Source of the DNA: Podarcis bocagei
Lineage: Eukaryota
DNA: 64,000 nt
Assembly: GCA_964188305.1 (NCBI GenBank)
Contig: OZ076888.1
Direction: 5' to 3' (one strand)
In this document: positions 1 to 64,000 of the stretch, in pieces
How positions within the stretch are numbered: position 1 is the first letter of the stretch
Layout of the letters: each line of letters begins with the position of its first letter
Position numbers and translations under genes: made by a program
The notes under the pieces: model-generated
The model's input: only the letters and a program-made list of their open reading frames with translations
Told to the model about the DNA's origin: nothing
Database searches by the model: none

Positions 1-1830
1 TTGAGATCTTCACAGCACTTAAGGAGCATTCACATGATTGATTGCAGTGGCTGAGCAACATAAATATATACTTGAAATGTCATTGTGTCTTAATGCAATA
101 TCAGCCTTTGCAGGGTTGGGGAATAATCATTCCCTGCAACGCGCACATTGTCAAATGGATGAATTAATTAAACTGGAATCAATGTTCCAAGAAAATATAT
201 ATATATAAATACAAGCGTGTTAAGGATTACCTTGTTGTTTAATCGCTACATATATTGCTGCATTGAATGAGTTCAGTGAGGTCTCCTCCTAGGGACCATA
301 TATCAGATCTGCTGTTTTGAGTAGTCCTCAGTCTATTGTGAAAAATATTTGTATTTCTAGCAATATCATTCACATTTTTGGGGGTCACTTTAGTTTTATT
401 TAGGTTTGTTATACATCCCTGAGATATGACTAAAGTCTTGAGGGGCACGTTATGGTTTAAAGAAATGCAGACTATTGCTTAAGCAAAAATAAATAAATTG
501 GGAGACAGATTTCGCTTGAGCTGTACGGTGCAGTCGTGAAAAGTGAGACTATGAGTGTGACCTAGGAAGTCTGCACCAGTTCCTGGTTTTGTGTGGCCTG
601 GGGCCAAGAAGCTGTTGCGGGGCGGGGGGGGGGGGACACACACCTCCTTCTCTGGGGTGCTTGACTCCAAACACACGCACAGCACAGCACAATTACTTCC
701 TTCTCCTTTGCAGGTCTTGAAGCCTGTTTCAGGCAACTTTTTCTTTAAAAGATACCGAGATCCTACTGCTATTATTAGCTGTGTTTGAGAGGGTTTTTTT
801 TTTTAAGGGTTAGCTAGTTTTAAATATTTTAGCACATGATTCCTTGAGTATAAGTAGAGCTTCCCATGTAAGCTGATATTTGCTAGTAAAAGCCTGTCAA
901 AAATTAATGTCAAGATTTATGGTCTGAAATGTTATCTGTCAGTTTGTAGCCGTTAATTTTTTGTTTTTTTATTTTGGCTGGTTCCCTCAAAGAAATAGGG
1001 CACAGCAGCTGGACAAAGACTGGGCTCTTCCTGGGTTCAGTGTTTATGCTCCAACCGTCTCCCTTATGCAGTCAGTCAATAACTGCGCTGGCCAACTTTC
1101 TATTTTCTATCAATAAACATCGCGGTGCACAAAGAGCTCGATCCTATGATATCTTCTCTGAATAATAAAAGTGTCCTTTCCTAATGGCAACCATCAGCCC
1201 CGGGGCTTGTCGGAGAGCATCTCCAAATCCTGCAACAAAAGCATTTGCTGGAATGTGAAATCCCTACAGAGGGCAGATGCTGTAAGGCGTTTTCTTTTTT
1301 TTTTTTTTTTTAAAGGCACAGAAATTTTTACATTAGTTCCTAATCTGTGCAGCAAAGGAAGCTCTCTCTCAAGCAAAACTGCAATTGTAGCAGTTTCTGT
1401 TTATAGACGGTTTTGATTCTCCATTTGGGAATTACTGGACAACAGAGAAAGAGAGATTTGGCTGCTGTGCAGTCATTAGGAGCTGCTGTTCCTTGAACAG
1501 ACTTCCACTTATTCATCACATTTGGCACTGCACTGCTAAAATAACCCTGACCAGGAGTCTCATCTTCAAATTAGGGCACGGGCGGTGGGGGAAGGGGATG
1601 CATGCTGAACGGGCTGGCTAGGACAGGAGGAGGGACACAGCAGCCATTCCCCCCCACACTTCCGAATGGGCCTTTGGTCTGATCCAGCAGAGCTACTCGT
1701 GTGTTCCTAAAAAGTAAGAAACAAAAGGGGATGGGGATGCAGCTAGGCTCTTGCTTCTGCAATGGAACATAATGAGTGCCTGTCCCTGAGCTGCAAAAAC
1801 ATACTCTGCATTTAATGCCCCCCCAACCCT

Positions 1831-1890
1831 GGGAATTGTAGCTCTGTGAGCGGTAAACAGTAGTTTACTCCTCACAGAGCTACAATTCCC
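1831..1890. repeat. 60-bp palindrome, MITE-derived
   Basis: Perfect 20-bp arms GGGAATTGTAGCTCTGTGAG / CTCACAGAGCTACAATTCCC plus inner GTAAAC/GTTTAC. Confidence 0.85.
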
Positions 1891-3999
1891 AAACAACACC
1901 GCCTGTTTCTTTTCACAGAATGATTCGCTATTTTAAATATCAGTCCCTCCTCTCCTTGTTAAAAAGCTTTTAAAACAATGCTTTGTGGACAAATGAATGT
2001 TTAGGTGTGCAATAATGCAGCAGTTGCTTTTTAAGCACATGCATGCTGTCTCTTCTGTCTTTAATGGTTAAACAGGCCAGCTCTTGCCCATTCAGAAATC
2101 TCTAAAAGGACTGGCTGTGGGCCAGCTCCAGATGTGAGCGAAACAAATCGTGTACACCAACGGGTGGCTCTGGGTACAGGGATGTGCATCCAGTCATATC
2201 AATGAGGCCTGAATGAGCATTGTGAGATGGGCTGGGGAATGTGCCCACAGCTGTGCAGTGGCATCCAGATGTGCTGCTTGTGCACATGGATTTCCCTCGC
2301 CAGATTGAGGTGTTCTTTACATTTTAAAACATGTCTGGGTAATCAAACATTCTGAAAAGGATTACAGGTTTCAGAAAAGAAGTAGTAAAAGTCTTTCTCC
2401 AAAAACTGTCTGGTTGGCTGATGTTTTTGTTGGTCACAGGGCAAAAAATGTGCATGATGCCATCTTGTGGCCAAACGTTTCCACTTTTTATGCACCAGAA
2501 TAGCCACAATCCAGCAACCAGTGAGGTCTTTCAGCCTAATCTGCAGCATAGCATTGTTTTGAAGATGATAAAAAAGAGAAAAGATTGATGCAGGAGGAAA
2601 GGGAAGTAGATCCATATGCTTCTTGGCAGAAAGGTAGGGCATCAAATGTAGTGAATAAAAAAAAAAAAGACAAATAATTTGGGGGCCCATTGATGTGATC
2701 AGACTGCATGGCCCAATATCATTAGATGGTTTAATCTTACTGCAGTACTGTACTGAGTTTATTAACATGAAAGGCCTAGGAAAACAGTAATTCTGTAACT
2801 ACTTAAATTTTGCTGATCGCCTTGAAATGATGTTTTTTAGGATGCATTTTCTGACATTGTTTTGGGCATGGCTTGCTGTTGGAGTAGCAAATACCTGGAA
2901 ACTAATTGAGGTGAGATTCCACTGCGTTTTTTTCTTGAGAATAAGTTATTGATACTGTAATGGCAGGGGTTTTTTATTGCTTTGTTTTTAACAATAATGT
3001 GCTTAGTAATTATTTTTGTTAAGCCCTGCAATTGAGACAATGAAGATTTGATTTGGGGTTGTTATCCGACAGCGTGCTGTCAGGCTGGTCAATATTTTGT
3101 GTGTGTAGCGCACTGATTGACTCATGATGTGAGATAATGTTCTCTTTCATCTTAGCCTTACTGGTCCTTGGTAAATCCAGGTTACTCAAGCATCAGTTTG
3201 ACTGCCTGTACATACTTGTGTAATATTTGCCATGTTATTTCAGAGCCTTTGATGGAAGGCATTGCGTAAGAACAAAGCCTCGTTTGTTTCTTAAAAGGCT
3301 AGATCCACACTCACATGGTGCTGCGTAGCAGACAGGGAATCCTGCCATTTGCCTTTGGGAATGCTCTGAGGATCCCCTTGTACCCAGTAAAGGGCACGAC
3401 CCGCATTACAGCTTACATGTAGCTCTTTGTAAACTTAGCCAGCTAAGCTTTAAAACAAATTAGATCCCCCTTTCCATTATTAAAGGAGGATCATTCTAAT
3501 GCCTCTGAAAGCATGAAAATCTCTTCTTCAACCTGAAGTTATCAATGGAGGTCAGCTTCTTATCCGTTGACTTCCATCAAAGAATACCAAGTACAGTATC
3601 TCCCCACAACTGTCAACACCAGAATAAGTTATGCGAAGTAATTCTATGGAATCTATGGATTATGCAAATATGTGTGAATTGTGTTGCAGAATGTTTATAG
3701 GTTGCAGAATTTCACTTTTCTAGTCATAAAATTGAAGCTATCTTTGGGCTAGAGGTTTTATCTTTCGTTTTCAATGCACACAGATCTCTCCAGCCCCATT
3801 CCTCCATCCATGAAGATGACTATATGTAAACAAACTTCTCTCTCCCGATAAACTGCGACCTTGCCTTTCTTTCATCTGACTCTCGGTATGGGGACCGAGC
3901 TGTCCCCAGACTGCTGCTGCTGAGAGGTTAAAAGGGTTGAATACAGAAATCCCTTGGGTGATAAAAAAACTGTTTACAAATGTATTAAACATAAAAGGA

Positions 4000-6900
4000 A
4001 ACAGATAGTAACATTTTTTATTAAATATTACAGTGGATCAAAAAGTACAAAATATCTTTGCTTGCTATGTGATTGGGAAACTATTGGCACATAATACAGT
4101 ATCAAAAGCATTAATACATACAATTTGGAAAACATACAAAAATTGAGTGTTTATAGTTGGCTCAGCTTTTTTTTCTTTCTTTCTTTCTGGTAGTGTTTAA
4201 ACTTACTTAATTTGAAAGGTTACTCAGTAACCCTTTTATTCTTTTAAAAAATGGGAAAACTATATAATATTACTGGGCCATTTTTTTCTATATACAAATA
4301 ATCACCTTACAGAGCATATAAGCTACAATAACTTGAATCACAAGAATGTATACACTATTTACAACAAAAGAACGCTCAAAACAAAGTATAAACAGCTAGT
4401 AGATTATGCTGCCTTTGTTAGACCATATTTAAAACTATGGGAGGGGAGGAATACATGTAAAATATCAAATACATTTACAGCTAACACCGGTTAAGTGCTC
4501 AATAATGATAGTTTCAATACTGCAGACCTCATTATCAGTGAAATATTTTCCCACTATAAGCATTACGAATTGTGAAATGGGGCCAGGCTTGACTACGCTC
4601 ATTGCTGTACAATCGGATCACATGGAATAACGAGTGAGTAGAAGCCAACCTCTCCCTTTAAAGGCACACACCACACAACCTATTTCTGTGGCCATCTACT
4701 GGCTTCTGTGAGCCACACAACAGATAGGACAGAGCTTGAACATATGGGGACTAGTCAAGAAAACAGTGAGACAGAAGTGACTTTGGCTCTGTTTAACTCT
4801 TGCACGGCTGCTGCCTCTCTGGTTGCTCCTGTGCCACCCCCAGTTAGGGCTGCTTACACAATTAGGCATCACCCGAGAGACATTTCCCTGAGTGGCGGAG
4901 GAACAACTACACTATCACACCATTCCAGCTAACGTGTAAAATGGGGCCAAAATTACTCTCAGCTTTTCTTGATGCAGAAGTGACCTGGAGTGGAAGAACC
5001 ATGGAAACAGTAACAATCCCATTACTCCAGGTACTATATTAAACAGGGCTCAAGTCACAGGTTTCATTGGCTTGCGGCCTGCATGCTTAAGGATTCATGG
5101 AGCAGTTCAATAAGCCAGGAACACTTCTTAGCTTTATGTTGGGCTTCAGATGGAATTGGGAAACTCTTCTGATTACTAAAGTGAGAATCCGGTTGCAAAA
5201 GGCCTCACACAACACAAACCCCTCCCCATGTCAATGGCTTCTAAAAAGACAATTCTATCAAGGGGAGGGAAAGGCTTTCTTTGTCTTTAATCTCATCAAC
5301 CTTCAGAATCTTTAATGAATCCTGAACAGAGTGAGTTGGAATTGCAACATTTCTTGGAACCAACTCATGGTAAATATATTTATCACTCTGTTGCCAATTA
5401 AACTGTTTTCTTTACCAATCTACCAATAACAAAAAAAACTTGTGCAATTTCATTCAATAAGGCCCCTTGAACTCAAACAAAGCAAACAAAGCCCCATTTA
5501 AGTCACAGAAAGTAGTCTTCTGCCAGTGGAAAATGCAATACTTAATAGAAATCATGGATTTTTAAAAAGCATTCTTAGGCAACCCACCCCACCAATGGTA
5601 TGAGCTGTGTCCTCATTGCTCTTCATTTACCCTCATCTTGGCCAATGCATCATGAGCTTTCTAAAAATAAGCCAATCTTCCTATTGAAAAAAGCAAGAGG
5701 AACACACACAAAAGGGGGGGGGGGAATCAATTAACCCTGCACTGTGATCTGTCCGAACAACTTTCAAAACGATGCATGAAACTGAAATTGGAGACTTACA
5801 AAATAAGCACACGAGGTTAAGATTTAACAGTATGGTTACCAAATCAAACTTTCAAAAACGAGTCATCCTAGGGTTGTGGGATTTGGAATAAATGGACAGT
5901 CAAGTACCCTCATGTGCACGCATAGCTCCTGTGCAGGAGGGCAGCCCCATTCCTTTCAAGAGGGTGGGGAGCTAAGTATGTGCCAGAGGATTTGTGCACA
6001 GTGCGACCCTCTCTACTGGAGGGAAAGGGGTAGGATAGGGGCGTACCACTGTCAGCAATGTGGAGCTACCTCTGCATGCAGTAAACGACTTGCTAAGGGT
6101 GTGCTGTTCCAAAACGAGGGACAATCCTTTTAAAACAAGGGACATCCCTTACTGTAAGGGGGATCAGGCAACCCTACATGCAGATTATCCCAAACAAATC
6201 AGAGATGCATTACATCCTGGATTACCAAACCAGGCACATAATTCTAACAGTCATTGCAGGCTTATACAACCCTGCCAACTTCCCTTCCCCCTCCCCACCT
6301 TGATTATTATATTAGTCAGGTTTAGTGCAATTTTTTTGTATACTAATAATGCCCTCTATGGCATCTGATCAACTTAGAATGTGATTGCTGTTGTTTTTTT
6401 GAATGCTCCGAGCACAGCAGGAAAAAGAAAAGCAAACCTCGGCGTTGGCACATTTATCTTCTAAAGTCTACTAGCCTGCTTATGCATCATCAGTTCATAT
6501 AATTTTACCACAAGAACATAAAAGCGTTAAATTGAAGATAACATTGATCTTTAACAGTAGATGTCTATTATTTTGTTGTTTTTTTCCACCATTGTATATT
6601 AAATAGGTTACATTATATATTGCAGTTGGCTTCATATCACAGGAAATTTCAATATAGGATGTTTGGCATGCATGCACGATGTTGCTTAAGTAGTTTCCAC
6701 TAGTTTCCAGTAGTTTTGATTATTACTGTATTTGAATTGCAATCTGGGATGGGTTCAGCTCACAACCGATTTCCACATGGTAAAATGCCTCAAAAAGTTC
6801 AGCCTCTCTGGGTGGCTGTCCATACTTCCAGACCCAGCACAGAAAGCTTCCTCCAAGTAAATCCACATCGTTGTAGGTTGATTTTCCCCATGGACAAAAC

Positions 6901-9555
6901 CCAAACCCACCAGCTTCACTTCCGGACTTGTCACTCTTCAAATTACGCCTTGTGACTGGGGTGTGGGGCTGCATTTTAGCCTCATGGGGAGGACCTGCCC
7001 CACCACCAACTCAAGCTGATCGCTGTTGAGCCAAGTGCTCGGTGGGCTGCCGTGACCAGGCTGTGTGGCCAGCGATGATGCCAGAGAGGTATGGGGCAGC
7101 CTCAACAGATTTGGCTGCCTTTGATGCTTCCTGAATGGGAGGTGGAAACTCAGCAAATCCATGAGAGACACTGGAACCAAAACGAGTGGACGCTGGCATT
7201 GTTTCTTGGATTTGAACAAAGCCAGCTTCACGGCAGCACCTGACATTTCCTCCCTCTCTGGTGGGGAACATCACTTGTGCTGGTACACGGTGTCAGAGAG
7301 GAATATGAGATGGGGGCAGAGCACACAGTCCTTGGGGCTTCCTACCTTAGCACCAGCTTTCAAGTGTTCTGATTACACACATTGGGCGCTTGCTCTCTAC
7401 ACCAAGGTTCTGTCCCTGTGTGAACAGCAATGGAAGCTTCAGCAAAGGCCTCCTAGAAAGCCCTCAGCTGCTCACTCAAAGCCGCTGACAAAGGGCTCTT
7501 CGAACGCCTTTCCCTCCCAAGAGGAACAGCAATGCAGGCTGAATGAAACCTTCCCTTTTGCACCTCAGGTGCTCATGCACAAGCCAAGGCCGAAGCAAAT
7601 GCGAGTGAGCAGCCAGCTGCAGTCTATAAGGGTAGGACTCTTACTCTTGCTGTTCCCATGGGTGTGTAAGGGGTGTGTGCATGCACTAAAAGGGCCCTTG
7701 ACTGCTCCTCTAAGGCCTCCAAGCTTGCACAGTAGCAAGTCAGTGGGTGGAGCCATGCCTGCCAGCTCTTCGAGCCTTTCCTCACATCAAAATATATCCC
7801 CTTTTATACTTCAGCTGCTGCCCTTTGTGCTGCAGTCCTGACCCTGCAATGAGCTGAGCACCCTAGCCCATTCCAGCAAAATATCTCAAGGCAATTTTTA
7901 GCTTTCAGCAGGAAGACTCTCATGAGAGTCAACAGGGTACTGTGGCTCAGGCTTCAGAAATGCCACTGGCATGGAACTTTTGTTCAATAGGACCAGAGAG
8001 TCAAAGTCAAGTAAAACCGGGCTTAAGTGGTTTGTAGATTAAGCTGCCATTTTTGTTTTGAGTCCAAGCCACATGGTCAGAATACTTTGCTGGAAGAAGG
8101 TGGGATGTTCAGCACTTTGTAGGAGGACTCCACCAAGCAAGAGTTCAACCAGTTCATACCCCAAAGGTGACCCTCAAAAGACTGACTTCCAGATTTGGAA
8201 CGGCTTCTTGCTATTATCTTTCTCAGAACGTTTCTACGTTCTCACCCATCTCACTTCAGCAGCACAGAATCCAGACCCTCTTTAACTAAAATGCTTCACC
8301 TTCTTTCTCTCCTAACGGCTGAAATTCTTGAAATAGCTTAACAGCCCACAATAAAGGTTCTTTAGAACTCCAATGTTATTGAGTAACTTGTTGCCAGCAC
8401 AGTCTCCTAAGCATGTTTCCTTTCTGGTATGCAGGACAGTTTCACAGCCTAGATAAGGTTAAGTACAATTCTTAACAAATTCACAGACCATGATACAGGA
8501 AAGCCAGATCCCAGTGGCCAGTAAAACAGCAAAGTATGAACAATTAGAGAACCATTTTGATGGGTGAGGGGAACGCTCAGCACCTTTGAAGGATCTAGTC
8601 GCTTGAGAAGGAGCTGATGTTTGGACTCAGCTGCAATTGTGTGATCTACAGTATGCTTCTCTCTCCATTGGAAAGGTTCATTGAAAATGGATGCTTTTGT
8701 TTTGTAAACAATGACATTACCACCCAAAAAGCTGCTCTAAAAACATAAGCAGAAAGGGGGAAAGGAAGGGGGAAAATATAAACACATTTAAAAAAGAAGC
8801 CCTCAATAACCAGCGCCTTTTTTTTCTTTTACCAAAAAGAGGTTGCAAATGAAAAGAGACTGTTCTTTTAAATTAAACAGAGCACAGGATAAGTTGAAAA
8901 TAACTTGCATAAATTATACAAATGAACTTGACGCTGGAGATTCTTTTGTTTTGTTTCTGAAGCAGATATGTAAAGTCTAATTGGACAGTGTTTACTTTTC
9001 CTGTTTTGATAGTGTTAAGATGAAATGCTATGAAGTTTCTGCTATACATTGCATTGATTTGAAATCTGAAAAGTCAGAAAACAAAATGGTACCCAAAGAA
9101 GCAATATCCGTAGATCATTTGCTTGTTCCACTTTCTCTCTCATCAGACCTGCCTCTTTTTCTACTTGAAATGCTCCAAAACCCACTCTTTTTTAAGGGGG
9201 GGGGGACACAAACAAACAAACACCTTTTTTCTCCTCCAAGATAAAGGGGGTGGAGCCTAATGTTCCCCCTGCTCTTCTCTGACACTTGTTTTCCGCATGA
9301 TACAGATACTTTTGCGAACCTTCTTTGCAATGTGAAATGACCACGGAGGAGTAGATGCAGGAGCCCAAAGTAAAAAAACAAAGCCCAGGCGAATCGACTG
9401 TCTTGCTTGACCCTCGATCAACTCTGAAGCCTTCAGCAATGAGGGACAAAACTGCTTATTGGTTAACACAAATAATCGGCTTTTTGTTTAAATTTTGCAA
9501 GACATCACAGGCTAAAAGGAATGTAGTTGTTTGTTGTTGTTTTCCAAGGGAGGAT
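4000..9555 (-). other. ARID5B: Probable long ARID5B 3'UTR (~5.5 kb)
   Basis: Continues from the stop codon; largely free of large TEs; AU-rich blocks at 8760-9100, 6400-6720 and 4000-4650. The first canonical AATAAA signals I found on the minus strand are at 4235-4240 and 4017-4022. Confidence 0.6.
4017..4022 (-). terminator. Polyadenylation signal AATAAA (probable ARID5B 3' end)
   Basis: AATAAA preceded by TGTA motifs and followed by a T/GT-rich downstream tract (TGTTTCCTTTTATGTTT...). Confidence 0.65.
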
Positions 9556-11697
9556 TTACAGTTTTGTGCTCGGATGTACAGAAGACAACTGAGAAGGCGG
9601 GAAAGCAGCCTGAGGATTGATAGCAGCCAAAGGATAAATGTTGTTGTGCAAAAGGTCGCCATATGAACTTCCTACAGGTGTGGCTGCAGCTAAGTGCCTG
9701 TAAAGCTGCTGTGAGTTCCCAGGGGACGTAAGGAACTGTCTTTGCACCATGAACGAGTGGAGAGCCAAAGGCTGCATTAGCGGAGAAAGCACAGCCTGGT
9801 TTTTCAAGTATTGTAGAGGATGAGAATACCCAGCTGGGATGCGGTTGCTCAGGCTGCTGCACAATGTCCCTGGGTACAAGCCTGTGAAGATGGGGCTGGA
9901 GAGGGGAAACTTGTGGCCCTCCAGCATGCTGCCGGGAGGGAGGACGTGTGCTGATTTGCTGCCCTCGGCCTCTTGTTCGAGACCCTTGTCTTTTGCAGGG
10001 GCTTCCTTTGGTAAGCGCAGGGGCGAGACGGCGCGGATCTTCTTCTCCGAAATGGCTTTGTCCAAATCCTCCAGGCTGCGCTTCAGAGGCCGAGCTGCCC
10101 CAATGGTTTGAGCATTGGTTTTGTGGCTTAGGATGGGGTGGACCATGCCCTCCATCTTCCTTGGGGTCTGCTGTTTGTTGGTCCTGAGAAGAGGCTCGCC
10201 GTGCTTCTTGGGGGCCGACACCGTCATTGGAGAAACACGACAAGCTTTGGGGTTGCAGTCTATGCTCAGAGGCTGGCCGCTCAAGGCTTGGAACTGGGAT
10301 ATGCTTTTGCTCTCCACCGAAGCATGCAAGAGGGAAGATGACCCCAGAGCTTTTGCAGTCTGTTTGGGAGTACTTTTAGGAAGACTCAGATCTGTCGGCT
10401 GATCATCAGAAGAGGCTTCCATGGGGCTCTTTTTCTCCGGCTGATGTAGAGGCGGGTGATAGCTTAAGCTTCGCTTGTCTTGGTGCTTGTGTTGAGGGAA
10501 CATGGAAAGGGCTTCCGTATCTCTATACATGTCTCGGTGGAGGTACTTTGACGTCTGTTCATTATTAAGGTGGTGTTCGGTGTGCCTGTAAAGGCTGTGC
10601 AGGTGAGGAGATGAGTAAAAGTCTGCCAAGAAAGCAGGCATGTGGGAGTGGTGCAGCGCCCTTTTTTCATTCATTCTATCTTTCATGTCCTGGATTTCCG
10701 ACTTTAGTGCATAGGATTCGGCCAGAGCACTCAGGTGTTGTTTGGTGAAATCGCAACATTCAGAATCAGTTTTCTTGAGTAGCAGTTCGTGCCTGTAGGC
10801 TTCACTAGCAGACTTCCTCTCGTCCGAGTTCTTGGGTTTGAAACTCTGTACGTGTTGGATCACAGATGGCCTGCTGAGTGCCGCAGCATCCATCCCAGAG
10901 GCATGGGAAGCCTGTGGCATGCTTGACAACAGGTCCTCTTTGCTGCTTAATTTCTTCTTGCTGATCAAAGGTGGTGGTGAGCCGTAAGGGTAGCTGCAGG
11001 AGAGGGTTGCCCCACTGACTTGTGACAAGAGCTTCTTCTTTGCCAGAGGTGACATGATGCCCGGGTTGCCTTTGGAGTAGAGCAGTGGTGTGCAGCTGAA
11101 ACCAGGCTCACCATTAAGGGAACTCGGCACTTCTTTCTCTTTGAACATGTCAAAATTCTGTACTACAAGGACTTTGGGACTCTGTTTCAGTGCATTGTGT
11201 ATGTCCTCATTTCCTAACTGATCCACTTTAACCGTGCAGTTGGCAATGTAGTCCGCCATCTCTGGAAGTTTGTCATCTTCCATCTCACTTTGACTTGGAA
11301 GTGGGAGTTGGATAGTGGGGAAGTTATTAAATGGAATTTCTTGGGCACTACTTTCTAGGTCGTCTGTGAGACAGTGAACTCTTTGTTCCTGCTTTGGCTC
11401 ATCTGGATCCTCTGCCAGACTGGGGATTTTCCCGACAGTGGAATTCAAGACCTCATCTTCTTCTGGGGACACCAAAGCACTTGAGACAGAATCTTTGCAT
11501 GACATCTCCTCCTTGACTTCCTCACTGTTTGAGCCGACCTCTTCAAAGTCTGTCTTTTCCAATGATGGCATCCCAGTTACATCTAGTGGAGAAACCTGGG
11601 ACTCTTCTACAGGCAGCTTCATCTCCTCTGCGACAGTTAGCTCAGATGAGCTTTTCTGGTCTGGACATTCTTGAACTTTCTCTTGTTCCGATGATGC
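9556..11697 (-). CDS. ARID5B: ARID5B terminal coding exon (mammalian exon 10 equivalent), ASSEQEKVQE...SSVHPSTKL*
   Basis: 688-aa ORF 9556-11622 contains hallmark ARID5B C-terminal peptides (MADYIANCTVKVDQLG, PLLYSKGNPGIMSPLAKKKLLSQVSG, FYSSPHLHSLYRHTEHHL, SSVHPSTKL). Frame extends to acceptor TTTTATTAG|GCA at 11697; phase 0, matching exon 9; 2142 nt including stop. Confidence 0.97.
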   Translation of the reverse strand, partial: ASSEQEKVQECPDQKSSSELTVAEEMKLPVEESQVSPLDVTGMPSLEKTDFEEVGSNSEEVKEEMSCKDSVSSALVSPEEDEVLNSTVGKIPSLAEDPDEPKQEQRVHCLTDDLESSAQEIPFNNFPTIQLPLPSQSEMEDDKLPEMADYIANCTVKVDQLGNEDIHNALKQSPKVLVVQNFDMFKEKEVPSSLNGEPGFSCTPLLYSKGNPGIMSPLAKKKLLSQVSGATLSCSYPYGSPPPLISKKKLSSKEDLLSSMPQASHASGMDAAALSRPSVIQHVQSFKPKNSDERKSASEAYRHELLLKKTDSECCDFTKQHLSALAESYALKSEIQDMKDRMNEKRALHHSHMPAFLADFYSSPHLHSLYRHTEHHLNNEQTSKYLHRDMYRDTEALSMFPQHKHQDKRSLSYHPPLHQPEKKSPMEASSDDQPTDLSLPKSTPKQTAKALGSSSLLHASVESKSISQFQALSGQPLSIDCNPKACRVSPMTVSAPKKHGEPLLRTNKQQTPRKMEGMVHPILSHKTNAQTIGAARPLKRSLEDLDKAISEKKIRAVSPLRLPKEAPAKDKGLEQEAEGSKSAHVLPPGSMLEGHKFPLSSPIFTGLYPGTLCSSLSNRIPAGYSHPLQYLKNQAVLSPLMQPLALHSFMVQRQFLTSPGNSQQLYRHLAAATPVGSSYGDLLHNNIYPLAAINPQAAFPPSQLSSVHPSTKL

Positions 11698-14068
11698 CTA
11701 ATAAAACATTTTAATGGAGAAGTGTAAGAAAGCACTGTAGCATGAAAGGCATAAAATTCTCAACCAAGACATAGTGGCATCTCTCGGAAACAAACTTGTC
11801 CATCATGTTGAGCACCAAACGCTTTAATAGCCACTATCACATTTCAACACAGACATCTACCCTGGAAGTATTGTAAACATAAAAGTATAATTACAAATGT
11901 CTTAATAAGTCATAGGCAATTCTTTGTTTTATTTTGTTACCAGGCAGCATAAAATAGGCTCCACTGATATGCTGACCAGGCAGCGTTTATGCTGAGGCCA
12001 TTTTTTTAGTTAAGAGGACCACCGCTGTGTTGACAATGGCATTTAGAAAGATCTAAGATTTGTTTTCCATATTTAAAACACGGACTCCCAAGCATGCTTG
12101 ACTTGACTTTTATTCATTATTTATTAAAAAGTATTTCTAAGCTACTTAGGATTTTAAAATGGTGCATGCACAAAGTATAAACCAACATGAACACTGTAAA
12201 ACAACATCATAAAAACAGAGATAACAAATAGATCTCTCTTATTTTAGACCTGATCTCTTGGCACTACTAAAACCAGTGCTTACCAAATGAATCCCCCCCC
12301 TATTAAAATATATAAAATGAAGTCTGTGGGTGGGCGGGAAGCAAAGCTTTGCCGACGCGTTCTGAAACAATTGGCGTTGTGGCTCATTCGGGCTTCTTTT
12401 ATTTAGAGATTAGAATAAAGTTGTCAACATGCAGCAAGAGCATTTTTGCCCTCTTCCAGATATAGCTTTCCTGAGTTATAGCCAATGAGGCTCCATCTCT
12501 TTATGCTCCTTCATTAATAAAGCTTGTGCACTCAGTTCTCCCTATTCATTCCATTATGTAGACGAATGAACTGTGACCTTGAAGGTCATTAGAGTGCTCC
12601 ATCTGTGATACAGCTGACTGACAACCCTTTTCAAAATTACTGTCATTCTCTTGCGGCATGCCTCTTAGTAGAAGGCAGTCATAAAGCAGCGACGTTGTCT
12701 GAGCTCTTCTATTATTATTGTTAACACCCCCCACCCCACCCGCTTCTCTCTTTCTCAGCTGTAAAGAGGAGGCATTGGGAAAGTTATTATCTAAATGCTG
12801 TATTAAAGGGCGTCATGTGAGAGATGGATGCAAGGCAGCCAATGCATCACAATCTTCTCCAAGATTTACGTCTTTGCAGCTGCTTTTAAATTTTCCTATG
12901 TGTTGGGTTTTTCTATTTCCTATTAGTTAAAGTGTCCGTTACTCATTGTGACTGCTTCCATAATTTTTTCCGCAAAGAAACTCAAAGTAAAAGATGCCTT
13001 TTGCAGTCCAAATATCATCATTAGCCCTTTTGCGAAAATTCTAACATTGGCCTCCAGAGCTTATACAATTACAGGAAAATACCAGACAGATGAGCAAAGC
13101 AGACGGAGAAAAACTGATAGTTAATAACTGGATCTTTCTCTCTCTCCCTGGTTGGGCAACACTTTGATAGGAGTTTGCAGTTGTGCTAGAGCAGCATGTA
13201 CGAGAGGAATAATAATATTTCATCTTGTACTCAGTTACAGCCATCGTAACAAAACAGAGTCAAATGTAATGCTAAACTGAGCTGTAACCAATTAACAGCG
13301 TGCTCACACAAACAGTTATGAGTCATTACAAGATAGCTTTCTCCCTCATTGTTCACACTGAAAAACATTTCTGGAAAAATATTTGAAAGTGCATATTTCT
13401 CAGGATGTGTCAAGTTAAAAATCTTACCACTTGGAGTACTTTTACAGGATTATTTTAAATGGGAACTATTCACATATTTGCAGAAACATGAAGCCTGAAG
13501 GCAGATCATAATCAAGAGAGATGTATGGTTATTATTTCAACATGCACAGTGGGTTCTTTTGACTGTTTTCAGCCTAATGAAAACTTCACGCACAGCACTG
13601 AAAACTGATTTCAAATCCTAGGGCAGTTAAGATGGATAAGTTACCATTTCATAGATTGATGGGCCGGGGCATGGCATTTTGGGTTACTTGAAATGACTGG
13701 TGGCCTCTGTGGATGGGGGCTCATCTTACATTTGCCACCTCTGAAAACCACCTGAGGAGAGCGTTGCAGGGAAGCTGCTTCATGGCGGTGTGGCTGGTGA
13801 GAGGCCCTTCAGCTAGTCCACAACCTGGTTGGTTACTGGTGCCAGGCCTGGGATTGCCGCCTGCTAAGTTTTAAAACAGCCTTAGCGATTCAGGCTTTCA
13901 CAAGACACAAAAGCTATTACTACGTACAGGTAGTCCAGCTTCCTGGTAAACTGGTATGCTGAAGCTGGTTAGATAGGGCAGAGCTGCAGGATGTTGGATG
14001 TATGCATCACAAATTCACACAAACACACACAAATGGTAGGACTGCAATGATCAGCAAGTAGCTTAGAT

Positions 14069-14333
14069 CAGGCATGTCCAATTCCCAAGAGACTGTGATC
14101 TACTCCCAGTATAAAAAAACTGGCAGTGATCTACCCATTGTCACTGGAGGGAGAGGAGCGTCCGTGGGGTGGGTGGATTGCCCAGAGTTGTTGAGCGCTT
14201 TTTGGGAGGAAGATTGCACAGAGTTTTTTAGCTTTTCCCCTGTAACTTTTTGTGCACGATAAGGATCCTGCAATCTACCAGGATCAGCCAGGGATCTACC
14301 AGTAGATCACAATCTACTGGTTGGACACCCCTG
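14069..14333. mobile_element. hAT-superfamily MITE
   Basis: TIR CAGGCATGTCCAA / TTGGACACCCCTG; 8-bp TSD GCTTAGAT / GCTTAGAC. Confidence 0.85.
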
Positions 14334-14906
14334 GCTTAGACGAAGTGTCCAAAAATGTGTTCCTGGCTAATCAGGAAAGGCAGTTTTTATTACGCTAATA
14401 ATTAATTGAATTTACATAAATTTGTTATGTTTCTGAAGAAACATAGAATACTCTTCTTCCCCTTAGATGATACATGCATGTTTGTATGCAGCAGGGCATC
14501 ATCTTATAAGAGGCATTCCATATGAGTGAGAAGGGGGGATTGTTTCTTCCGAGCTGACAGTTTGTTCAACTAGTTGATTAAGATTTCTTTAATAAGGTGA
14601 TTGCCTAAAGAACTCGTTGTTTGAGTAGAGCCTGGGACCACTGGTATATTGGAATGTATACTGGGGGGAGGGATGCAAGGTCCCTGCGCTTCAACTTTCT
14701 GCATATCATATGGGTGGAAGGGCTTGAGAAAGATTGTGTGTAGGGGGGAAGGAAGTGGGAACCAGCAAGTGAAATAGTTGTTTCAAAGTGTCAGTATGAT
14801 TAATAGGCATCTTGAGGCCAAAGATTTTCAGAGTGTGCCTATAAGTAGTTGCAACTAAGGCCTTGTCCATACTGGAGAAACGTGTGGATTTTCCTGTCTC
14901 CCCATT

Positions 14907-14941
14907 AAGGTAAAGGTAAAGGGACCCCTGACCATTAGGTC
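14907..14941 (-). mobile_element. Sauria SINE 3' tip
   Basis: AAGGTAAAGGTAAAGGGACCCCTGACCATTAGGTC matches the SINE tail. Confidence 0.75.
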
Positions 14942-16795
14942 GCGGACCAAATGACGTCCTCCCCATCCCAGCGTTGCCTCTAACATTTCTCCCTTTGAAT
15001 GCAGGGCTTTTCAGTCCCCTGAAAGTCCAAAATGGCCAAGATGGGGGGAAACCCGCATTTGAAGTGGGGGGAAAGGTGTGATTCCACATTTGCCCCAGTG
15101 TGGGCAAGTCCTAAGTCCCCGTGAAAGCAATAAGTGGATTGTGACTAACTTAAGTCTCAGGGATTGCCATGAGATTGCTTGCACTTAATTTGTGTGGGTT
15201 TTGTGCCCACTCTCTTTAATAACTTTCCATATTACCCCAACCAACATTAGCTACAAAACACCTGCAAATGCCACTACTCCCCTCTCTCTGGGTTACAAAT
15301 TAGTTGGCTTACCAGCCCCCTGCCCCAAATCCCAAAATAATATTGCACCCCACAAACAAATATTTCTTATTTAAAAGATTTATACCCACTTTTCCCCACC
15401 ACAAAGGAGTCGCTCTAAACAGCTTACAAATAAACTGCAAACATAAACGCAATGATCCAATTCAGTTCCCCAACCTAAGAGGCACAACAAAAGCGGAATG
15501 GTTTTTACATGGTGCTTTCATATGTGAAGGAAAGAGGAATTATATTTTTCAAACTTATGAAAAATGATTTGCTTAAAAGCCTTCTGAGGTCCCTCATACA
15601 TTTGTGAGAATTTGATATCAAGAACATCCAACATTACTGACTGACGGGAGAAAAGAATTACACTGCTATGTTCTTGCAGTCGGAAGCTCACATAATTGCA
15701 TTTTGTGTTGTGCACTTTCTACTCTCCATCTGAGAACTTGACCTGCGACTCACATAAAAAATAACTGCAGTTTAAGTCGCAGGAAATTTGAGATACTAAA
15801 CAACAAAAGCAAGGAAGTTCAAAGTTTAGACTGACACTCCATCGCTGGCTTGTTACGTTGTGCTTAGCTTCTATTGCAGCACATATGGTATGTAACATAA
15901 CTCGCTGATCCAAACTCCCTGCAATAAATAACAAAGCACAAAGGGATGAACAAGGAATGGAATGCTAGACTTAACTTGTATTTCCTTGCTTTTGGCAATT
16001 TCTGTTGCAATCTAGCAGTTGCTTAAACAGAGACTGCATGCCCTCTTTTATGTATATTTTAATAAAGATTGTGCCTTTTCAAAATATGTCTCAGTTTACA
16101 ATTAATTTTTTTTAAAGGAGCAGGGGTGGGTGAGGGAAACTCTCCAAAGACGCCATTGCAAAGACTGTGGTTGTATAAAAAATATATTCTAACCCAGGCT
16201 TTGGAGCTCAAGTCCATGGAAATAACAGAAAAGGAGAACCAATATTAAAGACGCTAAAGAGTTTTGGCCCAAACAGGCCTTCCAAAGTGGCTTTTCTACA
16301 AAAAAATAGGACAACAATGAGCAAGTCTTGCTTAAAACATAACTCAGTTCCCTCATGATCACCTTCCTTAAAGAAAACTCTAAACAATTTTTATTTTGCC
16401 ATGTGATTGGTTATGGTAGAAATATCCCTGAGTAAGGCCTATTTGGGCCAAGATACACCAGACAATAATAAAAAGTGCATTACTCTCAAGCGTCTTTGAG
16501 CCTGGTTCTCCTCTTGCCATTGCCATTGGATACTTCCTGGTTCTTCTGTGTGGAAGGCATGGGAAGCTGTAAGACATTACCAGCCACATGGCGCACCCCC
16601 CCACAGAACCGCCCATGTACCACATGTACTGACGACCTTTCCAGAGGTGGCATCTCTGTCATCGCTTCCATGCCCTCCATAATCACACAAGTCATATCAC
16701 CATCAGTTATACTTCAGTCCTTCTGGGTAAACTAAGGACCTTTTCCCCCTACATTATTCTTAACGTTAAGATGTTTGAAATGAATAAAGTATGTA

Positions 16796-17037
16796 CAGTG
16801 GTACCTCGGATTAAGTACAGTGGTACCTCGGGTTAAGTATTTAATTCGTTCCAGAGGTCTGTTCTTAACCTGAAACTGTTCTTAACCTTAAGCACCACTA
16901 ATGAGGCCTCCTGCTGCTGCCGCGCCGCCAGAGCACGATTTCTGTTCTCATCCTGAAGCAAAGTTCTTAACCCAAGGTACTATTTCTGGGTTACCAGGGT
17001 CTGTAACCTGAAGCGTATGTAACCTGAGGTACCACTG
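16796..17037. mobile_element. Tc1/mariner-superfamily (Tigger-like) MITE with duplicated left terminus
   Basis: TIR CAGTGGTACCTC / GAGGTACCACTG flanked by TA; the first 22 bp occur twice in tandem (16796 and 16818). Confidence 0.88.
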
Positions 17038-17371
17038 TACGTATAATTTCAGAATTCTTAGCTGCATATTACGAGAGACCTGGGGAATACCAACCCGGGT
17101 TCTGCAGAAAGGGGACTTCTGAGCCCGCGACTTTTACACGGACACATAATGGATTCTGTGCACACTGGAACACATAGGTATACATTCTTGTGTCTTTTTA
17201 GGCCCTGAAGACGCCATGTCAGTAAAAAGTGACATATGGCCTGGCCCCGAAAGAGGATTTGTTTGCGTGAGCCCTGGTTCAAAAGATGATTTCTGGACAT
17301 TATGCGATCAAAGCAGCACCTGCAGAACGAAAAAGTTAATGAAAAGAAGAAAGCGGGGAAAGGAAACTAAC

Positions 17372-17570
17372 CTCGGGTGCATCCTGGGGTTTCTGTGCAT
17401 TGTCTTTTTCTTTCTTGCTCTTTTGGTGTTCATTTCTGATGCGTTTTGTTCCAGACAATTTTATCTTACTTTCCCCCTCCTGGGCGACATTATCTTGTTT
17501 TCGAGGTTTCACAGGAGGCAGTGGCTTATCTTCTTCTCCTTTAATAAATCTCTCATACGGCAGGATTAAT
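17372..17570 (-). CDS. ARID5B: ARID5B exon 9 equivalent (end of ARID domain; LILPYERFIKGEEDKPLPPVKPRKQ...KPQDAPE), 199 nt
   Basis: Acceptor TTCTTTAG|ATTAATC at 17570 and donor GAG|GTTAGT at 17372; phase 2 in, phase 0 out. Translation read by hand; not in the ORF track. Confidence 0.96.
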
Positions 17571-18794
17571 CTAAAGAACGAATAATTGATCAGTTCTAGA
17601 AGTTCTCACCCAAAAGACCAAAATAAAATAAATGGCTGTAAGAAGTTCATTGTTAAAAACTGTTTTTTGAAAGAAAGAAAAAACCACTCAAAACTAGAAG
17701 TCAAAGATGTGCAGTAGGATTTGGAAGCTGTTTCTTCTTCTCAAACTGCTGCTGAATCAAATTATTTCCTCTGCCTTTCACACATTTTGCAACCACAAAG
17801 CTGAGTTTGCCAACCTCTCAGATGATACACACTTTCCTAAACATCTGTAATATTCACACTTTACATGTTTAGCTATACAATGTGTCTTTATGTGTAAACC
17901 TAAAAAATGGAATGGTTCTGATCCACTTCAATTTATTTGTGACCAAGTCCTATTGAAACTTACAGGTTAGCTGATACTAAATTAAGTCACATAAATTCAA
18001 TTTAATCTGCACTCCAATTCACACTTTCCTGGAAGTCGGTCTCATTAAAGTTACTTCTGAGTACACACCTAAAGGATTGCAGTGTTAGCCATAAGTAACT
18101 TTAGCTGGATCAGGTCCAACAAGTGACAACAAGCAGAACATTTTTTTAAAAAATCCATTGAGATAAATGAGATTATGAAGCCAAATGGAATCGCTGGAGA
18201 TGAGCTACATATCTCCCCCACTACTTTAAATTGATCTTAATGGAAATACTTTGTATTTAGTTCTTTGGCCTGTTTAAACAGCAACCGACTTGAGTTACAG
18301 AACTTCCCGACAGCAGTGCCATATATACCCTGAAAGTACAGAAGTACAGAAAATAGCAAATAATCCCAACTGGAACCTCAGGGTGGATTGCGGTGTGAAC
18401 AGGTCTTAAGGAACCTCACATGGGTCAGTTCAGGTCTTGGGTCTGAAGTCCTTAAATCTGCCTCCAAAACAGTGCAGACTAGACATGCTAGCTCCCTTCC
18501 AACCATTGTCTCTAGATGCCTCTTGCCTTCTCTTCTCTGCAATCCCCAGAGGGCTTTCCCATAACTATTTGGATTCTCAGAGCTACCTGCGTAAGTCAGA
18601 AGCTAGAGGAGCAGAGTGCAATGGGAAGGGGTGAAGACAAAACTCAGCCCAGCAGGGTTGCACATATAATCCCAGAAGCTGGGGAGGAGGGATGTGGCCC
18701 CTCCACCACCAAACATCAGCATATTCTGGACTGTATCATCTTGTATCCTCTATCCTGTGGGCTAGATATGGTTCCATCAGAAGATGGAAGCAGT

Positions 18795-18885
18795 CTTCTC
18801 CAACCTGTTTTGCCCTCCATATGTTGTTGGACTACAGCTCTTATCATGCCTGGCCCCTGTGGCTGATGGGAACTGTAGTCCAACT
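18795..18885. mobile_element. Degenerate hAT MITE fragment
   Basis: GCCCTCCATATGTTGTTGGACTACAGCTC...GGGAACTGTAGTCCAAC resembles the 41019 element. Confidence 0.55.
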
Positions 18886-21207
18886 GGTATAGAAACCTTG
18901 TACTAGCATAGATTTCCTCCTCTTCTTTTTTAGGAATCTGGGGGAATGTCATAAGGGCCCATTTTGTGAGCAAGAAGATTCCTCTTTCTCTAGGGAAAGG
19001 GGGGAAAGGGCAAGCAGTGTCTACCAGGTGGTAGTTGGCACAGTGGGCAGGAACAAAAACGATTTTAAGAGACAATTAGAGAATTTTAATTACAGAGTTT
19101 TGTCTTTCAAACCATGGAAAAATTGCTTGGGGGAGGAGACAGAGATGCTTCAATCTGATTCCCACCACCCCTCCACAGAGTGCCTCTTGAAATGAGGGTA
19201 AATAAGCAGTGTTATTAAAAAGAATGGATTGGCTTACAATCTGAGTTTCAGCTCCAGTGATTAAAGTTCTTATAATGCATTAAACATGATTAATGAATGA
19301 CTCATAGCAGGAATAATGCATGACTCCGACTTTTAAAAATATGAACTTTAGTATGGCAAACATTTTTTTTTAAAAAAAAAACCCACAATAGGTATCTGTT
19401 GAAGAAAATGGACGTTGCTTTTTAAACAGCATTAATCTGTTCAAATATCAGACTTCTTTAATTATAGCTTAATCTAAGAGTTCAAGATAGAAAACTCTTT
19501 TTGTTCAGGCACAGATTTTTTTTGTTATTCCAGAATCAGCTCCAAGCCATCCAGTTTTAATTTAGATGTTCAAACACAGTTTGGCTTCAAGAGAGCTGGG
19601 ATTAGCTTGCTTGCGATGATAGTATTTCACATTTTAATAAAATACAACATAAATTATGTTAAAAAGTAAACCTCATTTATGCCATATTAGAAACAAAATT
19701 CATGAACTGAGCATGCTCTGACATGGGTATGTGCAGAGAGGCGTGAATAATACTTTTGAGCCCTGAATTTGGCAGCTGGCCAGTAATGAAGCTAAAGCAA
19801 TGCCCAAGGGGAATGCTGGTCCTCAGATCCCATTACAAACTGAGTTTAAACATGTTACAGCTGCTAAAACTGAAAACAGCTCTCTCTATGCAGGCTTAGC
19901 AAAATAATACGGACTTTGCCAAATACTTGCTTCCCACTGTAACATTACGGTTAATGTTTATGTAATAAAAAAAGAAGCATAACAAGGCAGAATAAAAAAA
20001 AAAGGGGGGGGAGAGAAAGAAATACAATCTTGTTCATACTTGAGGCTGCTAAATTTCATTTGTAACAAGCACAAAATATTCAAGGCACCCTTGAACATCT
20101 TTTCCCGTGCCTGGGACTTGAAGCAAGAGGAGGCGAGGTTGGGTTTCATCCAGAGCAATATTTATATCTTTTTCTGCCATGTGTTAAATATTTAAAGAAT
20201 CAGATTTAACCAAAATACTTTTTTTTTTTTTGGTGGCAATAGTTGTTAACACTGCAGAAAGGATTGTTTGACTTTGTTTGGTTGCCATGGGAACAGGCAG
20301 CCCATTTGAAATCTACATGTTTCGTTGGTAAATGTTTCAAAAGCTGCTCATAGCTTTAAAATTAGAGGATGATACTCTGCCACCACTAGGCCTTTTAAAT
20401 AAAATATTCTGTGTGATTATCCTGGCGGTTAAAGCAGAAACGGGACAAAGGCCAGCCCTGATAAGATTAATCACTGTTAGCACTCTTTCTGAGAAACCCT
20501 TTTGTGTCAGTTTTAAATTTGACCACCAAAAAGACAACAGCTTCCTGCCTCTTTGTTGCCATATAAATCCCTGGAACTCATTAGGTCAGAGGATAATTAG
20601 GAGTCATGGCTGATGAGAGTTCAACGTTACAGGAGGACGGGCCTGCTGTTTCCATTTTTGTGATTTTGTTTTTTTTCACTGAGCTCAGCAGTTGGCAGAG
20701 GCTACAGTGGCAAAAATACATTTCACATAGCTGGTCAAATGCCTAGCGCCAACAGCAGGAAATTTGGAATTAAATGTTTCTTGTATCTGGAGAGAGGCAT
20801 GACTAAGGTAAAAATTGAATCAAAACACAAGGACGGCTTGTTCTACTTGCATCAGCTCCCCACCCTGGACAGAAAATTCTAATGCAATGCTATTTCTCTA
20901 CAGTAACGAGGTGGGGTTGTTGGTTTCCGGTTTTTTTAAGCAAAGTAAAAAAAAAAAAGCAGAGAACTTAGGAGGATTAAAATGAAGCCTAACGCTATGA
21001 ACAATTGCAAGTTGACAGAGGTTTCCATTTGCTAGAATTTTCACTCTGTGGTCCCCCACCCTTCCTTGCCTTCAGTTGCCCTGTCACGGTACAACACAAT
21101 TACCCGCAGGATGTGATCTTATCATTTGATTATTAGAAGCTGTTATAGTACAAGGGAAATAAAGCTGGTGGAACATTCAAAGCTTCAGCTAACATACTAT
21201 TAGAACA

Positions 21208-21208
<1 letters not shown>

Positions 21209-21243
<35 letters not shown>
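21209..21243. repeat. (CA)n microsatellite
   Basis: Direct read. Confidence 0.97.
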
Positions 21244-21245
<2 letters not shown>

Positions 21246-23250
21246 TATTTAGTCAACTGTATTTCGTCAACTGCAGGTCAATATTCTCTAAATCAGGCAG
21301 AATATGATTCTCTGCTTTAAAACTTCCCCCACAGAATGCAACACGCTTGAAATGAGCAGCTCAATTTTGTGCTAAATAGCTGTCGCTTAGGCGATTTAAA
21401 TCAACCTTGGTGCAAGATAAAAGAAGGTGTTTCGCAAACATTAACAGAAAAAACGAACCACAATGTGTATAAACCCTCATGTACAAAAAAATATATTAGA
21501 CTTTGAAAGAGTTTTCAGTGTCAGATGTTGGGAGAAGAGTTCCTGTATTCGTAAGAAGCAATCTTGCCGGAAAGCCTAAGAATGGGGATGTGGGTTTAAC
21601 CATCACTGTTGTTGTTGTTACGCATAAGAATATCATCAATATGCATTCTGCTTTGCGGAGTTTCATAAGCAAAAAGAAAAAAAAGGCAGATTTCTGCCCT
21701 CAAGGAGATTACAGTCTAAATTTTGAGAAGAGGAAGACTACAGAGGAAATGCAGAGGAGGGGAGTACACAGCAAGAGGAGGGCATTTACTTCCACGTAAC
21801 CCAGGGTTTGGGTTTGCAGGGCGGGGGTGGAACATGCCTTTATTATGAACGCAATGCCTACATTCAGATTAATAAAATGCATTATTTATAGGATAATTAA
21901 CATAACGAGAATGTGTAAGCAGTAGCGTATTAAAGAACAATCCTTCTGCAGGCAGCAGATTTCTGAACAGCACGGGGCTATTTTTTCCACTGGAATAATA
22001 CAAGAATAACATTTTCCAGCCCAGAGCAGAAACAGTAGGGAAGTCTTTGCCATCAACTGAGCTTCTGATTAAATTCAATGACTATGAAAAGCAAGATTAT
22101 CCTTTTTAAAAAATAAATAAAGGCAACTTAAAAATCAATACGAGCTGGATGAAGAAATCAGTGTTTTATTAATCCCGACACAATCAGAGATACATTACAT
22201 TTAATTGTGGATACTCCCCCCCTCTTTTAGCGGGGGTGGGGGGGGAGGAGAAAGATTTTGCTTGGCTAAATGTTGAATTAAATACTAGTGCCTAGTATTC
22301 TGAGTTTTTAGCTTTCAGCATCCTCTGATGTAATGAAAAATTCAATGTACTTCTCCACAGCAGAAGTCAGAGGTCATCAAATCTATTACAGTAATGTAAG
22401 TAATCTGGCTTTCTGCCAGCCTTTAAAAAGGGGGGGGGGAGAACCATGGAGGCAGATAATTTTATATTTACAAATTCTAAAGTCCTCTGGGGATTTTGTC
22501 TCATCTCCAACAAAAGGCAGAAACTTCACATTAGAAAAATGTATTTTACAGCATGTCAAACATGTCTTCATCATTAGTATTTCATAAAAGGCATTAACCA
22601 CACAACTCTTATCCTTCATTAGCCAACATTCTTCTCCTCTGCCATGGGAAAAATGCAACTCAAAATCTTATGCGTGTGTGTGTGTGTTTTTTTAAAAAAA
22701 ACTAAAGTGATAATTACTAATGTTTCATATACTGATTAATTCTTGTGCCAAGCAACTACTCTTCTAAGTCCAACTCTATTGCGCAGGAAATAGTGGACTG
22801 CATCTATTTATAGTAATAAAAATAAAAGGGGTTAGAAGAATAACTCTTGAGGGGGGAGCATGAAAGGAAAGGAAATCTGTAGTCAAGGCTGCCAGCTCCA
22901 TATTTAACTCTTCATTGTGACCTCATTCTTATGCTATGGGAGTGGCGTTCTTCTCGCTTGACTCTGGCCTCACCCCTTGCTTTCTCTGAGTAAGGTAAAA
23001 TATAGGAAACACACAGGAAGAACAAGCTCATGTTGGGAGAACTGGTGTCAATCAGAGCAGGCAATACTGAGCAAAACGGACAAGTGATCAACTCTGACGT
23101 GGCGAAAGGCAATTTCCTATGCCAAGGCAATAGCACCCATTTCCACCTCTGACACTGTAATCCCCCCCCCAACCCCTGCAACCATCCCTGCCTCTCCAAA
23201 TGGTTCCTACATTCTTCCATTACTGGAACTGCATGGGATCATAAGTTCTT

Positions 23251-23375
23251 ATCATAGAATCATAGAGCTGGAAGGGGCTACAAGGGTCATCTAGTCCAAC
23301 CCCTGCAGTGTAGTAATCTTTCGCCCAACGTGGGGCTCTGTGATTAAGAGTCTCATGCTCTACCCATTTGCGCTA
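23251..23375 (-). mobile_element. tRNA/CR1-tailed SINE copy
   Basis: (CATAGAAT)n GAGCTGGAAGGG...GGTCATCTAGTCCAACCCCTGC ... TTAAGAGTCTCATGCTCTACC. Confidence 0.78.
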
Positions 23376-25469
23376 CTCTGAGATATTGCAGGAAAGACTT
23401 AGGGTTTATCCAAAAACAGGGAGCTATCATGGCCCTGGTTCAGCAAAGGCACGAGGCCAAAAGCCTGCAGCCAGCTTTTGTGTGAACTCTGCCATCCCTG
23501 TTGGTTTGAGGAGGGCTTTTTACCTTTGCCCATTGCTCCCGCCTGTGTATCAAATGATTGGCATTGTTTTTCTTATAGCTCCAGCTGTGTCTCTTAGAGT
23601 AGCTCCATTGACTTTAGCAAAGTTCACTCTCAGGTAGCTTGGGCTCAAGGATCATGGGTAAAACTACTCATTTTGAAAGTCATTTTCCCCCGATTCCTTC
23701 TTTTGCTGCCTATGATTGCTGCTGAAAACCTCTTCTCTGTGCACGTGATCCAAACAGTGGGTATACCTCTCCAAGGTTAATGTGCAAATGGCCCATGCGC
23801 CCATGCTTAGACCAATGGACACATTAGAGACTTAAAAATTAGCCTCAAGGACCCAGTTTGTTTTCCATTGACAATGAATGGCTTTCTTAAGTGATTCAGA
23901 TCTAAGGGAATACATAATCATCTTTCATGGGAATGATTCAATTGTCACAACACCCTTTTCTTACAGTGACAATAGTTTAAATTGATAAAAAGGGGTGGGT
24001 GCTAGGAAAATGGCAGAAATTATAGCTTACCAATCCTTGCTGCAGAATAGCCAAGATGTCATTAAAGGAATATTGATAGCAATGTAAGAAATGTAGCCCC
24101 TCAAAATCTCTCAAACCGATATTCGAATTCCAGGTGAATCCTGTCTTTGCTAGGTTTCCTTGGTCAAGATTTCCTCAGTCAGGTCTCTAGAGGAATTTCC
24201 ACACAAATGAGCTTAAAGCCCACACAAATGAGCTTATCTCCCACAAGCTGTGGGGCAGGATCCATTCTAGTCACAACTAATCCAATTGGGCTTGCATGAC
24301 AGCTACAGGGGTTACATCCACTTTTGTGTCGTAACAGCAAAGTAACTCCAAACTCCCACAACAACAGAAATACCTCTTTACTTAGAAATTCCCTGCTATG
24401 CTTTCTGTTTGTCAGTTATGGTCTGGAGTGTTGTGTGGAAGCAATCTAAACCTCAGTCTCAAGTTACTTGCTTGCAGAACCAGGTCAGCAACAATCTACT
24501 TCATAGGGTTACTGAATTAGAAAAAAAACACTATATTCAGTTTCTAGAAAATACAACACAACAAAGAAACAAAGGTTTCCAACAGCCTATATGGAACTCG
24601 CCAGATATTCCAGAGGTTTTTGGGGGGAACAAGAGTTCAAAAGGCAACGGTACTAATATGGGTACACTGATTCATCATTAGCTTCCTCTGAAGCACTTTG
24701 AAGAGGCCATTTTCACAAACAAACTGTGCAGAGCAAATAGTGGGGGCGGGCAATTCCTTTACAGAGGTGAAGTTGCATGATTCTATAAAACAGCAGTACA
24801 AGCAGGAAAACGAAACCTGCCTGGTAACCACTGCCCTTTCATGAGTCTTTCTACGATAAAAACAAGTTAGTGAAGATCACCTACAGTGATGGGGACTCTA
24901 AGATGATCAAGAAGAATGGTGATGATTAAGAACAGATCAATAATACTGGCACCTCCATATGTGTGAATGTTCTGTCTAGGACAGTTTTTCATAAAGGAGG
25001 TTTGCAGCGATAGATGTTGGCCTTTCTTTAGAGCTTCATATTAGTTCCAGCCACTGACCTGAAAGTATACCACTATTTTAAAGACATTCTATCTTCACAG
25101 TACTGCATGAGCTCAAGGGAAGTGCCATTCCATACTGAATCAGGAAAGCAGCAGAATGCATTCGCAAACCTACTATTTATAGCTTGCAGCTTGAATCAGG
25201 GTAGCACACATTGCAACTGCAAGCCCTAACATCAGGAGCAGGTTGATGGGGGTACACACTAATGTGGATACTGAATTACTCATGTTCAGTAGGACATGCT
25301 AACAGATGGCACATGATATCTCTCCTAATATGCTTCTAACACAGGGGGGTGCCAATCAAAGCTAAGCATTTTTCACTCCCCTTGATTTTGATGGGAATAT
25401 TTATTGATGCGCTTAACTTTCACACAGAAATCTGTATGCTTTCACACAGAACTTTCACACAGAAAGTAT

Positions 25470-26118
25470 GCCTCCATCTGCACTATATGTATAAAGCAGT
25501 ATCATGCCACTTCCCCCAAAGACTCCTGGGTACTGTGGTTTTTTAAGGGTGCTGAGGGTTGTGAGGCCACCTATGCACCTCACAATGCTACAATTCCCAT
25601 AGTTCCCTGGGAAAGGGGACTGAGTGTCAAAAAACACTGGGAACTGTAGCTCTGTGGGGAGAACAGGGGTCTCCTAAATACCCGTAACAGACTACAGTTC
25701 CCAGAATTCTTTGGGGGAAGTCATGACTATTTAAAGTGGGATAGCTGTGGTCTAAACCGCAGAGCCTAGGGCTTGCCGATCAGAAGGTTGGTGGTTCGAA
25801 TCCCTGCGACGGGGTGAGCTTCCATTGCTCGGTCCCTGCTCTTGCCCACATAGCAGTTCGAAAGCACGTCAAAGTGCAAGTAGATAAATAGGTACCACTC
25901 CGGCGGGACGGTAAACGGTGTTTCCGTGTGCTGCTCTGGTTTGCCAGAAACGGCTTGGTCATACTGGCCACATGACCTGGAAGCTGTACACTGGCTCCCT
26001 TGGCCAGTAAAGCAAGATGAGCACTGCAACCCTAGAGTCGTTCGAGACTGGACCTAATGGTCAGGGGTCCCTTTACTTTTACCTAACACTGCTTGACATG
26101 TATAGTGCAGATGAAGCC
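25470..26118. mobile_element. MITE-like host element interrupted by the Sauria SINE
   Basis: Inverted ends CATCTGCACTATA (25475-25487) / TATAGTGCAGATG (26101-26113); internal GGGAACTGTAGCTCTGTG / CTACAGTTCCC motifs shared with the hairpin at 1831. Confidence 0.65.
25744..26084 (+). mobile_element. Sauria SINE, slightly 5'-truncated, nested in a MITE-like element
   Basis: B-box GGTTCGAATCC, body matching other copies, GGGGTCCCTTTACTTTTACC tail. Confidence 0.9.
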
Positions 26119-29100
26119 TATGAGGCATCCATACATGTGTAATTTGATGCATGAAGATCAATCATTATTTTTCAAGTTTGGCTCATCTGCTATTAGCCTT
26201 ACTTTTGTCGGTCTACAGATAAGAGGCCCAGTGTGTGTACACACACCATGCCTGATCCTGCCGTCCTACCGCACATAAAGGGTGTTTATCGAAGGTATGC
26301 ATAACTAGGACTTTCATACGTAACACGTTTGCATTGTGGCTGCTTAAGTTAGCAAACTGAAGCAAGCCCCCCCCCCCCCACACCCAGCTGCGACCTTTCC
26401 TGCTGTGGCTGCAGCAGAGAAGAGGTTGAATACCACATACTGAAGACTGTATTTGCAAAATTTCCCTGCTCAGAACTTCAATATTGCTCCCAAAGCACAA
26501 CCTAACTTAACATTCTGAAGGTTTGTTTTAAATTCCCTGATTGTGCGCGTATATAAATAAGTTTCTTCGTTCACAAGGAGAACTTGTACTGATCTGTAGC
26601 TCAAATCAAACACGTATATTACTGGCAAAACCAACCACAGCTTTGCTTTGTTCGCAAACAATGCTACCTCATTCCTTGCAGAAAGCTCTCTTTATTCCTT
26701 TAATCGGGGACTTGTACTGAAACCCAGTAGGGAAGGTTGCCAAGTACCTCACATACGACCAAAAAATGGGAAGGCGGCATATATGGAAAAGAAAGTCACT
26801 AAAACGTCACCTAACACTGTCCTTGGGCTTCCATAGATCCTGCCTGCATCCAGTTCTGATCTGAAAGCTATTTTCAGTTTTCCCACAATATTCAGACAAA
26901 GAAGCCCAGATAACGAGGAAAGCTTATTCTTGAGACTTAAGCTATGTAAACATTAGAGGCTTAAAAAGCAGTGAGGTTGTTTCACCCTTGTAGTGTTTCA
27001 GCACATTTTTATTTTGCTGCACAAACCGTGAGCGGGTGGGGATGTCTTCACCTGAAGTACATTACCTGATGTGTCTCGTCATGCCCACAACCCCACACCA
27101 GAGGTGCCACTTCTGCAGAGGAGGGCCTTCTGAACATTTTGAAGGGGCCTGGCCCCTTCAAAAAATAGATCAGGGAGCCGCAGTGCCTCAGCCCCCAGGA
27201 GAAGGCACCCTTGTATTCCACAAAGCTGTCATCTGCACATGTGCAATGACTTTCTCAAAGTACACAACTCTGTTCAACTGTGCTTTAAGTTTTCATATTG
27301 GAAGCTGGTTTGAGGGGGAAAGTATTTATTCAATAAGCTACAGGATACCTATGCATCGTGGCTCAATTGGCTTCAAACACAAGTTGTGGGAGAATATTGG
27401 AGCACAAACCACCAGAAGGCTCCTCCATTTTAAAACAACACACTTTGTGTGTCTCTTGATAATGGCTTTCAGGTAGTTTTCAAAACTACAAAACAAGTAT
27501 TGCAAACACACATAAGACATTTTGACTAGAGAATTAAGAATCTGCTTTAAGGAGCAAACAATGGCATTCTTCTGTCACTAGATACTTTAATTTTAATATT
27601 TTTAGTTTAGTGGGGAAGGGGGGGGGAGAGAAACATGCTTTCAGACTTTTCAATAGTTCTTTTGTTAAAGCATCCATTACTCACATAATTGAAAAGATGT
27701 TTGTTCAGTGGCATGCTTGAGAGTACAGTTATTTAATCTTAATGATAAAGCCCCGAGGACAGAAATATAAGTAGAAACCCTCTTGTTATTTATCAAAGAA
27801 GGAAAAAATGCCAAGGCAAATAATTGATTCTCAAACTCTCGCTTGGTGGAAAACTCACAATGAAATTCACAAATTGCAAAGGTTTTCTTAGAGACAGTTA
27901 GAGGCCCTGCTGCCAAAAGTCAGTTCAAGTTCTACTACAGGCCTGAGGTGATCAATAATTATTATTTTAGTTAATAAGATTTTAAGTTACACTTGGGTCT
28001 GTACAAATGGACCACTATGGGAATGGTGGAGGTTTCCTTCATTTGCAGACTGGTAACTGTCTTCTGACGCAAAATAAGCTGCTGTTTGTATAGGTTTATC
28101 AATATGGCAGCATTTGAATGAGGATCAACTGTCCACTTACTCCTCACACACCCACACAAAAAATCCCTGAAGCAGTTTTGAAGCTGTTTTTAAATATTTA
28201 TGTTTGTTTAAAAGGGGACAGATGAATATATAAACGGATAAATATACATATGGCTCTTTGAAAAATAAAAAAGGCAGGCATGTGGAGAGGAGCAAGACTG
28301 GCTGATCTAGCATCTGATTTGCTGGTATGCAAGTATATCATGCAGACTGTGAAACGGGAGAAGCCCATATTGTAAGGGAAGAAAATTGTTGCATCTTCTC
28401 CTGTTATATTATGCCTTTCTTCACTCTTATTTAATATATGACCGTCATGTACCACAGATGGCAGTTCTGTTGTACAAAAATGGCTTTATGTCTCTGAACT
28501 TTACTTCTGTTTTGTTATTCCCAATGGCCAATACAAATAAATTTAGGCAGCAGTCTTATTCTCATTAAACTCAGCGAGGCTTACTTCTGAGCAAATTTAC
28601 TTCCTAGAAGAAACACAGGAGAGTGGGGGAGAGAATTGCTCTAGCAAAAGAAAAATCTTTTCTTTGATGCTTTCTTGCTTTCTTTTTGGTTAAACAAAGA
28701 ACTAGTTGAAGTTTCCAGTATGGAACAAGACCTGGTTAATTTTTGCCTCGGGATGTTTTCAACAACCTGAACCCCAAACCTCCTATTAATTACAACCTTT
28801 AGTGAAGGGAAATAAAATATTTTTTAGATAGATGGTATAATAGGTTTTTCTATTGCCCCTCTGGACAGGATGTTAGTGCTTACAGATGCTCCTGAAATGT
28901 ACACTTCTACAAAGTTCTCTCTAAATACTTTAAGCAAAGAAAAGAAAAACAAATAACATTTTGGTTGGACTATTGGACTCTCTTGTGTATGAAATTTCCT
29001 CACAGAATACGTATATGTCTTTAAAGCTGTTTCAGGAACCTGCTTCCAATGCCTTATTTTGACCTAACTTGGTTTTGTGAGTAAAAATAGATTTCGCTTT

Positions 29101-30419
29101 TCATATTATCAGGATGGGGATATTGGAATATGAGATGTGTTTTTCCCCCTCATGAAATAATCTTACAAGCACTTCAGCTGGACATTTTTTTGTTCCGTAA
29201 AAGCAAGCATTTGAACTGTTCAGATACATTACAAATGACTGATTTAAGACCAAGACAGGATCCATAGTTTTTAAGGAGCATGAAGACCCAGCAGCCCTAA
29301 GGCTGCAGAAAGGCCTCTGACTTGTTCTCTAAAGTATCAGGTTACATTTTAAAATATAATAAACCTCTTGCTGTTATGGCTGTGGAATGAGGCCTTTTAA
29401 ACCAAGAAATCAGTGTAACCAATAAAAAGGACCATCTGTCTGAGAATGCAGGGAGTCTGTAACAATAGCTTTAAGGTGTCAAGTGCCCCATTCATTTCAA
29501 TAGACTCTAATCCAGATGCCTATGATATTTTAAATGTCAACATTGTTAACTGACATCGCTGCTTATTAGAGCATGTAAGAAAGGAAAATAACCACCCCAA
29601 TGTGAATGACTCTTCCAACTTGTCCCAAAGTGGAAGAAATTTCACAAAGCACTAGAGGAGATGAGAGGAAGAGAATTTTGATAGCATGGAAAGAGATAAT
29701 ATTCAAAGGTACCAGTTTCTCTCTCTCTCTTTCTTTCTTTCTCTCTCTCTCTCCCCCCCTCCCCTTATGGGATGGATGGATGGGCTGCATGAGATGAAAA
29801 ATACTTTATTGTCCTGTAAAAAAAAAAAGACTTAGCAGAGCTTGTGTTTCCCAAGTTTGGGGGATTGAAGTATAGTGAAGAAACCGGAAAGAAAGGTTGT
29901 CTAAATTTAGGCAAATAAGATAATGTATTAACCATCAACCAAAAACACCCACCCACACCCAGAAGTCATCTTAAAACTTTACTGTGGAAAAATTGAATGC
30001 AGACAACCAAGAAATTCTCTTATGAAATTATAGGGGAAACCAAGGCTAACAAGGCTCCTTTATGAGTTTGGGTTAGAAAATACATCAGACTGACAGAACC
30101 AAGACTTCATGGTCTTTGCTGACATGGACTTTTTTTAAAAAAAAGAGAGCTGAAATTGTATTTTTTTTTAAAAAAGTGTTGTCTAGAAACAAACAAACAA
30201 ACAAACAAACAAACAATAAAGTTTCAAAAAACACTCCTCAGAATTTGGGTCTGCAAATTATTATTGCTATTAGAATTTGTATACAGCTCTATACTCGCAT
30301 GTTCTCTGAATATTGAAATGCTTATCAAATATCTGATATTTGTATTTTATGTCCTATGGTATTTGATTTCAGTATAATACATTTGAGTCTGAGATTTTAT
30401 TTCAATCTTTCAAATTTGA

Positions 30420-30590
30420 CAGATGGTGTTGGACAGCTTTTGCTAGTTGGGATGCAATGGTATTTAGTACTTGATAACTGGCATGCAATGGTATTTAATA
30501 TTGGTGTTTCACAGTTGTTATGCAATGGTGTTTGACACTATTTGATAGTTGGCATGCAATGGTATTTAGCATCTGACAGTATTTGACAGC
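30420..30590. repeat. Degenerate minisatellite, 4 x ATGCAATGGT(A/G)TTT at 31-37 bp spacing
   Basis: Core copies start at about 30452, 30483, 30520 and 30554; spacers share (T)TGA(T/C)A(G/A)(T/C)TGGC-like sequence. Confidence 0.7.
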
Positions 30591-31118
30591 TTCTGCTGAT
30601 CAGTTTTCATTTCTGAGGCCTGCCAACTCAAATCAAGAGATGCCAAAGTCGAAACCACTTGATTTTTGAGGGGAAACCATTCAAAATACAAACTGAAATT
30701 ACAAGGGCAAATGCATGCTTTCAGAATTAGAATGAAAGAATTGGCAAACGTGAATATTTACAAATATCTGCTTCAGTTCTACATTTTTATTTACATCTCA
30801 ATTACATCATCCATACACACACCTAAACATTTTTCACTGAAAGCAAGGTATACCACATGGTGGAAGTAAAGACTCCTAATGCCATCCATTGACATCCAAC
30901 CCCTACAATCTACATGCATCGTATACCTAAGCTCTTTTTTCTTCCTTCCTACTCACATGGTCACCACAGAGTCTTATATATTATTTCTTAGAGGCCAGTC
31001 CCTCTGAGTTCACAATGGGGCTTATTCTTAAAATTATACAACTGCCACCACAATTTACTGAATCAGCGACATACAATTTTGAATTGATTCAGCCAGTTTA
31101 GTTATTTAGTTATTGTTT

Positions 31119-31284
31119 AGGTAACGGTAAAGGGACCCCTGACTGTTAAGTCCAGTCACGGACAACTCTGGGGTTGCGGTACTCATCTTGCTTTACTGGC
31201 CGAGGGAGCCGGTGTTTGTCCGCAGACAGGTCATGTGGCCAGCATGACTAAGCCGCTTCTGGCGAACCAGAGCAACACACGGAA
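31119..31284 (-). mobile_element. Sauria SINE 3' half
   Basis: GGTAAAGGGACCCCTGAC...CATGTGGCCAGCATGACTAAGCCGCTTCTGGCGAACCAGAGCA matches other copies. Confidence 0.88.
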
Positions 31285-31644
31285 GCTCAGTTAAATATAG
31301 GAAGACCACCTGATGCTCAATTCAATATAATTCAAAATCGGTCGTCAGTTGTATTACCTAGGAGGTAGAAGAGTCACAGAGTTTAGCCCTCAGGTTAAAG
31401 CTGTAACATCTATGACAGTGTTAGATCTGTTTGTTGCAGCTTTTGTTGGCTTACTTATCTGCAATATGTAAAAATTCTCATTTTGACATGTAAATAAGTG
31501 CCCTATTGCTCTACCTGGATTTTAAATGTATTTGTTTGGGACAAGGAAAACACACATACACCCAAACATTCTGATTCCACAACTGACATGATAGGGTTGA
31601 ATACATTACATTTAAATATTTGGATTAATGAAGTAGTGAACACA

Positions 31645-31772
31645 ACTTGGGCCAATCACTGTCTGACAATCTAACCTACCTCCATTGGGTCATTGTGAGG
31701 ATAACATGGAGAAGGAGAGAACCACGTATGCTACTTTGAGCTCCTTGAAGGAAATGGTGGGATATAAATGTA
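31645..31772 (+). mobile_element. Old CORE/MIR-like SINE 3' part
   Basis: CTAACCTACCTC..GGGTCATTGTGAGGATAA..ACCACGTATGCTACTTTGAGCTCCTTG..GGGATATAAATG. Confidence 0.55.
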
Positions 31773-33035
31773 ATTCAAAAAATATGTGGAACCATGGAAA
31801 CATGTGAAGGGAAAGATCGAAGAGCCCTCTGGTTCTGTTGCATGCGTGGATTGTTGTGATTTCACACTTCAGCAAGTTCAAATGTGCAACCTATCACTTG
31901 TGTGTGATTTACTCCCTGCTCAAATGCTGGCTATTGTACGATGATGCCATGGGTTTTGTACAATAGATGTCACAACATTATGGAGTATATGCGTGGCAGG
32001 TTTCAGTTCTGCTGAGAAGTATCCTAACAATTTTGACACTGCTGTCACCTAATATAAAAAATGGTCAGTAACAAACAGAAAGCAGACATTTGGAATTCAA
32101 GTAGTCCAAAATACCCTGATTACTAAGACGTCTTAAAACACAACATTTTTATGACTAAAGTTTGACACGGGGACACAAAGTCTGCAATGTCCTATACAGA
32201 ATGATGTTGTAGAAGAGGTATCTGTCCCTTTAAGGGTGGGTGGGGAACTGACAGGAAATAAAGATCAGAGCAGGGAGCTTCAATTGAGAATATAGCTGTC
32301 ATAAGGCCCAAATTGCAAGTTACATTAAACGTGTAGTATGGTGTTGCATGCTTCTTTTTTCAGTGTTAAACAGCAACTCTGTGTATGATCAAGAATGAGA
32401 ATGCAGAGCATGAAGAGAGACCTGATGAAATTCCTCTCCCATAGCTGATATTTGGCCCAGGAAAGAAGCTATCATTTGCACCAACAGCAGCTTTTAGGGG
32501 TTAGGGAGAAGGGTTTTCATTGGGGCCACAGTGCAGGGAGAAAGGGTTAAAACCACCCCACATGCTGCAGCCCTGATCTCTTCTGGCAGTTGCTCTTCAA
32601 AGTTGAAGTGTGCATGGCTAAACTACGTTTTTGTTCTCAGTGGGAGATAACTCTGTGAGTTTCTCCAACCAGAAACTGAGGGGTGGCAGTCTATTGGGCG
32701 TCTGCTGCCAGGAAAATGGCTCAAATGGGTTTTGAGATTCACCTTTCATACATTTTAACTATCCTAGGATAGAAAAAGAAAGAGCATCTAATACTGTACA
32801 TGAATGTGCCTATGTTGTAGAGATGTGTGTGGTGTGTGTGTGTGTTTCTTTGTGCGTGTGTTTATTAGCTTTCCTTAAACCATTCTTGAGCTTTGGCATC
32901 TGTACTAGTAATCTCAATACTCTCTGTCAGGTGGAGTTACAACTTTTCAGATTTACTTCTCTGGAAGGGAATACACAATCAGTCAAGGGTGTGAGGAGTG
33001 GACCTTCCTGGACAGACAATTTATAGAAGAACATA

Positions 33036-33381
33036 CAGTGGTGCCTCGCAAGACGAAAAGAATCTGTTCTGTGATTCTCTTTGTCTAGCGGTTTTTTCGT
33101 CTTGCGAAGCAAGCCCATTGACAGATTAGCGGATTAGCGCTATTAGCGCTATTAGCAGCTTTTAGCGGCTTATCATCTTATCGGATCAGCTGATAAGCGG
33201 CTTAGCGGCTTAGAAAAGGGGGGGGGAGAGGAAAAAACCCCCGCAGGAACTCGCAAGACATTGTCGTCTTGCGAAGCAAGCCCATAGGAGATTCGTTTTG
33301 CGAAGCACCTCCAAAACGGAAAACTCTTTCGTCTAGCGAGTTTTCCGTCTTGCGAGGCATTCATCTTGCGGGGCACCACTG
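33036..33381. mobile_element. Tc1/mariner (Tigger-like) MITE, second family
   Basis: TA-CAGTGGTGCCTCGCAAGACGAA ... TTCATCTTGCGGGGCACCACTG-TA; internal repeats of CGTCTTGCGAAGCAAGCCCAT and TTAGCG(G/C) units. Confidence 0.88.
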
Positions 33382-33456
33382 TATAACCTTAATGTGTAGT
33401 CTTTTTCCTTTTTAATTGCATTTTGTTTAGGAAATGTGAGGTCACAAACACATCAT

Positions 33457-33458
<2 letters not shown>

Positions 33459-33506
<48 letters not shown>
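33459..33506. repeat. (AG)n microsatellite
   Basis: Direct read. Confidence 0.97.
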
Positions 33507-33509
<3 letters not shown>

Positions 33510-33882
33510 CCTAACAAAAACCACAACTTCCTGCTCATTTACAGCATCATGGCTATTTACTCAGGGAAATAAAAATCATCCATTGCGTATTTTGTGCAGG
33601 GGTAAAAAACAAACAAACAAACCCCTGACTCACTTTAACTGGCACTGAGTGAAAACTGCATCTGATCTGATATCAATATCCTTAGAACACATTGCAAATA
33701 ACATGGTTCTATGAGAAAACTAACCATTTTCAATTATTTCTAAATCCTAGATGACCTAACATAGAAATGCAGGATCCTGACAGCGCACAAATCAGAAATC
33801 CAGGTTTGTGTTTTTGCAGTACTAAAGTCAGGCCATGCTGTCTTTACTTTATGTGATCAGCCACTGTAATTCTACAAGAACT

Positions 33883-34231
33883 GTAAAGGTACCCCTGCCC
33901 GTACAGGCCAGTCGTGTCCGACTCTAGGGTTGTGTGCCCATCTCACTTAAGAGGCCGGGGGCCAGCGCTGTCCGGAGACACTTCCGGGTCACGTGGCCAG
34001 CGTGACAAAGCTGCATCTGGCGAGCCAGCGCAGCACACGGAAACGCCGTTTACCTTCCCGCCAGTAAGCGGTCCCTATTTATCTACTTGCACCCGGGGGT
34101 GCTTTCGAACTGCTAGGTTGGCAGGCGCTGGGACCGAGCAGCGGGAGCTCACCCCGCCACAGGGATTCGAACCGCCGACCTTTCGATCGGCAAGCCCTAG
34201 GCGCTGAGGCTTTTACCCACAGCGCCACCCG
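33883..34231 (-). mobile_element. Sauria SINE, near full length
   Basis: Reverse complement of the 45331 element; same subfamily diagnostic (GGTACCCCTGCCCGTAC). Confidence 0.92.
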
Positions 34232-34293
34232 TAGCCTCCTGATAAAATAATAACAACTTGCACACTTTGTATGTGTTGAGTCACGTACATAGC

Positions 34294-34440
34294 NNNNNNN
34301 NNNNNNNNNNNNNNNNNNNNNNNNNNNNNNNNNNNNNNNNNNNNNNNNNNNNNNNNNNNNNNNNNNNNNNNNNNNNNNNNNNNNNNNNNNNNNNNNNNNN
34401 NNNNNNNNNNNNNNNNNNNNNNNNNNNNNNNNNNNNNNNN
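34294..34440. other. Assembly gap (147 N) in intron 8
   Basis: Run of N. Confidence 1.
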
Positions 34441-34796
34441 CTGGGCTGACAAGGACATTTTTATGAAGTGCTTGGACTGATTTGATTTAAACCAATCAGA
34501 GAGGCAGGTTTAGACCAGCCAGCCCTACAGCGACAATAATGCATTCATGGGCATTATACGATTCCTGCTATGCTTTAAATAAAAACATCCATTGATTCTC
34601 GGCTCAAAGCAACCAGCGCTTGCATTATTGCACTCATTAATAAGGCAAAAGGACGCTTAGAATGCATATCCAAAATAACACTTAGTGAACCCACTGGCAA
34701 CAACACTTTGTTTTAAAAATGAAAATGTTTACTGGAAGCGAGCCACTTGCAATTAAAAAAACCAAATATGTCAATAACACACTGAAATCATGCTTA

Positions 34797-35132
34797 AAGG
34801 TAAAGGTAAAGATACCCCTGCCCGTACGGGCCAGTCGTGTCTGACTCTAGGGTTGTGCGCTCATCTCGCTCAAGAGGCTGGGAGCCAGCGCTGTCCGCAG
34901 ACACTTCCGGGTCACGTGGCCAGCGTGACAAAGCTGCTCTGGCGAGCCAGCACCAGAGCAGCACACGGAAACGCCGTTTACCTTCCCGCTATAAAGCGGT
35001 CCCTATTTATCTACTTGCACTTGGGGGTGCTTTCGAACTGCTAGGTGGGCAGGAGCTGGGACCGAACGACGGGAGCTCACCCCGCCGCAGTCCTAGGCAC
35101 TGAGGTTTTACCCACAGCGCCACCCGCGTCCC
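34797..35132 (-). mobile_element. Sauria SINE with internal deletion of the B-box region
   Basis: (AAAGGT)n tail, head ...CACCCGCGTCCC; TSD AAATCATGCTTA at 34785-34796 and 35137-35148; lacks the GGATTCGAACC...GGCAAG segment present in the 33883 copy. Confidence 0.92.
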
Positions 35133-35311
35133 TTTTAAATCATGCTTAGCCCTTCTTTATTTGAAAGGGGGAACACACACTGATTTTTGAAAGGGGAGCC
35201 CCCAGAGAGCGCTTTTTCATGTCAGACCATCTTCCCTGTCACTGTCATTTTCTACTAGTAGCAGCTCTTCAGCATCTCAGGCAGACATCTTTCCTGGTCC
35301 TGACACCTGAC

Positions 35312-35460
35312 ATCATAGAATCATAGAATAGTAGAGTTGGAAGGGATCATGAAGATCATCTGGTCCAACCCCCTGCAATGCAAGAATCTTTTGCCCAAGG
35401 TGGGGCTCAAATCCACAACCCTGAGGATAAGGGTCTCATGCTCTACCAACTGAGATATCC
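35312..35460 (-). mobile_element. tRNA/CR1-tailed SINE copy
   Basis: Same layout as the 23251 copy; head GTCTCATGCTCTACCAACTGAG. Confidence 0.8.
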
Positions 35461-37982
35461 TTCTATCCATTTGTTAAAAACAGTGTGGATTACACGTGAG
35501 ATTTGGGGCGTGCAAAGCATGCTTGAGCCACAGTACTGTTCCTATCTAGTCCAAATTGTTACTAACGGATAAATCAAACTGTGTCAACTGCAACTCAACT
35601 GCTAATACAGTTTTTAGGTGCCAGTCAACCTCTGCCAATTTTGTTTGTTTACAACTGCTTTCATTGAAAATGAACAGTTCTGCAACCTAGACAAATGGAT
35701 TCAATTGCCTTTCTTTCTAATAGTTTATTCAAAACGTTTTGCAAAATGCCATCTAACGTTGCTAGGCAAGGCCTCCAAATTTCCAAATTTCTTTCCAAAT
35801 TTCCTATTACATTTTAAATCCGGTCTCATCTACAAAGTAGGCCTTATGCTGCTTAACTGAAGTGTGAAAACTGCAGCTTACTTTGCTACCACTTTAGGAA
35901 AACCTGCCTGAAATACAAACTTCTGTTGATGGGGGGAGGGGGAGAGCAGAAACCAAGAGACACCAAGAAGCCAGAAAACGCCCACCTGTAAAGTTAATAT
36001 TCCTGTCTGAGAAAGCTAGGGTCCAATTCACAGAAGCAACAGCACCAACAAGCCCACTTCTTTGTTCCCAGTTCTCACAAAGCAAGAGAACAGAAGCATG
36101 AGTAAGAAGAACAGAAGCGCCAAAGTTTGGGAGAAAGAATTCTAGGCATGGCCAGACAACCTTTGCCCCACAAACGCATCCTGGCATGATCAAGGGTAAT
36201 TCATGCTCCACCCATTATCTATTGGGGGGTGAGAGGGTATTTGGACCAATCAACCCTTCCTCCGCCTATCTACACCAGCACTGATTTGCAATGAGTAACA
36301 AAGATTGCATTAAAACCACAAAGTGTGATTCCATGGCCACTTTTCTTCTTCCAGAAAAAACAATCAAGGCCACAATCTGGAACGGGGCCAAACATCCGGG
36401 TGACATCGACACCTTGGCTACTATTTGCCTCTGAAGTTGCTCTCCATGTAGCTGCTTTTTCTAGAAAACTAGGTGGCCAATGAAGCATGCTTTTTTAAAA
36501 AATGTGCTTAACACAACTTGTCGCTTGATCCTGAAATGGAGACTACACTCAAATGTCCCTCACAGCAGTCACCTTCCATGTGGGCACTAACACTGCCTCT
36601 CCTGTATAGGGAGATTGCTAAAGGCGGTTTGTATGCAATTGAGTTATAGACAAATTTTAATTAATGCACTTAAATTAGTCAAGTCCATTGATTTCAATGG
36701 GTCTACCCTTGAGTATGACTTAGTTGGATACCACACTATGTTCTTTTTCTCCCAAGCCATTTTCTTTGCCTCCCAAGCGAGGCAAAATCCCATGGAAATC
36801 AAGGTGACAAGGAACCAGCTAACCTCCATGGGATTTAATGGGACTTGCCTAAACTAAAATTCTCTAAACTGTGCTCACTGGCTATGATCCAAAGAGTCTG
36901 TTTACTTTGACTCATATTATTCAGTGGGATCAACTGAGAACGGCCAACTCTTAATGTGGATTGTCCATAATTTGTACGGTTCCATCCAAGCTCCCACACT
37001 AGAAGACATTTACTTACCTACCTGTAAGACTAATCAGATTTTCACTCTGGAATTTAAAGTGAACAATAGTCCTATACAGAATATGGCTGGCACCTCACTT
37101 CTTTCAGTCTGGCTAGCAGTTAACACTTTAGAAAAGACACGTATGTTCAACGTATGTCAAAAAAGCATTGCAATGCTGTAAGATGGTGATAAACAAACAC
37201 TCTCTTGGCCCCTACAGGAAACTAGTTAGTGATCTGGAGCATGAGATCATATTGCTCATTTCAGAGCTTGAAAGCACACATATTTTATTAATGGCCGTAT
37301 TTTCTCAAAATTCTTTTAAGGAAGCATCACAACCGTATCATGTTATCCGATGTACGCTGGATACCCAACCTTTGGAAACTATTATTAACTCAGAAAGGGT
37401 ACAAAATCAATGTTTATAAAACAGCAACTCTGCTGCACTTTAGAAAGATAAATGGTTGTCAGCTGCAAGAAGAAAGGAGAGAAGAAAACATTAAAGGAAT
37501 ATGGAAGAAATGTTTTCCCCCCCGTGACTTATAATGGGAACATCCCACTAATCTGAAGACAGCCATACATTGCTTTATTTGCATTTATCTGCAGAGTGGT
37601 TTTTAAAAGACAAAAAAAAACCCCCTAAAAAACACCAGCCAAAGCAGTTAAGATATGATCATTTTGTCCATCATCAAACTATCATCTGTTTTGCTCATCA
37701 GTTACAGCTTCTATATTATAGAAGCTTTGGTAAAACAAGGTATGAAGAAGAAAGGAATCAGAGCCCCCGATTTATTTGTTTTGAAATCGGAGACACACAC
37801 TGGTTTAAATTACAGCATATTACAGGACTAAACTGGTGATGGAATATTTACTGGGCCTTTTGTAAGAGGCCTTCTTGGCTCTCCCCCCCTCTCTGCCCCC
37901 ATTTCTTTACAAAAGGCTTTGAAGTCCCTTCAAATTAATTTTTCTCCTTTATTAAACAAGCATTTCATATTTGTTATCTTAC

Positions 37983-38080
37983 CTTTCATAATGTCTACGA
38001 GTACACGTGGCTGCACTTGTGCTCCCAGGGTTACCACCTAATTCATCATAAATATGTTTCCATTGTCGGCGGGCTGTTAT
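37983..38080 (-). CDS. ARID5B: ARID5B exon 8 equivalent (ARID domain; ITARRQWKHIYDELGGNPGSTSAATCTRRHYER), 98 nt
   Basis: Acceptor TTTTACAG|ATA at 38080, donor AAG|GTAAGA at 37983; classic ARID5-family helix sequence. Confidence 0.97.
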
Positions 38081-41018
38081 CTGTAAAAGTGGCAATGGAA
38101 AATTTAATCTTGCATCTTTACAGATATTTGTGTGTGTGCAGCGTTTGAATTCACAGCAACAAATGTATATGTGAGACATTTAGAACGCCATGTACTACAA
38201 GCATTGTTAAATCCCCTGTAGAACGGATTGAATATGTATCTATGGCTCTTTTAAAAGCAAAAGAGAGAGAGACATTTTTCACATTTGCTTCACATAAACC
38301 TTTCTCTCTTTTTTGTACAATTGGGTTTTACTGCTGTCTCATTATCAAGCAATTTTGCTATTTTGTGTGTACGATTTCTTGAAAAGGAACTTCAATCAAT
38401 TGAGGGCCATTAAGCATCAAAATGTATGCAGACAAATCCCTTGGTAAATTATGAAAATGAATCTCAAACTAAGCACAAATAATGATTACATAGTTATTTT
38501 AACTGAGTTAGTGAAAATGAATCCATTGCAAACCCTTAATCCATCACAGGCTCCCCTAAATCCACATAGACTCACAGCCTGTAACTCTATATGTTACAAG
38601 CTGTTTATTTTCATCCGTCTGCGTCAGTAAAATATATAGTTCAAATGGTAGTGAAATCTAAACACTATCCAATGTTAATATCTGAGTTATTTGGCTAAAT
38701 GGAAGAAAATAAACATCTTATAAAATATTAACTTGCAAGTTATGTTTTTTTGGTGGGGAGGAACGTTGCACAGAAAAATGGGGCCAAAAGAATAATAGAT
38801 ACAAGACCTGGCAAAATAATTGTTCTGAATTCCACTTCATTATTTTCTATAGTCTTAACAGGAAGAAAAACAGGAACCTGAGAGGCAAAGCATGGTAATA
38901 GTCAACCTTTTTCTGCATGCAATTTAAAAAGTGGGGGCATGTTGTGGGAAATTGCTTGGAAAAGATGTTTTAAAAATAAATTCTGAGTGAATTTTGTCAT
39001 TTTTGTGGAATGCTGTGGTGCTTAATAGAGAGTCCCACAGAATTCTTTACAGTTACCCACAGTGCTGCTGATGAAGTTCACTAAGGAGCCAAAGGCAGCA
39101 ATCAAAAGAAAACAAATATCAAAACTTGCAATCTGGGGGCCTGTAATTTTAATCTTAAAAAGAGCAGATGAGTGGAGCAGTTAAATATTATAGGGTAAAT
39201 GATGCTTTTCCTGCTCTGCATAAAGATAAAATGCTTCCTTTTCAGAAACCCAGCTTCAAAGGCAAAAGACATGTTATTTGGTAATGTTATAATTTCAGAG
39301 AAACATCCTTGAAGCTTATCTTTGTTTTGTTCTCATTAGACATAACCACCGCCTACTTCTAGATGCCGATTAAATCAAAAATGCCTATTTGTTCATCAGT
39401 AGTATGAAATAACCTAAAACCTTGATAAAACTGTCTTCTGTGTGGGGAAATTAAATATTCAGTTACAACTTATCTGCAAAGCTGTTTTGGGTTTTTTTCC
39501 AACTTAAAGGACTGTAGAAATGGCATGTACACACACCCGGATCCCACGATCCTCCCTCCACACGCTGTGGGGATATTGTGTGCAAAGAAACAAGGGCTCC
39601 TGGCGCACAATATCCCACCAGATCTAGAGTGCATGGGGCAAAACTGGCAAATCCAGGACACCCATATGGGGAGGTGCACACAAGATGGCTGATCTACAGA
39701 CCCATTTCTGCACACAGCACAGACAGAAATGGGCACAGTGGCGCAACAGGGCAGATTAGCCAAGAGGCAGGCATGGAACAAGAACATTGTGTTTTGATTA
39801 TCCCTGGAGGTTGAAATTGCTCTTGCAGTAGGTACGAGAAAGTGTTCATTCAAGCCCACTATGGCTCAGAGAAATGAAGTGACAAGGAAGTCAGTATCAA
39901 CCCGTCTTGGATTCTGTGCCAAGCGTGACTAGTTTTGAAGATCAAGGTGGAAAATGGCTGTTTGGTTGGTCTCACTGCACTTATTCGGTTAAAAGTGAAT
40001 AACCCGAATGTAAATGCACACTTTTAACAGAATGGATGCTCCTCTCCCCCATCTGTGAGCATTAAAATTTAAGGTGTGGAAATGATTAATAGAACACTTC
40101 TCTCTTTTTTTTTTACTAATTCAGATTCAGTTTCTCTTGGCAGTCCTGCCTGCTCTGAAATCAATAGGCCAGCACCACTTATTTACCATAGTGATTATGC
40201 TAAGTTATGCTGACGTGGTGATGAAAGACCCAGTTCCTGGAAGTCTTGACACCATGCCTTATTTAAATTTTTTAAAAATAAGGCCTAACGCCCGATGTCA
40301 TAATCTTCTTAAAGGATATGAACGAAGCAAACTTTTTTTCTGGAAAGTTCAGAAATCCCTGACACCATTATATTTAGGGCATGATTGCTCACAAATCGAC
40401 ACTAGATTCTCCTTCCATTAGCAGCCTTTTAACAAAGTCTTTCCCCCATTTTTCCTTTGTGCTAGTGCGATATGGGGAGCAGACATACCGTCAGGATCCC
40501 TACCGCTGCCCCCTGCTGCTCTCCGACTATTCTGTATTCCACTCCAAACTAACACAGTGCAACTCTACAAGTCAAATTCAGTCCACTAGCCAAGTAGAGC
40601 ATCACACCAGGGGCTCAGTGAGCTTACTGCTTTGCCGCTTGTCTGGCAAAAACATGGACTGCCTCAAACACCTGGCAGGCCAAGCTACTAATACTTGACA
40701 AGCTCCATTTGGTTTGGTGGGCCACAAGTTTTGCTCAGCTGTTCTATACAAATTTCACTTTCATACTGGAAAATGCAGTATGCTTCCAACTGTTGTTTAA
40801 AGTTTGGACAACTTATTGCTAGATAAAAGTGTCATTTTCCTTCTATCGTAAAAGGCTTCTTCAGTGCAATCTTTGCTCGAAGCTGCAATGGAAATGCCAA
40901 GCTCATATTCTGTCTTCCCATATTAATACAGACAGTAACCCATTCATTGCAATGTTATTGCAATGTTTCCCTGTTTCCACTGCAACGATCACCAAAGAAC
41001 AGTGAACTTTATCTAGGT

Positions 41019-41129
41019 CAGGCATGGCCAAACTTGGCCCTCCCGATGTTTTGAGACCACTGGTCGTTAGCTAGGATGATGCGAGCTGTAGTCCCAAAAC
41101 ATCTGGAGGGCCAAGTTTGGCCGTGCCTG
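41019..41129. mobile_element. 111-bp hAT-superfamily MITE (fold-back)
   Basis: Long TIR CAGGCATGGCCAAACTTGGCCCTCC / GGAGGGCCAAGTTTGGCCGTGCCTG; perfect 8-bp TSD ATCTAGGT. Confidence 0.92.
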
Positions 41130-41334
41130 ATCTAGGTGATCAATATTCTCCCCATGGTTAAATTTAAGTAATTAAAGTGTGCCTTCTGGAAACCTGGTCT
41201 TAAAAGACTATAAAGAGAACACCACCTGTAATGTTCATTTTTGATATTTGATTCAAGACAATCTGTTCTAATTCATGTGTGTCCCTCTGTTTCTGCTTAA
41301 AGGTGCAACAATATTTGCACATGGTATCTGCAGC

Positions 41335-41492
41335 AATGGAAGGGACCCCAACGGTCATCCATTTCAACCCCCTGCTATGCAGGAATCTCAACAAAGCATC
41401 CATGACAGCTGGCCATCCAACCTCTGCCTCCATGGCTGGAGAGTCCACCACCTCTCATGGGAGTCTGTTCCACTGCTGAACAGCTCTTACTA
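41335..41492 (-). mobile_element. CR1 LINE 3' fragment
   Basis: GGAAGGGACCCC..GGTCATC..CAACCCCCTGC..GGCCATCCAACCTCTGC..GAGTCCACCACCTC..TGTTCCACTGCTGAACAGCTCTTAC is typical CR1 3' antisense sequence. Confidence 0.7.
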
Positions 41493-41990
41493 TTTGTTAT
41501 TTAAAGATTTGTTCTGAGGTCGTAGTTCTCAATCATAACAGCTGAGACTTGCTTAAAGCTGTCAGACTCTCCACAGAAAAAGGAATATGACAGAATAGAA
41601 TGGGTTCAAAGCCTACTATAATTTAAATTTCCCCCACAGAGCCATCTGGGCAAGTTTGAAACAGGTGGGAATTTACTGTGTTAAAGAATCACCTGAGTAT
41701 ATGTCTTTGGATTATTATTATTACCTCTGCATTTTCTCAGATTTATTGGGATGGATCTAATTAAAATCGGGAAATGTTATAGCCCATTAGAGCTACCCTG
41801 CTCTGCAAGGGAGGCTCCACTACTTTCATCTTTAAGAAGAAACTTATATGGATGGTTTTAAATGGCAGCAGATTAAAACAGAAAAGGGGCAACTCTGAAA
41901 GAGAGAGATACTAAGATGGTATAAGTGGGGCCCTGCAAGAAAATACTGCAATCTGTAGTTTTACTCTTCAGGGATCCAGCCATTCCATTC

Positions 41991-42140
41991 ATAGCTCAGA
42001 TGGTGGAGCATGAGACTTTTAATCCCAGGGTTGTGGGTTTAAGCCCCACCTTAGGCAAAAAAAATTATGCATTGCAGGGATTTGGACTAGATGACGTGCA
42101 CAGTCCCTTCCAACTCTAGAGTCCTATGATTCTATGATTC
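41991..42140 (+). mobile_element. Short tRNA(Lys-like)-headed SINE with CR1-type 3' tail
   Basis: A-box ATAGCTCAGATGG, degenerate B-box GGGTTTAAGCCC, tail GGACTAGATGAC...CCCTTCCAACTCT...(ATTCTATG)n. Confidence 0.8.
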
Positions 42141-43437
42141 ATTCCACCCCACTCCCCAAAGCAAATCAGCATTCCATGCCAACTGAGCACAGTCAGCCAC
42201 CATTGAGCTGTTTGGCATCCCCTCACCTCCATTTGGGTGTGGGATGGACACGCTACCGTCCAATTCCAGCTACATTAAAATCTCTCTCTCAGTTTAAACT
42301 TGCTATGAACTGGATCAGCTCTGATCTGACTGTACTGTAACATTTTGACAGCAGGGGAATATTTCAATGAACACACCTTCATTGAAGCTTATTGCTTTTA
42401 TTATTATGTTCCTGGTCAACTTCCTCACCACTACCCATGACTCTTATCAGGTGATGCCATAACGATAGGCCTAATCAAGACAGTGAAAGCTGTAGCCACA
42501 TAAGAGCATCTCCAAGACATCCATAGCTAAATGGATTCGCCATGACCAGATGCATTATGGACACCTGGCTTGATCAACTAGGGCAATTCTTATGTACACA
42601 CTGCATCTCAAAACTCTGTACAAGTAAATCTGACGAACTGCAGGTGTAGCCTGATACCCCACTGAAGAGCAAGCATCTGTTGGGTCAAAAAGCTGATGGT
42701 ATGCAATTAAGATTGTGCAATGGGGTGGTTTCTGAAACAGAGAACACCTCCACGGCCAATGCAAATTCAAAAACGAATCTTGGGGGCAATCAGAAGATTG
42801 TTGGAAATAGTGTCAGTATAGATATCATTTGATTTAAAATGATGAATGATGCCCAGGAGCCTGATTCTGAATCTAGTGTAAAGGCTTTGGGGGAGAGATG
42901 CCTCCAGTGTGACAGTATTACTTCCAAAACACTGATTTCATGTTAACTCTGAAGGAAATAAGGCATTTACTCTGAGTCATCAGGAAAAACCGCTTTTCTC
43001 TATTGTTTGTATTTTACATCTGTCTCCAGCCTGTGGCACATCCATTCAATGGAAAATGAGCTCACATGTTCAAGTTAAGAGATAACCAATGTTTAGTTGG
43101 CAATAGCCAACCTGAGCTGGACTTATCAGCCCCCATCTTGACTCCCACAGCTGGACAACTGCCTGAGGCAATAAATCAGACATCACGGACCACTGTCATC
43201 TACAGACATTTGGCAGTCCCCGTTTCAGACATTTAGGTTATCATGCACAACTATAATTCCCAAAAGGATAACACAGTCTAAATTCAACTAGAATTCTTAA
43301 GCAGCTCATGCCAGCATATGTTGTTCTGAATTCAGAACTCCACAATAATTTTCTAGCATAGAGAAGACCTCAGTAAAAGCAACAACACCAAACGATTATT
43401 GACCCTTACGCCTAAATAACAAACAGAAAGGAGCATA

Positions 43438-43945
43438 CAATATTTTTCGCTCTATAGAACACACCCGACCATAGGACACACCTTGTTTTAGAGGGGGAGA
43501 ACAAGAAAAAGAAAATCTCCCCTTCTCTGCGCAGCGCCCCTTCAGCGAAGCAGCAGGAGAAATGGAGCCCCTTCCATTTCTCCTCCCACTTAGCTGAAGG
43601 GGCGCTGCGCCTTAGCTGAAGGGGCACCTACCCTTCAGTGAAAGGAACCCGAAGCCTCCGGAGCGCAGCGGGAGCTCCCGCTGCACTCCGGAGACTTCAG
43701 GCGGCTATCTTTGAAGCCTGGAGAGCGAGAGGGGTCAGTGCGCACTGACCCCTCTCGCTTTCCAGGTTTCAGCAAAAGCAACGCGAAGCCTCCGGAGCAC
43801 GGCGGGAGCGCTCCCACTGCACTTCGGAGGCTTTGCATTGCTATCACTGAAGCCAAGGAGCCTGCATTCGCTCCATAAGACGCACACACATTTCCCCTTA
43901 ATTTTTGGAGGGGAAAATGTGTGTCTTATAGAGTGAAAAATACGG
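43438..43945. mobile_element. Tc1/mariner (pogo-like) non-autonomous element with GC-rich internal palindromes
   Basis: Imperfect TIRs CAATATTTTTCGCTCTATAGAACAC / GTGTCTTATAGAGTGAAAAATACGG; TA at the left flank. Confidence 0.8.
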
Positions 43946-45330
43946 AATATCAACCAACCAACCAAACAAATGTGGGGTGTGAATTAGGAGTATATGAGTA
44001 CCAATGCAAATCTGCCACTTGGATCTCTATTAGGTGCATGCTGAAGTGTATCCAACACTTCTTATCTGAATTATGCTGGAAACTAATGGGCTGCACATGC
44101 ACTAGGTTTTCAGAGGCACCCTTTCAAACTAGGAACACCTTCTGTCCCACTGAAAAGCTGTTGCTGACAGTAGGAGTGCCGCAAAACAGAAGGGAAAATA
44201 TGGGCATCAGAATCTTGTTCAATCTGTGTATATGCAGGAGTGGTGCTAGTATCAGCATCCTGTATCCTCTGCCTCATCATTCCTGCTCAGATCAGGGAAG
44301 CTTTCTCGTGTGCTTGCTTTAGTTGAATTGTTTGCAGCAGAACACGAACTGCTTGCTGGCTGGGCAGACAGCCCCTTAAGCTTAGTTTGGTCAAAGTGAT
44401 GAAAGCTTAAATCAGAACTGCTAAATCCTGCGCATTATGAAATCTCAATTTGTAAGTTTCACTCTACTGGAAAGAAGAATGGCTCAAAGGTTGTAACATG
44501 GTGTGAAAAATACAATGAATGTGGCATTTAAGGAGAAAACGATAGTTTTACATTGGATAAGCATGATGAAGGTTAACAAGTTATGCAACATCTGGGAAGA
44601 GGGTTTATACAAATATTTTTAGCCATTTTAATAGACTAAGGCAGAAATCCTTTCAGGGAGAAAGTTGCATTGAATACATTACGTAAGATGGCACCCCAAA
44701 TGGCCAGATTGTTAGAAATAACTTCAAAGGCTATCTTGACTTCTCTTCGTCACTACTCCATATTTTATCTTAGTTTGCTGCTGTTTTTTGTGTGTAAACT
44801 ACCCACTTATTTGAATATAAAATCTGGAACAATGTAAGGGCCAAGATTTAAGGCGTGTCATTAACTTGATGGCTCCAACTTAACAGACTTGCCTAATTTC
44901 ACTTTCTAATAGCATTTGCCCAGAAGTGTTGGAGAAAGGCAAATAAAATTTCCTTCTCATGAGCTTCCAGCTAATGCATATGTTACTTTAAACCACAAGA
45001 GAGCACTGCTTCTCTAGCAATCTAGCCAACACTTGTTTGTAACTCTCTGTCTAAGTTAACTCCAACCCTAAAAGCTGAGCCATTTTTCTCTCTCCCTACT
45101 TGTTGAGAAAATATGTCTTCTATTCTCTCTCATCTCTACTGTAAATAGTTCCTGCATGAATAAAGCCTCTGAACACCAAAAACTGTAACAGAAGCGGAAC
45201 TTTCCAAAGGTTAGCACATTGGAATCATATACATCCTTACTTCAAAGCAAAACTCAAAGAATACTTTTAATGCTTGTATTATCAGCTGATTGGCTAGACT
45301 TTTTTTTAGCCTTCCTTAGTGCTTAAATGA

Positions 45331-45690
45331 GGGACGCGGGTGGCGCTGTGGGTAAAACCTCAGCGCCTAGGACTTGCCGATCGCATGGTCGGTGGTTCGA
45401 ATCCCCGCGGTGGGGTGCGCTCCCGTCGTTTGGTCCCAGCGCCTGCCAACCTAGCAGTTCGAAAGCACCTCCGGGTGCAAGTAGATAAATAGGGACCGCT
45501 TACCAGCGGGAAGGTAAACGGCGTTCCCTGTGCTGCGCTGGCTCACCAGATGCAGCTTTGTCACGCTGGCCACGTGACCTGGAAGTGTCTGCGGACAGCG
45601 CTGGCTCCCGGCCTATAGAGTGAGATGAGTGCACAACCCTAGAGTCTGGCAAGACTGGCCCGTACGGGCAGAGGTACCTTTACCTTTACC
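45331..45690 (+). mobile_element. Full-length Sauria SINE (Squam1-type), ...CCCGTACGGGCAG... subfamily
   Basis: tRNA-like head GGGACGCGGGTGGCGCTGTGG, B-box GGTTCGAATCC, (ACCTTT)n tail; TSD TAGTGCTTAAAT(G/A)A at 45317-45330 and 45691-45704. Confidence 0.93.
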
Positions 45691-46886
45691 TAGTGCTTAA
45701 ATAAGAAGTTCTGCTTTAGTTTTATTATTGTTGTTTTAGTATATTTAGTTTTTGATGTTTTCTGTACATTGCTCAGAGAACAACAGCTATTTGGTGTACC
45801 CAATGTAGTGAATAAATTTAAATAAATTAGAGTTGGGTTAACTCCCAAGTAAACAAGCACAGAATCAGGCACTCAGATCAGATGCAAACCAAAGAATGTC
45901 AACTAAAGCTACCAATACCTGTATGTGATTACTATTTCACAACCATAGATATGTTAGCTAACTGCACAGGCATTAAAATGACACAACAGGCTTTGTTCTA
46001 TGGGACAAATACCAGAGTGATTACATTTCAGCTTAAATTAATTTCAGCTTTTGTGTTCTCTGTTACTTCATTATGGAATAGATGCAGCCCAGATTTATAC
46101 TCAGTGAACAAAGCAAAACAAATAAATATATCTAGCTAGCTAGCTAGCTATTTAAATATGTTTTTTGCATTCAACTGTGGCAGGAAATGCACAACCTAAT
46201 CTGAGCATTATGGGCTGGGGAAATATTCCCAATGACGATCGTCTTATGTCAAATGGGCTTTATTGCAGATGCCATCTTTATATGCCATATTAAAGCAGCT
46301 CTTTCTTCTCGTTTCAAGATCTTAATCGCAGTTTGTTGCTCCAACGTTTTATTGGTTTGGAATACATGCTGTAAAATCCGCAACCATCAAATTTCCCTGT
46401 GAGCTAAAAATAAAGTGGCCATGTCAGATATGGTTAGTTGATAAAAAGTGTCAGAGTATTCTGCTTTCCCCCCCCCCCCCTTGCCTTTATACTTTGGATA
46501 ACTTCCTGTTTATGTGGCACTGACCCTTGTCTAATAAAGATCTTTTACTATTCACAGTAAAGAAAGATACTGCACCAAGCTATTCCTTAATGGACAACGC
46601 TGATTACTTTTGAAAGCATTTAATACATTTCCCATATTCCAACATGAACAGATGTCAGGGACTATGCCAAGTGAAATTTCATTTTATGCAATCTTGGCTT
46701 GTTGTACAAGAATAGCCCTTTCTCAACATGGGAAAAAATTACAGACCCAACCAATTTCCTTGACAGGGAAGAGTTACACATGTTTTCCACTCAAGAAGTG
46801 TTTTTTTTCTTCTTCAACAAGTTTACAGTTTTGCCAAACCTGGAACTAATTGGGGCTTTTTCTAAAAAAGGACCCAATAACCCCAC

Positions 46887-46909
46887 TGTGTGTGTGTGTG
46901 TGTGTGTGT
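46887..46909. repeat. (TG)n microsatellite, ~120 bp downstream of the exon 7 donor
   Basis: Direct read. Confidence 0.93.
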
Positions 46910-47030
46910 ACTACATTGTTATTTCCTGTGTGTGTCTATGTGTGTGTGTTTGAGAAAAAGAAACACCACCCCGAACAGGGGAAAGCTAGATTACACATTT
47001 TTTTCCCATTTAAGTTACTTAAACACTTAC

Positions 47031-47083
47031 TGTTTCATATCCTCCCAGTTTTTGAGCAGCTTGAAACATAGTCCAAAGGTTAA
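47031..47083 (-). CDS. ARID5B: ARID5B exon 7 equivalent (ARID domain; (I)NLWTMFQAAQKLGGYET), 53 nt
   Basis: Acceptor CTAACAG|TTAACC at 47083, donor ACA|GTAAGT at 47031; phase 1 in, phase 0 out, fitting both neighbours. Too short for the ORF track. Confidence 0.96.
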
Positions 47084-49048
47084 CTGTTAGAGGGACAATA
47101 AGTATTTAGATAAGCATTGCATTAACCAACTTTTTTCAAAGAAATGCAAATCAAACAGTTTTTCTTTCACAGTGAAGCAAGAAGATAACAATCACATCTA
47201 CGCACACAAAAAGGTTTTTTTTTTGGGGGGGGGGAGAAACACAAACAATCTGCGAATGACATTTACATAATTCAAAGAGTAAACATTGGCTTTGCACATA
47301 TACCATTCCTTTCTTAAAATCACAAGGGAAAACATTTCTCTGAGATACAGTTACAGATATAAAAGAATTTTTTTTTTTACTGAGCTTAAATTCACTTCCA
47401 GGATATAAAACAAACAGCATAAAAAACAAAACACACGAAATAAGCTTTGCATTATATGTTCCTATATAAAACTAACATAGTTATTAGAAAGAGCATTATT
47501 TTTAAAATGTCATTTAGTTAATGTAGCAGGAAACTGGAGTGCATATACAAAGCAGTCCTTGATTAAACAAGTATTTACTGCCACTCAGATAAGAGACCTT
47601 GGCTGGGATCCAGAGATCCTCTTCCACATGAGGAAACAAGCTTCTACAAGTGGAGCAGCTCATTTCATCATGAATGTAGCCTGCAGGGTGAGGAATATCA
47701 AGATGCACCCAGAGCGACCGTATCTCCCATACAACTGCACCCCAGCTTTCTCAGAGTCTAAACCATCTCAAGAGGTCTTGAGGTCTCACAGATCATGCAC
47801 TGTCTTATGTGGACCTCCCAAAAGTGTTAGCGCTCCCCAATAGCCAGGCGTGTTCCTTGCAAAGTCATGCTGCCCCTGCACTCATCTATGCAACTCTTGA
47901 AAGTAGGGGAAGCCCTATGGGGAACTTCCACTGGTGGGAACATTTATAGCCCCATGGTCCAGATCCCAGGCATGGGTGTCTTGTACATAACATCTGCCAC
48001 CAGGAGTGCGTTGCCTGTTTCCTGCTATCATCCCTATTTTGCAACTAGCATAAAATGCACAGCTGTCTCTGCACTGGTTGTTTCAAACCATCCCTGCTGT
48101 TGATTGGTGCCAAACTAAGCCTCTAATGGATCAAATTTGACTGACATGGTTAGATGGGATAGTTTGCAGAATTTTGGTTTACGCTGGCACAAACGTCCTG
48201 AAGCATCCAAAATACCAATGGTTGTGGACATTTCAGAATGCCTAACTAAAGCTTGGTCCACTACAGAGCTGGCAAAAATGAATATCTTTAACATTTGAGC
48301 TAAGGAAGGGTGCAAATTCCATCATTCCACATGAAGTGGATGCCATTTGCTGGCTGTTGAACTCATGTCAAAGAGCTTAGCTAGAGAGATAGACATAAAT
48401 CAATATATTTTGATGTGATTATACCTCCCTATATGATCATGACTTATTTTTAAATTGTCCGTATATCTGCACTTTAATCCAATTGTCTCTTTTAATAAAG
48501 GTTTCCTTTTAAGTTTAAAGGGGGAAAGGGGGCAAGCACTTTTAGAATCCTCTGTAATGAGAGAACTACAGAATGCAGTAAAATAGGTTCGACTGCATTT
48601 TTTTTCTCCCTTTACCCCATCAAAGAGCTTCTCATAATGGTGCTGTATGAATTGCCTCCAAAATATTACATAAATTATGGGTGTTCCCCAGGGAGTAGTA
48701 CTCATTATTGAACCACACAGCACAGCAAAGAACATTCACTGTACTTATTCAGCAACAGAGGAATTATATTATTTAAACTGGTTCTTCCTACTCATGTGTT
48801 TACACATGTCAAGGTAGACAAACACAGCGACTACTCCTGGCCATTATATGAGCAGCTCAGTTACTCCTGAGTAATCTTGCTCTGAGGAAACATGAGGCAC
48901 ATTGCTGAATATCAAACAAGTCAGTTTATCTCAGCTACATGTTGCAGAGTGATCTCATGGCAACGCTGGGAAATTGAGACCCAATAAATACCTGCTTTTA
49001 AAAATGTGCCTCTTTGTTAGTGACAAATAAGGGGGGGGGGGAATTAAC

Positions 49049-49051
<3 letters not shown>

Positions 49052-49091
<40 letters not shown>
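49052..49091. repeat. (AC)n microsatellite
   Basis: Direct read. Confidence 0.97.
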
Positions 49092-49093
<2 letters not shown>

Positions 49094-50422
49094 CATCTCA
49101 AAATGTTCTAAATAAAAAGCTTCACTGAACCTTGCACTCTCCCTGAGCTATCAAGAGCTTTGCTCGGGCCTTGATTTAATCGGAATCAAATGCATAATGC
49201 AACAAAGCTGTTCATAGTACATTAATTTTACTTCTATTTCAAGCAGCCGGTTTTTCAGGCAAACATTGTAATCATTTTGGAGTTATATAAGTTTATAATG
49301 ACTGCTAGAGGTCTGTTGCAATCAGTGTCAATTGCTATTAGGTATGTAAATTGTTATGTAAAACATAGAGGTTTGACATTCTTCATCAAAATAACATACA
49401 CATTTAATCTGGGAAGATAGGTTTGAGAAAGTCATATTTCCATGTAAGGCATTCCTCCCTTTATAATAATTTAGATACCTTATAGGCTATTAAAAGCACA
49501 CCTTTCATCGTTTGCGATGTTCATTCTTCCATGCTATAGAATGTTTATGCAAAATTTAATTACAGTTGCATGTTCTCTATCAATTGTTGCTTTTATAAGC
49601 ACTGACTCAAAAAGTGCTCTTTCCAAAGCAATCCTTAGCATTGTGCTATGATGTCTTTAAACAGATCTTGTCTATTTTTATACTCTGTGACCTCCTTCAC
49701 CTACTTTCTGGCCACCTTTAGATGCCTTCCTTTTATATCTGTGGGACTCCCCCCCCTGAAGGAACATCTGGGTACAATAAAAGTATGTCGTATTATTAAT
49801 TCAAGGGAAGACATTAGCTGCAGTATTTATCAAAAGGAGAGGGAGAGCAGGAACCTTTCTAAATATGCCAGGTTCTGATCGCAAGCAGTGTATTTTAAAA
49901 CTATAAATTTCCACCAGCAGTTGCCCAAAATGAGGAGAAACTGCAAGATAGGGGATGGAAAAATGTATTGGTGGATATAAACACAATGACAACAACTCTC
50001 GTTTCAAAGGTCCCAGTGTGCATGTATGTACGTATGTGTTTTCCTTTTTAAGGTTTTTACTGGCTGACATACAAAGATCTCCTCGTTGTGCCTATGGGAG
50101 CTTCGTCCCCCCCCCACACCTCCCAAATCCACACGGCAAACCACTTTGAAAACCGAGAAGACTTTTAAAAGTCATTTGCTTTATGGCATTGGTGGTGGGG
50201 TTTCTGCTCAAAGGGCAGGAGGGGAAATCTCAATGCCTATAAAGCTCTAGATCCTGACAATTAGTTTTATAGTAAATGTACAGTGCAAAAGAAGAGACAA
50301 AGAGAAAGCTAAAGAGGGCCATATCTGTCCACAAAGTTGTCCCACCTTATCAAGCCAAACAACCCCAGAAGCCAAACTGTTCTAAAATGTCAAACCAAAA
50401 ATGCAATGAAAATTCTACTTAC

Positions 50423-50627
50423 TCTGCTTAAAACCAAGGTAGGGTATTCGTTCAATTGGTGTTTTTCTTTCTTTCATATATTTATAAAGTGCCACAAGGA
50501 ATGCCTGTTCATCCGCTCTGCATTCTTCACCTACAGAAACCTTTGATTTATCCTCGCTTGAGCCCTTTTTACAGTTGCTGTTGTTATTTTTGGTTTTGTG
50601 CAAAGGCAATTTAGCCTCACATTTTAC
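50423..50627 (-). CDS. ARID5B: ARID5B exon 6 equivalent (start of ARID domain; VKCEAK...RADEQAFLVALYKYMKERKTPIERIPYLGFKQ), 205 nt
   Basis: Acceptor TTCTTCCAG|GTA at 50627, donor CAGA|GTAAGT at 50423; ARID5 signature RADEQAFLVALYKYMKERKTPIERIP. Confidence 0.97.
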
Positions 50628-51040
50628 CTGGAAGAAAAGAGGAGATGCCAGATTAGATCTTGAAAACTGCCTGCTCCAGCTTTCATTCCCATTTAAGAGA
50701 TGACCCCCTTCTGCTCCATCACGCCTTCTCTTTCTCAGAAGGCCAACAACAACATTAAAGCTCTTTCTCTGTGTTTTAGGTACAATATTTCCAAACTGTT
50801 GCATCTCGATTTCCCTACTTCCTTTGCCTCTCATTCTTGCCTCCACTCTGTGTTTGTTTAATTCTTTGGACAAGTCAAGAACCTAAAGAGAACACGAAGC
50901 CGTGTCTTCTCTCCTTTAAGTTACTGCTCTGTGGTTTCCTGGCCCAACCTCATGCCATTTGCTTTTTGAGTCTTCCCTGTTGTATCTAGGTCTCCACTGC
51001 AGCCTGCCGGATCCCTAATGCTGCTTACCCCTCCCTTATA

Positions 51041-51892
51041 CAGTGGTACCTCGGGTTACATATGCTTCAGGTTACATACGCTTCAGGTTAAAGACTCCGC
51101 TAACCCAGAAATAGTGCTTCAGGTTAAGAACTTTGCTTCAGGATGAGAACAGAAATCGTGCTCCAGTGGCACGGCAGCAACAGGAGGCCCCATTAGCTAA
51201 AGTGGTGCTTCAAAAAAAGGATAGAACTTTCATTATGTACGCTACAACAGCAGCAAGAATACTTATTGCAAAGTATTGGAAGATGCAAGACTTGCCCACT
51301 TTGGAAGAATGGCAGATGAAGCTGATTGACTGTATGGGACTAGCAGAAATGACTGGCAGAATCCGTGACCAGGGAGAAGAGTCAGCAGAAGAAGATTGGA
51401 AAAAATTCAAGGACTATTTACAAAAATACTGTAAAATTAAGGAATGTTGAATGATGTTGGATTGAAATTAAGTGGTTTCTAGCTGTAATGGTACAAAGGA
51501 ATATGATAAAATGGTTTTCTTTTTATAAGTAAGAATTTAAGGTTATCATAACCTAAGATGTTGGAGAGAAAATAAGGTGTTTTCTTGGTTTTTTTTCTTT
51601 TAAGCTGTAATGCTTTGAGATATGGATTTGCTGCACAAATAATTTGAACTGGATATACAAGAAGGGGAGGTATGAGGAGGTCAGGGAAATATGTTATGAG
51701 AAAATAAGTTGTGAAATTTATGTGTTTTTAACTTTTTTATGTTTGCTTTTTTCTTTTTGTTTGTAAAAAATTGGAAACTTTAATAAATATCTTTTTTTTA
51801 AAAAAGCTAAAGTGGTGCTTCAGGTTAAGAACAGTTTCAGGTTAAGTACGGACCTCCGGAACAAATTAAGTACTTAACCCGAGGTACCACTG
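51041..51892. mobile_element. Same Tc1/mariner MITE family, opposite orientation, interrupted by an L1 fragment
   Basis: TA-CAGTGGTACCTCGGGTTA ... TAACCCGAGGTACCACTG-TA; the two halves rejoin across the TSD AGCTAAAGTGGTGCTTCA. Confidence 0.9.
51213..51804 (+). mobile_element. 5'-truncated L1-clade LINE (ORF2 C-terminus, 3'UTR and decayed A tail)
   Basis: Open frame ...YATTAARILIAKYWK...PTLEEW...DWKKFKDYL...* (stop 51450) typical of non-mammalian L1 ORF2 ends; T-rich 3'UTR; AATAAA 51782-51787; 18-bp TSD at 51195-51212 and 51805-51822. Confidence 0.88.
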
Positions 51893-54800
51893 TACAGTCA
51901 TTTCGTCCGCCTGTCTCCATAGAATTGTTCAAGTGAGCTGACAAGTCCAGACAAGGTGGGGTCTGTCTCTCTACCGCATGTATAGCGGTAGATACCTATT
52001 AACCACTTTTATATTTTGTAGTAAATATTACAAACCCTTGATTTTCACCCAGGGCGGAGTCTGTGCTCTATTGCTAGTTCCCTCCCCTTAATAATAGCAT
52101 GCAAACTTGAATAAAATATTGGGGGGAGGGCAGGTAAGCCCAACCCCACATAATTGATCACAAGACTTGGCACACACACTCCATTTGAATGGCAATGCCT
52201 ATAAACTGCATGGGGTGGGGTGCTGACCCTCTCAAATGTTTTTTGTTTTTTTTTAGGGGGGGCTGAAGGGATCTTGGCCCCTAGGAGTTGGCTCCTATGT
52301 TAGCATGTGTCATGACTCGGCTCAAGATCTTAAGAAAGATGTTTGGGTGGGATACATGTATTTGCGTGACCACAGTGTCACTGAACAGACAGGGCATGTT
52401 TTACAACAGGGAATTTCATAAACGTTAGGAGTTTTTGAGTTCTGGGCACAGTACTGCGCCTAAGATTTCAGATTAACTTCCAAGAGATCACTGCAGCATC
52501 AGGCAAGCTGATAGGTTCTGCCTCTCAGCTGGCCTCCTGGAAAGAGCGTTTCGCTCTCGGCGGCCTCAAAAATGAACGTAAAATTTTAGCTGCAACTCAT
52601 TCATTTTCAGCTTTATATTCTTGTTGTAAAAATGTGCACCTATAACCTAGGTTTAAGGTGCGTTTAGCTCCTAGCTTTCATACCTCGGTTTCTAATACTG
52701 CCCCAAAACAACCCAGCCGCTCTATTTGGAATATTTCTGACAATATGTCCAGTGACGAACACTCTTTGCCCAACCTGATTTAGGTTTACTGGGCTACCAA
52801 GCAAAGGAAATAAAATTGAATGCCATTTCTGGCAAGGTTTATTTATTTATTTGGGAGACAAGTGACACAATTCTGGGTTTTCTTTTGTATGCAAACATTC
52901 CATAAAATCAAACTAACTGAATGTCAAGCCTCCATTATGCATTGCTGATATCATTTTTTTAAAAAAATAAATTTATTAGCTAGCCATGTTGCTTTGTAAT
53001 GGTTTTGTAATTCAACCACTTGGGGTGATTGCATGTAATGAAACACTCTTGTTAGAGAAGATAAGAGTTGCATGATCCATTTTGGATATACTTTTTAAAA
53101 TGGTTGCTATGTAAAAGAGACCTTTGATGACTACATAACGTAGCAGGAAAACGTCCCTCATATGCTCAGAACTGGAGCAGTGTTTCCATAAACAAAGTGT
53201 TCAGTTTCAATGTCTTGGGGTGAGGCATGAACTGCTTTTGTTAAAATTGGACAGGGAGCAGGATACAGTATATTAATTGAGGTCAGAGTGTAAAGGAAAC
53301 AGAAAATCTGCATGACTGCATTCATGACGCACAAGGCAAAAATAATGTCTTTAGATTTATTTTGAAAGGAAATTTCTAGTCCTCATGATTATGGAAAATA
53401 ACTTTTTTTAAAAAAATTGTATGTGCAGATACTACTAAAGGCCTTTGAAACTGAGAGATTCTTTTGGGGGGTATACATCAGTTCAGGAGGGACCCAATTA
53501 GCCTCACTGAAAAATATATTCAAGGATTGGTTTATATAAATGTTGTCAGATAGTTTGTTGTAAGTAAACAATTTTGTTGTAAGTAAATGATTTAATCTCC
53601 GTATCCATGTATATTCACACAAACTAGGAGTCTTTCTCCCCAGCCCAGTATAAACTCTGACCAAAACCTGAGATCTGTGAAGCTCTAGCATGAGATTTCA
53701 AACTGGTAACTCTAGTGAGCAGTTTATTGATCTGTTTGGAGCTTATTAAAGCTGTGAAGAAGGTCACTGTTATTCCCATTCGAAAAAGGGAGGTGCTGCC
53801 CTCACGATCCTTCATTTTAGAGTGAGGATTTGAAAATATGTCTCCCATGTTTAGCACCCCAGCCCAAACCTGTTTACACAAGGTCAGTACAACTGAAACC
53901 AGTGTGATATAATTTGATACACATGTTGGATTGAAGTGCAAAGCTGTAATTAAACACTCTCCCTTTCATGTATTTAAAAATATATCCTTATTACTCTTTT
54001 TAGATGGTCCAGTATTAGGAATAGCATTTTACATGCGCTAGTTTTGTGGGGAAAGGCATTTTTTTAAAAAAAAATCAGTGGTGTAACCCATGAAACACAA
54101 AACACCTTCTAATCTCTTATCAAATAACCCACCTCCACACAACACACACTGTCTTTCTGGCATGCAGAGTGGGGTTTACCAATTTCATTACCTGGAAAGT
54201 ATTTCTCATTTGAAGTTCATATTCCATCACATGTGTTTTTAATTGTAGACCAAAAAAATAAAATACAGTTTTTGCAACTAAGATTTACATACTGCTCCAT
54301 CTCCAGAAAACAAAACAAAAGATTTGGATCCCTTGATCAGGAAACTTAAAAGTACAACTCCCTCCATCTATGTCCAGTCTTATTTTTCATACAGTTCAAT
54401 AAAAACATCAATGTACATGGACAGCTTAAATATACCCAGTAAATCAAGGTGGGAAATAACTAAATGAAAGAAAATTAATGTCAAGGCAACGTGTTCTGTA
54501 TGACAAATGAGGTAATAACTGAAACAAAATATATGAAAATATCATGTTCATTCCTTAATAGCAGTGATGTCAATATGTTCAAGGACATCAAATAGCCAAC
54601 AGACTCCTACAGTGTACCCATTTTACGTGAATTACTTGGCAGTCAATTCCATTTACTTCTGCTGGACTTCCTCCTAAGTAAGCATGCATCGACTCAGGCT
54701 GCATATTTTTGGATGTGGCCATTCCTTAACAAAATGACAAATGACTCTTATTATATTTCCAGGGGCAAGCCTCATTTGCAGAAATTCACCACCGTGGGAA

Positions 54801-56364
54801 ATACAATAGAAAATTGCCACTGTGACCAATGAATAACGTCGATTTTGGGGAGCCAGGAAAGAGATTGGTTCTGGCTTAGATTATGCTAGTAAAAGTTTTG
54901 CACATATCCACAGTTTACATCATCAATGATCAGCATGTCTCCCAGAGTTCTTATTCAGTCTTCTTGGAACCACGTCAATAGGGATTTGCATGGTTTGGGC
55001 TATTTGGGTTGTGTGGTAGCTGGAAGGCACAAAGCTCTGGACCAAGGCACAAACCATGGAAATTAAGACGGCCTCTTCTTGGCCACATTTTCTATACAGC
55101 ACTCGGCTCAGTGTATCTTGCTGATAGCTGCCAGATCTCAATCTCCTCTTTATTATCTTTCACTACATATGGCATTTGCTGAGTGTGCATGTAACCTTTA
55201 TGCAGCCACTTTGAAGTAGAGATCTCTATGCCTCACTGTCTTTTGAACTCTTCCACAGTTATTTAGAAGGGTGGCTGGCAAGGGTGCTTAGGAAATTTAA
55301 GGCAACCGTAAGCACATTTTTTACTGGGATGTCCCACTGAAATCAACAGTAATCACTTCCAAGGGAAAATGGTTGGGGACCATAAAAAGACCTTTGCCAT
55401 GGCATAGCTCATTGTGAGAGGGCATAGCTCACTGGCACATCATCTGCCTTGCATCCATGCAGCCCCTGGCACAATCTCAGGTCACCAGGGTTAGTAAAGA
55501 GACTGGCGGAGGCCAGCCAGAATAACCAATAACTTGGCTAGGTAAGCATTGAACTGACTTCATATATAAGACTGAATAAATGACTCTGCGCAATAAAACT
55601 CTTTACAAGTCTGCCCAAACTTCGCTGGAGACCTTTGCAGCAGAATGCATGAACTGTGAGCTGTGCACAGGTCGGCTGCCCCCTTGTGGAGCGTGGCTCG
55701 ATTCTCCTGCATCTCGGGAGAATAATTTCAGAATAAAGACATTTGTAAAAACAGTGGCAACATGCTCTTGAAACTTGAGTCATGCGCCTGTCAGAATCAT
55801 GAAAGGTATAAGTATATTAATGTTTACTTCCCTCCTTAAATGTTGAGAGCCACCTGATAAATTGGAACCTGACAAATCACCTGATAAAAATACGTAAAAT
55901 AAATTCCATACAATTAAATATGTAAATTACCTACAGTCTTCACACTCCCATTTCCCTCATGGCCCTTTGTGGCGAGCAAGTTATCTAGTTTCTCCCTTGG
56001 AGATAAAAACAGGAACTTTCACTATTCCACAAATGATTTCTCCCTAACTCAATCTATTCCATATTGTATTCCTGAAGGCATAACCCAAGGACATCATTGG
56101 AAGAGGAAAGCTCATCGGTAAGTGCAACAAATTTGTCTTACGAGAGCCTGCGATCCCCAAGCGCCACACTTGAGCTGCAGGAGAATAAAATACAGCTCTG
56201 TAATTCAGTTATAGTACTTAATAGGCTGCGCCAGCTTAAATTTATTCAGACCTATTGAAACCGAACCAAATGCCTTTGTATGCTAGGTAATAAAGTTCAC
56301 ACAATTATTCGCTCACAGATAAAGGTAAACAAGCTGAATGAAACTGGAGTCCTAATAGCTTCAT

Positions 56365-56365
<1 letters not shown>

Positions 56366-56408
<43 letters not shown>
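56366..56408. repeat. (GT)n microsatellite
   Basis: Direct read. Confidence 0.97.
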
Positions 56409-56412
<4 letters not shown>

Positions 56413-58661
56413 GCTCCATGACAGCTTTAAATATGACATTTAGAATCTGAGCAGGGAATATGCAGGATGTGTAGCCAAAATTCAGCAAGGACCATATGCG
56501 ATGGCTTTTTAAGTCTTTGCTGTCATTTGCTTCCCATTTCATCTGCTGGGCTCCAGTAATATGCTCAACTGGGGGTCTATTCAGTATTGCCAGCCAATGC
56601 TGTGGACAGGAGCATCTTTTGCAGCAGGGGGAGGAAAGGCACAGGGGATATTCATGTTGGCATTGGGAGGGGCTCTGTACACTGCTATGGAGAGCCCAGT
56701 TAACACCACAGGCTCTCCGCAGGGAAGAGTGGGGCTCAAACTGCTCTTTCCCTGTGGAATTACAGCACCACCCCTCTCAGTGTTATGCATAAGCCATGCA
56801 TAGATAGCCATGTGTCCGAGAATGATAGCATTACTGGTCCAGAACTAAATATAATTTCATGATTCATTCAAGGATGCCATCACCCCAAGTTCAAAAATCT
56901 TAAGGAGGCTAATGAATGATGCAATTCATTCATTCATGTGGTTTCTGTCCTAACTCTTTGTTACCAGGTGAACTCAAAGAAGGTTACAACATACTGGATT
57001 TAAAACCACAATTAAATAAGAATGAAACAAATACAAATCTGCAAGAAAACCACAATTAAACCAGTTAATTACAATGTTTCTAACATGTTCCCATAAGCCT
57101 CCTGAAAGAACAACAAAATGTTACCTAGGCAGTCTCCATAGAGGAAAGGGAGGTTCTACAGTCATGAGACTTCCACCAATAAGAACCAGCTCCAAGACGT
57201 AACCAATTTCACGCTCAGTGGTAGGTGGCACATTGAGAAAGGTCTTCCAGTAAAAGATGCAGAGAGCTATGTGGAAGCAGGTATCTCTTCATGTTATCAG
57301 AGGGTGGGGCGCAGTTCACATACCATAAGAACAATATTAGTTTTGTGGTTGTTTTTAATGGTCCTCTGGCACACTGCTTCACGTGCAGAAGATACTCCAC
57401 TTACAGGATGTTGAATTGTTTATGCCCATAGTTCATGAAGGGCAAATTGAATATGGCAGATAAACAGTTTGCAAAATTTAACAAAAGTAGGGCATCTGCA
57501 TAGCAGGATCTTTGAGCTTTTATGCACTCCACAACAATGGAAACCTGAGAAAGTCCCATAACATTTTATGGAGGTCGCAAAGCTGTCAAACATCAAAAAC
57601 CAGCTTTTTAACCAACACCTCTGTATAATGTGATACCAGTTCATCATATTACAAACAACTTAAGTACTAGCCACACCACAAGACACCAAAGACTGAGCAA
57701 TGCAAAAATGAATGACAAAACCCTCATGATTTTACCTTTAGAGCTTTGTTTGTGCCATCCCATTGTGTCAATATCAGTGAAATATCAAGGAGGCAATGCT
57801 AGTAAATCAATCGCAAGAAAAGTGACACAAAATACAACTCAAGACATTTGACCTCTTAAAGTCTTAAATTAATGGGCTCGACTCAAGACATTCAATTGCT
57901 TGGTTTGCACATCACAGGACGGTATGCCAAACTATGACTTACTGGAACTGTGTGAATATGTGGGCTCCTGGAGAGAAGGTTGCAAATGCTTTTGCCTCTC
58001 CCTAAACCTTTTTACTCCCAACCCAGCACTGAGCTAAGGGAAAGTTTAGTTAGCATGCTGTTTGAATCTGGGCTCTTAGTTAAGCTCTCTGCTCACTAAC
58101 CACAAGCCATAGCCAAGATTTATAGTTTGGCTTACTGTGACGTGTGGAGTAGGCCAATGCAAAAAACACATACAAAACCCAACTAAGCACCATAAAAGAT
58201 TTCAGACATGAGGTTGGTTCCACAAAAGTCACCTGTATTTCCCAAATAATTCACCACATTTGGAAAGTTTTCTATGGTCAATTAAGTATTTTCTAGGACA
58301 TGGAACTTTTCTTGGCAATGCTTTCTGATCCTTCCAATCAGACTGCCATTTGGCTAGTCCAAACTGCATAATCCAGAGGTGCTAACCTTTTTTTTTTCCT
58401 GACAGGGCTCCAATGCTAAACACTTCTCACCCTGACCACCAACCCAGGACAGAGAAGAAAGGATTGAAAAATGAGTATCTGCTGTAATTTTGTATGCCAC
58501 AAAACTTTTACAAGCTCAGGAGGCCTATATGAAAACAAAACTGGCTTCATCATACAATTTGGACAGGACAAATAAGAAGTGATTGAAGAAGCCATTGGTG
58601 TTTAAACTGCTTTAAATTTGTACAAACATACTTGAAATGCAGATTGACATGGTAGCTAGTA

Positions 58662-59016
58662 AGGTAAAGGTAAAGGGACCCCTGAACGTTATGTCCAGTC
58701 GCGAACAACTCTGGGGTTGCGGCACTCACCTCGCTTTATTGGCTGAGGGAGCCGGCGTACAGCTTCCGAGTCATGTGGCCAGCATGACTAAGCCACTTCT
58801 GGTGAACCAGAGCAGCACACGGAAATGCCATTTACCTTCCTGCCACATTGGTACCTATTTATCTACTTGCACTTTGACATGCTTTCGAATTGCTAGGTTG
58901 GCAGGAGCAGGGACCGAGCAACGGGAGTTCACCCCGTTGCGGGGATTCAAACCGCCAACCTTCTGATCAGCAAGCCCTAGGCTCTGTGGTTTAGACCACA
59001 GCGCCACCCACGACCC
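58662..59016 (-). mobile_element. Full-length Sauria SINE (GGGACCCCTG subfamily)
   Basis: (AAGGTA)n tail, B-box and head present; TSD GGTAG(C/T)TAGTA at 58651-58661 and 59019-59029. Confidence 0.92.
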
Positions 59017-59899
59017 AAGGTAGTTAGTACATCACTGTAAATAGCCTACTGAAAGCCTCAGCAACAAGAGCTTTCAACACTTCAGAAATGTAAATATTTG
59101 AGCACAATAATGTTGTCTTCAAATTGCTATATATTCAGCCAGCCAACCAGCCATGTAGTATCCATTTACTTCAACAGAGGATGCAAAAGAGGGCAGCACA
59201 ACTCTCCGTGATATGGATGGAGAAGGCACAAAATAATTGTTTGATGGAAATACACTCCAGACTAGGTCCACCATGCAAGTACATCAGTTGATTTCTCTCC
59301 TTCTGATGGCTGGGACTTTGACATGCAAACTGATAGCTCACATTAGAAAATTCATGCAGAAACTGCTTAATTCTGCCTTCTGATAGGCATTAAATGCTGA
59401 CGTGGAAACTCTTCTACAAGAAGCGCCAAAATAATGGCTGGTGCTTCGTATTACAAACATAGCCAAGTGAGTTATCCCAATAGTTATCCCATTTCCAGCA
59501 GTGTGCATGGTCATTATACTGTACGTTGTGCCATTGTAACTGAAGTGATGGGAGGTGATATCTGGAGGCTTCATTCATGCATACAAGTCACCACTTGATG
59601 ATTCATCAGGTGATTAACATGTGCATGCAAACCAACCCATGGTAATCCGAGACCCATAGATAGTTTAAGCATAAGGAGGTGTGTTTAAAAGACCTTGTCC
59701 AGAATATTAACTTGCACTCTGAATTTCCTTTTCAACTTTTCTAAAGACGAACAGCAATGTTATTCTAGGTAACTTTTTTTGTGTGTTCGCTGTAATCTGT
59801 TACTCAAAGGAAGTTCCCGTTTCATATATGGTTATTTCCAAATTATATTTGAAAGGCAACTAAGAAGTGCTTTGAGCAATTTAATTTTCAACGTAGTAT

Positions 59900-60070
59900 A
59901 GATGTTTGAATGTTGGACTAGCATGGGGGAGACCCAAGTTCAACTCCCACTCAGCCATGAGAGAAAACCACTCACTTAGGGTGACCTTCCACCCCTGCCT
60001 AACAGGGCTGGTGATAAAATGGAGAACCATGTACACTGCCCTTCAGCTCTTTGGAGGAAAGGCTAGATAG
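59900..60070 (+). mobile_element. Old CORE/MIR-like SINE
   Basis: TGTTGGACTAG..GGAGACCCAAGTTCAACTCCCACTCAGCCATGA..GGGTGACCTT..GAACCATGTACACTGCCC..GGAGGAAAGGC. Confidence 0.55.
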
Positions 60071-60837
60071 TAATTAATGAATCAAGTGGGTTTTTTATAT
60101 CCTTTTGTTATATGGAAATCACTTTGGGGTCACTTGTGAAAGCAGCTTACAAATGTTTCAGATAAATCATACTGAAGGAAACTATGGTGTTCAAGACAGA
60201 TAGGCTGCGCTGACTCCAGCTACAGAAATAGAGGCTTCTGCTCCCTGCCTTGCAGGCCTTTTTCCTACTGGCCTGGGTGGGCAGGGCCCTGACTGACTCC
60301 AGCTACAAAAGCTGAGGCTGCGTTGGGGTATTTTTTATAGGTTGTTGTTATTGTTGCCAGGGGGTGGGGAGTTGTTGCTGTTTTCGGTACTATTTTTTGT
60401 ATGTTTATTTTAGATCTTATTATGATTTATGCGAAAATGGTTTAATTTGGTTGTGTACCTTCTGAGGTTTTATTTATTGTTTTTGACTACTTTTGCTACA
60501 TTTGTAATTATGTATTTTTTTCATGTTGTAGGCTGCCTTGAGCATGGCTTTAACTATGGAAAGGTGGCATACCAATAACATGTCGTATGTGTGCAATTGT
60601 AGTAAATCTCAACAGAAGTTTTAAACAAAGATTGTTTTCCCAAAGTGCTCCTGATAATGCAGACAAAAAAATGTAAAAGGGGGGGGGGGAGGAAGCCTGC
60701 CCACTCAAACAACTGCAATCCATATTGATTTTCATTTAAAAGAGAGGCAGGGAGGTGGGGACAATCCCTACTTTGAAATGCTTTACTGGAAAAGAAAGGC
60801 AAAATTGAAGTTGGATGAAAATTACTAAATGTCTTAC

Positions 60838-60950
60838 CTTGGCAACAGCCTTGCCTTCACAATTGTTATTGGAATCTTTAAAGCCACTGAGTGAATCTCT
60901 TCTCTGTGGGCATGACTTCTTTTTGCGTGGTCTGCCTTTAAGATTTGGCG
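60838..60950 (-). CDS. ARID5B: ARID5B exon 5 equivalent ((A)PNLKGRPRKKKSCPQRRDSLSGFKDSNNNCEGKAVAK), 113 nt
   Basis: Acceptor TTTTCAG|CGCC at 60950, donor AAG|GTAAGA at 60838; phase 1 in, phase 0 out. Confidence 0.96.
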
Positions 60951-62300
60951 CTGAAAACAAACAGGCAACAATTTCAGCACAATTTCTTACAAAGGGGTAA
61001 CACAGCTGAACACCAGTTGAGCAGTCTTCAAAAACAAGCATGCACCTTGAAGCAGCCTACGTCTCCCTATAATAAACAAGGATGTTATTGCCAGTAGTAG
61101 AACTGTTTCTAGGTCACATATTTCTACATTATATTTCCTGCCACCCCAGCTAATCTGTTGCTATTAACATATGACAAGGATCCAAATGAATGTTGAGAAA
61201 GCACAAATTGCTGTCTTGCAAAACAAAAGATCAGATGGATGAACATCTTTCATACATCCATTTTATTATGTAAAATGTAAGCATTAACTTGATTCCTTCT
61301 TCTGGGAATTTCCTTATAGTAGAAGGTATTTGATTAGCCAATGTTTATGTGCGTCAAAGATTTTCTAAGTTGAAAAAAACAACCACTTCCATATATAGCA
61401 CAAAGAACAAAATAATTGATTGGTACTTCTGTATAGTACAGTTCAACCGCTAAAGGCATGAGACAAACAGAAATGCAATCCTCACTTTATCAAATCAGTC
61501 TCTTTAATGCTACACTTGAAGTCTTTTTTAACAGAACTGAGAGATTCCACAATACAGAAAAACTCTGAGTTCCTCTTTGATAACCAGTATATACTACATA
61601 TAGGTCAAACAAGGAAAACACACATTTAGATGTCTTTTAAACACGGGCATGCACACACACACAATATAATGCTGATTATGACAAAACTATGAGGAAAAGA
61701 ATGAAGTAGTTGTTTTGTTCTGTAAGAAAAGTGACCCTTGTGTGCTCAGTCACCGGACTTCAACAACATTAAAAACGATAAACAATCATTAACTTGTGAT
61801 TATAGTGGAGATAACTTGCTGTAACCCCCCCTTTTAAAGTAACCATTGTTTTCATTACTTCCAGGGACGATTATAATAATGTCAGAAATCGAAACACCAC
61901 AAGCCTCTCGAGTGGCTTCTAATTGTTTCTAATCTTACATTTGTCACACAAGTGGTTTCAGGACATTTTACATTTTAATTAGCTCTCAGATGCAAGGCTG
62001 CTATAATTTGATACTGATGCTCTGGAGAAGAAGAAGAAAAACCCAGTTTCCTGCTGGCAGTGGTTCAAGTGGAGAACGAAAACAAAACAAACACATCACC
62101 CCTCAGCTTAAAAGCAAAGGTCCCACCCCAAACCTTCTTCCTTCGCCCCCACAAATGTTTCATGCTTCAGCACTGCCTGCCGCTAAGTGTTTTAGAAAGC
62201 AACTCCAAGGTTTGGCATCTGAGGCCAGCATGCGAAAAGGGGGGGGGGAGGAAAGGAAAAAGGGAGGAGGGGATCAAGAGAGAGTAAAAGAAATTATTAC

Positions 62301-62304
62301 CCAT
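62301..62304 (-). CDS. ARID5B: Coding end (ATG G) of the alternative first exon of the short ARID5B isoform; splices to exon 5 to give M-A-P-N-L-K
   Basis: Minus strand reads CTGGAATGG|GTAAT: ATG with G at -3 and G at +4, followed by a GT donor in phase 1, which exon 5 requires. Matches the known mammalian short isoform starting MAPNLKGRPRKKK. Joined CDS 4+113+205+53+98+199+2142 = 2814 nt = 937 aa + stop. Confidence 0.82.
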
Positions 62305-62900
62305 TCCAGTCGACAAACATCTGCTTGATTTATCTCTCTACTCATGAATGCTGCAGCATGTGACTGCGCGCTCACTACATCCCTGGAAGTAGTCTCGACT
62401 CGGTGTGCATGTCAGTCTTACACAGAATGAGCGCTCGGAGTATTTGCTTGGCGCTTACAAATCCCCTCCCCCTCAGCTGCTCCGTTACTCATATAAACAC
62501 AGATGAGTGACTCCAACAGAGGAGAGTGGGATGTGCACTCCGGACTCCAGCTCTCTAGCGGCTGACACCCTGCCAAGAAGCCTGCTCCCTCGTTTACAAA
62601 TGTAGCTCATGATTTCATCCTAATTGTTTTGTTGCTCATGACCTCTTTGCTCGACACCAGTTGGAGAGCACGCCACGTTCCACAAACCCAGGGTCGCTTT
62701 TAAGGCCCAGAGAGAGAAAGAGAGAGTGTGTGTGAGAGAGAAGGTGTCAATAATATCTCCCTTCAAAAGAGGTTGCGTCAAGCCCAAAGTGCTTTCTCGA
62801 TTTATTGCAGCCTTATGCGAGCACTAAAATTTAACGACTGCCGTAGAGTAAATGGGGCAAATTCATGTCTGGCAAAAGCACCTGAAGTTGCTCAAATGAC
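62305..62900 (-). promoter_or_regulatory. ARID5B: Internal promoter and 5' leader of the short ARID5B isoform
   Basis: Locally CpG-richer, repeat-free stretch upstream of the ATGG|GT donor. Minus-strand TGTTTATATGAGTAA (forkhead/TATA-like/AP-1-like), CAGCTG E-box and GGGGGAGGGG within 62463-62500. TSS is inferred (~62460-62500), not observed. Confidence 0.55.
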
Positions 62901-63523
62901 AAGGATTAATTCTGGCTCAGGATCTTGGGTTTTGTAAGGATTACTTGTTTTATGGTAACCAGAACGAAAGCACAGCTAGTTCCCAGCATGGGCATTTTAG
63001 AAAAATACAGGTTATTCCTGAATTTCAGGGGCATGCAGTGTTGTTTTGCACAAAAGGAAAACACGTGAAGCCCTGCCAAATTTCTCGGTTTAAAGTTTTA
63101 ATTAATTAAGTGAAAAGCTTCAAATGGCAGAAAAGGGCAAATTCCTGGAATAATGATCTTGCTTATGCCTGGGTAGTAGTGGTGGCAATATAGAATTTCT
63201 CATTTCTTCGGTTGCTGAGGAATTTAGACAGGAAATGACTCCATCCAGAATGTTCTAAGATTACTTCTTGTATAACATAATGCAACTTTAAATCTCATTC
63301 ATATTGGATATATAATTAAAAGGAAAGCATCCCTATGAATCAGTGATGACTGTGGTATTTCACTGCATAGCGAGAGGCAGTCTGACATTAAAAGTAATAT
63401 TTCCATTGCAGCTGAAAAGATTACCACATCCCCATATGTAATGCACATACTGTATATACTGCTCCTAAGTGAGCTACATTTCCCTCTGCTGAAAAAAATG
63501 ATAGGTGATCACAAAATATGTAT

Positions 63524-63648
63524 CCAGTTACAGATAGGTAGCCGTGTTGGTCTGCCATAGTCAAAATAATAAAAAAAAATTCCTTCCTGTAGCACCTCAA
63601 CTTAGTTGGTCTTTAAGGTGCTACAGGAAGGATTTTTTTTTTATTTTG
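63524..63648. mobile_element. Penelope-like retroelement remnant with inverted duplication
   Basis: GTTACAGATAGGTAGCCGTGTTGGTCTG...TAGCACCT resembles sauropsid Penelope termini (recognised from memory); inverted arms 63560-63597 / 63616-63650; 13-bp direct repeat ACAAAATATGTAT at 63511-63523 and 63649-63661. Confidence 0.65.
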
Positions 63649-64000
63649 ACAAAATATGTATATGATCTATTTATTCATGGTGACATTATTATCCAAAAGA
63701 TATTTGATAGATCATGTGGTGAAAAATACCACTTCCCACCAAAGAGATCAGTCATCAGGAATATTCAGAATGTTGAATTGTTACAGGATGAATTAGTTCT
63801 TCGTTTTACATGTTTACACTCCACTTCATCCTATCTGGATTTCAGGGCAGCGAGCAACCCATTTGTAGCACAATACAAGTAAACAATAATAGAATAACAG
63901 ATTTTCAAAATCAACAAAAAATTAGAAGTTAAAAATGCCCAGTGAATAAAAATGGGTTCTCATAGATCGTCCCGTATTTTCTCTCTGAGAATGTCAGAAG

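What the first reader, a model, noticed from the sequence alone, without database searches (positions are those of the whole stretch)
16796..51212. Inverted MITE pair brackets ARID5B exons 6-9: predicted 555-nt stop-free ARID-domain circRNA and in-frame ARID-less skip product
Seen: two copies of one Tc1/mariner MITE family lie in opposite orientation, one ending 335 bp past the exon 9 donor (16796-17037) and one starting 414 bp before the exon 6 acceptor (51041-51212). Their exon-proximal ~170 bp are reverse-complementary, including a perfect 42-bp match (16931-16972 vs 51122-51163). Exons 6+7+8+9 = 205+53+98+199 = 555 nt, start and end in phase 0, and encode the whole ARID domain. Known: reverse-complementary intronic repeats near splice sites (e.g. 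inverted Alus in primates) promote back-splicing and exon skipping. Inference: a lizard-specific circRNA with junction GAG|GTA would have a continuous 185-codon frame with internal ATGs (YKYMK, WTMF) and no stop, so it could in principle be translated as tandem ARID repeats. The linear by-product (exon 5 to 10) would be an in-frame ARID5B lacking DNA binding. Caveat: this MITE is probably high-copy, so the placement may be chance, and the loop is ~34 kb.
Basis: partly seen in the sequence, partly recalled or inferred. Interest (0 to 1): 0.72.

Follow-up and report, generated by a model that had tools for sequence, protein, structure and literature searches.

The report
Inverted transposon pair around ARID5B exons
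Two old copies of a small jumping element sit in opposite orientation on either side of the four exons that encode the DNA-binding domain of a wall lizard's ARID5B gene. They could in principle help make a circular RNA, but nothing available here shows that it exists, and such layouts are common in this genome.

Summary
The gene on the minus strand is ARID5B of a Podarcis wall lizard. Exons 6-9 are 205+53+98+199 = 555 nt, phase 0 to 0, and hold the whole ARID domain. Two TA-flanked MITE copies lie inverted, 335 nt past the exon 9 donor and 414 nt before the exon 6 acceptor, with a perfect 42-bp complementary core. The N gap lies in intron 8 and touches no exon.

The interpretation, a circular RNA plus an exon 5-to-10 skip product, could not be tested.

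Indirect evidence does not favour it:
- No exon 5-to-10 isoform is annotated in any lacertid or among the best 120 relatives.
- The annotated ARID-region variants skip other exons (6+7, or 6 and 8), and the 6+7 skip also occurs in birds and turtles.
- Longer SINE pairs bracket other exon sets, and 4 of 10 intron pairs in this gene hold an inverted repeat pair.
- The intact MITE copy folds stably on itself.

First readers flagged at least seven like predictions at other genes of this genome. The mechanism is a known kind. Most likely these are neutral insertions giving at most a rare by-product. Interest is low.

The parts
16796..17039 (-). MITE copy 1 in intron 9. It is complete and TA-flanked, with terminal inverted repeats starting CAGTGGTACCTCGG. 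Its left terminus is duplicated over 22 bp (16796-17 and 16818-39). It ends 335 nt downstream of the exon 9 donor.
51039..51212 (-). MITE copy 2, exon-proximal part, in intron 5. It is inverted relative to copy 1 and starts 414 nt upstream of the exon 6 acceptor.
51824..51895 (-). MITE copy 2, distal part, including the other terminal inverted repeat and its TA. It was separated from the proximal part by the L1 insertion.
   Evidence: (pair I9)
51213..51823 (+). 5'-truncated L1-like insertion inside MITE copy 2. It has the end of an ORF2-like frame, AATAAA and a poly-A tail. The second copy of its 17-bp target duplication GCTAAAGTGGTGCTTCA is 51807-51823; the first copy is 51196-51212.
   Evidence: read from the sequence. 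The L1 assignment rests on the recalled look of the ORF2 end and was not tested by a family search.
50423..50627 (-). ARID5B exon 6 (205 nt, starts in phase 0). It holds the start of the ARID domain and the in-frame ATG of YKYMK at 50477.
47031..47083 (-). ARID5B exon 7 (53 nt). It holds the in-frame ATG of WTMF at 47069. An alternative acceptor 24 nt inside it (exon then starts at 47059) is used by the annotated 1172-aa isoform.
37983..38080 (-). ARID5B exon 8 (98 nt).
17372..17570 (-). ARID5B exon 9 (199 nt, ends in phase 0). It holds the end of the ARID domain.
60838..60950 (-). ARID5B exon 5 (113 nt, ends in phase 0 with GCC AAG).
9556..11697 (-). ARID5B exon 10 coding part (713 codons plus stop, starts in phase 0 with GCA TCA TCG).
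34294..34440 (.). Assembly gap (147 N) inside intron 8, in no exon. It was not filled.
45323..45691 (.). SINE-like repeat in intron 7. It is reverse-complementary to copies in intron 8 (33883-34231 at 90.5%, 34798-35138 at 82%) and in intron 5 (58659-59016 at 76%). These competing pairs bracket exon 8 and exons 6-7.
58659..59002 (.). SINE-like repeat in intron 5. It is reverse-complementary to 25744-26087 in intron 8 (344 bp, 86%). This competing pair brackets exons 6-8.

Best explanation
The stretch holds exons 5-10 of ARID5B in a Podarcis wall lizard. Two copies of one TA-flanked, Tc1/mariner-type non-coding transposon (MITE) inserted independently into introns 5 and 9 and happen to lie in opposite orientation. 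One of them was later split by an L1 fragment.

In the pre-mRNA the two exon-proximal arms could form a duplex of about 170 bp that brings the exon 9 donor next to the exon 6 acceptor. That is the known layout for repeat-assisted back-splicing.

The most likely reading is that these are neutral intronic insertions. If a 555-nt exon 6-9 circle or an exon 5-to-10 mRNA is made at all, it is a rare by-product with no role of its own and is not translated.

Shown here: gene, exons, frames, repeats and their pairing potential. Inferred: everything about RNA products.
For: **Identity and anatomy**
- 99% identity to Podarcis ARID5B.
- the pair is real.
- The copies are 89-93% alike, with many CpG-type differences, and one carries a later L1 insertion. 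They are therefore old.

**Against a special role**
- 4 of the 10 intron pairs among introns 5-9 hold an inverted repeat pair of 80 bp or more.
- The longest pairs (about 350-bp SINE-like repeats, up to 90.5%) bracket exon 8, exons 6-8 or exons 6-7, not exons 6-9.
- Copy 1 folds on itself at -90.7 kcal/mol, z = -5.2. The partner arm is transcribed about 34 kb earlier.
- No exon 5-to-10 isoform appears among annotated ARID5B proteins of Podarcis muralis, P. lilfordi, P. raffonei, Lacerta agilis or Zootoca vivipara, or among the 120 best relatives.
- The ARID-region variants that are annotated are an exon 6+7 skip, a model skipping exons 6 and 8, and an alternative acceptor in exon 7. The 6+7 skip is also annotated in chicken, crane and tortoise.
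- First readers flagged at least seven analogous layouts elsewhere in this genome.
- No paper in the library names an ARID5B circular RNA.
Against: - The arms are unusually well placed, 335 and 414 nt from the two splice sites that would be joined. A random pair in this gene would do as well 0.24% of the time.
- They are each other's only partners in the window.
- The computed inter-arm duplex (-259 kcal/mol) is far more stable than the two self-folds together (-41 and -91).
- Short repeats near splice sites are known to suffice for circularisation in minigenes. This rests on my recall of Liang and Wilusz 2014 and was not read here.
- Annotation pipelines do not record circular RNAs and often miss rare skip isoforms, so their silence is weak evidence.
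- No RNA reads were examined.
Confidence: 0.7

Rival explanations
1. One reading: the MITE pair pairs in the pre-mRNA and drives a measurable exon 6-9 circular RNA (555 nt), together with an in-frame exon 5-to-10 mRNA that encodes ARID5B without its DNA-binding domain.
For: - Complementary arms of about 170 nt with a 42-bp perfect core lie close to the right splice sites.
- It is the only intron 5 x intron 9 pair.
- The duplex is predicted to be strong.
- Splice sites are canonical and frames are correct.
- The mechanism is established for inverted repeats in mammals and maize (PMC6888579).
Against:
- No annotated exon 5-to-10 isoform.
- Longer competing SINE pairs exist.
- The MITE folds on itself.
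- The loop is about 34 kb with four internal introns, so intron 5 would have to stay unspliced for a long time (inference).
Confidence: 0.2
2. If circular or skip products arise from the ARID region, they follow the exon sets already seen to be skipped. The main case is exons 6+7 (258 nt, also phase 0 to 0, stop-free and holding both ATGs), by lariat-driven or SINE-assisted back-splicing, independently of the MITE pair.
For: - An exact exon 6+7 deletion (86 residues) is annotated in a P. muralis model (P0126), chicken X2, Grus americana X3 and Gopherus flavomarginatus X2.
- A P. muralis model (P0125) skips exons 6 and 8.
- SINE-like pairs bracket exons 6-7 and exon 8 in this window.
Against: - These are gene models whose RNA support cannot be seen here.
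- No circular product has been shown.
- The intron 5 x intron 7 pair is only 76% alike.
- Birds and turtles presumably lack these lizard SINE insertions, so repeats are not needed for the skip.
Confidence: 0.25
3. The circle exists and is translated round and round from an internal ATG into tandem ARID domains that compete with ARID5B on DNA.
For: - The 185-codon frame has no stop.
- In-frame ATGs lie at 50477 and 47069.
- Rolling-circle translation of stop-free circular RNAs is documented for a few endogenous cases (PMC11263353).
Against: - The circle itself is unproven.
- The ATG contexts are weak to moderate (aaatatATGa, tggactATGt).
- There is no evidence of an internal ribosome entry element.
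- Any block of coding exons whose length is a multiple of three is stop-free, so the property is not special.
Confidence: 0.02

Closest known systems
Inverted-repeat (reverse-complementary match) assisted exon circularisation, for example inverted Alu pairs in primates and LINE1-like reverse-complementary pairs in maize
   Same: Two copies of one transposon family lie in opposite orientation in the introns flanking a block of internal exons, close to the splice sites that would be joined. Other repeat pairs in the same gene offer competing pairings (PMC6888579).
   Different: - The repeats are a TA-flanked MITE that also folds on itself through its own terminal inverted repeats.
- One arm is cut short by an L1 insertion.
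- The host is a lizard.
- No circular RNA has been observed for this locus.
Stop-free circular RNAs translated by the rolling-circle route (circEGFR, circ-E-Cad, the tau 12-to-7 circle, artificial endless-ORF circles)
   Same: The predicted circle has a length divisible by three, no in-frame stop and internal ATGs (PMC11263353).
   Different: Existence, ribosome loading and product are all untested here.
Annotated in-frame exon 6+7 skip of ARID5B in sauropsids
   Same: It is an in-frame removal of ARID-domain exons, starting from the same exon 5 donor.
   Different: It removes 86 residues (the first half of the domain) and joins exon 5 to exon 8, not to exon 10. It occurs in birds and turtles, so it does not depend on this lizard MITE pair.
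Tc1/mariner-type MITEs of wall lizards
   Same: TA target duplication, terminal inverted repeats beginning CAGTG, about 240 bp, and no coding capacity.
   Different: Family assignment rests on the ends alone. No parent transposase element was identified and the genome copy number was not measured.

Membership tests
ARID5B (AT-rich interaction domain 5B) gene | ARID DNA-binding domain matching the solved ARID5B/MRF-2 domain | tested here: met
   Exon 6, 8 and 9 pieces match PDB 1IG6/2OEH residues 1-32 and 51-82 (identical) and 84-107 (23 of 24). Pfam ARID gives partial hits on single exons.
ARID5B (AT-rich interaction domain 5B) gene | Long C-terminal exon orthologous to named ARID5B proteins | tested here: met
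   The exon 10 translation is 99% identical to ARID5B of Podarcis lilfordi, P. muralis and P. raffonei.
Repeat-flanked circular-RNA locus | Reverse-complementary repeats in both flanking introns | tested here: met
   130 nt at 89% plus 44 nt at 91%, with a 42-bp perfect core. It is the only intron 5 x intron 9 pair.
Repeat-flanked circular-RNA locus | Canonical downstream donor and upstream acceptor available for back-splicing | tested here: met
   Exon 9 donor GAG|gttagt and exon 6 acceptor ttccag|GTA.
Repeat-flanked circular-RNA locus | Back-splice junction reads or RNase R-resistant product | not testable with these tools
The runs listed are mostly contigs or ordinary RNA-Seq.
Repeat-flanked circular-RNA locus | Matching linear skip isoform (exon 5 to 10) | tested here: not met
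   None appears among the 120 best ARID5B relatives or the lacertid cluster members. A fragment search with the start of exon 10 was blank. This is weak negative evidence.
Rolling-circle translated circular RNA | Length divisible by three, no in-frame stop, in-frame start codon | tested here: met
   555 nt and 185 codons, checked exon by exon, with ATGs at 50477 and 47069.
Rolling-circle translated circular RNA | Ribosome association or multimeric protein product | not testable with these tools
   No ribosome profiling or proteome data are available here.
Tc1/mariner-type MITE | TA target-site duplication and terminal inverted repeats on a short non-coding element | tested here: met
   Both copies are flanked by TA. 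Termini read CAGTGGTACCTCGG... and ...GAGGTACCACTG, and the element is about 240 bp.
Tc1/mariner-type MITE | Many copies in the genome and a related autonomous element | not tested
   There are only two copies in this window. Earlier notes say MITEs are abundant in this genome, unchecked.

The most novel reading that the evidence does not exclude
A lacertid-specific circular RNA of ARID5B exons 6-9 that depends on the MITE pair. It would be translated as an endless frame into tandem ARID domains, or paired with an ARID-less linear isoform. Either would act as a competitor or dominant negative of a conserved chromatin regulator, a case of a transposon pair creating a new regulatory product.
Probability: 0.02. 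Interest if true: 0.7.

Novelty: new member of a known kind. Interest (0 to 1): 0.2.

Why it matters
If the circle existed and depended on the arms, it would be a clean natural example outside mammals and plants of a DNA-transposon pair creating a lineage-specific circular RNA from a conserved DNA-binding domain. Related lizards lacking an arm would serve as natural controls.

As it stands it is an untested prediction of a well-known mechanism, in a genome where such repeat layouts are frequent. The more useful by-product is the catalogue of annotated ARID-region splice variants: the exon 6+7 skip shared with birds and turtles, a model skipping exons 6 and 8, and an alternative acceptor in exon 7. 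These show where alternative splicing of this domain is actually recorded.

Tried and rejected
1. **Reads.** I asked read laying for window:11590-17585 with two raw-read RNA runs and two contig runs, to count exon 9-10 joints and loose ends at the exon 9 donor and exon 10 acceptor.
2. **Other lacertid genomes.** I looked up the full-length P. muralis protein by its database id. The gene range is 175 kb, so no DNA was returned. The short isoforms of P. muralis, L. agilis and P. lilfordi are not on record. The age and species range of the two insertions therefore remain unknown.
3. **Fragment search.** A word search with the first 150 residues of exon 10, meant to find transcript fragments showing what precedes exon 10, found nothing. 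This is uninformative.
4. **Literature.** No paper names an ARID5B circular RNA. Searches for lizard or Podarcis circular RNA found nothing relevant. The only published ARID5B skip found is human exon 4 (PMC4307332).
5. **Earlier findings.** Look-ups by sequence and by combined words were blank.
6. **tRNA scan.** A scan of the SINE-like repeats found no tRNA-like head. 'SINE' therefore rests on length, copy pattern and a recalled Sauria-SINE tail motif only.
7. **Joined exon model.** The joined exon 6-9 sequence was never built for, or sent to, any search tool. Frames were checked exon by exon.
8. **Gap.** The N gap was not filled or looked up.
9. **Rejected idea.** The stop-free frame is not itself evidence. 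Any run of coding exons with total length divisible by three has it, and exons 6+7 (258 nt) and 8+9 (297 nt) do too.


Full report
**What is there.** The minus strand of the window carries exons 5-10 of ARID5B.

Translations of exons 6, 8 and 9 match the solved ARID domain of ARID5B/MRF-2 (PDB 1IG6/2OEH). Chain residues 1-32 equal exon 6 residues 37-68 and chain residues 51-82 equal exon 8, both identical; chain residues 84-107 match exon 9 residues 1-24 at 23 of 24. Exon 7 was too short to search. With the split codon its translation has the right length for chain residues 33-50, so the whole domain lies in exons 6-9.

The 713-codon last exon is 99% identical to ARID5B of Podarcis lilfordi, P. 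muralis and P. raffonei. It is 97-98% identical to Lacerta agilis and Zootoca vivipara. The window is therefore from a Podarcis wall lizard.

**Exon structure (sequence).**

| Exon | Coordinates | Length |
|---|---|---|
| 5 | 60950-60838 | 113 nt |
| 6 | 50627-50423 | 205 nt |
| 7 | 47083-47031 | 53 nt |
| 8 | 38080-37983 | 98 nt |
| 9 | 17570-17372 | 199 nt |
| 10 | from 11697, stop ending at 9556 | 713 codons |

- All exons have AG/GT borders.
- Exon 6 starts on a codon boundary and leaves one base, which with TT of exon 7 gives ATT.
- Exon 7 ends on a boundary. Exon 8 leaves AG, which with A of exon 9 gives AGA. Exon 9 ends on a boundary.
- There are no stops. So 555 nt equals 185 codons, the circle junction would read GAG|GTA, and exon 5 to exon 10 (AAG|GCA) is in frame.
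- In-frame ATGs lie at 50477 (context aaatatATGa) and 47069 (tggactATGt).

**The gap.** The only N run, 34294-34440, lies in intron 8. It is 3.5 kb from exon 8 and 16.7 kb from exon 9, in non-repetitive-looking intron sequence between two SINE-like copies. It affects no exon or frame. It makes the length of intron 8 and the loop of about 34 kb an estimate, and it could hide another repeat. I did not fill it or look it up.

**The repeat pair.**
- Copy 1 (16796-17039) is a complete element of about 240 bp. It is flanked by TA, with termini CAGTGGTACCTCGG... and ...GAGGTACCACTG, and a 22-bp duplication of its left end.
- Copy 2 begins at 51039 and runs to 51212. There it is interrupted by a 5'-truncated L1-like fragment on the plus strand (end of an ORF2-like frame, AATAAA, poly-A) with a 17-bp target duplication.
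- The rest of copy 2 follows at 51824-51895 and ends with TA.
- The copies are inverted. Complementarity is 130 nt at 89% plus 44 nt at 91% for the exon-proximal arms and 85 nt at 93% for the distal part.
- The perfect 42-bp match is confirmed.
- Arm 1 ends 335 nt downstream of the exon 9 donor. Arm 2 starts 414 nt upstream of the exon 6 acceptor.
- There are no other copies of this family in the window.

The one addition is that copy 2 is a whole element split by an L1 fragment.

**Pairing potential.**
- As RNA, the two arms would form a duplex computed at -259 kcal/mol. The upstream arm alone folds at -41 and copy 1 alone at -91.
- Copy 1 alone forms a long hairpin through its own inverted ends (-90.7 kcal/mol, z = -5.2 against shuffles).
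- Thermodynamics favour the long-range duplex.
- Kinetics do not (inference). Arm 2 is transcribed about 34 kb before arm 1, each element can close on itself first, and intron 5 would have to stay unspliced meanwhile.

**Is the layout special?**
- Within this gene, four of the ten pairs among introns 5-9 contain a reverse-complementary repeat pair of 80 bp or more.
- The strongest pairs are SINE-like repeats of about 350 bp:

| Pair | Length and identity | Exons bracketed |
|---|---|---|
| intron 7 x intron 8 | 349 bp, 90.5% | exon 8 |
| intron 5 x intron 8 | 344 bp, 86% | exons 6-8 |
| intron 5 x intron 7 | 365 bp, 76% | exons 6-7 |

- The MITE pair is the only intron 5 x intron 9 pair, and its arms have no other partner.
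- A simple placement model for two copies in the 51.6 kb of intron gives these fractions:

| Layout | Fraction |
|---|---|
| Inverted, in different introns | 0.38 |
| Also bracketing an in-frame exon block | 0.08 |
| Inverted in different introns, both arms this close to the bracketing sites | 0.0024 |
| All conditions together | 0.0006 |

- That proximity is the one locally unusual feature. The case was chosen after the fact from a scan of a repeat-rich genome.
- First readers had already flagged at least seven analogous 'inverted pair brackets exons' predictions at other genes (MXI1, ATGL, CDKAL1, PHF20, DCP1A, FKBP6 and one more). None showed a follow-up.

**RNA evidence.** The look-up of sequencing runs listed fourteen RNA-like contig runs holding about the exonic share of the probe, and four raw-read RNA runs of the same species label.

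My single read-laying run (window:11590-17585) was designed to show exon 9-10 joints and loose ends at the exon 9 donor and exon 10 acceptor. No read-level test was therefore possible.

**Indirect evidence from annotation.**
- Among the 120 best relatives of exon 10 and the members of the lacertid clusters, lizard ARID5B products are 1180, 1172, 1094, 1079, 991, 967 and 937 residues long.
- None is the 995-residue ARID-less exon 5-to-10 product.
- The 1172-residue isoform (P. muralis, P. raffonei, L. agilis) uses an acceptor 24 nt inside exon 7 and loses INLWTMFQ.
- The 1094-residue P. muralis model lacks exactly residues 283-368, that is exons 6+7.
- The 1079-residue P. muralis model joins exon 5 to 7 to 9. 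It reads exon 7 out of frame and returns to frame in exon 9.
- The same exon 6+7 deletion is annotated in chicken X2, Grus americana X3 and Gopherus flavomarginatus X2. This skip therefore predates, and does not need, the lizard MITE pair.
- These are gene models whose RNA support I cannot see. Annotation does not record circles, so this is weak evidence. It points to other exon sets than the one predicted.
- A fragment search with the start of exon 10 was blank.
- DNA of other lacertids could not be fetched.

**Comparison with what is known.**
- Circularisation assisted by reverse-complementary transposon copies in flanking introns, with competition among alternative pairings, is established for Alu pairs in humans and LINE1-like pairs in maize (PMC6888579).
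- Rolling-circle translation of stop-free circles is documented for a handful of endogenous RNAs (PMC11263353).
- No paper in the library names an ARID5B circular RNA. The only published ARID5B skip found is human exon 4 (PMC4307332).
- The locus meets the structural criteria of a repeat-flanked circle locus. The defining criterion, a back-splice product, is untested, and the expected linear partner is not annotated.

**Verdict.**
The interpretation cannot be decided.
- Best reading (about 0.7): two old, neutral MITE insertions in chance inverted orientation, giving at most a rare, functionless by-product.
- Pair-driven measurable circle and skip: about 0.2.
- Translated ARID concatemer: about 0.02.
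- If ARID-region circles exist, an exon 6+7 circle (258 nt, equally stop-free) is at least as likely, given the annotated skip.
- Novelty: at best a new member of a known kind. Interest is low, 0.2.

Noticed in passing
window 47031-50627 (exons 6 and 7); proteins P0126, P0087, P0066, P0029: An exact in-frame skip of exons 6+7 (86 residues, the first half of the ARID domain) is annotated in a Podarcis muralis model, chicken X2, Grus americana X3 and Gopherus flavomarginatus X2. It looks like an old, shared ARID5B variant. Exons 6+7 are 258 nt, also stop-free as a circle.
   Followed up: partly
protein P0125 (P. muralis, 1079 aa); window exons 6-9: This model joins exon 5 to 7 to 9, skipping exons 6 and 8. 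Exon 7 is read out of frame (LTFGLCFKLLKNWEDMKQ) and the frame is restored in exon 9. Its RNA support is unknown.
   Followed up: partly
window 47059-47083: An alternative acceptor (tttcaag|CT) 24 nt inside exon 7 gives the annotated 1172-aa isoform of P. muralis, P. raffonei and Lacerta agilis. That isoform loses INLWTMFQ from the ARID domain.
   Followed up: partly
window 51196-51823: A 5'-truncated L1-like fragment (plus strand, antisense to the gene) is inserted into MITE copy 2, with a 17-bp target duplication GCTAAAGTGGTGCTTCA. It dates the MITE as older than this L1 event.
   Followed up: partly
window 16796-16839: The left terminus of MITE copy 1 is duplicated in tandem: TACAGTGGTACCTCGGATTAAG, then TACAGTGGTACCTCGGGTTAAG.
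   Followed up: no
window 25744-26087, 33883-34231, 34798-35138, 45323-45691, 58659-59016: Five copies of a SINE-like repeat of about 350 bp lie in two orientations across introns 5, 7 and 8. They form the longest inverted pairs in the gene. The tail resembles the Sauria SINE from memory, and no tRNA-like head was found by ARAGORN.
   Followed up: partly
window 41013-41135 and 43529-43854: Several near-palindromic foldback repeats lie in intron 7 (54-68-nt arms, 79-87% complementary, little or no spacer). They are probably other MITE-like elements.
   Followed up: no
window 29707-29769 and 33454-33512: A CT-rich tract and an (AG)24 microsatellite lie 3.7 kb apart in intron 8. They show up as a spurious inverted pair.
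   Followed up: no
window 62301-62410: An earlier first-reader note on this window describes a uORF-rich leader of the short ARID5B isoform. The 937-aa short isoform is annotated in Podarcis, Lacerta and Zootoca.
   Followed up: no
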